32,398 nucleotides of DNA from Stramenopiles sp. TOSAG23-6. Lineage: Eukaryota. The stretch covers positions 1 through 32,398 of the forward strand of contig LT635958.1 of the NCBI GenBank assembly GCA_900128565.1, written 5' to 3'. This document shows, piece by piece, positions 1 to 32,398 of this stretch (position 1 is the first letter of the stretch; each line of letters opens with the position of its first letter). The translations under genes and the position numbers were made by a program. The notes beneath the pieces were generated by a model, which had not been told where the DNA came from, did no database searches, and saw only the letters and a list, made by a program, of their open reading frames with translations.

Positions 1-53
1 GTACAAAATTTCGTACGAAAAAAAAATCAAATTTGAAAAAAAATAAAACATAC
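1..53 (-). other. Family intron #1, truncated by window edge
   Basis: Minus strand AT|GTATGTTTTATTTTTTTTCAAATTTG...TTTCGTACGAAATTTTGTAC, same architecture as the other copies; cut just before the expected CTAAC. Confidence 0.8.
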
Positions 54-1324
54 ATATTACTGTCTTCAAAATTAATATTTTTATCAAATGTAGTGCCCTC
101 ATCGTCATTGAAATTTTGGTTAGAGCTACCACCACTCACAACACGATAATTGTTATTTTCTTTGATAGTTTCACTTTTTTTACGAAGATTATCAATTTGG
201 TGGCGTAAGTTTTGATTTGTTGAATATTGAACTTTCACAGTCTCCTGTAAATGTTCAATCTGTGCGTTTTGCTGCTTTATTGTTTTTTCACTCGTTACTA
301 ATTTTTCCAATCTATCCCGACGAGCTACAGCATCATTAATAAATGGACTTTCGCATAATTGTTGCATACGATTTTCTAAATCATGTGCATCATCTTTCGC
401 AACTCGTAGTTCATCTTCTAGTTCTAGAATTCTTTGTTTCTGTAAATTATTACTCGTTTGATTAGCAGACATATCTTGTACATTTCTTCGTAGTTCACGA
501 ATTGTCAGATTATATTGATCCATTTGTGCCATCGTACGTTCTTGAATATCCTTTGCTGCATCAGCTTTAGCTTTGAGGTTATCATATCGTGTCTCCATTA
601 GTGTTCGTTGTGCAGTTTGATCTCGTAAGTCTCTTCGAAGTATCCGTAACTCATCATCTATATATGAAACATCATGGTTATTAGAATACGTTGAAGAGGA
701 GTTACTTTGTTTTGCAATACGTCGAGATAAATTGTCTCGATCTTGAGCCAGTCTTTGCATATGTGCTTCAGTACTAGCAACACGAGCACGAAGGGCATTC
801 ACCAATTGCTGCGTTCTTTGGTTTGGTGCAGATGACGCAAAACTGCGAAGCATATTTTCAAGTCCGTCTTTCCTGGGACTATTATTTTGAGATTGGTTGG
901 AGAGAGTTGATAAACCAATGCGATTCCCAGATTTACCATTTTTAATACGCGGACTAGACCTTACCGGTCCAGATCGATTACGCATGCGGCCTCCTCTCCC
1001 ACGGCGGGAACCTCCTCGTTGTACTTCTGCTCGTAGCTTTTTTACCTGTGTTGTAAGTGCTGCATTAGCACGGGTCAGAGTTTCATTTCGACTTCGTAAA
1101 TCATCAATGAGATCACGCTCATCGCGAGTATAGTTACCGCCTCCGAAATCATCTGGATTTGGTATGCCTTTCCTTTTGAGTGACTCTCTAATCTTTGCTA
1201 GCTTTGTATACATTCGCTTAATTGTCTCTGCCTGTTCATTACACTTTTTCTTCAATGCATCATAGCCATGCTCTCCTTCTTTTAGACGTAGATATTTATC
1301 TTCCCATACAGATGCACGCGACAT
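54..1324 (-). CDS. RPGRIP1L: RPGRIP1L/fantom (MKS5)-like ciliary transition-zone coiled-coil protein; first exon, gene continues off the left edge after an intron
   Basis: Not in the ORF track. My translation from ATG at 1324 is open for about 423 codons: MSRASVWEDKYLRLKE...NEQAETIKRMYTKLAKI. This resembles the RPGRIP1L N-terminus as I recall it (LEDRFLRL...IKRMATKL). Long coiled coil follows, ending at an AT|GTATGT donor. Confidence 0.75.
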
Positions 1325-1647
1325 TACGCCGAATATTTAGTATATGAGAATTATTGTGAAATTGTAACACTTCTAATTGCTGTTACCTTGGATAGAAAAT
1401 GCGTATTTTTGAAATATTGAAACAAAGGGAAGATTTTCTTTGTGCTTTTGGCAGTTATTTATAACGGGCGTATCTTCTTCTTCCAAACAAATTCGAAATT
1501 CAGCGTCAGCGAGGAATAATTTGCGAGGAATTCTTCAAATTCCGTTATTTTCATGAAAATAACGTCTCTTCATTTGACATTATTTATAATATAATATTAA
1601 ATCTTTGCACGAGTCTGATTCTGACTCGTTGGCTAAGAGAATTCAAA

Positions 1648-2919
1648 ATGTCCAAAGAAAGCTCCAATGAAGTACTGCTTTCTAAAGTTATACCAAAGCC
1701 AACGTTTAGTGTACCAATTGATATTTTATGTATGGCTGCCATGGATAAAACTTGTGACTTCAAACCAATGAAGCTTCAACGGCGACCAATGAAAGAGTCG
1801 GACGTCGTTATCGATATGAAATTTTGTGGTGTTTGTCATTCCGACCTCCACAATGCTGCAAATGATATAACAATTCTAGGAGGTTGTAAATATCCAATTG
1901 TTCCAGGTCATGAACTGGCTGGTGTATGTATTGCAGTTGGTTCTAAAGTCACAAAATTTAAGGTTGGTGATCATGTAGGAGTAGGCTGTTTAGTAGATAG
2001 TTGTTTGAGTTGTAAAGCTTGCAACCGTGGAGAGGAACAAAAGTGCAAAAAATGTGTAAGTACATACCAAGGGCAAGATAATGGTAGTGGTCGGGCTCAA
2101 ACTTATCCTGAAAATGGAATGACACTTGGAGGATATAGTACTACTATGGTTGTTAATGAACACTTTGCGATTAAAATTCCCAAAGAATATCCTCTCGAAT
2201 TTGCAGGCCCAGTAATGTGTGCAGGGGTAACAATGTATGATCCATTACGCAGGCAAAATGCAGGGAGAGGAACACGTGTTGGTATTGTCGGTTTAGGTGG
2301 ACTTGGTCAGATGGGTGTCTCCATAGCAAAAGTGATGGGTTGTTTTGTTACTGTTATTTCTAGATCACAAGCAAAATCGACTTTTGCAGAGGAACTAGGA
2401 GCTCATAATTTTTTGCTTTCTACTTCATTGGAAGGTATGAAACGTTCCAGAAAGTCACTAGATATTATCTTGAATACAATACCGGTTGCTCATGATTATA
2501 ATATATATAAACAATTGCTTGCAACAGGTGGAAAACAAGTTTTACTAGGACTTCATCCAGCTTTAGCTGCTGCGATGATAGTTGACCAAATTACTTGTCA
2601 CCATTCAAAGGTAATTGCTTCAGGCATTGGTGGTATTGAATGTACTCAGGAAGTCATGAATTTATGCAATGATCATAAGATATACCCACAGATTGAGGTA
2701 TTTCCAGTGGAGGAGTTAAATAGAGTTTTCGAAGCTCTTGACGCAAGTAATGCTACTGGTACAAGATATGTAATGGACATTGCTGGAACTTTGAACAGTG
2801 ACGCATTTAGTCGTTGTAACGCACCTCCTCCAATCTTAGAGGAAAACCGTTCAACTTTTGGTATATGCAACAGCTGTTTTGCATGTTGTCAAATGTTTTG
2901 GTGCTGTAAGTGGTGTTAA
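1648..2919 (+). CDS. Zn-dependent medium-chain alcohol dehydrogenase (cinnamyl-alcohol dehydrogenase/YahK-like) with Cys-rich C-terminal tail
   Basis: CGVCHSD, GHE, structural Zn CLSCKAC-x7-C, PVMCAGVT, Rossmann GLGGLG. Confidence 0.93.
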   Translation: MSKESSNEVLLSKVIPKPTFSVPIDILCMAAMDKTCDFKPMKLQRRPMKESDVVIDMKFCGVCHSDLHNAANDITILGGCKYPIVPGHELAGVCIAVGSKVTKFKVGDHVGVGCLVDSCLSCKACNRGEEQKCKKCVSTYQGQDNGSGRAQTYPENGMTLGGYSTTMVVNEHFAIKIPKEYPLEFAGPVMCAGVTMYDPLRRQNAGRGTRVGIVGLGGLGQMGVSIAKVMGCFVTVISRSQAKSTFAEELGAHNFLLSTSLEGMKRSRKSLDIILNTIPVAHDYNIYKQLLATGGKQVLLGLHPALAAAMIVDQITCHHSKVIASGIGGIECTQEVMNLCNDHKIYPQIEVFPVEELNRVFEALDASNATGTRYVMDIAGTLNSDAFSRCNAPPPILEENRSTFGICNSCFACCQMFWCCKWC

Positions 2920-3471
2920 TTTCGAGAGTTAAATAAAATGTTTTATTGTTTTGGTTACAAATTTTAAATTTATGTAGTTATGAAGCATCCTTGCTAGGGT
3001 TAGGGTTTGACGACGAGTCAAAATGTTGACATCAAAATTCAAACGTGAAAAAAAAAAATGCAAATTTTGCAAGTGGAAGGCACTGCAAGCAAACTTATTC
3101 ATAATATATTAATCTTACATTGACAACGTAAGTGACACTGTTTTATACGTATATTAAACGATGATTTATCTTACTACATCACCCCAATTCAAAGCTTACC
3201 TCCACAAGTCGTGCGGAAATGATCAAAAATTGTCACGAAAAGATATGAGCAACGCTTGTATGGCAGCTGGTTCGTTCGCATCGTGATGAGTCGTTTTCTT
3301 CCAGATGGAATAATATTGAAGTCTTTTTCAATTATAAAAAAACATTCAATTACACGTACAACATACAATCAATAAATTTAATTTATTTGGTATCATACTT
3401 TTTTTTTATCAATTTTCGAACGAAAATCGCAACACAAGGTCAAATATAGGGTTATAAATGAAAAACACAAT

Positions 3472-5028
3472 CTACCTTTGCATAGTATTCGTGTCAACAT
3501 TCAGTAAAATTTGACCCTGTTTCTGTGCCACCATCATATCAGCTAATAAACTCTGGCCTTTACCACCGGTACCAGTTACAACAACATTCTCATTGTCAGC
3601 TAGGGCAGAATACATTGCAATTTGTTGTTTTTTTAAGTTATACTGACGAACACTTTCAAGAGACTTTGCCGCTGCGCCTTCTGCAGCAGCTACAACAGCC
3701 TTACACTCACTTTGACACTTTTCTTCGGCTAACAAAGCATCAGCGTTTCTTTTCATTACAAAAGCATCACATTCAGCATTCAGTTTTTCCGATGTTGCTG
3801 CAGCTTTTGCCTTATATTGTTCCAAAACATTGACTGTTTCAGAATCCAACTTTTGGACAGCTAATCTACCTTTCGCTGTAATCTCTCTAATTTGGGCAGC
3901 TTCTTCTTCCTGGATTGCAGCAACTTTCTTCGACGTTTCAGCATTTACAGAATCAAGAATCTTTCTGGCTTCAGCAACAGCTCGAGTTCCTCTTTCAGTT
4001 TCTTTTTCTTGATCTTCTTTGTTCTTCTGATTGACCGTTTGCATTTCTTCACCCTGCTTAATAAGCTGCATTTCACTAAGCTGTCGCATTTTCTGCTCTT
4101 CAATAATAGCACTATATGTTGTGCGCTCTTCCATTTGTTTTTCAAATGTCGGAGGTAAACGAACTCGTTGAATGGCGACGTCAATAATTTCAACTCCATA
4201 TCGATTAAATTGACGATTTAATGCTAATTTCATATCTTCGGTTACATCGACACTCTTCTGTTTAGCAGATCGTATAGCTTCAGCATTACCCATTGGTGCA
4301 GTAGGTCCACCAAGTTTGTTCATCTCAATCCCAGGACCAATCGTATCAGCTTTTTTTGCTTCCATTGCTTTGGGTGGCATCATTAGTTGACTCATATCCA
4401 TTTTACCTTCTGCATTCCAATGTGGACCTTGTCGATTTCCAGATGCAGACTGAGAACGGAGGGCATATACTTCAGTGTGCTTTACTGATCTTGCCAATGC
4501 GCGAACACGTTCGTCTTGAGCGTCCTTTAACTGACGTCCCAATTCTACAGGTCCTAGTTTGTGAACAAACTCTCTCACAAGTCTGGATTCTTCATTACGA
4601 GCCACATCTCCCTTGATACGGATATTTACACAAATGTCAATCGTCACGGTAACGTCATCTGAAGTTTTACAACCACGGATAGGTGTATCAAACACAATTG
4701 CTTGTTTTGTCACAAGATGAGAAATGCGACGTTCGTTCCACGGGAAGCATGAAGCCCAATGAAACCCGGCAGGCCATACAGGTTGATCATCAAAATCAAC
4801 ATCGCGCCCTGCATCTTGCACAAGGCCATACATACCAGATGGAATTGTAATAAATGGACAACACCACCGACGTGTTGGAATTAAAAGCACTGGTGTTTCA
4901 AAAGGGTCATGTTTACCTCCGAAAATTTCATTTGCTTCAGCAGACCGAGATATTATCTTTGAAACTAATTTAGTCTCTTTACCTCCGTCAGGAATTTGAT
5001 CCCACTTATTTGGCTTTTTCTTGAACAT
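3472..5028 (-). CDS. SPFH/band-7 domain protein with C-terminal coiled coil
   Basis: CKTSDDVTVTID and LNRQFNRYGVEIIDVAIQRVRLP are SPFH-type motifs; Ala/Glu-rich coiled coil follows. Confidence 0.82.
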   Translation of the reverse strand: MFKKKPNKWDQIPDGGKETKLVSKIISRSAEANEIFGGKHDPFETPVLLIPTRRWCCPFITIPSGMYGLVQDAGRDVDFDDQPVWPAGFHWASCFPWNERRISHLVTKQAIVFDTPIRGCKTSDDVTVTIDICVNIRIKGDVARNEESRLVREFVHKLGPVELGRQLKDAQDERVRALARSVKHTEVYALRSQSASGNRQGPHWNAEGKMDMSQLMMPPKAMEAKKADTIGPGIEMNKLGGPTAPMGNAEAIRSAKQKSVDVTEDMKLALNRQFNRYGVEIIDVAIQRVRLPPTFEKQMEERTTYSAIIEEQKMRQLSEMQLIKQGEEMQTVNQKNKEDQEKETERGTRAVAEARKILDSVNAETSKKVAAIQEEEAAQIREITAKGRLAVQKLDSETVNVLEQYKAKAAATSEKLNAECDAFVMKRNADALLAEEKCQSECKAVVAAAEGAAAKSLESVRQYNLKKQQIAMYSALADNENVVVTGTGGKGQSLLADMMVAQKQGQILLNVDTNTMQR

Positions 5029-5398
5029 TTTAAAGGTGGTATATTAATTCGTCTTTGGAACGGAGAAGTGTAAAATAGAAAACCAGCAGAGTTGGCCAAG
5101 TAGCTAGCTCGAGGCAACACAAAAAGCGTGGCCAAGAAAAACGAAGAAAAACTTTTTTTTTGCGGAGCAGCTGCTATGCAGACAAACCTGCTCAGCTTGT
5201 CTGATGTGTCGTCGTTGTTTTTCGTTTTTGCTATATTTGATGAGGAGAGAGGAGTAGTCAATGCGGAGTCAATCCCAAGAAGACTTGAACAACAATAAAA
5301 ACTCTTCATAATAACGGTGACTGAGGAGTAAATTTCACTTTATTCTTGACAATTTTATTGGATTAGACAAATCTACGTGAGCACTGTATATATACTGG

Positions 5399-8035
5399 AT
5401 GAATAAGTCTTTTGCGATGAACTATATCACAGTTATATATGTTGTTTATGTAAATGTTTTAACAAAGTATGGAGTTTGTTCTGCTGAAGGAACACAGACA
5501 ATGTCATCTTCATTTGGTGCAGCACAACCAACAAAGATAACAAAAGGGATTGGACACAACCAATACAATACCCTCCCACCATCTCATGCACCGAACTTGT
5601 CAGGTTATTATCCGCAAACTCACCAATACACGAATTATCCAAATTATCAGAGTATGCCTCCTCCTACATATTACAACAGTGGAGGGCATCAACCACGAGC
5701 TCACCAGTATCATAAAGTACCTCAATATGGAAATAATGGACAACCCCCGCCGAGTAGTCTCCCAAATCATCATGCATATTCATATCCTCCGTATAATACT
5801 GGTCAAAGTTATATTCCTACTTCTTCTTATGAAAACCAAATATATTCAAATCAACAGCAAATGCACTCCTTTCAGAGCCCTGGTTCACCTCCTATGGGAT
5901 TTATCGACCCAGGAGATGCACCACCAGGTCCACAACGGGAAACGCGTCGTAATGAACGTCTTACAAGATGGTTAGAGCAAAATAGTATTCCTGGACATAA
6001 TCTTGAATTAACAACATTTTCTGGAGCCTTACCAAATACTCAGTACAGAGGTATGAAAACAAAAGTTGATGTTAAAGCTGGAGACGTATTGCTTCAAATA
6101 CCAAAAAGTGTTTTACTTTCTGAAGTTACAGCTAAATCATCTGGTCCAGAGGAAATCCAAATTCTATTTAAAGAACTTAGTAACTCTGGATCTGTGCCGG
6201 GTAAGGTACTATTAGCTTTGCACTTGCTTCGTGAATATTTTGACAGCCAATCTAAATGGGCCCCGTGGCTTCGAACTTTACCATCTCAAGCTGGAAATTT
6301 ATTATATTTTTCTGATGCTGAAATAACTGAAATGCAATGCCCTTCTGATGGATGTCCTGTTCTTGAAAAAGCACGCTCTGTTCGTATAGAATTATACAAA
6401 GTCTGGGAGACAATGAAACCTGTAATGGAGAAAGTGAATTTAATACCTAAAGGTCATTTTTCATACGAAAATTTTCAGTGGGCTTATTTGACAGTTACTA
6501 GTAGAGTATTTTCAATACGTGTTAATGATCGTTATGGTTATGGTTTAGTTGATGGAAATAAAGATAACTTTGGGACGTATTACATTGCTGCACCTTTTGC
6601 TGATATGGTAAATCACCATAATACTGAACCAGCAATACAATTTACATATGGATATAATGACAAAACGAATATGATTGAATTATTTGCTGATCAAGATTAT
6701 ACCGCTGGGCAAGAAGTATATATCTCATATGGTATTCTTACAAATCCTGATTTATTATTAAATTATGGATTTGTCTTGCGTGATAATTTATTTGAAAGTG
6801 TTGCATTGCGCATGGAAATTGATCACCAAACTCCTTTTTTTCATATGAAGAAAGCATTACTCATGTATGTTTTATTTTATTTTTTCAATTTCGAATTTAT
6901 TTTTCGTACGAGATTTTGTACCTAACGAATTTTAGTTTTTTTTTTTTGAAATATTTTTACAAAATACATTCATCACGAGTTGGTTTTCGATGAGTCAAAG
7001 AAAACATCAAATAATTCTACGATACAAAATACACAAAATACAAAAGAAAATGGTAATAAGGCTTCATATGAAGATCCAGTGATAAAAAAACGTCCAAATT
7101 CGATTGATTTTCTTACGACACAGATAAATTTAGTGGGTGATGCTTCTCAGCAGTTTATAACAGCATTACGTATTAAATCGTTTACACCAAAACCTGAAGA
7201 TATTGTAGCATTTAATTCTGTAAACAATACTATTGATGAAATATACCCAAGAAATACATCAAAATTGATGAATAATTCTACATTACCTATCTTCCCCATT
7301 TTGCCTGAGATATTTCCAGAAAACCCTTTGAGTGCAACAAATGAATTTGAAGTATATAATGGATTACTCATTAATCTTGAACAACTTCTTGGAGTATATC
7401 CAACAACATTACAACAAGATGTAGAAATATCACGAAAAGCATCTTCATATTTTACAAGTAATCCAAGATTAGCATCAGCACTTGTGATGCGAATTGAAGT
7501 AAAACGTATATTACATGCTGCATTGTTACAATGTTTCATTGGTATTAAAACTGCATTTGATTTAATATCGAAAGAACAACGACATCGTGCGTCTTCTTCG
7601 GTTGAACATGATATGTGGAAGCACTGGGATGATGGGATGAAAACATGGTTAATTCAGTGGGAAAATTGGCAACAGGATATTGATACTGTTTGGGGTAAAA
7701 ATGAATCAATGAGAACACATATGGATCGTACATTCAATTTTACTGATATTTTGGATAGTGCTGGCGATCAACGGATTGAAAATATGATACATGATGGAAT
7801 TGCGTTGGGTGCAACAGAGTCAAATGATAAGAATTTCAATAAAGTGAAGGAGATTCCTAAAAGTTATGGTAATGAGAATAATCAGGAATCAAAATCACAG
7901 CCTATGACAATTGGTCAATTATTAGCCAAATCTCAAGCTGTCATTGCTGCAGCAAATCAAAAGAAAGGAAGCAAAGTTGATGCTGAAATCGCAACTCAGA
8001 AGATGATGGAAAACATAATTCAAAGTCTGATTTGA
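5399..8035 (+). CDS. SET-domain methyltransferase (SETD3/Rubisco-LSMT-like); exons 5399-6864 and 6970-8035, start codon uncertain
   Basis: YRGM, SKWAPWLRTLP, FQWAYLTVTSRVF, PFADMVNH, EVYISYG, LLLNYGFV. The second ORF is in the same frame and has an LSMT substrate-binding-like YPTTLQQD segment. Confidence 0.85.
6865..6969 (+). other. Family intron #2 (105 nt, GT...CAT; equivalently AT...AC at 6863-6967)
   Basis: AT|GTATGT...TTTCGTACGAGATTTTGTACCTAAC...ATATTTTTACAAAATACAT|T. Contains the in-frame stop; removal gives KALL-I-HHELVF. Confidence 0.75.
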
Positions 8036-8121
8036 AAAGCAAACATAATACAAATAATAAAACATTTGATTTTATTACAATATTTTTAATTTTTAAACAC
8101 ATGCAAGATAGAGCAATATCA

Positions 8122-8994
8122 TTAACAAGGAATAGCAGTGTATACTTTTGATAAATCACGCATTGAACGACGAAGTTTTGTTGTCATCTTTGCCATAGTT
8201 TTTCGATCTAATAATAATGTATCAACCCAGAGTTTTTTTTCCGCCACTGTTCTTAATTTGTTTAATGCTATCCTATCTTCTTTAACAAAAGATCGTTCGA
8301 TTAAAGTCTCAAATGAATTCGCATCAAAAATGTCATCCAAAACATCATCAAGTGTATCAGGTTCATTGTCTGATTCCAATAACAAATCATCCAATAAGTC
8401 ATCCAACATGTCATCTTCACCCACGATATCTTTAGATTCAAGTAATGCATTAGAATCCAAAACACTATTAAGATAATTATCCGCCACTTCAGGTTCTATT
8501 ACCCTTGAATCAAATTTGGAAACTGGAATACGTTCTGTACATTGGGTTGAAGTTGCATGGTTTTTTATACCAGGCAATTGTAAATTCACAGAAGGCTTGC
8601 CCTGGTTGGAACGACGGCGGACACGTTCACGTGCTCGCTGGCGCGCACGCTCTCGGCGGTCATTTCTATTTAGTGAAAGTGTTTGCTTTCTCGGTTTCCG
8701 TGCTCGTAGCTCAGCACTGTGTTTAATTTCTTTATCATAACTTGATAGCTCACGTGGCGATATTGCAAGCATAGGTTTACTAATATCGACTGAACGTTTT
8801 TGACGGTTTCTGTTGCGAGCTCGAAGCTTTGCTAATTCTCGACGGGATACTTTAGTAGCCGGTATAACTTCTATGTGATTATGTTTCTCCAAAATTGAAT
8901 CTTTTACGGAAACATCTTTAACTTGGGAACCACTTTCTGTGGTTTCTTCTTCCTCCGCGGAAAAAAAATCCTCATCGTCAATTATTGAAACCAT
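8122..8994 (-). CDS. Hypothetical protein, 290 aa, with basic then acidic blocks
   Basis: Long ATG-initiated ORF with coding-like composition; no family recognised. Confidence 0.7.
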   Translation of the reverse strand: MVSIIDDEDFFSAEEEETTESGSQVKDVSVKDSILEKHNHIEVIPATKVSRRELAKLRARNRNRQKRSVDISKPMLAISPRELSSYDKEIKHSAELRARKPRKQTLSLNRNDRRERARQRARERVRRRSNQGKPSVNLQLPGIKNHATSTQCTERIPVSKFDSRVIEPEVADNYLNSVLDSNALLESKDIVGEDDMLDDLLDDLLLESDNEPDTLDDVLDDIFDANSFETLIERSFVKEDRIALNKLRTVAEKKLWVDTLLLDRKTMAKMTTKLRRSMRDLSKVYTAIPC

Positions 8995-9503
8995 CTACAA
9001 ACGTCTACCACAAAAACTGCTTTATGCCAACGATTATGAAAATCCACAAGAACTGACTATCGAAAAGTAAGTGTAAAAATGAAGACTAGCTGGTGGCTAA
9101 CACTTCAGTATATATTAAAGGCGAGTAGCGTCGCTGTGCAGCTTAATATATTTCGAAATACGCAAAAGTCATCAGGAAGGAAGTGACCACCTTGAAGACT
9201 CAAGTCAAGTCAAATCTCTTCGATACCCGGTACCGATAAATAATAAAAGAATTTTGTAATTGTCATAATTAAATAATTAAATGTAGTCTAATATTATAAT
9301 ATATGATAATATCACATTGGAATTCCTGGAGGCGACCGAAAGCATCACCGTGTTATCATCCGCATTTGATTCTTGTAGGTAAATTTGGACATTTGAAATT
9401 CAAAAATAAAAGAAAACAAGATTAATACTTTTAAAAAATATACATAATTTAATATTAATAATGTAAATTCCAATATTATCTTTCTAATTTACTTGTATAA
9501 TGC

Positions 9504-11447
9504 TTATTTGGTAACCATTAATGTAGCAACAACAGCAGTGACATCATCATTATTCTTATACACAGCGTGTGCGCTATCTACTATAAGACGTGCAGCAATC
9601 TCAGCTTTTTCAGCGTGTAATATTCTACCGCTGTGTTGATATTGCTGTTCGCCGTTCTCAAATGTAGCGTGATTATTAGAAGTATCATCACATTGCCCAC
9701 AATGTAAATTAGCCATACTAGCCTCAGTTATATCTGAAGCTTCTTGTAATAATGCTGCGCATTTCAAAGGAGATATTACATCCCATAAGCCATCTGTTGC
9801 TAAAACAATAAACAATAGCATGTTGTTACTACTAGAATTTGAACTAACTATTTGATTGATTGAATGAACTGTAACTTCAGGTGTTGCACACACTCCAAAT
9901 CGTTTAAGGTCCTGATCACCAATTGCACGTGATAATGATATATCTCGATTTATTCGATATAATGCTTTTTTACCGTGAGCTTGAGCGATCGCTACTAGTC
10001 GTGCAACTTCCTCTGCGTTTTCTACAGTTACATTTTGCCCATGCACCTCAACAAATCCTTCTTCTGTTGAACAAACTCTTTTCAATTCTTCCATTTGCGA
10101 AGGCTTGTGGGCACGAGATAATAATGTCCAGCTTCCAGGTGGAAGAAGTTGGCAAGAATTTTTTGGTGATACCCAAGCTTGAAATTCTTCAATTTTTGAA
10201 CTTGCATCTAATAACTCTGATAAGTTATAACATTGTAAATTTGTTGAACCCGAACATTTTACACGTCTTACGGGTAATGAACCAGATCCAGGCCCAAAAT
10301 GTATTTCTTTATCAACTATATCATGATTGACAAAATTCTCTGTTGTTTTTTCTGTGTCATTTCTATTTAAAACATCTTTTTTACTTGTTTCTACACCTAA
10401 GGCATGATACATAAGAGCGCCACTATCCCCAACATTTGCACAGTATATTTTACCTCTTTCTTCATCTATTAAAACGGCACATAAAGCAGCGCCAGGATAT
10501 AACTCTTTTTTGTATAATTTCCAAAAATCCTGTTGAACGTTTACATAGTGACTCAATTCACTTTCACACGAAATCCCACTTCGTTTCCCATGTTCTTTAG
10601 CTGCTCTTCCTAAGGCATTACGATACACTGACTCAAGTGGATAAGTATTCCATTCATAAATATTGAATTTTGGGCCAACTTCTTGCACAAAAGTAACATA
10701 AAACTTCTTCCCATTATCTCGCACCAAAGAAACCCAACGTCTTTTACAAAATTCCTCGTCGACACTGCAAATGGCTTTACTGAGAGCTTCTTTTATTGCT
10801 TTTTCTTCAATAATGGCTGCAATCGTATTCGCTTTATCGGATGAATTCATATTAATTGGTTTAAGAGTATCTTCTTTACGGAGCTGTTCTATAATAAATT
10901 CACCTAGGGCTTCAGTACAAAAGCGTGCCGCATGGTTTGATCTGTGACCATCAAAAACACCAAATAGATGAAACACGCGATTATTCACATTCAACTTTAC
11001 ACTGGAAGATGATTTCATTCCCTTACCTTTTGCAGAGTTAGTACTATTGTTTTTTTGGTATGTACTGTGTGGAGCACTTTCTTCCGGTTGGTGAGACAAA
11101 ATATCTAATACAGCTGAAAATGCATCTTCCGATGCTCCTCCACGGGTGGAACGCTTTCTACCGTCAACCGCGGCAACACCAAACCCAGATAAAAATAAAG
11201 GAACCTTACGCCGTCTACAGGAACGACCCAATGTTCCCCAAGCTCCACAAGATCTTCCATGAACACCTGGAAGAGGACCTGCAGTTGTGGCTGACATAAC
11301 GGGAGTTGGGTCTCGGCGGCCGTCCATGAATTCGTCGGGTAAACAAGATCCATGGTATAGTCGTTCGTCCGCGGGTGTACGTTTACTTCGGTGTTTAAAG
11401 AACTTTTTCATCTGCTTTTTTGCACGCTTCTTTTCCTCATGAAACAT
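9504..11447 (-). CDS. PP2C/PPM-family protein phosphatase
   Basis: SEDA, FGVFDGH, ANVGDS, HKP, SRAIGD, LATDGLWD, NDDVT. First ATG at 11447. Confidence 0.92.
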   Translation of the reverse strand: MFHEEKKRAKKQMKKFFKHRSKRTPADERLYHGSCLPDEFMDGRRDPTPVMSATTAGPLPGVHGRSCGAWGTLGRSCRRRKVPLFLSGFGVAAVDGRKRSTRGGASEDAFSAVLDILSHQPEESAPHSTYQKNNSTNSAKGKGMKSSSSVKLNVNNRVFHLFGVFDGHRSNHAARFCTEALGEFIIEQLRKEDTLKPINMNSSDKANTIAAIIEEKAIKEALSKAICSVDEEFCKRRWVSLVRDNGKKFYVTFVQEVGPKFNIYEWNTYPLESVYRNALGRAAKEHGKRSGISCESELSHYVNVQQDFWKLYKKELYPGAALCAVLIDEERGKIYCANVGDSGALMYHALGVETSKKDVLNRNDTEKTTENFVNHDIVDKEIHFGPGSGSLPVRRVKCSGSTNLQCYNLSELLDASSKIEEFQAWVSPKNSCQLLPPGSWTLLSRAHKPSQMEELKRVCSTEEGFVEVHGQNVTVENAEEVARLVAIAQAHGKKALYRINRDISLSRAIGDQDLKRFGVCATPEVTVHSINQIVSSNSSSNNMLLFIVLATDGLWDVISPLKCAALLQEASDITEASMANLHCGQCDDTSNNHATFENGEQQYQHSGRILHAEKAEIAARLIVDSAHAVYKNNDDVTAVVATLMVTK

Positions 11448-11888
11448 GCTCAAGCAAAAGAATTTAAAAAATTGTAAACACGTTCAAATTTGCATTAGTT
11501 ACAAGTCTTTTTTAATTTTCCCCAGAGAAAAAATTTATAGGAAGCAAATTCTACGTTCCTGCCTGCATTTTTCGTTTGAATTTTGCGGAATTTTCGAATT
11601 TTCGTTTCGAAAAAAAAATCAAATCACATCTCCGAAATCGGCAAGCGCATTACGCATTACCAAGCAGGTTTACGACAGCAACACTTGTACTTTCATTTGT
11701 CATTCATTTATGTGAAAAGCAAATTCCACATTAATTATCAAGTGAAACTCATAAATATTGTGTATTCATTTCATCTGCAAAAAAATATTGTTTGGTCAGG
11801 ATTTCAAACTTAATTTATTGTATGATTTAACAAAAATAAAGTCTTTTTTGTTTTAATCAAAAATTAAATATACAATATAATGACAGTT

Positions 11889-12750
11889 TCAATCCATACG
11901 ACCTTTTAATTCGCGTGTTATAACTTGTGTAGGAGTAATAATATGAACATATGCACCCCAACCACTGAGAGCGTCACGGTCAACAGCTGCGAGTAAAGAT
12001 TGTGATAAAGTTTCGAATAGTTCATCCTCATTCATATCCTTTCTAAAAAGACTTTCACAGGTACCATATAGATTATCTGCACATGTACCTGCAACAACAA
12101 AATCGTCAGTAACAACGGGTGCGCCAATTAAATCCATAGCACAAAGATAAGGTACATTGTTTTCATCGAGACCGGCAACCACTGGCTCAATGAACCAAGG
12201 ACCAAATCTCTTCTCATATAGCATATTAGAAAGCAAATGTGAGAACGTTTTTGGTTTCATTGAACGATCTTCACGCAATTCATACCTATACTGAAATAAT
12301 ATAACAAAATGCAATTATGTATGAGTCTTTATATTGTAGGGAGAGTTTATGAAGTGTACACTGGAGTTGGGGAAAGAAAACACGAAAGTAAATCCTATTG
12401 ACAACATGTTATACAAAGAAACTTATAGGCTCGGAATACTTTTTAAAGCCAACACTGGATATGAAACATAATAACACACAATTAATATACTTAAATCAAA
12501 TATATAGGGAAAAGCTTATACATACAACTTACATTTTCATACGAAAGTCAAGTTTTTCACTCATTGTCTGTACATCAGTAGCGAGACCACTGAGACCCAC
12601 TACAAGTTTGTCGTTCATTTCAAAAACACGATTGAAATTACAGCTCACTGTCTGAGCACTAGCTCCCAAGCGTCTATCAGTTGCAATACCAACACAATTC
12701 TTGCCAGCCATGGCAATCACGGCACTGCCATTGTATTCGAGAATAGACAT
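11889..12750 (-). CDS. PSMB3: Proteasome subunit beta type-3; exons 12750-12533 and 12285-11889 (204 aa)
   Basis: MSILEYNGSAVIAMAGKNCVGIA...GLSGLATDVQT; YEKRFGPWFIEPVVAGL; DRDALSGWG; C-terminal LKGRMD. Confidence 0.97.
12286..12532 (-). other. Canonical GT-AG intron (247 nt), no family motif
   Basis: AT|GTAAGT...TATAG|G restores FRMKMYELRE. Confidence 0.93.
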
Positions 12751-13036
12751 CTTCGTATATTCTACAGTGTTCTCTATTTAGTTGTCTCTTTCTCATCGCG
12801 ATCAATCGCAAAAAAAAACACGACATTATTTTCGACAAACCTGCTCGGCCATCGAAAAAACTATTTTTTTCTGTCGTCTTCCAATTTCAACATCGAAGAT
12901 TTTGATTTTCGAAATTACTATACGGAAGGTACTTTCGCCTTTAGGACATTTTCTCCTTTCCTTTCTCAATGTGGGTATGGAAATAAATAATACGAAACTT
13001 ATTCTTCGCAGAGCTAACAAAACCCGTACTTCAAAT

Positions 13037-14228
13037 ATGTCGCACGTCAATGTTGATTTCTATGAATATTATTCTAAATATGATGGTCACCCTGTGTCAG
13101 GTCTCAAAACAATTCATGATTCTCTTAGGGCAGATGGTAAAAATATAATATTTTTAGCTGGGGATTCTTCTTTGGATAACAAGTTTTGGTTTTCGAACAC
13201 CGGTCCTGCAATAAATGGATACGAAAAAGTTTTGCATCCGGCGAAGATGAAATTAGATGTTTGTCGGGCCTTCAATAGAGAGTGTGTCAAACTTTCAGAC
13301 AGAAATGAAGACTGTCAGTACGCTTGTTTGAATACAGCTATTGAGGCAAGCACTTTGAACAATCGTTCGTGTGGCAAGTTACTAGACCAAGATAAGTTTA
13401 TACGAGAGTCTATCACAAACAATGATATACTCGTTGTATCCGTAGGGTTTTTTGAATTTCGTTTCAGAAATATTTCAATAAAGCATCACCTTATAAAGTT
13501 TATATTGACTCATTCGTTAGTACTGTTGACATAAACACATTTATCACAGTGGCAATGACGTTGCCTTACAGCCATTATTGTGTACTGTAATAAATATGCT
13601 AGGATTAGTCTGGTGCAGTGGACCTCAATGTTTAATGGAGCGAATGTCGTGTGCTTGTCCAATAAATACAGGCTCCATATGTGACTTTGGTTGTTTATGT
13701 TGCGGTCTTCCTAATTGTTTAATTAATGGTCTCTTAGGCTTTCCACTTGGTACTGGTTATATGGTCGATTTATTTGCCAACCGTGTTGAAAATTATGTAC
13801 GAAAACTTATTGGTGACAAAAGGCCAAAAACAATTGTTGTATGTATGATATACTTTCTAGACCAAGAATCGACAGGGTCCTGGTCAGATTGTGCTTTAAC
13901 TTGTCTTTTATACAACAAAATTCCACGTCGATTACAACTCTGTATTCAAAAGGCGTTTGAATTAGGTACAATGCGTATTAAAATAAAAGGTACAAAAGTA
14001 GTACCTTTTCCATTATTTGATGTATTAGACGGAAGTGATACTACAGATTATGTTCAACGTGTTGAGCCGAGTCCTAAAGGCGGAGAAAAAATCGCTTCAG
14101 CTATTATGGAAAAACTTTTTACAACCGATGGTGAGCTTAGTAATAGTAATAGTGTGGAAAATGATACTAATTTATCGAGTGAAATTGGTGAAAACATAGT
14201 TGCTAAAAGCAATAACATGGCGAGATAA
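13037..14228 (+). CDS. SGNH/GDSL-like hypothetical protein; exons 13037-13446 and 13550-14228
   Basis: FLAGDSSLDNK (block I-like); the spliced junction restores VVSVGGND (block III-like); DYVQRVEPS in the block V position. Confidence 0.75.
13447..13549 (+). other. Canonical GT-AG intron (103 nt) with weak GTTTTT donor
   Basis: GG|GTTTTTTG...ATCACAG|T GGC AAT GAC joins the two ORFs in frame. Confidence 0.85.
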
Positions 14229-14363
14229 TATGTTATGTTCTTTCTCAAAGTAAAATTCTTATGAAATGTTTATTTTCAAACTGAAATTGATAGTTCATTT
14301 TAGTGGGTGCATATACAAATGTTATTATGAAATAGACTTTTCTCTTGTAACCAAGAAATCATT

Positions 14364-16256
14364 TTAATTTTGAGAACCTGGCACATTATCTCTATCTTGC
14401 TCATCATTTACTGCTTCATTAGCTGCAAACAATGCAGCATTCAAAGCATTATTAAGTACAGCATCATCATCACATTTTGATATCGTCGATTTTGCGTCAC
14501 AATTTAAAACAGCATTTAAATAATTATTAATTATAGCATCATCATTACATTTTGATATCGTCGATTTTGCGTCACAATTTGAAACAGCATTTAAATCATT
14601 ATTAATTATAGCATCATCATTACATTTTGATATTGTCGATTTTGCGTCACAATTTGAAACAGCATTTAAATCATTATTAATTATAGCACCATCATTACAT
14701 TTTGATATTGTCGATTTTGCGTTACAATTTGAAACAGCATTTAGAGCAGCTTGCAATCCACTTAATATAGCATCATCATTTTTCTTCTTTTCCTTCTTTA
14801 TGTTATTCATACGAATAAAATTTGATAACTTTTGTTTCATCATCTGATCGGACGAATGCTTAATGACGCTTTTTGTTTTTAATACATCTTCATTTTGAAC
14901 TTCAGTGTTTGCAACATACCAATCTCTGACACGTGTCATATCCACAATACCTTGTGCATTGCTGAGATTTTCCAAATTGTACTCCTTTGAAATTCTGTCT
15001 TTTGCCTGTTTTGAACACTTTCGAGAGCTACGACGTGTTCCTTCTTTCGGTATTTTCGGTATTTTCGATAATTTTGATTTTTTCGGTATTTTTGATTTTG
15101 CTGTCCTTGTTTTACCTTTTACACTTGATTTTTTTCCTTTAGAAAAACTTTCAGAATTATTTAATTCCTGTGTATCAAATATTTGTTTCTCTGAAAAATA
15201 TCGTATTTTATCTTTCTCAGCTAATTCAACTGCGAAGGCTTTCTCAGCATTTGTTGAATTTTTCCATAAATTCGCTAAATCTCGTGTCAACTCAGAGAAT
15301 TTTTTTTGGGGATTAGATTTTTTTAATTCTTTACGATGATGATTACTAAAGTAAATATATGCTGTAATTGCACGTTTTGGTCCTTTTTTTTTTGATTTTC
15401 TCAATTTTGTTGTTTTCTTCAATTTTTTTTTCTTTGATTTTACTCTCACAACCTTTGGTTTTGTTGTTCCTTTGCGCTTCTTCATATTTACCTTCGGCAT
15501 TAAAGTCACTCTCTTTTGTTTCTTCCTGACTGCTTTTTTTATTAATGTACCAAGAACAGTTTCTGAATGGTTTTGTGTTACAATTTGTTTTTTTTGTTTT
15601 TTTTGTTTCTTTGTGATAGGAAAATTTCCACTTGTTAAAAGCTTTCGCTTTGGAAAACTTTTCATTGATTTAGTAGGCACTGGCGTACTTTGAGACGGCA
15701 CAGTTGTTGTATTAGAAGTATTCATTGTAACAATAGGTGTTGACGTACTTTGAGACGGTACAGTTGTTGTATTAGAAGTCTTCACTGTAATTGTAGTCGA
15801 TGTAATATCCCGAGATTTCTGATTTTTAAGAGAAAAATGTAAACTATCAGAATTTGAGACCATTGTGCTACTACATCCCATAACATTTACTTTCGAGGCT
15901 GGAGTTGTGCCAATTGCTGGTGGTAGAAATATTGCAGAAGACTTCATTGTTTTAGTCGTTGACGGTGCTGGTATTTTCTTCGTTGCAATCGCAGTCATTC
16001 TTACAGGAATACAAGGTAAACTCATTTTTTTTGGTAAAATTGAGAGGTTCTTTACGTGTACCAGTGATTCTTTNTTGTTTTTTGTTTCTTGTATACAAAC
16101 ATTTTTGGATTGTTGCAGGGTCTGTCGTTTCTTGCGGGTGTGACGACACGGGTTGATTCTACATTTACACGTCTTTGTGGTTGAAATTGGATTCGGTAAT
16201 ACGAGACTTTCAGGAAGTTTCTTTTGTTCAGAATGTGTTTTTGATACTTGAATCAT
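14364..16256 (-). CDS. Lys-rich HMG-box protein with C-terminal tandem repeats; start uncertain
   Basis: GPKRAITAYIYFSNHHRKELKKSNP...FSELTRDLANLWK...AEKDKIRY is an HMG box. First in-frame ATG at 16256. Confidence 0.82.
   Translation of the reverse strand: MIQVSKTHSEQKKLPESLVLPNPISTTKTCKCRINPCRHTRKKRQTLQQSKNVCIQETKNXKESLVHVKNLSILPKKMSLPCIPVRMTAIATKKIPAPSTTKTMKSSAIFLPPAIGTTPASKVNVMGCSSTMVSNSDSLHFSLKNQKSRDITSTTITVKTSNTTTVPSQSTSTPIVTMNTSNTTTVPSQSTPVPTKSMKSFPKRKLLTSGNFPITKKQKKQKKQIVTQNHSETVLGTLIKKAVRKKQKRVTLMPKVNMKKRKGTTKPKVVRVKSKKKKLKKTTKLRKSKKKGPKRAITAYIYFSNHHRKELKKSNPQKKFSELTRDLANLWKNSTNAEKAFAVELAEKDKIRYFSEKQIFDTQELNNSESFSKGKKSSVKGKTRTAKSKIPKKSKLSKIPKIPKEGTRRSSRKCSKQAKDRISKEYNLENLSNAQGIVDMTRVRDWYVANTEVQNEDVLKTKSVIKHSSDQMMKQKLSNFIRMNNIKKEKKKNDDAILSGLQAALNAVSNCNAKSTISKCNDGAIINNDLNAVSNCDAKSTISKCNDDAIINNDLNAVSNCDAKSTISKCNDDAIINNYLNAVLNCDAKSTISKCDDDAVLNNALNAALFAANEAVNDEQDRDNVPGSQN
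14442..14741 (-). repeat. 4 x 75-nt coding tandem repeat (NAVSNCDAKSTISKCNDDAIINNDL)
   Basis: Near-identical units at 75-nt spacing. Confidence 0.93.
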
Positions 16257-16464
16257 AGCTACTTCAATCAACTGGTGTGACGTGGTGCCAGATATCTTAG
16301 ACTCTATTAATTTTTTGCAGTCTGCGAATTGAACTAATTGAACTATGTAAAAAAAAAAGAACAAATCACACCAATTTTTTTTTGACACGGATGACAGCAA
16401 AACCTGTCAATCAAAAAAAGTGATGCAGGCAGACAGTATTGTTCCATTTTTTTTGTTCTCTTCA

Positions 16465-17328
16465 CTACTTCTTTTTTTTCTTTTTTTTTTGCCATGGTAA
16501 CATCTGTGCTACTCCATATGGATTCTCGTAGTAACCTACAGGCTTTTGACCATGCCTATACAATGCTGGGTTTATACCTGGAACGGGGTCAACAGTTGTC
16601 GTTTCCCACGTATTGTGAAAAATATTTGAAATTTAAAATTCGTTAGGTACAAACTTTCATACCAAAAAACAAAAATTAAATTTGAAAATGATGAAAATGA
16701 AAACGAACATTCATCCGTCTCAATTGGTTGAGCATTTGACCGACCTCCTATTACCCAAGGAATTGAATGCACTGGAATATCTTCTCCATTTGGTTCATAA
16801 AACGGATGATGCATTGACATATCCTGCCCAGTATCCCACGGATTCCGATTTTTAAGTGAATTATGTTGTAACATCAAATCAACTCTATTTGATCCATCGT
16901 AAAGAGCAGCTCCACCAACCATTTTCTGAGGAAATCTTTGATAAAACGGCTTGAATGATTCGACAGCTTTTGCAACTTGTTCTGGAGTTTCATCTAATCG
17001 TTGCACTGTCATGAACTTGTTTTTTGAATCTCCGTCATTTTTTGCATCTCCCAAGGGAAGAGGTATTCCTGCGGGGACTTCTGGCCATTCTAAACCCTCC
17101 ATTGAACCCCGTTTTACGCGGGTATCACTAATTCCCTTGTACCTGATATGTGTAAAAGCGTATGATTGAATATTCCAACAATAAATGAATGGATAAAAAA
17201 ATAAAAGAAGTCGTTTTCAGAAAAGTAAACTGGTAAACATACATCCAGCTTCTTGTATCAAATGGAGTTTCGCCAAGTATAAATAAAGTGTTGTTCAGAG
17301 CGAATAGCAAGAAAATATATAAGTTCAT
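16465..17328 (-). CDS. Three-exon hypothetical protein with signal-peptide-like N-terminus and poly-Lys C-terminus; exons 17328-17243, 17142-16709, 16607-16465
   Basis: Joined reading MNLYIFLLFAL...SWM|YKGISDTR...MEGLEWP...IETDE|WETTTVDPVPGINPALY...WQKKKKKKK*. Confidence 0.65.
16608..16708 (-). other. Family intron #3 (101 nt; GT...CGT, or AT...AC at 16710-16610)
   Basis: AT|GTTCGTTTTC...TTTGTACCTAAC...ATATTTTTCACAATACGT|GG; end is 35 nt from the branch A. An in-frame CAG about 30 nt further on is an alternative acceptor. Confidence 0.65.
17143..17242 (-). other. Canonical GT-AG intron (100 nt), no family motif
   Basis: AT|GTATGT...ATATCAG|G; phase 2 on both sides. Confidence 0.8.
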
Positions 17329-17608
17329 TCTAGTGTTTGATTCATTCCATTCAATTCAAAAAATCATTCTCAACAATGACATTGTCAATAATTATGTTTT
17401 TTTTTCCCCTCTCGCTCTCTCTCTCTCCCCCTCCGATTAATTTAGTTGTCTTCCTCACAAACCTGCTTCGCGCCAAAAAATGTCTCCAAAGCGAAAGGTA
17501 ACAATATTGGCGCAATGGCCAATTCGCGCCATCCTCCTCCTGTGTGCGTCATTTATCTATACTTAAAGCTTTGTAAGATTCAAAACAAATCAAGCTACAT
17601 TTTATACA

Positions 17609-17881
17609 ATGGTACTCACAATGAATACTTCTTTAAAAGCAAATACGTTGAATGCTCCAGACTGTAAACAAAACTGTTTTCCAACAAAATTTTCAGCCAC
17701 ACAGACACATAGAAAAACGCAGGATGAAAACTCTAACCCGAACGTAAATGCCACATTCAATAGAAAAGAAAAACCAGTTCACGCATCTATCATTCGATTG
17801 ATTAGGGAAGAGCGACGTTTAGTTCGTGATGCAGGATATTCTCAATCGCAAAGGAAACGTGTCCTTCGGGTTCTGCAGTAG
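17609..17881 (+). CDS. Small hypothetical protein (90 aa)
   Basis: ATG-initiated ORF in an otherwise empty interval; helical, basic C-terminus. Confidence 0.4.
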   Translation: MVLTMNTSLKANTLNAPDCKQNCFPTKFSATQTHRKTQDENSNPNVNATFNRKEKPVHASIIRLIREERRLVRDAGYSQSQRKRVLRVLQ

Positions 17882-18148
17882 TGATTATGAGAAAGAAAAA
17901 AAAAAGAACTACTGCTCCATGAGTACTTTTTTTGTAGCGCAACAATTATAGTACTAGTATATCAAAAGTCGAACCATACTTTATTAGTGTACGGAATCAA
18001 AAAATAAATATTTATATAAATATGATTTTGTTATAATTCTTTATAATAGAGCAAAAAATCTTTATGCTGCTACCTCAACACACAAAAAAAANGACGNCAA
18101 AAANGTTTTNAANATTCAAAACAACTCATTTCAAGTATAGCTTTTACA

Positions 18149-21100
18149 CTAGATGAGTTTTCCACCTGCAAACATTGGTGACACTAATTCCAGCAAATCG
18201 CCACAAGGTAGACCACGATTGAGTCTACTTTTAGCTATTTTACACCAAATACGCCCTTTTGTTGGGTTAGCTTCTTCACATTTCGTTTTTACAGTAAGTG
18301 CCAATGCTTCGGCAGCTGCTTTTGTATCCTCACTTACAGCATCTTCTACTTGTTCTCTTTCGAACTGATAATATTGGGCCCAAGAGTCACCACAATTTTT
18401 ATCCAACAAAACTGCACGATTTAACCACTTTCGCGCTTTTCTAACTTTAGCGGGTTTGTATTTCCAGAATAATCGAGCAACAGCCAAAACAACTTCGACA
18501 TTCGACGAACCGCAACTCCGAAGAGCGTCTGCACTTCTTGATTTCTGTTGTTGCTTTGGTGTCATATCGATTTCAGTCGCCCAGAGTATACCAGATTTTG
18601 GACACTTTTGCAAAGCACGTGACATTAGCTTCTCTGCTAATTTTTTTTGCACGTTACTGACACTAGTATTCATAGATTGTATTGGTGTTTTAGTTATATT
18701 TGATCCATTTGGTTTGCCTTGTAATTCTAAGCGAATAGCAGCTAACCAAATAGCAGGCGATTGTGGTAACTTTAGCCTCGCAACTTCTAAAAGAGATCGA
18801 GTTTTCGTTAATGAACTAACACTTTTCTCTAATGAAGTGGCTAATAACCATAATTCAACAGATTTTGGAAATTTTGCTAAACCTTTGTGATATGTCTCTT
18901 TAGCACGACGAATCCATTTTAGATTTTTTTCATTTGACATTTGTTTCTGTCCACAAGAAAGTGAATGTTTTTCTTCATACAATTGACCCAACATCATCCA
19001 CAACTTCGCCTCTTCATCCGGAAATTTACCAAGTGCTGCTAAAAGTAACTTTTCTTCTGCATCGAGACAGGATTGTGACCATTCCAAAAGAGCTGACTTC
19101 ATCCATACTCTTGGAGTTGAATTTATTCTATTTCTTGCTTGTGAAAGTAAAGATCTTGCAGCTTCTACAGATCCTGAACTCTGTTTTAATTTTGCTGATG
19201 CGAGTAGGAGAGCCTCAGAATCGATGTGTTTCATTGCATTTTCTAATAAAATTTCTGCTGCTTCAATATCATCAAATTCTTCCCATGTATGTTTTGCTGC
19301 CATTAACCAGAATGTTTCGCATTTAGGTACACTTGATAATGCTTTCTGATATAAATTTTTCAAAGTGTATTTTGTACCATATCTTTTTTCAAATTCAACT
19401 AAATTAAACCATAGTTTCTCTTTTGAATGGTACACAGAGACGACCTTATCGTAAATAGCACGAGCGACTGCAATATTACCAGCTTTCTCTGCAGCAGTCG
19501 CTTCATCACACCATGTACGATATCTAGTGCCATCAATTATTCCAATTTCAAGACATTCTTTAGCAATTGCTGTAGCCGTATATGGAGCACCAGCTCTTTC
19601 AGCTGCAGATGCTTCTTTAAGCCATTGCTCTCTGCTTAAACTAACATCATTTGCTTCCAGTGATTTTCTAGCAAGTGAAATTATTCTTTCACATATACTT
19701 TTGATTGATGCTTCAGAGTTTTCATCGTCATTTTTTGAGTTCGCTTCCTCTAATCGTGATGCTGCAATCCAAATACGAACATCGGTAGGTACTGATAAAC
19801 GTGCTTTATTTAATACCCTCTTTGCATTATCATATGATTCTAAACGAGCTAATGCTAACCATAAATCCACAGCAGAAGGAACACATTCAACAGCACGACC
19901 AAGCATAACACGAGCATCTTCAGGCTCTTCAAGAGCCACAGCAGCCTTCCAAAGACGCACAGAATGAGGTAAAAATTCCAGAGACTTTCTCAAAACTCTT
20001 CGCTTTGCTGATGGCTTTGATTCTAATTCAGATGCACGCTCCCAAATTCGTACAGATAAAGGAAGTGAACGTACCGCATTCGCTAAAATAATTTTAGCAT
20101 TTGCATTATTCTCCATCGCAGCAGATTCTAACCACACATCTTCAGACTCTGGACACGAGACACATCCGCTTCGTATGACATTCCGTGCAGCAACCATTTT
20201 ACCTGCTGCTAATTCAAGTCTAGCATATGCAATCCATCCAGCAGGTTCTTTAGGATTAGTCTTTGTAACAGACTGTAATAAAAGTCTACCTTTTTTAATA
20301 TCAGCCATTTCACTCATTGAATTCACTTTTTGTGAATTTAAATCAGTGAGATAACCTTTTGGATCGACGACTGTCTGACCAGAGACAGAGTCAGACATCT
20401 TCTGTAATTTTCTACTCAATAATTGTTCACGAGCCTGTGCTAATTGACCACCCACCTGTAACACAGAATTACCACCACTTTGCGTCATTGGTGTTTTAAA
20501 ACCTCCAATAGGAGTCTGAAAACCTCCATATTTTTGCTGCCTTGGATCAATAAATGTTTGTTTGTTATCTGATGGTATACCCATAGTTAGAATATTGTCG
20601 GGGACAGGATATGAGACAGGTGTTATCTTTGCTTGCTTCCTCTTTAAAGAACGATCGCCAATTTCTGGAATGGCTTCCCATTCTTCGTTGCTAATCTGTT
20701 TTAAATCTTTTTTGAGATCAGCAAATTGATCTTCAATTCGTGGACGCTCTATACGGCGTTTCTTTTGTATTTCGTTTTCACGTGCTTCATTGCGAACTTT
20801 ACGTCGTTTCTCCATATGTTGGTCAACAGCCTTGTATATAGCATCTGCTTCTTTATCTTCAGTTTCGTATGGAGAATCACTAAATAAACTATGACTAAAA
20901 CCCGACTCTTTATCAAAATTTGACTCTGAAAAATCTTTCTCTCGTTCTCCATTTTCTAATTTATCCTTTCCAAAGTTACCTACTGTACCAGAACCACGAC
21001 CAGCACCTCCACGATACCCATCAGGAGCTTGACCAAAATCTGTTCGGCCTACTGCAGCAGATCCACCAACACCAAGACCCCCAAGTCCTTTCTCCCTTTC

Positions 21101-21361
21101 TTTCTTCGCAAAGGCCATCTTTGCTTGCTTTTCTGCAATCAAATCTGAGATTTCCGCACATTCGCGTTTAAACTTTTCAGTACCAAAAGAAGCGTTTAAA
21201 AATTCAGTACCCTCGTGTACATTATATCCTGCAGGACCTATATCAGCGCTTGTAGTAAACCCAAGAGCACCACGTCCAAGACCAGGAACATATCTTTTTG
21301 GCTTCAACGCTTCCTTCGCAAATGTTTTGGGGTTTCGACTAAATGCGGCACTCCCATTCAT
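18149..21361 (-). CDS. PRPF6: Pre-mRNA processing factor 6 (U5/tri-snRNP HAT-repeat protein), intronless
   Basis: YVPGLGRGALGFTTSADIGPA, FADLKKDL, WEAIPEIGD, DSVSGQTVVDPKGYLTDL, DIKKGRLLLQSVTKTNP, HAT repeats. ATG at 21361. Confidence 0.97.
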   Translation of the reverse strand: MNGSAAFSRNPKTFAKEALKPKRYVPGLGRGALGFTTSADIGPAGYNVHEGTEFLNASFGTEKFKRECAEISDLIAEKQAKMAFAKKEREKGLGGLGVGGSAAVGRTDFGQAPDGYRGGAGRGSGTVGNFGKDKLENGEREKDFSESNFDKESGFSHSLFSDSPYETEDKEADAIYKAVDQHMEKRRKVRNEARENEIQKKRRIERPRIEDQFADLKKDLKQISNEEWEAIPEIGDRSLKRKQAKITPVSYPVPDNILTMGIPSDNKQTFIDPRQQKYGGFQTPIGGFKTPMTQSGGNSVLQVGGQLAQAREQLLSRKLQKMSDSVSGQTVVDPKGYLTDLNSQKVNSMSEMADIKKGRLLLQSVTKTNPKEPAGWIAYARLELAAGKMVAARNVIRSGCVSCPESEDVWLESAAMENNANAKIILANAVRSLPLSVRIWERASELESKPSAKRRVLRKSLEFLPHSVRLWKAAVALEEPEDARVMLGRAVECVPSAVDLWLALARLESYDNAKRVLNKARLSVPTDVRIWIAASRLEEANSKNDDENSEASIKSICERIISLARKSLEANDVSLSREQWLKEASAAERAGAPYTATAIAKECLEIGIIDGTRYRTWCDEATAAEKAGNIAVARAIYDKVVSVYHSKEKLWFNLVEFEKRYGTKYTLKNLYQKALSSVPKCETFWLMAAKHTWEEFDDIEAAEILLENAMKHIDSEALLLASAKLKQSSGSVEAARSLLSQARNRINSTPRVWMKSALLEWSQSCLDAEEKLLLAALGKFPDEEAKLWMMLGQLYEEKHSLSCGQKQMSNEKNLKWIRRAKETYHKGLAKFPKSVELWLLATSLEKSVSSLTKTRSLLEVARLKLPQSPAIWLAAIRLELQGKPNGSNITKTPIQSMNTSVSNVQKKLAEKLMSRALQKCPKSGILWATEIDMTPKQQQKSRSADALRSCGSSNVEVVLAVARLFWKYKPAKVRKARKWLNRAVLLDKNCGDSWAQYYQFEREQVEDAVSEDTKAAAEALALTVKTKCEEANPTKGRIWCKIAKSRLNRGLPCGDLLELVSPMFAGGKLI

Positions 21362-21589
21362 ACTGCCTATATTTGTATAAAGTATAGAAAAAAAAAGACT
21401 CAAAACCTGGCTCAAAAGAAGACCTCGTTTATATACGGCTTTAGGTAGATGTATAGAGTGCGTCTCTCTCTGTTCGCGTTGCGTGTCACTTTTGAACGTC
21501 AATTTCGAATTTGTTATTAGCCCTAACCCTAGCTACTAGAAAGTGATGTGTAAATACTAAAAAATCTTAATATCAAAAATCTTTATTAT

Positions 21590-24500
21590 TCAACAAGGAG
21601 AACATTTCCTTAATTTTAAATCTACAATACAAACTCTCCTAAATCCAGCATGACAAAGAATTTGAAGCAGTAACATCGCATCCTCTACGCATGTTGAAAC
21701 GACACATATCAATGAACTTTGTAATTCTAAAATACTCATATGGTTAGATTTAGAATTTGAAGACGTTTTACTTTGCATTGTTTTAGGGTTAGGGTTAGTC
21801 GTAATACAGTATTCAGAATTTACAAATTGACTAATTACTCCAAGGCAAGCATTAGAACATCTTTGTTGGTCATCTACATTTAAATTTCTAGCATTTGCTG
21901 ATAACCAAGGTAAACATTCCTTTTCTACTTCTTGTATTGATGAATGAGTGATGAAAAATATTTTAAATTTTAAATCGATTAGGTATGGAATTACTTTCTT
22001 TGTAAAATATTTAAGTAAAAAATTAATTTTGAAACGTACATACAAACTACGAATACATATATGAATAGTTCGAGTTGAAACTGGTGTAATATAACTACAA
22101 AATTCAGTGTGCATGGATTATGAAAAATATTTCAAAAATTAAAATCGTTAGGTACGAAATTTCGTACGAAACAAAAATAAATTCGAAATTGAAATTGAAA
22201 TTGAAATTGAAATTGAAAACGTACATTCTATGTAACGAATTGAAATCTGTAATAAATTCATTACTTGAGTTTTTTTTCATAAATGATTTCCTACAAAATT
22301 TAGTACAAAATTCATCATACTCTTTGAAATTATTAGTCTCATCATTTTGTATATCATTTTGTATATCATTTTGTATATTTTGAGGAATTTTGAAGAATTC
22401 GCTACAATTTATCAAAATACATGATTCTTTCCATAATAAGTCTTCATGTAAAACATTCATAGGAATAAATGGAACATGTACAGTGAAAAAATATTTTAAA
22501 AAATAATTTTTGTTAGGTACAAAATTTCGTACGAAAATAAAAACAAAATTTGAAAAAAAATGAAAACGTACATTCAATGAAGGGAAGCAAATTTCATTTA
22601 CCCATGACTTCCAAATACGAAAATTTTGTATATCGAAAATAGTTTCATTGAAAATTTCATTACTTTTACTGTGTCGTTCTTGTAAATATGATACAATTTT
22701 GGTAACACGCATTGAAAATAAAGCACGTGGAGTATTAGATAACATTCTTAATGATAGTGTTAAACTTCTTTGCACATTTAGACGAGTTACAAAATCATTG
22801 AATAGATCATCACTTTGATGTGAAATTGATACAGAATGTGTTTGAAAACTTGACATTTCTATATTTGTATGATCCTTTTTTTTTGAAACATATTGATCAT
22901 CTACAATCTCAATATTTTCTACTTCATCTATATCATCGTTAAATCTTACAGTATTTATGACTTTATCAGGCAAATCATTACAACTATTACTAGTAGTAAG
23001 ATTGTCTGTACAGTTTTCATAGTCAACACATCCTTGATTAAGTTTTGAAATAAAAGTCATAACACCACTGAAATCAAGTTTCATGATTTGTTCTTTCTTT
23101 TCAATAAGAAGGGAGACACCAAGAAAAAGTACATGTATTGTGAAAAAAACACGAAATTATGAAAAAAAATTGTTAGGTACGAAATTTGGTACAAAACATA
23201 CGTAAATTAATAAATTCATGATGAAAAAAGTACATGATCAGGTTCGGTGGCAAGTAACATATCCCAAACTAAAACTAATTCTCGAACCCAAAACACATCT
23301 GAGACTGTCTTGTAGAAAAATATATATATTTTTTACATATTAGGTACGCGACGAAATTTGATATTAGGGTTAGGGTTTTAAAAAAAAATTAACCACTACT
23401 CATTTGAACAACAATACATTTGAAATTGATGATTTCAAAAACGTACATAAAGTCACAACCCAAGAAATTGCATATAATTCTGGTACAATTTCTAATTTCT
23501 GAAGGTAATTTGATAATTCTGGATCCCAGAAATGTAATATAGTAGCAAATAAGTCTAATCGTTTTATAAGAAAATTTGCTCCGTGTTCTCCTGGAAGACA
23601 ATAATCTGGTATATATTGTTCTAATAGTGATGAGAGGCATATAGAAGCAAAATGAATCCTTATGTTTTTGTGATGTATATTTTGTTTCAAATCATCGAAA
23701 GCAAAGTTTTCTTTTTTCTTCATCAAAACTTTTTCAGGATTACTTTTTAATTCTTCATTGCCTTCTACAGTATAATCATCGCTCATAAATACATGTAAAA
23801 ATAATGCTGCAATCGAATCAAATCCTTGATGATATTCTAAATTTGGATATCTTTTTGACCATTTTAATAATACATTGTGTATAGCATCAACAGATTCATT
23901 TGAAGTTAAACCATAAATTAATCCAGATTGTGCAAATCTATTTCTTTCAGAATCTACTTGAAGTAGTCCTAGGTCTGAACAATGAGAAACTTCATTTTTT
24001 TCAGTTATTAATTCATCATTGATTTGGTTGTTTCTATTTGTAGCATCACTAATATTATCATTCAAACGAAGCAGTGCAACCCAGATTTTGTAGCGATATT
24101 GTTGAGAAACTCGAAATACTTCCAAACGTCCAAACTCTTGTCGTTTCTCTACTCTAGGCTGAACTCTCAATAATTTAAGAAATTCGTCAATATACTTGAG
24201 GTCAATTTCCGAATACGCAACACCTGTGACGGCGTCATGTTTCTTTGACAAAACTATTCCTTTCGATACACAAAATCTCATGAGAACTTCATCAACGAGT
24301 ACATCAATATAATCACGATGATTCAATTTATTCTGGCGAGAATTGAGAATTTCTAAAGGATAAGGGGAACCTTGTATTCCACCGGATTCAACAGAACCAA
24401 CTTTTGAACCCATTGTGATACGACGAAATGCAACTTGTGAACTTGACTGGGAAGCAACAGCATCTCTAGACGGTGTTGAGGATTGAATTACAACTCGTGA

Positions 24501-24653
24501 TAGTAGTGGTTGGCGCACACGGGTCAACTCAAGTAGGTTCTGTTGACGAAACCTTTGAAGACGTTTAAGTTTTGCAATATAAAACAAGGCACCAACGAGT
24601 ACAATCACAATTGACGCAATAAGCACCAAGTGGATGTTCCAGATCTCAGGCAT
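21590..24653 (-). CDS. N-terminal TM + TBC (Rab-GAP) + rhodanese-like protein, TBCK-like without kinase; 6 exons: 24653-23447, 23304-23234, 23132-22572, 22475-22225, 22112-22040, 21943-21590
   Basis: VDSER (R finger), YHQGFDSIA (Q finger), DPELSNYL...PELYAISWVVTLFSDVF...VWDMLL...LFLGVSLL after splicing; C-terminal AGFRRVCIVD is rhodanese-like. Confidence 0.8.
21944..22039 (-). other. Family intron #4 (96 nt, GT...CAT)
   Basis: AT|GTACGTTTC...ATACCTAATCG...ATATTTTTCATCACTCAT|; 35 nt from branch A. The first three downstream AGs are out of frame. Confidence 0.65.
22113..22224 (-). other. Family intron #5 (112 nt, GT...CAT), with (TTTCAA)n microsatellite
   Basis: AT|GTACGT...TTTCGTACGAAATTTCGTACCTAAC...ATATTTTTCATAATCCAT|G; 35 nt from branch A. 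An in-frame TAG at 22095 is an alternative acceptor. Confidence 0.65.
22476..22571 (-). other. Family intron #6 (96 nt, GT...CAT)
   Basis: AT|GTACGT...TTTCGTACGAAATTTTGTACCTAAC...TTTTTTCACTGTACAT|GTT; the next two AGs are out of frame. Confidence 0.75.
23133..23233 (-). other. Family intron #7 (101 nt, GT...CAT)
   Basis: CAT|GTACTTTTTT...TTTCGTACCTAAC...TTTTCACAATACAT|GTACTTTTTC; removal restores the TBC C-terminal helix. Confidence 0.82.
23305..23446 (-). other. Family intron #8 (142 nt, GT...CAG), with telomere-like insert
   Basis: AT|GTACGT...CGTACCTAAT...ATATTTTTCTACAAGACAG|; restores WVVTLFSDVF; 35 nt from branch A. Confidence 0.85.
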
Positions 24654-25093
24654 CTTGTATACAGACAATACTAAACTAAAACGAGCACGTGATGGTTAAT
24701 GAGTCCTTATTAAAAATTGATGAAAATTTAACTTTACTACAAAGGTGACATTCCTTGGATAATCTTGAGATTTTTGACTTACAATCTTGACTTGACTAGA
24801 GGACCTAGTAGTAGCAAATAATATGATAATAATTAAATGATACGGTACCGGTACTACCTACGACGCAGTGTGATGAGTTGGCCACACTTTTATCCACGTT
24901 TATATAGCTACTATAATACTAGTAGTCACAAGTTTTTAAAGACTTTTGCCGATTTCAGATTGCATCATGTGGATTGAATATTAAATATTATTTTATAATC
25001 CAATGTAATCTAAATCATATAAAATTTCAAAAATTAAAATTCTTCTTCTTTATTTTTTGATTGTTTACATATATATGTCAAATGAAGAATAAA

Positions 25094-26035
25094 TTATATC
25101 ATTTCTCTCCAACAAGGAACATCAATGTCTAAACGACTAGGGACAAGATTTGGCCAAGAACTCTTTATCTTTTCTATCACTAGTTGTGCTAATAAATTAT
25201 TCCCTTTGGAACTTAAATGTAAGCCATCAGATAAAAGTTGTTCATATTGTGTAGTTTCACTTGTACAATGTACAGAAGTTTTAGGATGAAATTTATTCTC
25301 ATCTTTACATATTATATTTTTACCGTCTTGACATTTTGTCTTTCCCCAATTCAAAAATTCCTCATGAACGTCGAGAAACTCGACTTTTTTATCTTTTGAC
25401 GAGACAAATTCTTCTGTCAAAGATCGTACTTCTGAAGCATATGCAGATGTTGATGTATATAATCGAGTCAATTTTGATGCCTTTTTCTTTAAGTCATTAT
25501 TACAATGGTTTCCCCACATTCTTTCTGATACAGGAGGAGGTGACATAACAATAATATGAGCTTCAGTACCACCAAGAACTATTAACTTCTCAATGATATT
25601 CTGAAGATTCGCAGAGTATTCTTCAATAGGTACATGTTGGTTATACTCCTCAGTCTTTACAGCCGAATCGTTTGAACCTAAAAGTAATGTATAAATAATA
25701 GGACCTTTCTTTTTAAAATGTAATTCGTTCGAGTTACCTTCATGCACTAAACGTTTCACCATACGTGAGGTGAAGCCAGAGTATCCTCGATTTACAACAT
25801 CGGCTCTTCGTGCATAGAAATCAGATACAATGCTAACCCAACCAGCAGACGGAAGATCTTTCAAAGTCTCTTTTTCTGCTAGTATTCCATCACTGGAATC
25901 TATAGGTATCCGAGGTGTAGGCGTTGACATATTATTAGACACCCAACCTCTTTGAGTTATACTGTCACCTAAGCAAACAATTGAAAGGCTGCGATATAAT
26001 AGAAGCGGTGAAGATGAACTTAGCTTTTGAGCCAT
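25094..26035 (-). CDS. SGNH hydrolase, isoamyl-acetate-hydrolysing esterase (IAH1)-like
   Basis: LGDSITQ, RRADVVNRGYSG, LGSND, HVPIEEY, DGLHLS..GN. Confidence 0.9.
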   Translation of the reverse strand: MAQKLSSSSPLLLYRSLSIVCLGDSITQRGWVSNNMSTPTPRIPIDSSDGILAEKETLKDLPSAGWVSIVSDFYARRADVVNRGYSGFTSRMVKRLVHEGNSNELHFKKKGPIIYTLLLGSNDSAVKTEEYNQHVPIEEYSANLQNIIEKLIVLGGTEAHIIVMSPPPVSERMWGNHCNNDLKKKASKLTRLYTSTSAYASEVRSLTEEFVSSKDKKVEFLDVHEEFLNWGKTKCQDGKNIICKDENKFHPKTSVHCTSETTQYEQLLSDGLHLSSKGNNLLAQLVIEKIKSSWPNLVPSRLDIDVPCWREMI

Positions 26036-26329
26036 TTTTCTTTAAAATAACGATGGAATTCTGATATTTATAGACATGAAATAAATTAAAATTAATGTTG
26101 TTGTTGTTGTCAAGCAAGGTTGTCGAAGACTCAATAATTGCAAAGGTCGGTCGCGATCATTTTTAAAATTTGCTACTTTTTTGATTTGAAATTGAGGCCA
26201 ACGCCAACTGCGCTAAAGGTCATTCATAAATTATAATGATTCATTCATTCAAGAAAAATGACACCTCGGCCTGTGTGGTCCTAACTAGCTAGATAACATT
26301 CAAGTCTTCTTAACTGAAGCACATTCTAA

Positions 26330-27310
26330 ATGTGGGTTGTTACTCCCGATGTACTTGTGTTTGCTCCAAATGAACAGCAGGATATTACGTTGTACAACCC
26401 TGGTTCGTTTGATATTTCATATGTCATCAAGACTACTTCACCATTACACTGGAATGTAAAATATTCCAAAGGAGTTGTTCGCCCTAAAACTAAACTTGTG
26501 GTTCAAATACTGAATATTTCATCAGGTTGTGAAGGGAAAGGATTGGGTAAATTCCGCGTTGAAGGTCGTAATCCAAGGCATAATTTTTATGACGTTCGTA
26601 TTATTTCCGCAACGTTTGAACAAAATAACTCTGGTTCGATTTCTGAGTTTAACGTGAATAGAGATTTTGAGTATAATAGAGTTATTGGTGGTTCAGCTCT
26701 ACGACAGCGGGGTCTTTCCCAAAACAAATTTTCTTCGTCTCAACTTATGCATAAGCGCAAGGAAAGTACTAATGTAAATCGAATAGATAATAGTCGAAGT
26801 TACTTTGGTTTGACGTGTTATTGGATCTTCCCAATATTCGCTGGTCTTTCATCTGTCATATTTTTTTGCAATCAATATAGTACCCCCACAACCAACTTTG
26901 CAAACCCAAAATTAGTTAAAAATGCCATCGTTATTCTCATAAAATCTGTTATTCCATTATTCGAATTTAGTGGTACGTTTAAAAATATGGTTGATAATAG
27001 TGAAATAAATGTGAAAAAGAATACGATTGAGAAAAATCTGAGAAATGAAAATACAACTTTTATATTGCAAGTGATCATTATTTCATTTCTAATGGGTTGG
27101 TTTATTGCATTTCTTCAAACAGTATTGTTACCTTCTCTGTATGTTAAGGTAGATGATAATCCTTATAGCACGAAATTATCGAAATTATCAAAAAAAAATG
27201 AAGAAACTTTAAATAAAAGCAAACAAAGTGATATCAATAGTAACTGTACCAGCGCCACCAGCGATGAAGATTTTTGGATACACCCGGATGACGATGATGA
27301 GAGTAGTTGA
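26330..27310 (+). CDS. MSP (motile sperm/VAP) domain protein with two hydrophobic segments, MOSPD1/3-like
   Basis: VTPDVLVF...ITLYNP...YVIKTTSP...GVVRP; hydrophobic stretches WIFPIFAGLSSVIFFC and FILQVIIISFLMGWFIAFL. Confidence 0.75.
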   Translation: MWVVTPDVLVFAPNEQQDITLYNPGSFDISYVIKTTSPLHWNVKYSKGVVRPKTKLVVQILNISSGCEGKGLGKFRVEGRNPRHNFYDVRIISATFEQNNSGSISEFNVNRDFEYNRVIGGSALRQRGLSQNKFSSSQLMHKRKESTNVNRIDNSRSYFGLTCYWIFPIFAGLSSVIFFCNQYSTPTTNFANPKLVKNAIVILIKSVIPLFEFSGTFKNMVDNSEINVKKNTIEKNLRNENTTFILQVIIISFLMGWFIAFLQTVLLPSLYVKVDDNPYSTKLSKLSKKNEETLNKSKQSDINSNCTSATSDEDFWIHPDDDDESS

Positions 27311-27624
27311 ATCAAATTGTATTTCAATTTTTTGTAAGTCATAATACATATCATACTACTGAGGAAAAAGTATATTATCTGAAATAAAATAATTTTGGAA
27401 CAAACCTGCTCTGCATAAAGAAGTGAAAGGAATAAAAAAATTTGAATTCATTTTTTGAAATCGTATTTTTTGTAGCGCTTGTTGTTTGTGTTACAAGAAA
27501 CTGATAAAGAATTTCGTTGCTCTTCTTTTTCAAATATTAAACTACTGTGAATTGACATAACTGTTACCCACATACTACATTGTTAACTCAAACAAACTCA
27601 AATACACAATAGCATCAAAACAAC

Positions 27625-29802
27625 ATGTTTCATTTAACGACTTTGATCATGACTACTTCCCTGTTTACGTTCGCTTACTCCACGAAAACTTCTGAACAGC
27701 GAAGACTCCGGGTTTCAGACATTGCTTATCCAAACAGTGAATTTATCAACGAGGATACGAATCAACTTGGAGTAATGTCGCGCCAGCAGCAGCCCACACA
27801 CATATCAACAAAACGTCTCACTTTTAGTCCTTTTAGTACGTCTCCTAGATTTCGTACAACAATGACAGCAGCAACTCGTGAAAGAAATACTTTCCCTCCC
27901 GAATTGTTTCAAGCATTAAACGAACTCTCTAACGCAAAGAAGAACCAGAAGCTGCTCTCTTCAAACACACAAGTGGGAGATCCTTTAAATCCAACCGATG
28001 GTGCAGCCGCAATGGATAAGAAAGATCCTGTGACATTGATACCTAGCATTGACGTCGAAACACCCAAGAATATCGAAGACAAGACAGACAAGGCTATCAT
28101 TGATGAAAAGAAATTGAATGAAACTCAGAGGAACGGGCTTGCAGAACAATTGCAAATCAATGTGACCCGTGCTGCAGCAATTAAAAAGGCCGCAGATGAA
28201 ATTCAAACATCCAACGAAAACACATTTGCTAAATTTACAGCACTGACACCAGTAGCAACGCCACCTGCAACAACAGTACCAGTGGAAACAAAACTAGTAG
28301 CAACGCCATCAGTACCGACAACACCGACAACACCAGTACCTTCAACACCAGTAATAGTGCCGCCAGTACCTTCAACACCAGTAACAGTGCCACCTGTAAC
28401 AACACCTGTACAAACAACACCTGTACAAACAACACCTGTACCAACAACAACAACGCCTGTAACAACACCTGTACAAACAACACCTGTAACACTTCCACCT
28501 GTACCAACAACACCTGAAGAAACGCCACCAGTAACAATAAAACCAATAACAACACCACCTGAAACTACACCAGTAGCAAAATCATCAGTGACTGTAATTG
28601 GAGATAATATTGACCCTGATCAAGTACTTCAAAATTTGCGTGTAAAAATTGATGGCTGTAACAAACGATTACAAGAAACTGAATCAAGACTTCCGTCAAA
28701 AGAAAATGCAGAAAATGCCGATAAATTTCAGCATTGGAAAGAAGATACACTGGGAAATGCTTTTGACTGTGCTGAGAAAAAGTTAAGGACTCAAATAAAA
28801 AAAGATGTAGCTCTTTGCCATAAGTCTGCCGAACAGGAACGAATAGCATCTGAAAATGATAAAGCTCGTTTAGAAGATCTTGAAAAGGCAATTAATACAC
28901 ATTCTGAAAATATTGATACTGCATTAAGTCAATTAAGTGAAGTTGAGGATAAATTTTCTTCAATAATCAATGAGGGAAAAGAAGCAAAATTAAGACTCTC
29001 AAAGTGTCGTGCTGATTTGATCACTTTATTTGAGTGGAAAGCTAAGTCTCTGGGAGAAACATTGAGTGGTGTCAAAGAAGATGGGGTAAAAGAATCAGTA
29101 GAATCAGAAACCTCTGCATTGACTGAAAATGTAGTCAAAGAAGATGGGGTAAAAGAATCAGTAGAATCAGAAACCTCTACATTGACTGAAAATGTAGTCA
29201 AAGAAGATGGGATAAAAACATCAGTAGAATCAGAAACCTCTGCATTGACTGAAAATGTACTCAAAGAAGATGGGATAAAAACATCGGTAGAAGAAAAAAC
29301 TCCAATTGAAAATACTACAAAAAAAACTCCAGACATAAAAGACAAAAATGTAAATGACAGCGATAAAAACAGAAGAGATAAGGAAATATATGAGGGAGAA
29401 AAACAAAAAGTCAAAGAGAGAATCGAAGAAAATGATCCTAAAACAAAGACTGGTGTGAAATTTGATAAAATTACGCGAGAAGTTGAAGAACTATTACCAC
29501 AACCTGGAAATCCTGAAGTAGATCAAAATACAAAAATACTGCTCGAAAATGTGTTGAAAAGTATTGAAGATCTTGCAACTCATTATAATGAACAAATTTT
29601 GGATGATGATCCTGAAACAGTTCTATCAAAATTAAGATCAAAAACTGACAAAATGATTGCCGAATTTGATCAAACGTATAAAAATCAAACTCATATTATG
29701 ACTCCAAAAGAACATGATTTAGTGATTGAAGAATTGAAGCAAAAAGCAGACCAAATAAACCAAAGTGTTGCAGATCGTATAGCTGATGGTGATTTTGATT
29801 AA
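27625..29802 (+). CDS. Putative secreted protein with Pro/Thr/Val mucin-like tract, coiled coil and acidic repeats
   Basis: 725-aa ORF with hydrophobic N-terminus, TTPV repeats at about 28246-28575, and 21-aa repeats. Confidence 0.8.
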   Translation: MFHLTTLIMTTSLFTFAYSTKTSEQRRLRVSDIAYPNSEFINEDTNQLGVMSRQQQPTHISTKRLTFSPFSTSPRFRTTMTAATRERNTFPPELFQALNELSNAKKNQKLLSSNTQVGDPLNPTDGAAAMDKKDPVTLIPSIDVETPKNIEDKTDKAIIDEKKLNETQRNGLAEQLQINVTRAAAIKKAADEIQTSNENTFAKFTALTPVATPPATTVPVETKLVATPSVPTTPTTPVPSTPVIVPPVPSTPVTVPPVTTPVQTTPVQTTPVPTTTTPVTTPVQTTPVTLPPVPTTPEETPPVTIKPITTPPETTPVAKSSVTVIGDNIDPDQVLQNLRVKIDGCNKRLQETESRLPSKENAENADKFQHWKEDTLGNAFDCAEKKLRTQIKKDVALCHKSAEQERIASENDKARLEDLEKAINTHSENIDTALSQLSEVEDKFSSIINEGKEAKLRLSKCRADLITLFEWKAKSLGETLSGVKEDGVKESVESETSALTENVVKEDGVKESVESETSTLTENVVKEDGIKTSVESETSALTENVLKEDGIKTSVEEKTPIENTTKKTPDIKDKNVNDSDKNRRDKEIYEGEKQKVKERIEENDPKTKTGVKFDKITREVEELLPQPGNPEVDQNTKILLENVLKSIEDLATHYNEQILDDDPETVLSKLRSKTDKMIAEFDQTYKNQTHIMTPKEHDLVIEELKQKADQINQSVADRIADGDFD
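29071..29293 (+). repeat. About 3.5 x 63-nt coding repeat (VKEDGVKESVESETSALTENV)
   Basis: Units start at 29071, 29134, 29197 and 29260. Confidence 0.92.
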
Positions 29803-30193
29803 ATTGTGATATTTATATTACAATCTTGTAGATAACAATGAAACTCTATTTTGGAAGTAGTGATTTAAGTGATTTAATTCCTAATTATAAAATCATTCTG
29901 AATTTTGGAACAATCCTGTTTTGATGATGAAGAAAACTTTTTTTTTTCAAATTTTCAAATTTCAAATTCCTCTTTGGTCATCTGTGTGTGTGTGTGCTCC
30001 TTCTTCCCTTGTCTGCTGCAGCAACACTCGTTAACATATACTTGGCGTGTTGTCTTCTAGTATCTACTGCAATATCATTGATTGTGAAACATAGTAATTT
30101 TCTTTATCCTTCAGAAAGTTATTGTTAAAGAAATATATATCACTAGCGCTATAAGAAGTAGCGCGAAAAACGCAGTGAACTGTTAACACTACA

Positions 30194-32398
30194 ATGTTAC
30201 GTAATAGCTATGGTTTGAAAAGCGCCTTCTTTATCACATTTATTCTTGTTACATATGTTGGATTAAACAATGCATTGAAACTGCATGCACAATCAGATGT
30301 GTTGGCTAAGCTCGCGGAACCTGTCGTGGATACAGCGAAAACAGAAACAAAAGATGTGGTAACTAAGCTCGCGGAACCTGTCGTGGATACAGCGAAAACA
30401 GAAACAAAAGATGTGGTAACTAAGCTCGCGGAACCTGTCGTGGATACAGCGAAAACAGAAACAAAAGATGTGGTAACTAAGCTCGCGGAACCTGTCGTGG
30501 ATACAGCGAAAACAGAAGTAAATGATGTGATAGCTAAGCTCGTGGAACCTGTCGTGGATACACCGAAAACAGAAACAAATGATGTGGTGGCTAAACTTAG
30601 CGGTGCAGCCTTGATTAAAGCACAAAATGAAGCCAATAACAACGTCATATTGGCTACTGCTAAAGTAAATAGAATATTGATGAATTCTGGAGAATTTGCT
30701 TTGCAGGACACAATAAAAAATGAAAAAAAAATCCTTTCAAAAATTCAACTTTCACTCCAAAATATGGAAAACTCCCAAAAAGCACAACTAAAAGCGAATG
30801 CAATTCACCATGAGGCTACAAAGAAAGCTATGGAAGTACAGAATAAAATAATTCGAGAATTAAAGTCCACAACTGATATTCACCACAAGGCTACAAAGAA
30901 AGCTATGGGGCTCGAAGGCAAAATGATTGGAGCAATAAATTCTTCAGTGAAACATCTTCCAGAAAAAACAAAAATTATTGAGAAAAAAGCTGAAAAGATA
31001 GAAGAAGAAAAAACAAAAGAAGAAAAAAGAAACATCTCAAATTTACGAGGAGGAGCGGATTTGAAAAAGGTTATTACTAAGTTGTCTAAAAACGTTGGTA
31101 AACTAACAGTGCAAATCGGTTCTATGAAGCAGCTCGTAAAAACGAAAGCTACTGCTCCAACTCAGCCAACTCCAACGCAGCCTGTTGCACTTCAATCAGT
31201 ACCAGCAGAAACAAAAGCAGCTGCTCCAACTCAACCTGTTGCACTTCAACCAACGTCAGCAGAAACAAAAGCAGCTGCTCCAACTCAACCTGCTGCACTT
31301 CAACCAACGTCAGCAGAAACAGAAGGTACTGCTCCAGCTAAAATGGTTGCATCTGTAGAACCATGTGTGCCCACTATGAATCCATGTCCTGGTCCAGGAA
31401 AAACTGGTAAAAAACAACCTTTAGCAGCACCACCCTGCATACCTGAAATAAATCCTTGTCCTCCTCGCGAAGACTGGGTTACTCCTGTCGAAACATCTAT
31501 ACGCCAAAGCCGTCGAAAATCACTACATCACAGACCGCCTCATGGAAAAAGACATGAAGCTTTCCAGATTGAACCTCGAAAATCTCATCCTAATGATAAA
31601 TATGGATTTGATAAAGTATCTTCTGCTGAAGATAAAGCTAGAAAATTACGAAGACATGCTGAGGATCGTGGTGCTGCAGCCTCAAAAGTAAGCAAAGTTG
31701 TAAAAAAACACAGAGACGGACGAAAACGTGCAGATGACCGTGGTGTTGGTGAATCTAGAATAGTAAGCAAAGTTGTGAAAAAATACAGGGACGGTGAATT
31801 CGGAAAAGACGATGAAGAAGAAGATGCTGAAGATTTCGACAGCTATGACGACGATGGAGAAGACATGCATGAAGATGAAGACTCCGAAGATTTCGACAGC
31901 TATGACGACGATGGAGAAGACATGCATGAAGATGAAGACCCCGAAGATTTTGGCGACGATGAGATAGATATGCTTCAAGAAGATGAAGATGATAATGAAG
32001 ATGATGCGCCACCCTCAGGTAATCGTTTAGATGCTGATGAAGGGCCACCTGAAGTACCACTTGAAGCAAAGAAACCTTCATCAAATAAGGCTCCAGTACC
32101 TGGTGAAGAAGACGAAGTAGCAATCCCTGGTTTAGATGATGCGCCACCCTCTGGTGGTGTTTCAGATGATGATGAAGGATCAAATACTGGTTTAAATGAT
32201 GCTGAAGGACCACCTGAAGCAAAAGCGAAGAAACCTTCATCACCTGCGCCCGGTGCGCCAAAATCTGGCAAAGATGAAGGGGCAATCCCTGGTATAGAAG
32301 ATGCACCAGCCTCTGATGCCGATGCGCCAGCAACTGGTAAAGGTGAAGGTGAAATTCCTGGTATAGAAGATGCACCAGCGTCTGATGCCGATGCGCCA
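30194..32398 (+). CDS. Large putative secreted multi-repeat protein, 3' truncated (at least 735 aa)
   Basis: Not in the ORF track. ATG at 30194, MLRNSYGLKSAFFITFILVTYVGLNNA (signal-like); no stop found to the window end. Confidence 0.8.
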   Translation, partial: MLRNSYGLKSAFFITFILVTYVGLNNALKLHAQSDVLAKLAEPVVDTAKTETKDVVTKLAEPVVDTAKTETKDVVTKLAEPVVDTAKTETKDVVTKLAEPVVDTAKTEVNDVIAKLVEPVVDTPKTETNDVVAKLSGAALIKAQNEANNNVILATAKVNRILMNSGEFALQDTIKNEKKILSKIQLSLQNMENSQKAQLKANAIHHEATKKAMEVQNKIIRELKSTTDIHHKATKKAMGLEGKMIGAINSSVKHLPEKTKIIEKKAEKIEEEKTKEEKRNISNLRGGADLKKVITKLSKNVGKLTVQIGSMKQLVKTKATAPTQPTPTQPVALQSVPAETKAAAPTQPVALQPTSAETKAAAPTQPAALQPTSAETEGTAPAKMVASVEPCVPTMNPCPGPGKTGKKQPLAAPPCIPEINPCPPREDWVTPVETSIRQSRRKSLHHRPPHGKRHEAFQIEPRKSHPNDKYGFDKVSSAEDKARKLRRHAEDRGAAASKVSKVVKKHRDGRKRADDRGVGESRIVSKVVKKYRDGEFGKDDEEEDAEDFDSYDDDGEDMHEDEDSEDFDSYDDDGEDMHEDEDPEDFGDDEIDMLQEDEDDNEDDAPPSGNRLDADEGPPEVPLEAKKPSSNKAPVPGEEDEVAIPGLDDAPPSGGVSDDDEGSNTGLNDAEGPPEAKAKKPSSPAPGAPKSGKDEGAIPGIEDAPASDADAPATGKGEGEIPGIEDAPASDADAP
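30296..30597 (+). repeat. About 5 x 57-nt coding repeat (DVVTKLAEPVVDTAKTETK)
   Basis: Near-perfect tandem units. Confidence 0.93.
31829..31951 (+). repeat. 2+ x 57-nt acidic coding repeat (EDFDSYDDDGEDMHEDEDS)
   Basis: Direct tandem duplication. Confidence 0.88.

What the first reader, a model, noticed from the sequence alone, without database searches (positions are those of the whole stretch)
1..23446. Family of ~100-nt introns that mostly lack a 3' AG (GT...CAT)
Seen in sequence: 8 related AT-rich inserts at 1-53, 6865-6969, 16608-16708, 21944-22039, 22113-22224, 22476-22571, 23133-23233 and 23305-23446. They interrupt 4 unrelated genes, always in sense orientation. Layout: exonic AT | GTA(C/T) or GTTCGT donor, T-rich stretch, usually TTTCGTACGAAA-like palindrome, TACCTAA(C/T), TATTTTTC-like box, end. 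Frame-restoring ends at the homologous position are CAT (5), CGT (1) and CAG (1). Because AT occurs at both junctions, GT-AT and a 2-nt-shifted AT-AC/CC/TC excision give the same mRNA. Established: U12 AT-AC introns use a RTATCCTT donor, which is absent here. Inference: an AG-independent spliceosomal intron class; I do not know it to be described. Caveat: copies #3 and #5 have in-frame AGs further downstream, and #2 has a weak alternative donor/GAG pair.
Basis: partly seen in the sequence, partly recalled or inferred. Interest (0 to 1): 0.95.

Follow-up and report, generated by a model that had tools for sequence, protein, structure and literature searches.

The report
Intron family ending AT, not AG
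A marine protist genome carries about ten look-alike 100-base introns that appear to be cut out at a CAT end instead of the near-universal AG; if RNA data confirm this, its splicing machinery can work without the usual 3' signal.

Summary
Eight related, AT-rich (18-26% GC) inserts lie at the stated coordinates, in four genes, all in sense orientation. Two more copies turned up on unrelated metagenome contigs.

- **Layout:** exon AT | GTAYGT, a T-rich stretch, a TTTCGTACGAAA palindrome, a GTACCTAAC box, then TTTTTCAYAATACAT. The end lies 35-44 nt after the putative branch A.
- **Organism:** a stramenopile close to a MAST-3 single-cell assembly (PRP6 79% identical).
- **Ordinary introns:** three unrelated introns in the same window are plain GT...AG.
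- **Copy i7 (strongest):** it contains no AG at all. 36 RabGAP-TBC homologues align without a gap across its junction, and using the next in-frame AG deletes 12 conserved codons (worse in 27 of 36, never better).
- **Copy i2:** a relative's protein aligns with a gap of exactly the 35 inserted codons.
- **Copies i2, i3, i4, i5, i6, L012:** in-frame GT-AG alternatives using downstream exonic AGs are not excluded.

Best reading is an introner-like family of major-type spliceosomal introns with a CAT 3' end. This is a new variant of a known kind: non-canonical, repeated introns are known in Amoebophrya, Fritillaria and euglenids, and rare GT-AT introns are known elsewhere.

The parts
1..53 (-). 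i1: 5' part of a family intron, cut by the window edge. Host is a coiled-coil gene (ATG at 1324, exon down to 54).
   Evidence: AT|GTATGTTTT...TTTCGTACGAAATTTTGTAC. Profile hit E 0.0043.
6865..6969 (+). i2: 105 nt, GTATGT...ATACAT, phase 2, with 2 in-frame stops. Host is a SET plus Rubisco-LSMT-substrate-binding gene (5405-8035).
   Evidence: The relative P0001 aligns with a gap of exactly these 35 codons. The alternative GTTTTA(6869)...GAG(6979) is not excluded.
16608..16708 (-). i3: 101 nt, GTTCGT...ATACGT, phase 1. Host is a small gene with a signal-peptide-like first exon (about 16465-17328).
   Evidence: An in-frame TTCCAG acceptor lies 30 nt downstream. The Logan protein P0160 (97% identical) reads into the intron, so that contig keeps it.
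21944..22039 (-). i4: 96 nt, GTACGT...ACTCAT, phase 0, a divergent member with no in-frame stop. Host is the RabGAP-TBC gene (21590-24653).
   Evidence: Leave-one-out gives only E 0.41.
22113..22224 (-). i5: 112 nt, GTACGT...ATCCAT, phase 2, carries (CAATTT)n. Host is the TBC gene.
   Evidence: Leave-one-out E 4.5e-16. An in-frame AG lies 18 nt downstream.
22476..22571 (-). i6: 96 nt, GTACGT...GTACAT, phase 0, with no AG inside and no in-frame stop. Host is the TBC gene.
   Evidence: The only in-frame AG routes need the +5 donor and an AG 34 nt or more downstream.
23133..23233 (-). i7: 101 nt, GTACTT...ATACAT, phase 0, with no AG anywhere and 2 in-frame stops. It lies inside the TBC domain.
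Evidence: Ungapped alignment of TBC homologues across the junction. None of 13 sliding registers ends in AG.
23305..23446 (-). i8: 142 nt, GTACGT...GACAG, the one copy with a canonical AG. It is the most divergent member and holds a telomere-like CCCTAACCCTAA. It lies inside the TBC domain.
   Evidence: The GT-AG reading gives the conserved TLF, better than the 2-nt-shifted reading in 34 of 36 with 2 ties. Not recovered by leave-one-out.
12286..12532 (-). Ordinary intron for contrast: proteasome beta-3 gene, 247 nt, AT|GTAAGT...TATAG|G.
   Evidence: The two exons align to residues 1-72 and 73/74-205 of solved beta-3 chains with no gap at this junction.
13447..13549 (+). Ordinary intron for contrast: 103 nt, GG|GTTTTT...CACAG|T.
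   Evidence: It joins two reading frames as ...VVSVG|GNDVAL. The junction rests on frame and a recalled SGNH-type GGND motif; Pfam gave no hit.
17143..17242 (-). Ordinary intron for contrast: first intron of the i3 host gene, 100 nt, AT|GTATGT...ATATCAG|G.
   Evidence: It joins an ATG-initiated hydrophobic first exon in frame to the long reading frame. This rests on frame only.

Best explanation
The inserts are copies of one introner-like element: a short intron sequence that has multiplied into unrelated genes of a MAST-3-like marine stramenopile.

Each copy brings its own splicing signals:
- a yeast-like GUAYGU donor directly after an exonic AU;
- an extended UACCUAAC branch-site box, preceded by a small CGUACG hairpin or palindrome;
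- a U-rich tail ending UUUUUCAYAAUACAU.

The most likely mechanism is removal by the major (U2-type) spliceosome. The first step would occur at G of GU. The second step would occur after C-A-U, a 3' site that keeps the usual -3 C and -2 A but has U instead of G as the last base. That site would be chosen by its fixed distance (35-44 nt) from the branch box and by the conserved tail, not by an AG.

**Shown:**
- the family relationship and the sense-only orientation;
- restoration of the reading frame at the homologous ends;
- gap-free protein homology across the i7, i8 and i2 junctions;
- ordinary GT-AG introns in the same window.

**Inferred:**
- that the RNA is spliced at all;
- that the first intron base is G rather than the A two bases upstream;
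- the branch point;
- the mode of spread. The short AT direct repeat could be a target duplication of a DNA element. The sense-only, gene-only pattern and the absence of real terminal inverted repeats fit reverse splicing or selection equally well.
For: **A real family**
- Profile search and leave-one-out.
- An independent full copy on L012 that also restores the frame, and a 5' part on L002 after a DNA polymerase delta exon.
- 10 of 10 copies are in sense orientation, in 6 genes.
- Family ends: 6 CAT, 1 CGT and 1 CAG among 8 complete copies. The -3 base is C in 8 of 8.

**Copy i7**
- It has no AG.
- 36 TBC homologues align across ...ATEPDH|VLFLGVSLL... without a gap in the four alignments printed.
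- The next in-frame AG costs 12 conserved codons and lowers the score in 27 of 36, with 9 ties and 0 better.

**Copy i2**
- tblastn of the 64%-identical relative P0001 gives one alignment whose only gap at the junction is exactly the 35 insert codons.

**Copy i8**
- The GT register gives the conserved F of TLF. The AT-AC register gives V and scores lower in 34 of 36.

**Context**
- The donor GTATGT/GTACGT fits the major-type consensus in the GT register only (sequence; established U1/U6 pairing rules).
- Three unrelated introns in the window end in AG. The organism therefore has a normal spliceosome, and a PRP6 gene lies in the window.
Against: **No RNA evidence**
- No transcript, junction read or lariat was seen.

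**GT-AG alternatives not excluded**
- i3, i5: donor +1 with the first downstream AG is in frame. i3's TTCCAG|G looks like a good acceptor.
- i4, i6: a second GT at +5 with the first downstream AG is in frame.
- i2, L012: the +5 GT with the second AG is in frame.
- No homologue tests i3, i4, i5, i6 or L012.
- i2's advantage over its alternative is one matched His and a 2-residue gap, in a poorly conserved stretch.

**Removal not always required**
- i4 and i6 are 96 nt, in frame and free of stops, so the reading frame does not demand their removal.

**Weak family and mobility evidence for some copies**
- i4 and i8 are weak family members.
- The exonic AT before GT is also seen at 2 of 3 ordinary introns, so it need not be a target duplication.
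- Predicted RNA structure is weak: z from -3.2 to +0.5, and one 6-bp helix with one compensatory change.
- Copy number in the genome is unknown, because no assembly was available.
Confidence: 0.6

Rival explanations
1. Ordinary GT-AG splicing. The elements supply the donor (GT at +1, or the second GT at +5 of GTAYGTTTT) and the branch box. The spliceosome then uses the first suitable AG in the downstream exon, so each insertion costs the protein a few codons. The CAT end is only the end of the inserted DNA.
For: One search lists in-frame solutions:
- i3: +1 donor, AG 30 nt downstream (TTCCAG|G).
- i5: +1 donor, AG 18 nt downstream.
- i4: +5 donor, AG 13 nt downstream.
- i6: +5 donor, AG 34 nt downstream.
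- i2: +5 donor, second AG, 10 nt downstream.
- L012: +5 donor, second AG, 34 nt downstream.

A GTTTTT donor is used by an ordinary intron in the window. i8 already ends in AG.
Against: - i7 has no GT at +5 and no AG. Its only AG route removes 12 codons that align with TBC homologues: worse in 27 of 36, never better.
- i2's route needs a GAG acceptor and a 2-residue gap against the relative, where the CAT junction needs none.
- Two different donors and non-homologous acceptors are needed, where one homologous pair of ends explains all 8 complete copies.
Confidence: 0.15
2. Minor-spliceosome (U12-type) or AT-AC-register introns. A lineage-specific minor system with changed 5' and branch motifs removes them, or cleavage is 2 nt upstream so that the introns read AT...AC/CC/TC.
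For: - The minor spliceosome tolerates non-AG ends. [quoted passage not shown]
- The family has the long, strongly conserved 5' and branch boxes typical of minor introns. TACCTAAC shares 6 of 8 bases with TCCTTAAC.
- In the shifted register, 8 of 8 copies start with A and end with C.
Against: - The donor lacks the defining ATCC. RTATCCTTT is absent from all copies.
- The branch box lies 35-44 nt from the end, far beyond the usual 10-20 nt.
- A U-rich tract follows the box.
- In the shifted register the 5' end (AUGUAC) fits no known consensus, and i8 would give V for a conserved F: lower in 34 of 36.
- Presence of minor snRNAs could not be tested.
Confidence: 0.12
3. Not RNA splicing. The inserts might be retained (broken or alternative proteins), removed at the DNA level like ciliate eliminated sequences bounded by short repeats, or skipped by ribosomes.
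For: - Short direct repeats (AT, CAT, ACAT) sit at both ends.
- i4 and i6 are stop-free and in frame.
- One Logan-derived protein reads into i3.
Against: - i2, i7, i8 and L012 carry 2-4 in-frame stops, inside or before conserved domains.
- 10 of 10 copies are in sense orientation and carry donor, branch and U-tract signals, which DNA excision would not need.
- The repeat occurs in all three codon phases, unlike the matched take-off and landing codons of ribosomal bypass.
Confidence: 0.04

Closest known systems
Introner elements and introner-like elements (Micromonas, Aureococcus, fungi; surveys PMC9860276 and PMC12130899, review PMC11282704)
   Same: Families of near-identical short introns sit in unrelated genes. 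The element itself brings splice signals, and some families lack TIR/TSD. The size (about 100 nt) resembles that of fungal introner-like elements, which I know only from the abstract of PMC3609843 in a search listing.
   Different: Described families use GT/GC...AG. The surveys start from annotated introns and treated unfamiliar splice sites as suspect (passages). Here the default 3' end is AT. Genome-wide copy number and mobility are untested.
Non-canonical introners of Amoebophrya (PMC7789003, passages read)
   Same: Repeated introns with non-GT-AG borders, and short direct repeats overlapping the exon/intron boundaries, in a marine protist.
   Different: Amoebophrya elements have 8-20 nt inverted repeats that pair the intron ends, no conserved terminal dinucleotides, and U1 was not found. 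Here the donor and branch box are canonical and strongly conserved, only the last base departs, and the end complementarity is 3-6 nt.
MITE-derived AG-AC / AG-AT introns of Fritillaria borealis, and euglenid nonconventional introns (as summarised in review PMC11282704; abstract of PMC13326754 in the listing)
   Same: Spliceosomes or other machinery remove transposon-like introns that lack GT-AG. Some of those introns have AT as their 3' end.
   Different: In those lineages most introns are non-canonical and the 5' end is changed too. Here the ordinary introns of the same window are GT-AG, and the family keeps a textbook 5' site.
Rare GT-AT introns of animals and Physarum (PMC1557818; Physarum preprint 10.1101/2020.10.12.336362)
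   Same: The same terminal dinucleotides occur, which shows that a spliceosome can finish at A-U.
   Different: Those are single, mostly U12-type introns with the ATCC donor and a branch site close to the end. They are not a repeated family with major-type signals.

Membership tests
Major (U2-type) spliceosomal intron | 5' end GU within a GURAGU/GUAUGU-like donor | tested here: met
   GTATGT or GTACGT in 7 of the 9 copies whose 5' end is. The other two are GTTCGT (i3) and GTACTT (i7). The L002 partial copy also starts GTATGT.
Major (U2-type) spliceosomal intron | Branch site YURAY/UACUAAC-like, followed by a U-rich tract upstream of the 3' end | tested here: met
   TACCTAAY in 8 of 8 complete copies, 35-44 nt from the end, with a T-rich tail. 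This is a sequence match only; the branch point was not mapped.
Major (U2-type) spliceosomal intron | 3' end AG | tested here: not met
   AT in 6, GT in 1 and AG in 1 of 8 complete copies at the homologous, frame-restoring end. No equivalent register gives AG. i7 has no AG at all.
Major (U2-type) spliceosomal intron | Removed from mature mRNA through a lariat | not testable with these tools
No transcript-derived protein was found.
Minor (U12-type) intron | Donor RTATCCTT | tested here: not met
   No copy has it. There are 2 chance-level matches in the window, elsewhere.
Minor (U12-type) intron | Branch box TTCCTTRAC close to the 3' end (usually 10-20 nt) | tested here: not met
   TACCTAAC shares 6 of 8 bases but lies 35-44 nt from the end.
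Minor (U12-type) intron | Organism has U11/U12/U4atac/U6atac | not testable with these tools
   No genome is held. No Rfam hit in the window.
Introner / introner-like element | Many sequence-similar introns in unrelated genes | tested here: met
   10 copies in 6 genes. Pairwise identity is 49-80% in the alignment, and 87% over 71 nt in BLAST between L012 and i7. Leave-one-out recovers 5 of 7. Genome-wide count unknown.
Introner / introner-like element | Transposon hallmarks (TIR, TSD) or presence/absence polymorphism showing recent insertion | tested here: inconclusive
   There is a direct repeat of 2-4 nt (AT/CAT/ACAT) in 6 of 8 complete copies, with 1 nt in i3 and none in i8; i7's repeat also extends 9 nt into the downstream exon. 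End complementarity is only 3-6 nt (sequence). AT|GT also occurs at 2 of 3 ordinary introns. No empty site was seen.
Amoebophrya-type or euglenid-type non-canonical intron | Inverted repeats of 8-20 nt (or a +4..+6 / -8..-6 pairing) that bring the ends together | tested here: not met
   No end-to-end helix appears in the consensus fold. Single folds are weak, z from -3.2 to +0.5.

The most novel reading that the evidence does not exclude
A mobile intron family has spread through a free-living marine stramenopile with CAU, not AG, as its normal 3' splice site, in a genome whose other introns still use AG. The major spliceosome of this lineage would then complete the second step without the terminal G. 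It would pick the site by distance from an extended UACCUAAC branch box and a conserved U5-CAYAAUAC tail. If so, intron-generating elements need not bring or find an AG, which widens the set of sequences that can become introns.
Probability: 0.5. Interest if true: 0.8.

Novelty: new variant of a known kind. Interest (0 to 1): 0.66.

Why it matters
The terminal AG is among the most conserved signals in eukaryotic gene expression. Known large-scale departures come with a remodelled spliceosome (Fritillaria, Amoebophrya) or with the minor system.

Here only the last intron base departs. The donor and branch box are textbook, and ordinary GT-AG introns sit beside the family. That would give a clean natural system for asking how the 3' site is chosen in the second catalytic step.

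It also bears on gene annotation. Gene finders that allow only GT-AG would truncate every gene carrying these elements. I did not test whether that has happened in published MAST-3 gene sets; they report few genes per megabase (table in PMC5778133), which is only a hint. Introner surveys that start from annotated introns would miss such families.

Tried and rejected
**RNA evidence**
- The look-up of sequencing runs listed four metatranscriptome runs holding only 5-9% of the sampled words of 16000-24800. These were never laid, so they are no evidence of expression or habitat.

**Whole genome**
- None is held.

**Protein searches**
- The SET exon found only 2 relatives and no transcript-derived copy.
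- The i3 gene found one 97%-identical Logan protein that reads into the intron. That shows retention in that contig, not splicing.
- The search of 1.84 billion representatives found no close orthologue of the TBC protein (best E 1e-9). The i4, i5 and i6 junctions therefore stay untested by homology.

**Collection scans with the core motif**
- 19 metagenome loci were returned, and only L012 and L002 are family members.
- The single viral-collection locus, L020, is not a member.

**Known RNA families and structure**
- No Rfam family and no tRNA in the window.
- I saw no C/D box motifs by eye.
- A conserved RNA structure is not supported: one 6-bp helix, energy -2.5 kcal/mol.

**Earlier notes of this scan**
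- Nothing for this genome or sequence.
- Two Ostreococcus cases, where an 'intron family' was only shared splice signals, prompted the leave-one-out control and the comparison with the ordinary introns of this window.

**Ideas considered and dropped**
- Ribosomal bypass: the repeat is 2 nt and occurs in all phases.
- Ciliate-like DNA elimination: it would not give sense-only orientation or need splice signals.
- tRNA-type or IRE1-type splicing: I saw no matching stem-loops by eye.

**Method flaw**
- My first enumeration of GT-AG pairs used the longest upstream frame. That was wrong for the short exons, so one search replaces it.


Full report
**What the window is**

It is eukaryotic nuclear DNA, about 36% GC and gene-dense. 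Pfam names these genes:
- a zinc alcohol dehydrogenase;
- a Band-7 protein;
- a SET plus Rubisco-LSMT-substrate-binding protein;
- PP2C;
- an HMG-box protein;
- PRP1/PRP6;
- a RabGAP-TBC protein;
- a GDSL lipase;
- an MSP-domain protein.

The PRP6 reading frame is 79% identical to one EukProt entry whose label begins GSMAST32. I read that label as a MAST-3 single-cell assembly, which is my inference from the string. The next hits, at 42-46%, include many stramenopiles along with animals and amoebozoans. No whole genome is held.

**The observation**

On the sense strand of their host genes, the eight inserts align as follows:

exon-AT | GTAYGTTTTC, a T-rich stretch with TTTCAAATTT, TTTCGTACGAAA, TTT(T/C)GTACCTAAC, about 20 nt, AAATATTTTTCAYAATACAT | exon

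- **Composition:** GC is 18-26%.
- **Motif counts:** GTACCTAAY occurs 7 times against 0.25 expected. TTTCGTACGAAA with at most 1 mismatch occurs 7 times against 0.13.
- **Profile search:** a profile of the seven complete copies finds them plus the truncated i1, and nothing else below E 0.05.
- **Control against shared splice signals.** Two earlier notes of this scan had shown that an Ostreococcus 'intron family' was only shared splice signals. I therefore ran two controls.
  - Leave-one-out recovers i2, i3, i5, i6 and i7 (E 4.5e-16 to 5.5e-5). It recovers i4 only at E 0.41 and does not recover i8.
  - The three unrelated introns of the window (below) lack the palindrome and the box.
- **Copies elsewhere:** a scan of metagenome contigs with the core motif gave 19 loci, of which 2 are family members.
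  - L012 holds a full 104-nt copy (2475-2578, minus strand), AT|GTATGT...ATACAT|G. It is 87% identical to i7 over 71 nt and joins two reading frames in frame.
  - L002 holds the 5' part of a copy right after an exon matching DNA polymerase delta (E 1.5e-4). The rest of that contig is an unrelated bacterial-type gene, so I take it for a chimera.

In all there are 10 copies in 6 genes, and all are in sense orientation.

**Are they introns, and where do they end?**

- **Stops.** i2, i7, i8 and L012 carry 2-4 in-frame stops.
- **Frame.** With the family's homologous ends, all five junctions of the TBC gene give one 849-codon frame. i2 joins the SET and substrate-binding halves.
- **Homology at i2.** The relative P0001 (64% identical) aligns over the whole gene, with a gap of exactly the 35 insert codons at this junction: window ...KKALLI|HHELVFDE against ...KRELLLSHGLVKKE.
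- **Homology at i8 and i7.** 36 TBC-domain proteins were found by the representative search. In the four alignments printed they align without a gap through ...AISWVVTLF|SDVFWVRELVLVWDMLLATEPDH|VLFLGVSLLIE....
  - Replacing i7's end by the first in-frame AG, 36 nt downstream, removes 12 aligned codons. It lowers the score in 27 of 36, ties in 9 and is never better.
  - Skipping the 71-nt exon between i8 and i7 is worse in 35 of 36.
- **No AG in i7.** i7 contains no AG dinucleotide, and none of its 13 mRNA-equivalent registers ends in AG. If this gene is functional, i7 is removed at a non-AG site.
- **Register.** In i8 the GT register gives the conserved Phe of TLF. The 2-nt-shifted AT-AC register gives Val and scores lower in 34 of 36. 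The donor hexamer fits the major consensus only in the GT register. At the 3' end, -3 is C in 8 of 8 and -2 is A in 7 of 8, as in a normal CAG. The simplest description is CAG with its last base changed to T.

**What weakens it**

- **No RNA.** I obtained no RNA evidence. 
- **In-frame GT-AG routes.** One search shows they exist for every copy but i7.
  - Donor +1 with the first downstream AG: i3 (30 nt; TTCCAG|G looks like a good acceptor) and i5 (18 nt).
  - The second GT at +5 of GTAYGTTTT with the first downstream AG: i4 (13 nt) and i6 (34 nt).
  - The +5 GT with the second AG: i2 (10 nt, a GAG) and L012 (34 nt).
  - Because precise removal of an insertion is in frame by construction, frame alone cannot choose between the CAT end and these routes. 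Only homology (i7 strongly, i2 moderately) and parsimony do.
- **Stop-free copies.** i4 and i6 are 96 nt, in frame and stop-free, so their removal is not required by the frame.
- **Unspliced contig.** A 97%-identical Logan protein reads from the exon into i3. That shows only that this contig keeps the insert.

**Ordinary introns of the same organism**

- **Proteasome beta-3 gene:** it is split by a 247-nt intron, AT|GTAAGT...TATAG|G (12532 down to 12286). Its exons align to residues 1-72 and 73/74-205 of solved beta-3 chains with no gap at that junction.
- **Two more introns rest on frame continuity only:**
  - 13447-13549, GTTTTT...CACAG;
  - 17242 down to 17143, AT|GTATGT...ATATCAG|G, the first intron of the i3 host gene.

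So AG is the normal end here, and about 100 nt is a normal length. An exonic AT before GT occurs at 2 of these 3 introns, so the AT...AT repeat of the family is not proof of a target duplication.

**Mechanism**

The best reading (0.6) is that the major spliceosome removes an introner-like element that brings GUAYGU, UACCUAAC and a conserved U-rich tail. The second step would occur after CAU, 35-44 nt from the branch A.

Rivals:
- GT-AG splicing to downstream exonic AGs (0.15, possibly true for some copies such as i3);
- a diverged minor-spliceosome or AT-AC reading (0.12);
- no RNA splicing (0.04).

The U12 donor is absent, and the box is too far from the end for a typical U12 branch site. Predicted RNA structure is weak. 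The one consensus helix, GUACGA/UCGUAC, would expose CUAAC just after the stem.

How the family spreads is open. There are no real terminal inverted repeats and the sense strand is T-rich throughout. Five of the eight window copies lie within 1.5 kb of one gene.

**What is known**

- **GT-AT termini.** Passages read record them as rare U12-type introns (7 of 66 non-canonical ones in animals and plants; 17% of 1,014 in Physarum), and as a conserved U2-type case in DGCR2.
- **Repeated introns with non-canonical borders.** Passages describe them in Amoebophrya (inverted repeats of 8-20 nt, direct repeats of 3-5 nt, no conserved termini), Fritillaria (AG-AC, AG-AT), Polarella and euglenids.
- **Introner surveys.** The two large surveys start from annotated introns and list AG and AC as 3' sites. 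In the passages found they do not mention stramenopiles or MAST.
- **MAST-3 genomes.** The passages found in three papers say nothing about intron types. The term 'intron' occurs twice, in methods, in PMC5778133, and not at all in PMC8163842 or PMC12614181.
- **Literature searches.** My searches found no description of this family.

I therefore rate it a new variant of a known kind.

Noticed in passing
window 2995-3007 (+), 21519-21531 (-), 21784-21796 (+), 23365-23377 (+): The telomere-like TAGGGTTAGGGTT occurs 4 times against 0.01 expected. Two copies are between genes, one is inside the last TBC exon (read as ..TNPNPK..) and one is inside intron i8.
   Followed up: partly
window 21944-22039 and 22476-22571: i4 and i6 are both exactly 96 nt, in frame and without stop codons. 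Retaining them would add 32 residues rather than break the protein. This may be tolerance of inefficient splicing, or chance.
   Followed up: partly
window 21944-23446: Five of the eight window copies sit in one gene within 1.5 kb. Yet i7's closest relative among the aligned copies is the copy on L012, in another gene.
   Followed up: partly
window 3330-3480 (-): The Band-7 reading frame stops at a TAG that overlaps AAAG|GTAGAT. About 55 nt further on lies TTTCGTTCGAAA, a one-mismatch variant of the family palindrome. This could be a degenerate relative or another intron. The profile does not detect it.
   Followed up: no
window 12533, 17243 and all family donors: An exonic AT directly before GT is shared by 2 of 3 ordinary introns and by all family copies. 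It may be a lineage-wide donor context rather than a target duplication.
   Followed up: partly
L002:1-1076: The contig looks chimeric. A DNA polymerase delta exon plus the 5' part of a family intron is fused to the reverse strand of a bacterial-type short-chain dehydrogenase.
   Followed up: partly
window 16074 and 18092-18113: There are single N bases: one at 16074 and five within 22 nt just downstream of the PRP6 stop. They blocked the first read-laying attempt.
   Followed up: no
window 23124-23134 and 23225-23235 (-): A 12-nt direct repeat, CATGTACTTTTT, spans both ends of i7. As a result, 13 registers give the same mRNA.
   Followed up: yes

Follow-up and report, generated by a model that had tools for sequence, protein, structure and literature searches.

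Analysis of a 32,398-nucleotide stretch of DNA from Stramenopiles sp. TOSAG23-6 (GCA_900128565.1 LT635958.1:1-32398), hereafter the window, confirms the presence of a repeated family of introns with AT ends, an introner-like family that is real and carries a probable non-canonical acceptor. Its members are best explained, with a probability of about 0.65, as GT...AT spliceosomal introns of about 95–112 nt that would all derive from a single short, mobile intron. The window is nuclear DNA of a marine protist with 36% GC, gene-dense (27.4 of 32.4 kb are genic), coding on both strands and using the standard genetic code with long open reading frames (ORFs); Rfam and tRNA scans gave no matches and PDB searches no useful match. 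Five metatranscriptome runs contain 5–10% of the words sampled from it, a lead toward a marine origin. The window contains six family introns, a seventh that is truncated where the stretch ends, and two diverged relatives, spread over four genes, and the family accounts for 6–8 of the 11–12 introns seen. A further copy, lying in a different gene, was recovered by a first motif scan from the metagenome contig MDTB01012742.1 (the single contig found), the first scan of viral and prokaryote collections giving no match; the description of the family is based on the nine copies seen in all. Matches of a second motif in three bacterial and two viral contigs were discarded, all of them being 22-nt chance matches. 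The features concerned are the following:

2-1336, minus strand: coiled-coil gene, host of the edge-truncated family copy.
1..53, minus strand: truncated family copy in the coiled-coil gene; exon ...AGTAATAT / GTATGTTTTATTTTTTTTCAAATTTGA...CGTACGAAATTTTGTAC, ending at the window edge.
6865..6969, plus strand: copy of the SET/LSMT-like gene (SET copy), 105 nt; CTCAT / GTATGT...AAAATACAT / TCATCA.
16608..16708, minus strand: copy in an unnamed secreted-protein gene (16708 copy), 101 nt; GAAT / GTTCGT...CACAATACGT / GGGAAA.
21944..22039, minus strand: TBC intron E, diverged relative, 96 nt; GTACGT...ATACCTAAT...ATATTTTTCATCACTCAT, with the 42-nt register kept.
22113..22224, minus strand: TBC intron D, family copy, 112 nt; AGAAT / GTACGT...CATAATCCAT / GCACAC.
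22476..22571, minus strand: TBC intron C, family copy, 96 nt; TTGAAT / GTACGT...CACTGTACAT / GTTCCA.
23133..23233, minus strand: TBC intron B, family copy, 101 nt; 12-nt direct repeat over both junctions.
23305..23446, minus strand: TBC intron A, GT...AG relative, 142 nt; AT / GTACGT donor, ending in CAG.
12286..12532, minus strand: comparison intron of the proteasome beta gene, ordinary GT-AG, without family likeness in the profile search.
13447..13549, plus strand: comparison intron of an SGNH-like gene, ordinary GT-AG; TAGG / GTTTTT...ATCACAG.
17143..17242, minus strand: comparison intron 1 of the secreted-protein gene, ordinary GT-AG; GGAT / GTATGT...ATATCAG.

The copies can be aligned end to end. 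Leave-one-out searches with nhmmer recovered six of the seven complete copies with E values from 1e-7 to 4.5e-16 (SET copy 1.1e-10; 16708 copy 2.5e-11; C 3e-9; D 4.5e-16; L001 9.1e-13; B 1e-7, the match of the latter being confined to its 3' two thirds). The truncated copy, which was never included in any model, is matched with E values of 1e-4 to 1.6e-2. TBC intron E gives an E value of only 0.95 when left out, so that its membership is doubtful, and the family profile gives no match at E<1 to TBC intron A, which contains TACCTAAT and ATATTTTTC in register with the family. Outside the splice signals the copies divide into subfamilies, one stretch, ATRATTTCGTGTYTTTTTCAC, being common to B and L001 and another, TTTGAAATATTTTTCA, to the remaining copies. 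The leave-one-out test thus finds the copies alike over their length, at unrelated sites and beyond the splice signals, as introners are. It bears out the proposal of the first-pass annotation that one sequence family occupies unrelated genes; a likeness limited to splice signals, which that annotation named as the outcome that would speak against it, is not what we find, since the likeness goes well past them. The same data bear on a rival explanation without any mobile family, in which the species is intron-poor, its introns are ordinary and old, and its splice signals are long and strict. A large part of what the copies share does coincide with donor, branch site and T run, and intron-poor eukaryotes are described in PMC2483917 as arriving convergently at strict 3' intron structures. 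However, neither CTAAC nor the shared stretches occur in the three GT-AG comparison introns of the window, and the family profile misses these introns, which indicates that the likeness is more than the splice signals of the species; the full-length alignment and the subfamily-specific variants outside the signals also argue against old introns, and we consider this explanation very improbable.

The motifs within the copies follow a fixed order. Each copy carries what would be a good donor of the major type, AT / GTAYGT; a 16-nt palindrome, GTACGAAATTTCGTAC, leads into the branch-site-like TACCTAAC, the putative branch point being the A of UACCUAAC; a T run, ATATTTTTCA, is present in each copy, and a conserved CAT stands 35–44 nt past the putative branch A. 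U12-type introns are characterized by the donor [AG]TATCCTT and the branch site TTCCTTAAC at 10–26 nt from the 3' end. The present donor reads GTAYGTTTT, and TACCTAAC, with the T run after it, is located 35–44 nt before the 3' end, a pattern different from that of the U12 type. Predicted folding is weak, with z scores of -0.03 to -2.8, and a strong conserved RNA fold was rejected on these values, the recurring part being the central 6-bp hairpin alone.

The position of the borders was examined through reading frames and homologues. Excision from the G of GTAYGT through the conserved CAT yields single ORFs of 838 aa for the TBC gene and 843 aa for the SET gene, and the secreted-protein gene read with family borders is one ORF of 220 aa; a displacement of 1 or 2 nt at the 3' end of any of the TBC introns leads to an early stop. 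The message would be restored solely by removal from the G of GT to the T of CAT, and the introns would therefore be of the GT...AT kind, with one GT...GT. For TBC copy B, comparison with 47 homologues gives 2886 bits for exact excision vs. 2376 bits for the first downstream AG, the homologue alignment is gapless over the junction, and the cut must fall inside the 12-nt repeat. For the SET copy exact excision gives 694 vs. 688 bits, a 6-bit difference against one orthologue (P0050, 64% identical) whose protein aligns without gaps and is continuous over the site. Judging from these comparisons, no GT-AG pair restores the ORF at either of these two copies, and a GT-AG reading of all copies was rejected as it fails the homologue test at both. 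In each of the six window copies checked, a GT at 0 or +4 shares its frame with the nearest AG downstream, as chance alone would give about 9% of the time. At introns C, D and E and at the 16708 copy, sites that no homologue spans, a GT-AG option (the +4 GT or that nearest AG) likewise preserves the frame. The search with the secreted-protein exon gave a sole match, P0001. The strain it comes from is 97% identical and carries the 16708 copy, the contig being an independent one; since P0001 reads into the intron, it is genomic or unspliced. TBC exon 3 found no match in the protein search, and exon 1, searched against representatives, found distant homologues only (identity up to 52%, this value coming from a fragment of 79 aa, and no more than 41% in the longer matches), so that neither a close relative nor a transcript of the TBC gene was found. 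None of these protein searches yielded a transcript-derived protein.

These occurrences also bear on removal at the DNA level, by which somatic excision would leave one AT behind. TA-bounded eliminated sequences of ciliates have repeated-dinucleotide borders of which one copy stays after removal. The present elements, short and bordered by a repeated dinucleotide of which one copy would be left, resemble them in this respect. On the other hand, their ends are AT and not TA, the strong donor, the branch-site-like motif and the T run follow in fixed order and sense orientation, the genetic code is standard with long ORFs, and the element is present both in the independent contig of the 97%-identical strain and in the metagenome contig. 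We hold DNA excision to be extremely improbable, and infer instead spliceosomal removal, with cleavage before the G of the donor and after CAT.

An AT...AC reading of the same introns, U2-type, with the upstream AT as the first and the terminal AC of the element as the last intron nucleotides, would give the mRNA of the GT...AT reading in six of the seven copies, and reading frames are therefore blind to the choice. The end of the 16708 copy, ...ATAC / GT, fits AC, and A at +1 with C at -1 is reportedly a compatible pair (Parker and Siliciano, 1993), which would count for this reading. U2-type AT-AC introns do exist, according to the intron compilation in PMC1557818. The AT...AC reading would, however, turn D into AT...CC and E into AT...TC, and would displace the perfect GTAYGT by 2 nt from its register, whereas U2-type AT-AC introns have A at +1 in the normal donor register and C at -1. 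TBC intron A provides a further argument, as it has the same donor context as the family (ATGTACGT) and is GT...AG by a conserved residue: the GT...AG reading yields the F of a W..TLF motif, a position occupied by F in 34, Y in 4 and V in none of the 38 motif-holding homologues among the 47 examined. The trinucleotide 42 nt after TACCTAA is CAG in intron A, CAT in D as well as E, and CGT in the 16708 copy. As the CAG of A sits at the position of the family's CAT, and not of AC, the GT...AT borders are favoured and the AT...AC reading appears unlikely. Frames, homologues and the register common with intron A together make the 3' AT the most likely acceptor.

The first-pass annotation described an AT duplication with short inverted ends, and the three copies it named are found with the positions and terminal sequences that it gave: 6863-6969 (plus strand, its #2) reads ATGTAT...ATACAT; 22573-22476 (minus strand, its #6, TBC intron C) reads ATGTAC...GTACAT and repeats ATGT; 23236-23124 (minus strand, its #7, TBC intron B) carries the 12-nt repeat CATGTACTTTTT at 23236-23225 and 23135-23124. 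Its statement that all three intron phases are used also holds, phases 0, 1 and 2 (GT reading) being represented by 3, 2 and 3 copies, L001 included. AT precedes GT in 8 of 8 copies (seven complete and the truncated 53-1), and the 3'-terminal AT is found in six of the seven complete copies, the exception being 16708-16608 with GT. Together, the upstream-exon AT and the one terminating the intron may be seen as resembling a 2-nt duplication, and the spread could have proceeded through a DNA transposon with AT duplication, through reverse splicing into AT|G or through microhomology capture at breaks.

The first of these would be a DNA transposon of the non-autonomous kind. Its insertion would duplicate a 2-nt AT target, and the downstream AT would then become the acceptor. 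AT on both sides of six of the seven complete copies agrees with it, as do a G after the downstream AT (5/7) and a C before the upstream AT (3/8), which hint at a palindromic CATG target; the direct repeats over the borders, 2–12 nt in all, reach 3, 3, 4, 5 and 12 nt in the longer cases, and PMC9860276 treats introners in which a duplication supplies one of the splice sites. Yet AT is invariant across the copies, and an invariant flank is described as ambiguous between duplication and a preferred insertion site where Gozashti et al. 2022 (PMC9860276) discuss it; because every copy has the same AT, duplication is here inseparable from site preference. AT directly before GT also occurs in two of the three non-family introns of the window. 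Wherever the repeats extend beyond AT (by 1–10 nt), the extension is identical to an end of the element itself, and a fixed 2-nt duplication leaves the 12-nt repeat of B unexplained. As to the reverse-complement ends, they are seen as reported; a reading of them as transposon inverted repeats is not supported, since they comprise ATGTA(Y)/(R)TACAT only, 5–6 nt that are frequent by chance, the GT within them is part of the splice donor, and further inward the 5' end differs from the reverse complement of the 3' end. They thus fall short of the terminal inverted repeats of at least about 6–10 nt that mark MITE/TIR elements. The pattern ATGTA-N88-112-YACAT matches 18 times in the window vs. 6.3 +/- 3.1 in shuffles, several matches falling in plain coding sequence; the short inverted ends by themselves are weak evidence, and it is the internal likeness of the copies that goes beyond chance. 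No transposase family was matched among the 19 long ORFs scanned against Pfam, out of 77 ORFs of at least 80 aa, in agreement with the first-pass annotation. All eight window copies are genic and in sense orientation, which likewise counts against a transposon, with little power given that 27.4 of 32.4 kb are genic; on the same ground gene bias was dropped as support for RNA-mediated spread. The transposon is therefore a doubtful explanation, and of the earlier proposal that a duplicated AT serves as acceptor, the acceptor is retained as most likely, while the duplication, given the invariance of AT and its presence before GT in non-family introns, stays a possibility beside a preferred insertion site. 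We would put forward only tentatively the wider idea that the major spliceosome routinely uses an AU acceptor for a mobile family making up most introns of this uncultured marine protist, AU being the copied insertion target; if true, one 2-nt duplication would both mark transposition and create a working, rule-breaking acceptor.

Returning to the introner-like family as such, the closest likeness is to the introners of Micromonas, Aureococcus, dinoflagellates, fungi and others, which, in the accounts of PMC9860276 and PMC12130899 as far as these concern intron structure, share with it many similar short introns at unrelated coding sites, exact frame restoration, a short junction-spanning repeat and the use of all phases. 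The families whose splice sites are given in PMC9860276 are GT/GC/GA...AG, whereas the present 3' end is AT. Among the spreadsheets supplementing PMC12130899, the family motifs are absent from 12 of the 13, files that may contain no sequences, and no description of a GT-AT or AT-AC introner family was found in the literature searched. The Amoebophrya elements of Farhat et al. 2021 (PMC7789003) are likewise repeated non-GT-AG introns of a marine protist, with 3–5 nt direct repeats overlapping the exon/intron borders, and differ, in the features given there, by inverted repeats of 8–20 nt that pair the ends and by the lack of common terminal dinucleotides. In the present family direct repeats of 2–12 nt are present, the inverted ends are 5–6 nt long with weak end pairing, GTAYGT makes an ordinary donor and the unusual end reads AT (once GT); the window also differs from Amoebophrya in its 36% GC and its genes on both strands. 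Non-canonical introns of the tunicate Fritillaria were reportedly described by Henriet in 2019. According to PMC13326754, Fritillaria also has a large share of introns outside GT-AG that are thought to derive from inserted elements; these are mostly AG...A(N) with a donor that is not GT, whereas in the present family only the last acceptor base deviates. Sheth et al. 2006 (PMC1557818) list rare introns with GT-AT ends, U2-type as well as U12-type, among the entries concerned a U2-type case in DGCR2 and seven U12-type cases, so that GT-AT chemistry is not unheard of. Such animal introns share the terminal dinucleotides, a good donor and a pyrimidine tract with the family; as listed there they are isolated singles, whereas here a whole family would follow GT...AT.

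Bursts of intron gain are currently best explained by introners, and the families described are reported with a 3' AG. If AT is needed for precise removal, a free-living protist would be seen to relax the 3' splice-site rule across an entire class of its introns, and the family would serve as a natural test of the spread of new introns and the strictness of splicing rules. For studies of second-step selection it would also be useful as a short substrate provided by nature (about 100 nt, with a fixed spacing from branch to acceptor). Gene callers restricted to GT-AG break or mis-join genes in such genomes; in the window, the TBC, SET and secreted-protein genes each split into separate ORFs unless the family introns are removed exactly.

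Judged from the sequences, the window holds a genuine introner-like family whose exact removal would require a non-canonical acceptor, most likely AT. The three introns singled out in the first-pass annotation (the SET copy and copies B and C) were confirmed at their positions, together with the 12-nt direct repeat CATGTACTTTTT at both junctions of copy B. Reading of both strands added introns D and E of the TBC gene, one copy truncated at the left edge and another within an unnamed gene for a secreted protein.

Located copies of the intron family in the window
6863–6969, + strand, SET copy, in the SET gene
22573–22476, − strand, copy C, in the TBC gene
23236–23124, − strand, copy B, in the TBC gene
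16708–16608, − strand, 16708 copy, in the unnamed secreted-protein gene
53–1, − strand, copy truncated at the window's left edge

The family accounts for 6–8 of the 11–12 introns of the window. A degenerate core motif of 24 nt, scanned against public metagenome contigs, yielded one contig, MDTB01012742.1 (L001), whose copy lies in a different gene from those of the window and is flanked as ACAT/GTATG...ATACAT/GG. The window itself, 32.4 kb long, is eukaryotic DNA of nuclear origin, densely packed with genes (GC about 36% overall, 25–43% per kb) and with long ORFs in the standard code. Pfam matches identify common cellular genes (ADH, Band 7, PP2C, proteasome beta, HMG box, PRP6; SET with a Rubisco-LSMT substrate-binding domain, RabGAP-TBC, GDSL lipase, MSP). 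A marine protist was taken as working assumption, since small parts of the window occur in seawater metatranscriptomes. Single Ns at 16074 and 18092–18113 stand in otherwise normal sequence, a pattern as in consensus or co-assembly, and within the 3' portion of the HMG-box gene (about 14480–14730) a unit of about 63 nt is repeated in tandem some four times, in frame on the − strand.

Alignment of the copies extends over their full length, and they share a common anatomy. The exon-terminal AT is followed by GTAYGTTTTCA, a T-rich spacer and a 16-nt palindrome, GTACGAAATTTCGTAC, which in most copies folds into a hairpin of 6 bp, retains pairing through G-U in its variants and overlaps TACCTAAC; then come a spacer, ATATTTTTCA, six bases and the terminal AT. 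The branch-like A lies 35–44 nt from the 3' end, and folding of whole copies is not strong (z = −0.03 to −2.8). In leave-one-out profile searches of the window plus L001, the left-out copy was recovered for SET (E 1.1e-10), 16708 (2.5e-11), C (3e-9), D (4.5e-16), L001 (9.1e-13) and B (1e-7, 3' two thirds only). Copy E reached only E = 0.95 and is therefore counted as a doubtful, diverged relative; the truncated copy, included in no model, still matched at E 1e-4 to 1.6e-2. Three clearly ordinary GT-AG introns of the window (proteasome, secreted-protein intron 1, SGNH) neither match the family profile nor contain a CTAAC-type motif, so that the shared stretches are not the general splice signals of the species. 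The copies thus form one sequence family. Global pairwise identity of 64–82%, against 64 ± 3% in shuffled T-rich controls, indicates that they are old. Between branch motif and 3' end, B and L001 have ATRATTTCGTGTYTTTTTCAC in common, and SET, D, C and the 16708 copy TTTGAAATATTTTTCA; this subfamily pattern fits descent from copies and would not be predicted by convergence on signals. The GT-AG intron of the SGNH-like gene (13447–13549, +) begins GTTTTTTGAATTTCG and includes GAAATATTT, faint family echoes below any profile match, and may be a very old relative.

When each copy is excised from the G of GT up to and including the last T of its terminal CAT (CGT in the 16708 copy), the genes become single ORFs of 838 aa (TBC), 843 aa (SET) and 220 aa (secreted protein), and moving the 3' end of any TBC copy by 1 or 2 nt leads to an early stop. 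On paper, conventional GT-AG borders are available for six window copies, the first downstream AG being in frame with a GT at 0 or +4 (chance expectation about 1 in 11). For copy B they are ruled out by 47 TBC homologues, against which exact excision sums to 2886 bits, gapless across ...ATEPDH/VLFLGVSLL..., versus 2376 for the downstream-AG version; the cut must fall within the 12-nt repeat, which contains no AG/GT. For the SET copy they are ruled out by a 64%-identical EukProt orthologue (P0050), with 694 bits and a gapless alignment at ...KKALL/IHHELV... for exact excision versus 688 bits and a 2-residue gap for the only GT-AG alternative.

As AT flanks both sides, GT...AT and AT...AC borders give an identical mRNA. 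The latter keep some weight, in that they agree with the 16708 copy and with a known compatible pair of first and last bases, but D would then end in CC and E in TC, and the donor would be displaced by 2 nt from its register. To the extent that sequence allows, the point is settled by TBC intron A (23305–23446, −), a diverged GT...AG relative that starts ATGTACGT like the family, has TACCTAAT and ATATTTTTC and terminates in CAG. Read as GT...AG, it yields the F of a W..TLF motif present in 38 of 47 homologues (F 34, Y 4, V 0); read as AT...AC it yields V, at a cost of 127 bits. Homologues thus favour cleavage before G in this donor context. Moreover, A, D, E and the 16708 copy all have their 3' junction exactly 42 nt from TACCTAA and keep ATATTTTTC in register, and the CAG of intron A aligns positionally with the CAT of D and E and the CGT of the 16708 copy; the family CAT therefore corresponds in position to the CAG of a normal acceptor. 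We interpret the family as introns of the GT...AT type. The earlier proposal that the 3' AT serves as acceptor is accordingly supported by the ORFs, the homologues at B and SET and the register with intron A, all at the level of sequence.

In TBC exon 1 (23673–23792, −), a 120-nt in-frame stretch without stops has flanks like those of the family, AT/GTATTT...ATACAT/. Internally it does not resemble the family, and its composition is purine-rich, as in coding sequence; with the stretch removed, the summed score against the 47 TBC homologues is 3373 bits instead of 2886. Either it is a loop specific to the lineage, or it is a further GT...AT intron.

The mode of spread is less constrained. The AT is identical in all copies, and a constant match across the intron does not distinguish duplication from a preferred site by the criterion of Gozashti et al. 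2022 (PMC9860276). AT also precedes GT in two of the three non-family introns and may therefore simply belong to the organism's donor context. These two and TBC intron A (donors 12532, 17242 and 23446, − strand) end in AG with AT, not AG, before GT, which may point to a donor consensus that is unusual on its exon side in the source organism. Repeats spanning the junctions measure 2, 3, 3, 4, 5 and 12 nt; in every extension the match is to the 5' or the 3' end of the element itself, suggesting insertion at end-like sites or microhomology no less than a staggered cut of fixed length. The downstream AT is followed by G in five of seven copies. The short inverted ends noted in the first-pass annotation are present, with nothing beyond ATGTA(Y): ATGTA-N88–112-YACAT occurs 18 times in the window versus 6.3 ± 3.1 in shuffles, some matches falling within plain coding sequence, and the bare motif is weak evidence, unlike the internal likeness. 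Every copy in the window lies within a gene in sense orientation, to which no weight is given because 27.4 of the 32.4 kb is genic. In line with the first-pass annotation, none of the 19 ORFs scanned against Pfam matched a transposase family. Three candidate routes stand open: a DNA element that duplicates AT, a GT...AT intron that reverse-splices into AT/G sites, and capture at breaks.

Frame-restoring introners that take a splice site from the duplication are well described in PMC9860276 and PMC12130899; the families described there end in AG, whereas the window family most likely ends in AT. According to PMC7789003, Amoebophrya likewise has repeated non-canonical introns with 3–5 nt direct repeats, but with inverted repeats of 8–20 nt and no common termini. 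In animals, GT-AT introns occur singly (PMC1557818). Literature searches returned no description of introners whose acceptor is AT, and the family motifs were not found in 12 of the 13 supplementary spreadsheets of PMC12130899, one inspected file containing no sequences.

Telomere-like (CCCTAA)2/(TTAGGG)2 motifs occur at 21520–21535, 23360–23378 and 21785–21800 (all −), in intergenic sequence, within TBC intron A and within TBC coding sequence, and in L001 at about 1760–1815 (−). Between the two genes of L001, a unit of about 57 nt that includes AAGAATATTAAAAAATGTTTATTACCTTGAAG is repeated three times in tandem (about 1340–1510, − strand numbering). In both the window and L001, TTAGGGTTAGGGCT is found downstream of a gene end; it may act as a regulatory or terminator motif common to the two.

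What the first reader, a model, noticed from the sequence alone, without database searches (positions are those of the whole stretch)
16608..23446. 3' splice site appears set by distance from the branch box (about 35 nt)
Distances I counted from the second A of CCTAA to the inferred last intron base: 35 (#3), 35 (#4), 35 (#5), 37 (#6), 40 (#7), 35 (#8) and 44 (#2, which has a 12-T run). In #8 the first AG (AAG, 4 nt earlier) is out of frame and the CAG at +35 gives the TBC consensus WxxTLFS. That also fixes the donor at GT rather than AT for this copy. Inference: a ruler or structure mechanism rather than AG scanning. Shared ancestry of the copies could also explain the constant spacing.
Basis: partly seen in the sequence, partly recalled or inferred. 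Interest (0 to 1): 0.8.

Follow-up and report, generated by a model that had tools for sequence, protein, structure and literature searches.

The report
Mobile intron family with inherited spacing
The near-constant 35-base gap between branch box and intron end is what copies of one mobile intron inherit from their ancestor, not evidence of a molecular ruler, though most copies do seem to end without the usual AG.

Summary
The seven introns, a truncated eighth copy at the window edge and one copy in a marine metagenome contig all belong to one ~100-nt element. It is homologous from 5' end to 3' end, spacer included, so constant spacing is inherited.

Where the spacer has gained bases, the junction moves with the element's end. 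That end lies 10-11 nt past a U-run (sd 0.43), against 35-44 nt from the branch box (sd 3.16). Splicing at a strict +35 breaks the frame in 3 of 8 copies.

First-AG use also fails. It is in frame in only 3 of 8 copies, against 8 of 8 for the element end. In the TBC domain it costs 28 bits (copy F) or 64 bits (copy G) against a homologue profile.

So AG scanning is rejected, a branch-anchored ruler is unsupported, and seven of eight copies end CAT or CGT, not AG. I obtained no RNA evidence. The genome appears to be a MAST-3-type marine stramenopile, and my searches found no description of such introns there.

The parts
1..53 (-). The 5' part AT|GTATGTTTT... runs to ...CGTACGAAATTTTGTAC and is cut by the window edge.
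   Evidence: nhmmer partial hit 48..1, E 0.023; sequence read; GTATGT donor listed at 53
6865..6969 (+). Family intron A (#2) in a SETD3-like SET / Rubisco-LSMT-substrate-binding gene. 105 nt, GT...AT (or AT...AC). Branch A at 6925, 44 nt to the end, with a 12-T run in the spacer.
16608..16708 (-). Family intron B (#3) in a secreted protein of no known family. 101 nt, GTTCGT...CGT (or AT...AC). Branch A at 16643, 35 nt to the end. An in-frame canonical AG lies 30 nt further on.
21944..22039 (-). Family intron C (#4) in the TBC gene. 96 nt, GT...AT. Branch A at 21979, 35 nt to the end. An earlier CAT at +28 is out of frame.
22113..22224 (-). Family intron D (#5) in the TBC gene. 112 nt, GT...AT. 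Branch A at 22148, 35 nt to the end. It holds a 30-base hexamer repeat, (GAAATT)5 on the + strand, at 22185-22214 upstream of the branch box. An in-frame canonical AG lies 18 nt downstream.
22476..22571 (-). Family intron E (#6) in the TBC gene. 96 nt, GT...AT (or AT...AC). Branch A at 22513, 37 nt to the end. It has a 6-nt terminal inverted repeat ATGTAC/GTACAT.
23133..23233 (-). Family intron F (#7) inside the TBC domain. 101 nt. Branch A at 23173, 40 nt to the end. A 12-nt direct repeat spans both junctions, and none of its 13 possible registers is GT/GC-AG.
   Evidence: 213.0 against 184.7 bits for the first AG; registers read
23305..23446 (-). Family intron G (#8) inside the TBC domain. 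142 nt, and the only copy ending in AG (GT...CAG). Branch A at 23340, 35 nt to the end. An AAG at +31 is bypassed. It carries TTAGGGTTAGGG at 23364-23375.
21590..24653 (-). TBC (Rab-GAP) gene holding five family introns. Removing all five at the element ends gives one 838-codon open frame.
12291..12532 (-). Comparison: ordinary intron of the proteasome beta-3 gene, GTAAGT...TTTCAG, with no TACCTAAC box.
17143..17242 (-). Comparison: ordinary first intron of the gene that also holds B, GTATGT...ATCAG.
   Evidence: frame read
13447..13549 (+). Comparison: ordinary intron, GTTTTT...CACAG. Its removal restores the SGNH-type block VVSVGGNDVAL.

Best explanation
The seven introns are copies of one mobile, introner-like intron of about 100 nt. 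In order, the element carries:
- a GTAYGT donor preceded by AT;
- a small palindrome, GTACGAAATTTCGTAC, that forms a 6-bp hairpin;
- the invariant box TACCTAA(C), which looks like a U2-type branch site;
- an A/T-rich spacer;
- a run of 5-6 U;
- a 10-11-nt tail, C-A-N-N-A-N-N-C-A-T.

Each copy is removed exactly at the element's own ends. This restores the host reading frame.

The ~35-nt distance from branch box to 3' junction is a property of the ancestral element, inherited by its copies. Where a copy has gained bases in the spacer, the junction stays with the terminal U-run and tail. The distance then grows to 37, 40 or 44 nt.

The 3' junction is not an AG in 7 of 8 copies (CAT six times, CGT once). 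I infer that the spliceosome of this organism accepts C-A-U at a position fixed locally. Two candidate cues are the U-run about 10 nt upstream, and pairing of the intron's last six bases with the 5' junction (ATGTAY/RTACAT).

Shown here:
- homology of the copies along their whole length;
- frame restoration in all copies;
- homology-backed junctions for F and G.

Inferred, not shown:
- that the removal happens at the RNA level, by the spliceosome;
- that TACCTAAC is the branch site actually used;
- that the register is GT...AT rather than AT...AC (my odds about 70:30);
- what positions the 3' cut.
For: One family:
- nhmmer with the family profile finds 7 full copies and 1 truncated copy in the window, and 1 copy in L004 (E 2e-9 to 5e-17).
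- The alignments are colinear from the first base to the last.
- Whole-element identity is 0.49-0.82. Spacer identity averages 0.60, against 0.37 expected from composition.

The junction follows the element end:
- U-run to 3' end is 10-11 nt (sd 0.43). Branch A to 3' end is 35-44 nt (sd 3.16).
- The extra bases in A, E, F and L004 lie upstream of the U-run.

Frames:
- The element-end column is in frame 8 of 8 times, with both flanks open.
- The first downstream AG is in frame 3 of 8 times. A strict +35 is in frame 5 of 8 times.

Homology:
- A profile of 36 TBC homologues scores 213.0 bits for GT...CAG at G plus the element end at F.
- It scores 184.7 bits with the first AG at F and 148.5 bits with the first AG at G.
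- DH|VLFLGVSLLIEKKEQIM aligns to the profile without a gap.

Register: F is present in 31 of 36 homologues at TL[F] and V in 0 of 36. GTAYGT also matches the donors of ordinary introns in the window (GTAAGT, GTATGT).

Terminal inverted repeat: 4.6 of 6 core positions pair in the junction register, against 0.75-3.4 in 12 shifted registers.

Ordinary introns in the same window end in AG, 3 of 3, and lack the box.

Sense orientation relative to the host gene holds in 9 of 9 copies. AT precedes the donor in 9 of 9, across all three codon phases.
Against: - There is no RNA evidence at all. Frames and homology say what must be removed, not how or where to the base.
- B and D have in-frame canonical AGs with the same donor, at +65 and +53, and nothing here excludes them.
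- The junctions of C, D and E rest on frame alone. Pfam finds nothing in those exons.
- Only 8 complete copies were available, all related. A ruler and an inherited architecture make the same prediction for the four copies at +35. The four informative copies (E, F, L004, A) span only 2-9 nt.
- A loose distance window of 33-45 nt from the branch cannot be excluded as a co-requirement.
- C and D carry an earlier CAT at +28 that is not used, so the terminal triplet alone does not define the site.
- The terminal helix is short and A/U-rich. Whole-intron folds are mostly not better than shuffles (z from 0.5 to -3.2).
Confidence: 0.6

Rival explanations
1. Branch-anchored ruler. After the first step, the spliceosome cuts a fixed number of bases, about 35, downstream of the branch adenosine, whatever the sequence there.
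For: Four of 7 window copies, and 4 of 8 with L004, sit at exactly 35. No AG is available at the junction in 7 of 8 copies. C and D ignore an earlier CAT at +28, so position matters. Constrained branch-to-3' distances are known in intron-poor eukaryotes and in U12-type introns (PMC2483917: abstract and section 18 read).
Against: The distances are 35-44, not constant. A cut at +35 is out of frame in E, F and L004, and F's junction at +40 is fixed by homology. The distance from the U-run is about 7 times less variable than the distance from the branch. The four copies at 35 share homologous spacers of the same length, so they count as one observation.
Confidence: 0.1
2. Same family and same junction positions in the mRNA, but the register is AT...AC: the intron starts two bases earlier and ends two bases earlier. 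All copies would then share A at +1 and C at -1, the pair known to be compatible in AT-AC introns (recalled). Distances would be 33-42.
For: AT before the GT in 9 of 9 copies. C at the would-be last position in 8 of 8, and AC in 6 of 8. The mRNA is identical to that of the GT...AT register in 6 of 8 copies, so frames cannot tell them apart. Under this register B ends in a regular AC, instead of the odd GT...GT.
Against: In G it replaces the F of WxxTLF with V, which is found in 0 of 36 homologues, and costs 7 bits. ATGTAYGT resembles neither the U12-type nor the U2-type AT-AC donor (recalled consensus), whereas GTAYGT is a good U1/U6 match and matches the window's ordinary donors. C and D would end in TC and CC.
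Confidence: 0.25
3. The family introns are ordinary GT-AG introns that run on to the next suitable AG in what I call exon. The frame agreement at the element end is then a coincidence or a reader's choice.
For: With the family donor, in-frame AGs exist downstream in B (+30), C (+24), D (+18), F (+36) and L004 (+51).
Against: A and E have no in-frame AG with the family donor within 120 nt. In F the AG junction deletes 12 conserved residues and loses 28 bits. The first AG is in frame in only 3 of 8 copies, which is the chance rate, against 8 of 8 for the element end. Sequence right after the element end stops being homologous among copies.
Confidence: 0.07
4. The elements are not spliced from RNA. 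They could be excised from DNA (IES-like, with one copy of a short flanking repeat retained), or they sit in dead genes or assembly artefacts.
For: Short direct repeats (AT; 12 nt in F) and terminal inverted repeats flank the element, as in excised DNA elements. The window carries scattered N.
Against: The most conserved blocks are exactly the spliceosomal signals in the right order: GTAYGT, CTAAC box, U-run. An independent metagenome contig carries a copy with the same features in another gene. Host frames are long and open, up to 838 codons after removal. All 9 copies are in sense orientation.
Confidence: 0.03

Closest known systems
Introners / introner-like elements (Micromonas, Aureococcus, fungi and many aquatic protists; PMC9860276 and PMC12130899, passages read; Huff et al. 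2016 recalled)
   Same: Many near-identical introns sit at unrelated positions in unrelated genes. Short flanking direct repeats and terminal inverted repeats are present. Removing the element plus one repeat copy restores the frame. The host is a marine protist.
   Different: Published families were found from annotated, mostly GT-AG introns, and families with unfamiliar splice sites were checked or discarded (PMC12130899, methods passage). Here 7 of 8 copies lack AG. The element carries its own strong branch box. The apparent flanking repeat is only 2 nt (AT).
Introner elements and non-canonical introns of Amoebophrya (PMC7789003, passages read)
   Same: Non-GT/AG boundaries. Direct repeats overlap the exon/intron borders, so the exact cut is ambiguous. 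Inverted repeats join the intron's two ends. The host is a marine protist.
   Different: Amoebophrya elements have 8-20-nt inverted repeats and no conserved terminal dinucleotides. This family has only 3-6 paired positions, a conserved GTAYGT donor, a CTAAC box and a U-run. It looks like a near-canonical U2-type intron with one changed base at the 3' end.
Non-canonical introns of Fritillaria (PMC13326754, abstract and one results section read)
   Same: A 3' AT is a common intron end there (44% and 34% of introns in two species). A YAY triplet forms the last three bases, and CAT here is YAY. U-rich tracts are kept.
   Different: Those are tunicates with duplicated U2AF subunits and mostly AG/AC or AG/AT termini. 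Here the donor is GT and the organism appears to be a stramenopile. I could not examine U2AF.
Constrained branch-to-3' distance in intron-poor eukaryotes and U12-type introns (PMC2483917, abstract and section 18 read)
   Same: A strong branch consensus and a narrow branch-to-3'-end distance in an intron-poor, compact genome.
   Different: In those cases the pattern holds across unrelated introns of a genome and the end is AG. Here it holds within one repeat family. The three ordinary introns in the window lack the box.
Structure-assisted 3' splice site choice in yeast (PMC3239191, abstract read)
   Same: [quoted passage not shown]
   Different: I found no conserved structure in this family's spacer. 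The only conserved helix lies just 5' of the branch box.

Membership tests
Introner-like mobile intron family | Several near-identical introns at non-homologous positions in unrelated genes | tested here: met
   Seven full copies and 1 truncated copy in 4 genes of the window, plus 1 copy in metagenome contig L004.
Introner-like mobile intron family | Removal of exactly the element restores the host reading frame (it behaves as an intron) | tested here: met
   In frame with both flanks open in 8 of 8 copies. F and G are backed by the TBC profile. Removal at the RNA level was not tested.
Introner-like mobile intron family | Transposon signatures: target-site duplication and terminal inverted repeats | tested here: inconclusive
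   AT...AT direct repeat in 6 of 8 copies, and 12 nt in F. Terminal complementarity is 4.6 of 6 against at most 3.4 in shifted registers. This is too short to assign a superfamily.
Introner-like mobile intron family | Hundreds or more copies genome-wide; presence/absence differences between relatives | not testable with these tools
   No whole genome is held for this window. The one metagenome scan returned 8 loci, of which 1 is a true copy.
U12-type (minor spliceosome) introns | Donor /RTATCCTT (consensus recalled) | tested here: not met
   The donors read GTACGT, GTATGT or GTTCGT, or ATGTAYGT in the other register.
U12-type (minor spliceosome) introns | Branch box TCCTTAAC about 10-15 nt from the 3' end (recalled) | tested here: not met
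   The box is TACCTAAC and lies 35-44 nt from the end, or 33-42 nt in the other register. Rfam finds no snRNA in the window.
Branch-anchored 3' site ruler | Junction at a fixed distance from the branch adenosine when the spacer length changes | tested here: not met
   Distances are 35, 35, 35, 35, 37, 40, 40 and 44. A cut at +35 is out of frame in 3 of 8 copies. F at +40 is fixed by homology.
First-AG scanning from the branch point (canonical U2-type 3' site choice) | Junction at the first AG beyond the branch point | tested here: not met
   In frame in 3 of 8 copies. Costs 28 bits in F and 64 bits in G.
Canonical GT-AG U2-type intron | GT at the 5' end, a branch site, a pyrimidine run and YAG at the 3' end | tested here: not met
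   GT, the CTAAC box and the U-run are present in 8 of 8 copies. YAG is at the frame-restoring end in only 1 of 8 (G).
Amoebophrya-type introner elements | 8-20-nt inverted repeats joining the intron ends, plus 3-5-nt direct repeats over the borders (PMC7789003) | tested here: inconclusive
   Direct repeats are 1-4 nt, and 12 nt in F. Only 3-6 positions pair. This is shorter than the published definition.

The most novel reading that the evidence does not exclude
A marine stramenopile carries a proliferating intron family that its major spliceosome removes at a non-AG 3' site (C-A-U). The family has an otherwise textbook donor, branch box and U-run. The site would be chosen by position, about 10 nt past the U-run and/or opposite the 5' junction in a short terminal helix, rather than by the AG dinucleotide. 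That would be a natural system in which recognition of the 3' splice site is uncoupled from AG, outside the tunicates, euglenozoans and syndinians where such introns are known.
Probability: 0.4. Interest if true: 0.7.

Novelty: new variant of a known kind. Interest (0 to 1): 0.45.

Why it matters
The specific claim, a molecular ruler from the branch point, would have been a new way of choosing 3' splice sites. The evidence points to inheritance instead, which is ordinary.

What remains is still useful. This is a compact, intron-poor protist genome. One mobile intron family appears to be removed precisely although 7 of 8 copies lack the AG that the second step of splicing normally requires. Three neighbouring ordinary introns all use AG.

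If RNA data confirm this, the family gives dozens to thousands of natural variants for asking what positions the 3' cut, including spacer indels and CAT, CGT and CAG ends. It would add stramenopiles to the short list of lineages with non-AG spliceosomal introns.

It also matters for annotation. Gene callers that insist on GT-AG will mis-model every host gene. The public model of the neighbouring PRP6 gene is already badly over-split.

Tried and rejected
RNA evidence:
- The look-up of sequencing runs listed five runs holding 5-10% of the sampled words. Four are on record as marine RNA runs and one as RNA that is probably DNA.
- Nothing was laid, so those runs say nothing about splicing or habitat.

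Protein searches for spliced forms:
- TBC exon 1 (near lengths, with my E cut-off of 1e-10, which was too strict for distant relatives) gave no hits.
- The exon between F and E also gave no hits.
- The all-representatives search gave only distant TBC proteins, at most 54 bits. These were enough for a profile of the TBC domain but not of the C-terminal exons.

More copies:
- The metagenome scan with a 21-nt degenerate pattern returned 8 loci. Only L004 is a family copy.
- L001 is a chance match inside a continuous coding frame. L002, L003 and L005-L008 are unrelated.
- The same pattern in viral contigs gave 0 matches.

Other checks:
- Whole genome: none is held, so I could not make the genome-wide histogram or inspect U2AF1, PRP8, SLU7 and PRP18.
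- Rfam: no hits in the window.
- Structure: RNAalifold finds only a 6-bp hairpin next to the branch box, with one compensatory pair. Single-sequence folds have z from 0.5 to -3.2, and nothing is conserved in the spacer.
- Pfam on the exons flanking B, C, D and E, and PDB with the exon after A, gave nothing usable for placing those junctions.
- Earlier notes of this scan held nothing on this genome or this element.

Identifications considered and dropped:
- Larvacean tunicate (Fritillaria): gene density, few introns and stramenopile-like best hits argue against it.
- Amoebophrya: its reported G+C is far higher.
- U12-type introns: see the membership test.

Supplementary files of the papers were not seen. 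They may hold intron statistics for MAST assemblies or introner lists that bear on novelty.
Full report
**What is there**

The region holds six short A/T-rich introns on the minus strand. One is at 16608-16708, in a gene for a secreted protein of no known family. Five lie within 1.5 kb of a TBC (Rab-GAP) gene at 21944-23446. A seventh lies on the plus strand at 6865-6969, in a SETD3-like gene.

The distances are 44, 35, 35, 35, 37, 40 and 35 nt, exactly as reported. The 12-T run in #2 and the AAG four bases before the CAG in #8 are also present.

**They are copies of one element**

A profile built from the introns finds seven full-length copies in the window (E 2e-9 to 5e-17). It also finds a copy truncated by the window's left edge (positions 53 to 1, minus strand) and one full copy in a marine metagenome contig, L004. 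The other seven loci from the metagenome scan are chance matches to my 21-nt pattern. L001, for example, matches inside a continuous coding frame.

The copies align colinearly from first base to last. In order, they share:
- AT|GTAYGTTTTC at the 5' junction;
- a palindrome, GTACGAAATTTCGTAC;
- the invariant TACCTAA;
- an A/T-rich spacer;
- a run of 5-6 T;
- a tail, C-A-N-N-A-N-N-C-A-T.

Whole-element identity is 0.49-0.82. In the spacer alone it averages 0.60, against 0.37 expected from base composition. F, in the TBC gene, is closest to the L004 copy in a different gene (0.88 in the spacer). So the five TBC copies are not local tandem duplicates.

**Are the inferred 3' ends right?**

I have no RNA evidence. 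Two protein searches for spliced forms found nothing. The evidence is therefore indirect, but it is fairly strong for the family as a whole.

- Frames. Taking one fixed pair of alignment columns as intron start and end keeps both flanking frames open in 8 of 8 copies. Their lengths are 96-142 nt and fall in all three classes modulo 3. My inference is that chance would give about (1/3)^8.
- Whole gene. Removing all five TBC copies at those columns yields one 838-codon frame.
- Homology. A profile of 36 distant TBC homologues scores 213.0 bits for the model that uses GT...CAG in G and the element end in F. The sequence DH|VLFLGVSLLIEKKEQIM runs gaplessly along the profile. Using the first downstream AG in F deletes 12 residues and scores 184.7 bits. 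Using the first AG (AAG) in G shifts the frame and scores 148.5 bits.
- F has no canonical option. A 12-nt direct repeat spans both of its junctions, and none of the 13 possible registers is GT/GC-AG (read).

The weak cases are B and D. With the same donor, each has an in-frame canonical AG further on, at +65 and +53. C has one 24 nt downstream. Pfam and PDB give nothing to place the junctions of A, B, C, D or E.

**Register**

AT precedes the donor and most copies end in AT. Because of this, GT...AT and AT...AC give the same mRNA in six of eight copies.

For GT:
- GTAYGT is a good donor and matches the ordinary introns here (GTAAGT, GTATGT).
- In G, the GT register gives the F of WxxTLF (F 31, Y 4, L 1 of 36 homologues). 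AT...AC gives V (0 of 36) and loses 7 bits.

For AT...AC:
- The would-be last base is C in 8 of 8 copies.
- B would then end regularly, in AC.

I put the odds near 70:30 for GT. Under GT, the 3' ends are CAT in six copies, CGT in B and CAG in G.

**Ruler, scanning or descent?**

First-AG scanning fails. It is in frame in 3 of 8 copies, which is the chance rate, and it is contradicted by homology in F and G. G's bypass of an AAG four bases before a CAG needs no ruler. Closely spaced AGs are known to compete, with CAG favoured over AAG (recalled).

A branch-anchored ruler fails as well.
- The distance is 35-44 nt (sd 3.16). The distance from the end of the U-run to the junction is 10-11 nt (sd 0.43).
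- The extra bases in A, E, F and L004 lie upstream of the U-run.
- A cut at +35 would be out of frame in E, F and L004.
- The four copies at exactly 35 have homologous spacers of equal length, so they are one inherited state and not four measurements.

The site still cannot be defined by its triplet alone. C and D carry an earlier CAT at +28 that would break the frame. Something positional must contribute, and there are two local candidates.
- The U-run about 10 nt upstream.
- A terminal inverted repeat, ATGTAY/RTACAT. It pairs the last two exon bases and the first four intron bases with the last six intron bases. On average 4.6 of 6 positions pair in that register, against 0.75-3.4 in twelve shifted registers.

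I cannot tell whether this repeat is a transposon relic, a working RNA helix or both. The only structure conserved in the alignment is a 6-bp hairpin just 5' of the branch box, with one compensatory pair. The spacer shows none.

**Context**

The window is compact, with about 16 genes in 32 kb, and has 36% G+C. It holds three ordinary introns that end in AG and lack the TACCTAAC box.

The PRP6 gene next to the TBC gene is an uninterrupted 1073-codon frame. Its best database match is a record whose source name begins GSMAST32. That record is identical in blocks but has seven internal gaps, so it is an over-split model of this same gene. The next hits are stramenopiles at 42-46% identity. The organism is therefore most likely a MAST-3-type marine stramenopile.

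**What is in print**

The main text of a paper on single-cell assemblies of such lineages mentions introns only in methods (PMC5778133; 'intron' twice, 'splice' 0 times). A MAST-3 metagenomics paper does not mention them (PMC12614181). No paper in the library holds both 'introners' and 'MAST'. I could not see supplements.

**Comparison with known systems**

The family works like an introner. It is a mobile element whose removal, together with one copy of a short flanking repeat, restores the frame (PMC9860276, PMC12130899; passages read).
- It resembles Amoebophrya introner elements in its non-canonical, register-ambiguous borders with direct and inverted repeats (PMC7789003). It differs in having much shorter repeats and conserved U2-type signals.
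- Its CAT end recalls the 3' AT and the YAY rule of Fritillaria introns (PMC13326754), in an unrelated lineage.
- Narrow branch-to-3' distances are known in intron-poor eukaryotes and U12-type introns (PMC2483917). There they hold across unrelated introns, whereas here they hold within one repeat family.
- It is not a U12-type intron. The donor and the branch distance both fail that test.

**Verdict**

- The 'ruler from the branch box' part is not supported.

The most interesting residue is the non-AG 3' end of a proliferating intron family in a stramenopile. It is supported by frames and homology but has not been verified by RNA.

Noticed in passing
window 18149-21370 (-) and protein P0037: The PRP6 gene is one uninterrupted 1073-codon frame. 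The public protein model of the same gene (869 aa) is identical in blocks but has seven internal gaps. The automatic annotation appears to have cut spurious introns out of a continuous exon.
   Followed up: partly
window 21783-21794, 23364-23375, 3000-3008, about 21519-21531; L004 (reverse strand) about 893-950: Short telomere-like motifs (TTAGGGTTAGGG, AAACCCTAA-like) lie between genes, in the TBC last exon and inside intron G. They recur next to the family copy in L004. They could be a regulatory box or relics, and remain unexplained.
   Followed up: no
window 22185-22214: A 30-base hexamer repeat, (GAAATT)5 on the + strand, sits inside intron D upstream of the branch box. It shows that the element tolerates length change 5' of the box.
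   Followed up: no
window 23122-23133 and 23231-23242 (approximate): A 12-nt direct repeat spans both junctions of intron F. The exon after the intron starts with nearly the same bases as the intron itself. This may reflect an insertion-site preference for sequence resembling the element's own 5' end.
   Followed up: partly
window 22344-22367 (within 22341-22381): A 12-nt tandem repeat in a TBC exon encodes a repeated QNDI peptide. This place also tripped the read-laying filter.
   Followed up: no
window 16074, 18092-18113: Six isolated N lie in an intergenic A-rich stretch. This is a low-quality consensus rather than a scaffold gap.
   Followed up: no
window 21944-23446: Five of the eight window copies sit in the 3' half of one gene, yet they belong to different subtypes. 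F is closest to the L004 copy. This suggests repeated independent insertion into this gene rather than local duplication.
   Followed up: partly
window 8035-8122 and 5309-5399: Neighbouring open reading frames are separated by only about 90 bases. That is extreme compaction for a free-living eukaryote.
   Followed up: no

Follow-up and report, generated by a model that had tools for sequence, protein, structure and literature searches.

Introner-like introns with probable CAU 3′ splice sites at a TBC-domain gene of a marine stramenopile

Introners and other unusual introns as points of comparison

Introners, families of almost identical spliceosomal introns that derive from transposons (Gozashti et al., 2022; PMC9860276), are the system against which we set a family of short introns from a 32,398-nt stretch of DNA of Stramenopiles sp. 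TOSAG23-6 (contig LT635958.1; hereafter “the window,” meaning the whole of the stretch that was analysed). In the available portion of that account, introners, like the introns here, are short, AT-rich and alike, occur in numbers in genes of an aquatic microbe that are unrelated to one another, and have splice sites at or beside short direct repeats; terminal inverted repeats and target duplications are both absent from some of their families. The hallmark of introners, high similarity in unrelated genes, is found here as well: core members of the window family are 75–86% alike, far above shuffled sequences. The two differ at the 3′ end, where the same portion of PMC9860276 reports variation at the 5′ site only (GC, GA) within a GY/AG core, whereas most 3′ ends here are AT. 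Within its 32 kb the window family is also without copies outside genes, clear inverted ends or a consistent target duplication, and its mobility is hypothetical.

Other systems share single features with this family. In yeast without Prp18, two non-G 3′ sites are used most efficiently, and CAU is one of them (PMC10711555); the part of that work available to us gives the same trinucleotide in the same context—a T-run and then CAT—as the window family; there the products are minor, error-like ones of a mutant, whereas in the window family CAU would serve routinely and keep the protein intact. U12-type introns, for which the excerpted preprint gives a 5′ motif [G/A]TATC[C/T]TTT and a branch site 9–12 nt from the 3′ end (10.1101/2020.10.12.336362), tolerate non-AG ends, and AT..AC is a possible reading of the intron on which this study centers (intron C); however, the 5′ motif is missing here, and the putative branch A is further from the 3′ end, at 40 nt in intron C and 35–44 nt across the family. 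The non-canonical introner elements of Amoebophrya and the end-pairing, non-conventional introns of euglenids and diplonemids are likewise found in marine protists and have border-overlapping direct repeats and complementary ends, and the sections of those reports at hand describe inverted repeats of 8–20 nt and a lack of conserved terminal dinucleotides (PMC7789003, PMC12621601). The window family, in contrast, keeps a strict GTAYGT and a branch box, and its ends pair over 6 nt, in some members.

Strict and uniform intron signals are said, by Irimia and Roy, to characterize intron-poor genomes. Like intron-poor picoeukaryotes and yeasts, the present genome is compact and has few introns, their 5′ site is strong, and the branch box lies within a limited range of distances from the 3′ end; here, however, the likeness goes beyond the signals to span the whole intron (75–86% identity), and the 3′ end is non-AG. 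A search of the full-text literature returned no description of GT..AT or CAU 3′ ends in any lineage or introner family, though the supplementary tables of introner papers, which lay outside that search, could list some. Taken against these systems, the window family is probably a novel form of introner-like spliceosomal introns.

A 101-nt insert in a TBC-domain gene

The gene in question lies on the minus strand. Exon 1 (23447..24653, from the first ATG) encodes an N-terminal hydrophobic stretch and matches positions 1–183 of the 216 of the Pfam RabGAP-TBC profile (74.2 bits against a cut-off of 25.2), and by homologue alignment the rest of the domain comes from exon 2 (23234..23304; 71 nt, ..FSDVFWVRELVLVWDMLLATEPDH) and the start of exon 3 (22572..23132), which opens with the conserved helix VLFLGVSLLIEKKEQIM. 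RabGAP-TBC domains carry catalytic arginine and glutamine finger motifs, IxxDxxR and YxQ, and the exon 1 frame has predicted counterparts of both, LQVDSER (residue 245) and YHQ (residue 288). Exons 1 and 2 are separated by intron B (23305..23446; 142 nt), a divergent member of the family that begins with GT and ends with AG; its 3′ ACAG aligns to the ACAT of other members. Downstream of exon 3 are intron D (22476..22571; 96 nt, ACAT end), intron E (22113..22224; 112 nt, CCAT end), intron H (21944..22039; 96 nt, divergent, TCAT end) and the last exon (21590..21943, stop codon included). Joined at B, C, D, E and H, the coding sequence is open throughout its 838 codons. When the C-terminal model was compared locally with the homologues, scores were marginal only, and junctions D, E and H are accordingly putative; in D, the AG nearest downstream falls outside the reading frame. 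Both D and H are of a length divisible by three and free of in-frame stops, so that their removal is not forced, which speaks against the CAU reading.

The first-pass annotation had likened the product to TBCK, and this likeness holds for the TBC domain, which aligns gap-free with the best-scoring long homologues (P0017, P0014, P0007 and P0012, each combining Pkinase, RabGAP-TBC and Rhodanese domains). It does not extend to the rest of the protein. RabGAP-TBC is the sole domain in exon 1, the N-terminus being the hydrophobic stretch; there is no kinase domain in the gene and no rhodanese match in its last exons, and homologues of the TBCK architecture are distant (best E 2.6e-10). As read from its sequence, the gene encodes a TBC protein rather than an evident TBCK orthologue. 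Word-index searches of transcript-derived proteins gave no match to exon 3 (97–310 aa), to the TBC part of exon 1 (237–755 aa) or to the end of exon 1 (71–228 aa), a result that weighs against the CAU reading.

Intron C (23133..23233, minus strand) is 101 nt long, starts with GTACTT, ends with ACAT and contains no AG. Its junctions read ...GATCAT/GTACTTTTTTCATC...CACAATACAT/GTACTTTTTCTTGG..., with slashes at the cuts, and its 5′ end is GTACTTTTT in one register and ATGTACTTT in the other. The insert and its letters are as the first-pass annotation had given them, now placed on the minus strand. In the unspliced frame a stop lies five codons past the donor. The family core of the intron (23172..23192, minus strand) consists of a half-palindrome and the box TACCTAAC at 23179..23172, which we infer to be the branch point; 40 nt separate its putative branch A from the 3′ end. 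From the donor down to 23098 there is no AG.

An exact 12-nt direct repeat, absent from the first-pass annotation, flanks the intron. The upstream copy (23225..23236, minus strand; CATGTACTTTTT on the coding strand) spans the 5′ junction and the downstream copy (23124..23135, minus strand), which encodes HVLF, lies across the 3′ junction, at a spacing of 101 nt. Because the repeat is exact, there are 13 equivalent cut registers that give one mRNA; GT..AT and AT..AC are among them, and an AG end is found in 0 of the 13. The repeat is specific to intron C, as other members share 2–5 nt at most, in keeping with the AT/G consensus, and it is left unexplained by the CAU model, against which it counts.

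Such a repeat invites explanations that do not involve splicing. DNA-level excision between the two copies (pointer-like) or a ribosome hop from one to the other (translational bypass) would each yield the same protein, and the stop three codons beyond the upstream copy, together with the exactness of the repeat, would suit either. We consider this very improbable, given that the repeat occurs in C only, that a 5′ splice motif and branch box are present in all members, all eight of those in the window lying sense within genes, and that the genetic code is standard and other genes are uninterrupted. A ciliate-type code was ruled out by long standard-code ORFs. The repeat also resembles a target-site duplication, as would be expected if a mobile member had recently inserted with a 12-bp duplication and broken the gene, leaving a null allele or a pseudogene without rescue; the donor GTACTT, which sits inside the upstream copy and deviates from the family consensus, and the presence of the consensus GTATGTTTT 30 nt within the insert are in line with this. 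That the gene is broken is nonetheless hardly credible: 838 codons stay open over five family junctions, the helix past the insert is well conserved, and the insert ends exactly in the family 3′ motif in the required phase.

Protein evidence on the 3′ junction

Precise removal of the 101 nt gives ...EPDH/VLFLGVSLLIEK... (WDMLLATEPDH/VLFLGVSLLIEKKEQIMKLDF in the joined product), which aligns with TBC homologues without gaps; in the alignment to P0017 and P0010 there are none over both junctions. We scored 1880 in-frame junction pairs (1051 distinct products) against a profile of 70 homologues, the helix claim being tested on database sequences. The 101-nt removal scored 136.9 bits and ranked 3rd of 1051, with the top product only 0.6 bits higher, while the best AG-ending junction among the 1880 reached 113.9 bits, 23 bits less.

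The plainest alternative is an ordinary GT..AG intron that ends at the first AG past the branch box (23097..23098, minus strand), 36 nt beyond intron C, with a protein that lacks 12 residues or with both products made. This AG is in frame and 330 open codons follow it, AG is used elsewhere in the genome, and introns E and F also have in-frame first AGs. Its use would, however, delete VLFLGVSLLIEK, 12 conserved residues, and force a 12-column deletion in the TBC profile, at a cost of some 30–35 bits: the first-AG model scored 106.5 bits in the same scan (rank 469), and 101.3 against 136.8 bits for CAT when the query was left out of the 70-homologue profile. Across 90 TBC homologues the CAT model was better in 71, worse in 15 (by 1.9 bits or less) and equal in 4, with a median gain of 11.65 bits and a maximum of 30.6. 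The first AG is moreover 76 nt from the branch A, as against the 35–44 nt at which family 3′ ends lie, and the equivalent choice in introns A, D and the metagenomic member would lead to stops after 19, 9 and 4 codons, respectively. We thus hold the use of this AG to be quite unlikely.

These scores uphold the first-pass claim that the CAT junction keeps a TBC helix which the in-frame first AG would cost. Judged against the homologues, removal of exactly 101 nt is what the protein needs, and no AG can supply it; the scan likewise supports the view that all junctions preserving the conserved helix are non-AG. The claim of a non-AG acceptor stands to this extent, with the qualification that CAT is one of 13 registers, AT..AC included, that lead to an identical mRNA. 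The insert had also been put forward as the best single case of such an acceptor; the acceptor is supported, yet intron C does not stand alone and belongs to an intron family.

The intron family and its cut register

The family is homogeneous, with eight members in four genes of the window and one more in a marine metagenome contig (L001). Beyond the TBC gene it includes intron A (6865..6969, plus strand; 105 nt, ACAT end) of a SETD3-like gene, whose removal is needed to join the SET to the Rubis-subs-bind part as in SETD3; intron F (16608..16708, minus strand; 101 nt), which starts with GTTCGT and ends with ACGT; and intron G (1..53, minus strand), truncated by the window edge, of which the 5′ part only, AT/GTATGTTTT up to the core, is seen. 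The hallmarks are a 5′ AT/GTAYGTTTT, a CAT/ at the 3′ end and, in between, a palindrome followed by the TACCTAAC box and then a T-run. Core members (A, C, D, E, F and L001) have 75–86% of positions in common, with alignment scores of 47.5–59.5 against shuffle means of 16–17 (sd 3), and carry the TACCTAAC box, which is ACCTAAT in B and H. The core motif has seven matches in the window at up to 3 mismatches, where none is expected (five sense and two reverse-strand palindrome echoes), and a profile built from A–F also recovers G, H and L001. No intergenic or antisense copies were found in the 32-kb window. Searches with the 21-nt core returned no viral contigs, no prokaryote genome contigs and one metagenome contig (L001); looser motifs brought up 35 + 21 viral loci and 80 genome loci, none of which fits the family profile, and these were set aside as chance matches.

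Among the eight complete members the 3′ end is AT in six, GT in one (F) and AG in one (B), and position −3 is C in all eight. The GT end of F, rather than AT, is a point against the CAU reading. As the same ending recurs in six members, it is unlikely that the acceptor T is a misread G. Exonic AT precedes the donor in 9/9 members and also in the unrelated intron of a proteasome beta-subunit gene (12286..12532, minus strand; 247 nt, GT..AG). Past the family 3′ end there are 355 open codons in A, 342 in C, 174 in E, 47 in F and 47 in L001. First-AG use would keep the frame in C, E and F, another observation that counts against CAU. Between box and 3′ end the seven non-AG members hold one AG where 4.47 are expected (P = 0.035), a depletion that is weak as the members are related. 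RNA folds were not clearly better than shuffles (z +0.45 to −2.55), and a terminal 6-bp helix AUGUAU/AUACAU was predicted in three of the six folded members. No Rfam families or tRNAs, and no snRNA among them, were found in the window.

By the criteria for U2-type introns, intron C has a GT donor with extended consensus and a CTAAC-like box with T-runs, and lacks the terminal AG. We take its removal to occur at the RNA level, by the major spliceosome and in the GT..AT register. This register is favored among those open to C because the homologous, AG-ending intron B fixes the 5′ cut before GT: in the junction scan of B, GT..AG ranks 1st of 340, whereas AT..AC would place V where 61 of 70 homologues carry F and none carries V, with a loss of 4.1 bits. 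The same intron and mRNA could instead be read as AT..AC (23235..23135), with the family a U2-type AT-AC or transformed minor-spliceosome class. An AT repeat at both junctions permits that register in A, C, D and L001 with identical mRNA; it suits six of the eight members (A, B, C, D, F and L001), is indistinguishable from GT..AT in C, and fits F better, AC being preferable there to AT and both registers synonymous, and the C that would come last is invariant (8/8). Marine mirusvirus genomes are described, in the available part of the source, as containing AT-AC introns in some cases, with WCTAAC as branch consensus (PMC12768974), and the Physarum preprint, as excerpted, has U12-type introns tolerating non-AG ends, GT-AT included (10.1101/2020.10.12.336362). 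Even so, E would then end in CC and H in TC, B would bear the loss given above, the 5′ motif is unlike the U12-like one, and the branch box lies 35–44 nt from the 3′ end rather than at the quoted 9–12 nt, so that we regard AT..AC as rather unlikely.

Our preferred reading, to which we give a probability of roughly 0.65, is that intron C belongs to a homogeneous family of spliceosomal introns, introner-like and particular to this lineage, and has CAU/ as its 3′ splice site instead of YAG/. A U2-type spliceosome would read the conserved 5′ site, AU/GUAYGU, and a branch box, UACCUAAC, that directly follows a short palindromic hairpin and is itself followed by a U-run; exons would be ligated after the CAU 35–44 nt downstream of the branch A, and the terminal 6-bp helix may help to position the 3′ end. 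Such a mechanism is made plausible by the standing of CAU among the best-used non-G sites in Prp18-lacking yeast. Against this reading, two validated introns of the genome (B and the proteasome intron) end in AG, so that its recognition of AG is retained.

Few signals in eukaryotic gene expression are as constant as the terminal AG, and gene finders, read mappers and introner screens presuppose it. It is possible, if somewhat short of an even chance, that we have here an abundant marine picoeukaryote in which a proliferating intron family has CAU as its normal 3′ site, served by a major-type spliceosome alongside AG introns—a natural counterpart of prp18-deficient yeast, with the site perhaps set by its distance from the hairpin-flanked branch box and by end pairing. 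If a free-living lineage does cut a whole family correctly at CAU, 3′ site chemistry would be re-tunable in nature and not only in yeast mutants, and the lineage would be useful for finding out which of the second-step factors determine 3′ site fidelity. Marine metagenome-assembled eukaryote genomes would then contain systematic mis-annotation, with such genes appearing as truncated or frameshifted, or their introns as AT-AC “minor” introns.

The AG-free insert in the TBC gene

The window is compact eukaryotic DNA with few introns (GC ~0.36), carrying long standard-code open reading frames on both strands and Pfam domains of the PRP6-like, PP2C, SET, GDSL, MSP, HMG and proteasome types. One plus-strand ORF (27613–29802; 729 codons), to which no family could be assigned, combines long threonine/proline/valine repeats with a tandem acidic unit of ~20 residues, and six lone single-N positions (16074 and 18092–18113; five inside 22 nt) look as if polymorphic or uncertain assembly bases had been masked.

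The insert considered here (intron C; 23233..23133, minus strand, 101 nt) lies in the TBC gene (24653..21590, minus strand), whose exon 1 matches RabGAP-TBC in Pfam at 74.2 bits over profile positions 1–183 of 216. The coding strand reads ...GATCAT/GTACTTTTTTCATC...CACAATACAT/GTACTTTTTCTTGG..., with slashes at the insert boundaries. The first-pass annotation had read this insert as ending in a non-AG acceptor, CAT, and its coordinates, letters and AG position were all correct when checked, i.e., the observation of an AG-free 101-nt insert is confirmed. The earliest AG past the branch box lies 36 nt beyond the insert (23098–23097), in frame. Unspliced reading reaches a stop after 5 codons.

The protein collections searched contained no close relatives of the TBC gene product. 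A full HMMER scan seeded with the exon 1 TBC part recovered 90 homologues, all distant (best E 2.6e-10), several with the TBCK architecture (kinase, TBC and rhodanese), and against these we aligned two splice models constructed by script directly from window coordinates: exact removal of the 101 nt (CAT model) and splicing at the first downstream AG (AG model). The CAT model scored higher in 71 of the 90, equal in 4 and lower, by at most 1.9 bits, in 15; its gain had a median of 11.65 bits and a maximum of 30.6 (92.8 vs. 62.2 for homologue P0017). Against a profile of the 70 homologues that reach at least 70 residues beyond the end of exon 1, with the query left out, the CAT model scored 136.8 bits without gaps and the AG model 101.3 bits with a 12-column deletion, which bears out the loss of a TBC helix claimed for the in-frame AG. 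Among 1880 in-frame, stop-free pairs of donors (23275..23205) and acceptors (23185..23060), representing 1051 distinct products, the 101-nt removal ranked third (136.9 bits, 0.6 under the top), behind two likewise 101-nt removals offset just outside a 12-nt repeat. The first-AG model ranked 469; the better AG alignment that the first-pass annotation had named as contrary evidence was not seen, the best AG-ending junction reaching 113.9 bits. By the homologue, profile and junction-scan scores, the conserved helix past intron C is coding and is deliverable by no AG. These data support the non-AG reading at the protein level, and it extends from one intron to a family; removal at the RNA level and the exact cut register we infer.

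A family of look-alike introns

The core motif GTACGAAATTTYGTACCTAAC has seven matches in the window at up to 3 mismatches (vs. 0 expected), five of them sense copies and two reverse-strand echoes of its palindrome. Alignment of the motif's surroundings places intron C with A (6865..6969, plus strand, 105 nt) and, on the minus strand, with B (23446..23305, 142 nt), D (22571..22476, 96 nt), E (22224..22113, 112 nt) and F (16708..16608, 101 nt). A profile of A–F additionally picked up H (22039..21944, minus strand), G, which is cut by the window edge, and one intron in L001, the sole marine metagenome contig with the core motif, for a total of nine related sequences, eight in the 32-kb window and one in this contig. 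A, C, D, E, F and the L001 intron share 75–86% of positions (scores 47.5–59.5 vs. shuffle means of 16–17, sd 3), with H and B more divergent (26–27.5 vs. 13–15).

Every member is sense-oriented in a gene, and the family layout runs from exonic AT through GTAYGTTTT, a short palindrome into TACCTAAC and a T-run to CAYAAUMCAT at the 3' cut. Measured from the 3' end, the branch A is at 35–44 nt in the seven non-AG members and at 65 nt in B. Position −3 is C in all eight complete members, of which six end in AT (A, C, D, E, H and L001), one in GT (F) and one in AG (B). Between branch box and 3' end, the seven non-AG members hold one AG vs. 4.47 expected (P = 0.035), a scarcity that is weak because the members are related.

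Past the family 3' end, the frame stays open for 355 (A), 342 (C), 123 (D), 174 (E), 47 (F) and 47 (L001) codons; past the first AG, the figures are 19, 330, 9, 168, 37 and 4, respectively, with the AG in frame in C, E and F. Downstream of H, the next three AGs are all out of frame in translation. Intron A separates a SET part, matching Pfam SET and SETD3 chains up to residue 357, from a Rubis-subs-bind part (E 2.7e-7); the flanking ORFs share one frame with stops between them, and A therefore needs in-phase removal, in which nearby AGs fail. D and H, both 96 nt (3n) and free of in-frame stops, would on retention add 32 residues each with the frame intact, and their removal is therefore not forced. 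Applying all five family junctions of the TBC gene (B, C, D, E and H) yields a single 838-codon open frame.

The TBC gene (21590–24653) holds five of the eight family introns and much longer neighbours hold none, e.g., the PRP6-like ORF (18149–21532; 1127 codons). The minus strand of the window has two copies (vs. 0 expected) of a telomere-like double unit, CCCTAACCCTAA, one in intron B (23364–23375) and one, coding for NPNP, in the last TBC exon (21783–21794); an intergenic stretch of L001 (~2250–2330, minus) contains similar units of the AAACCCTAA type. Such units may act as a regulatory box or be relics.

Cut register and the 12-nt repeat

At each end of intron C stands one copy of an exact direct repeat of 12 nt (23225–23236 and 23124–23135; coding strand CATGTACTTTTT); the donor GTACTT lies inside the upstream copy, and the consensus GTATGTTTT 30 nt within the insert. 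Thirteen cut registers, including GT..AT (23233..23133) and AT..AC (23235..23135), thus give the same mRNA, and none ends in AG. Intron B is informative, since its registers yield different proteins: GT..AG (23446..23305) ranks first of 340 distinct products (136.9 bits, ..TLFSD..), and AT..AC scores 132.8 bits (..TLVSD..), placing V in a column that among 70 homologues is F in 61, Y in 6, C in 2, G in 1 and V in 0. An AT..AC cut would also leave E ending in CC and H in TC, in agreement with the CAT cut, whereas F fits AC better, its two registers being synonymous. The 3' ACAG of B aligns to ACAT of the other members. If the conserved GTAYGT sets the 5' cut in every member, intron C would be cut after CAT. 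Intron F (16608–16708), in a gene whose product has no Pfam match, ends in ACGT; a cut one base earlier, after ACG, which is among the 3' site types that yeast deficient in prp18 uses, would shift the frame and end the protein within a few codons.

The 12-nt repeat is found in C only, other members sharing 2–5 nt as the AT/G consensus predicts, and it may record the intron's origin by staggered break or target duplication. This peculiarity also sustains DNA excision, ribosome hopping and a broken allele as three minor rivals to splicing. Intron C contains two copies of its 3' module (23137–23168; TTTTTTTCATAAT and TTTTTTTCACAAT, 19 nt apart), and the L001 intron has the same doubled module, its 3' half near-identical to that of C.

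Proposed splicing at CAU and the state of AG recognition

For splicing at CAT, the most likely course is that a major-type spliceosome, in ordinary two-step splicing, would accept CAU at a set distance past a strong branch box and U-run. Such splicing is chemically plausible by analogy because Saccharomyces cerevisiae without Prp18 activates non-YAG sites, including one CAU site confirmed by RT-PCR; passages of that study describe their use as favoured by upstream poly(U) and possible contacts with the first intron nucleotide (PMC10711555). Pairing of the intron ends (AUGUAU with AUACAU) is predicted for A, for C and in D's centroid fold but is absent from E, F and H, and fold energies are overall near those of shuffles; a terminal helix is a possibility in these predicted folds.

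Look-alike introns across unrelated genes of an aquatic microbe recall introners, yet passages of the introner survey report cores of the GY/AG type that vary only at the 5' site (PMC9860276), unlike the mostly 3' AT found here. Amoebophrya introner elements (PMC7789003) and diplonemid non-canonical introns (PMC12621601) are described as lacking conserved ends and depending on long end-pairing, whereas the family has strict signals. U12-type introns are described as tolerating GT-AT and AT-AC ends (Physarum preprint 10.1101/2020.10.12.336362), but the family has neither their 5' motif nor their short branch-to-end distance. Some AT-AC introns, and a WCTAAC branch consensus, are described in marine mirusvirus genomes (PMC12768974) and may mirror hosts with such introns—a lead, not a result. 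Full-text searches of the literature, supplementary tables aside, turned up no description of CAU or GT..AT ends in any lineage or introner family.

An exonic AT precedes the donor in all nine family members, and likewise in an unrelated intron of the proteasome beta-subunit gene (12532..12286, 247 nt, GT..AG). Elsewhere, exonic AG is the usual sequence before a donor. Because all ten donors follow AT rather than AG, they suggest that in this organism the recognition of 5' sites has shifted its preference on the exon side. In the proteasome gene, Pfam proteasome positions 3–66 stop three residues before the junction and 71–189 resume directly after it, and only this AG, among six tried, gives the full 204-residue frame. 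Because this intron uses AG, the genome still recognizes AG, and ending in something other than AG is a trait of the family.
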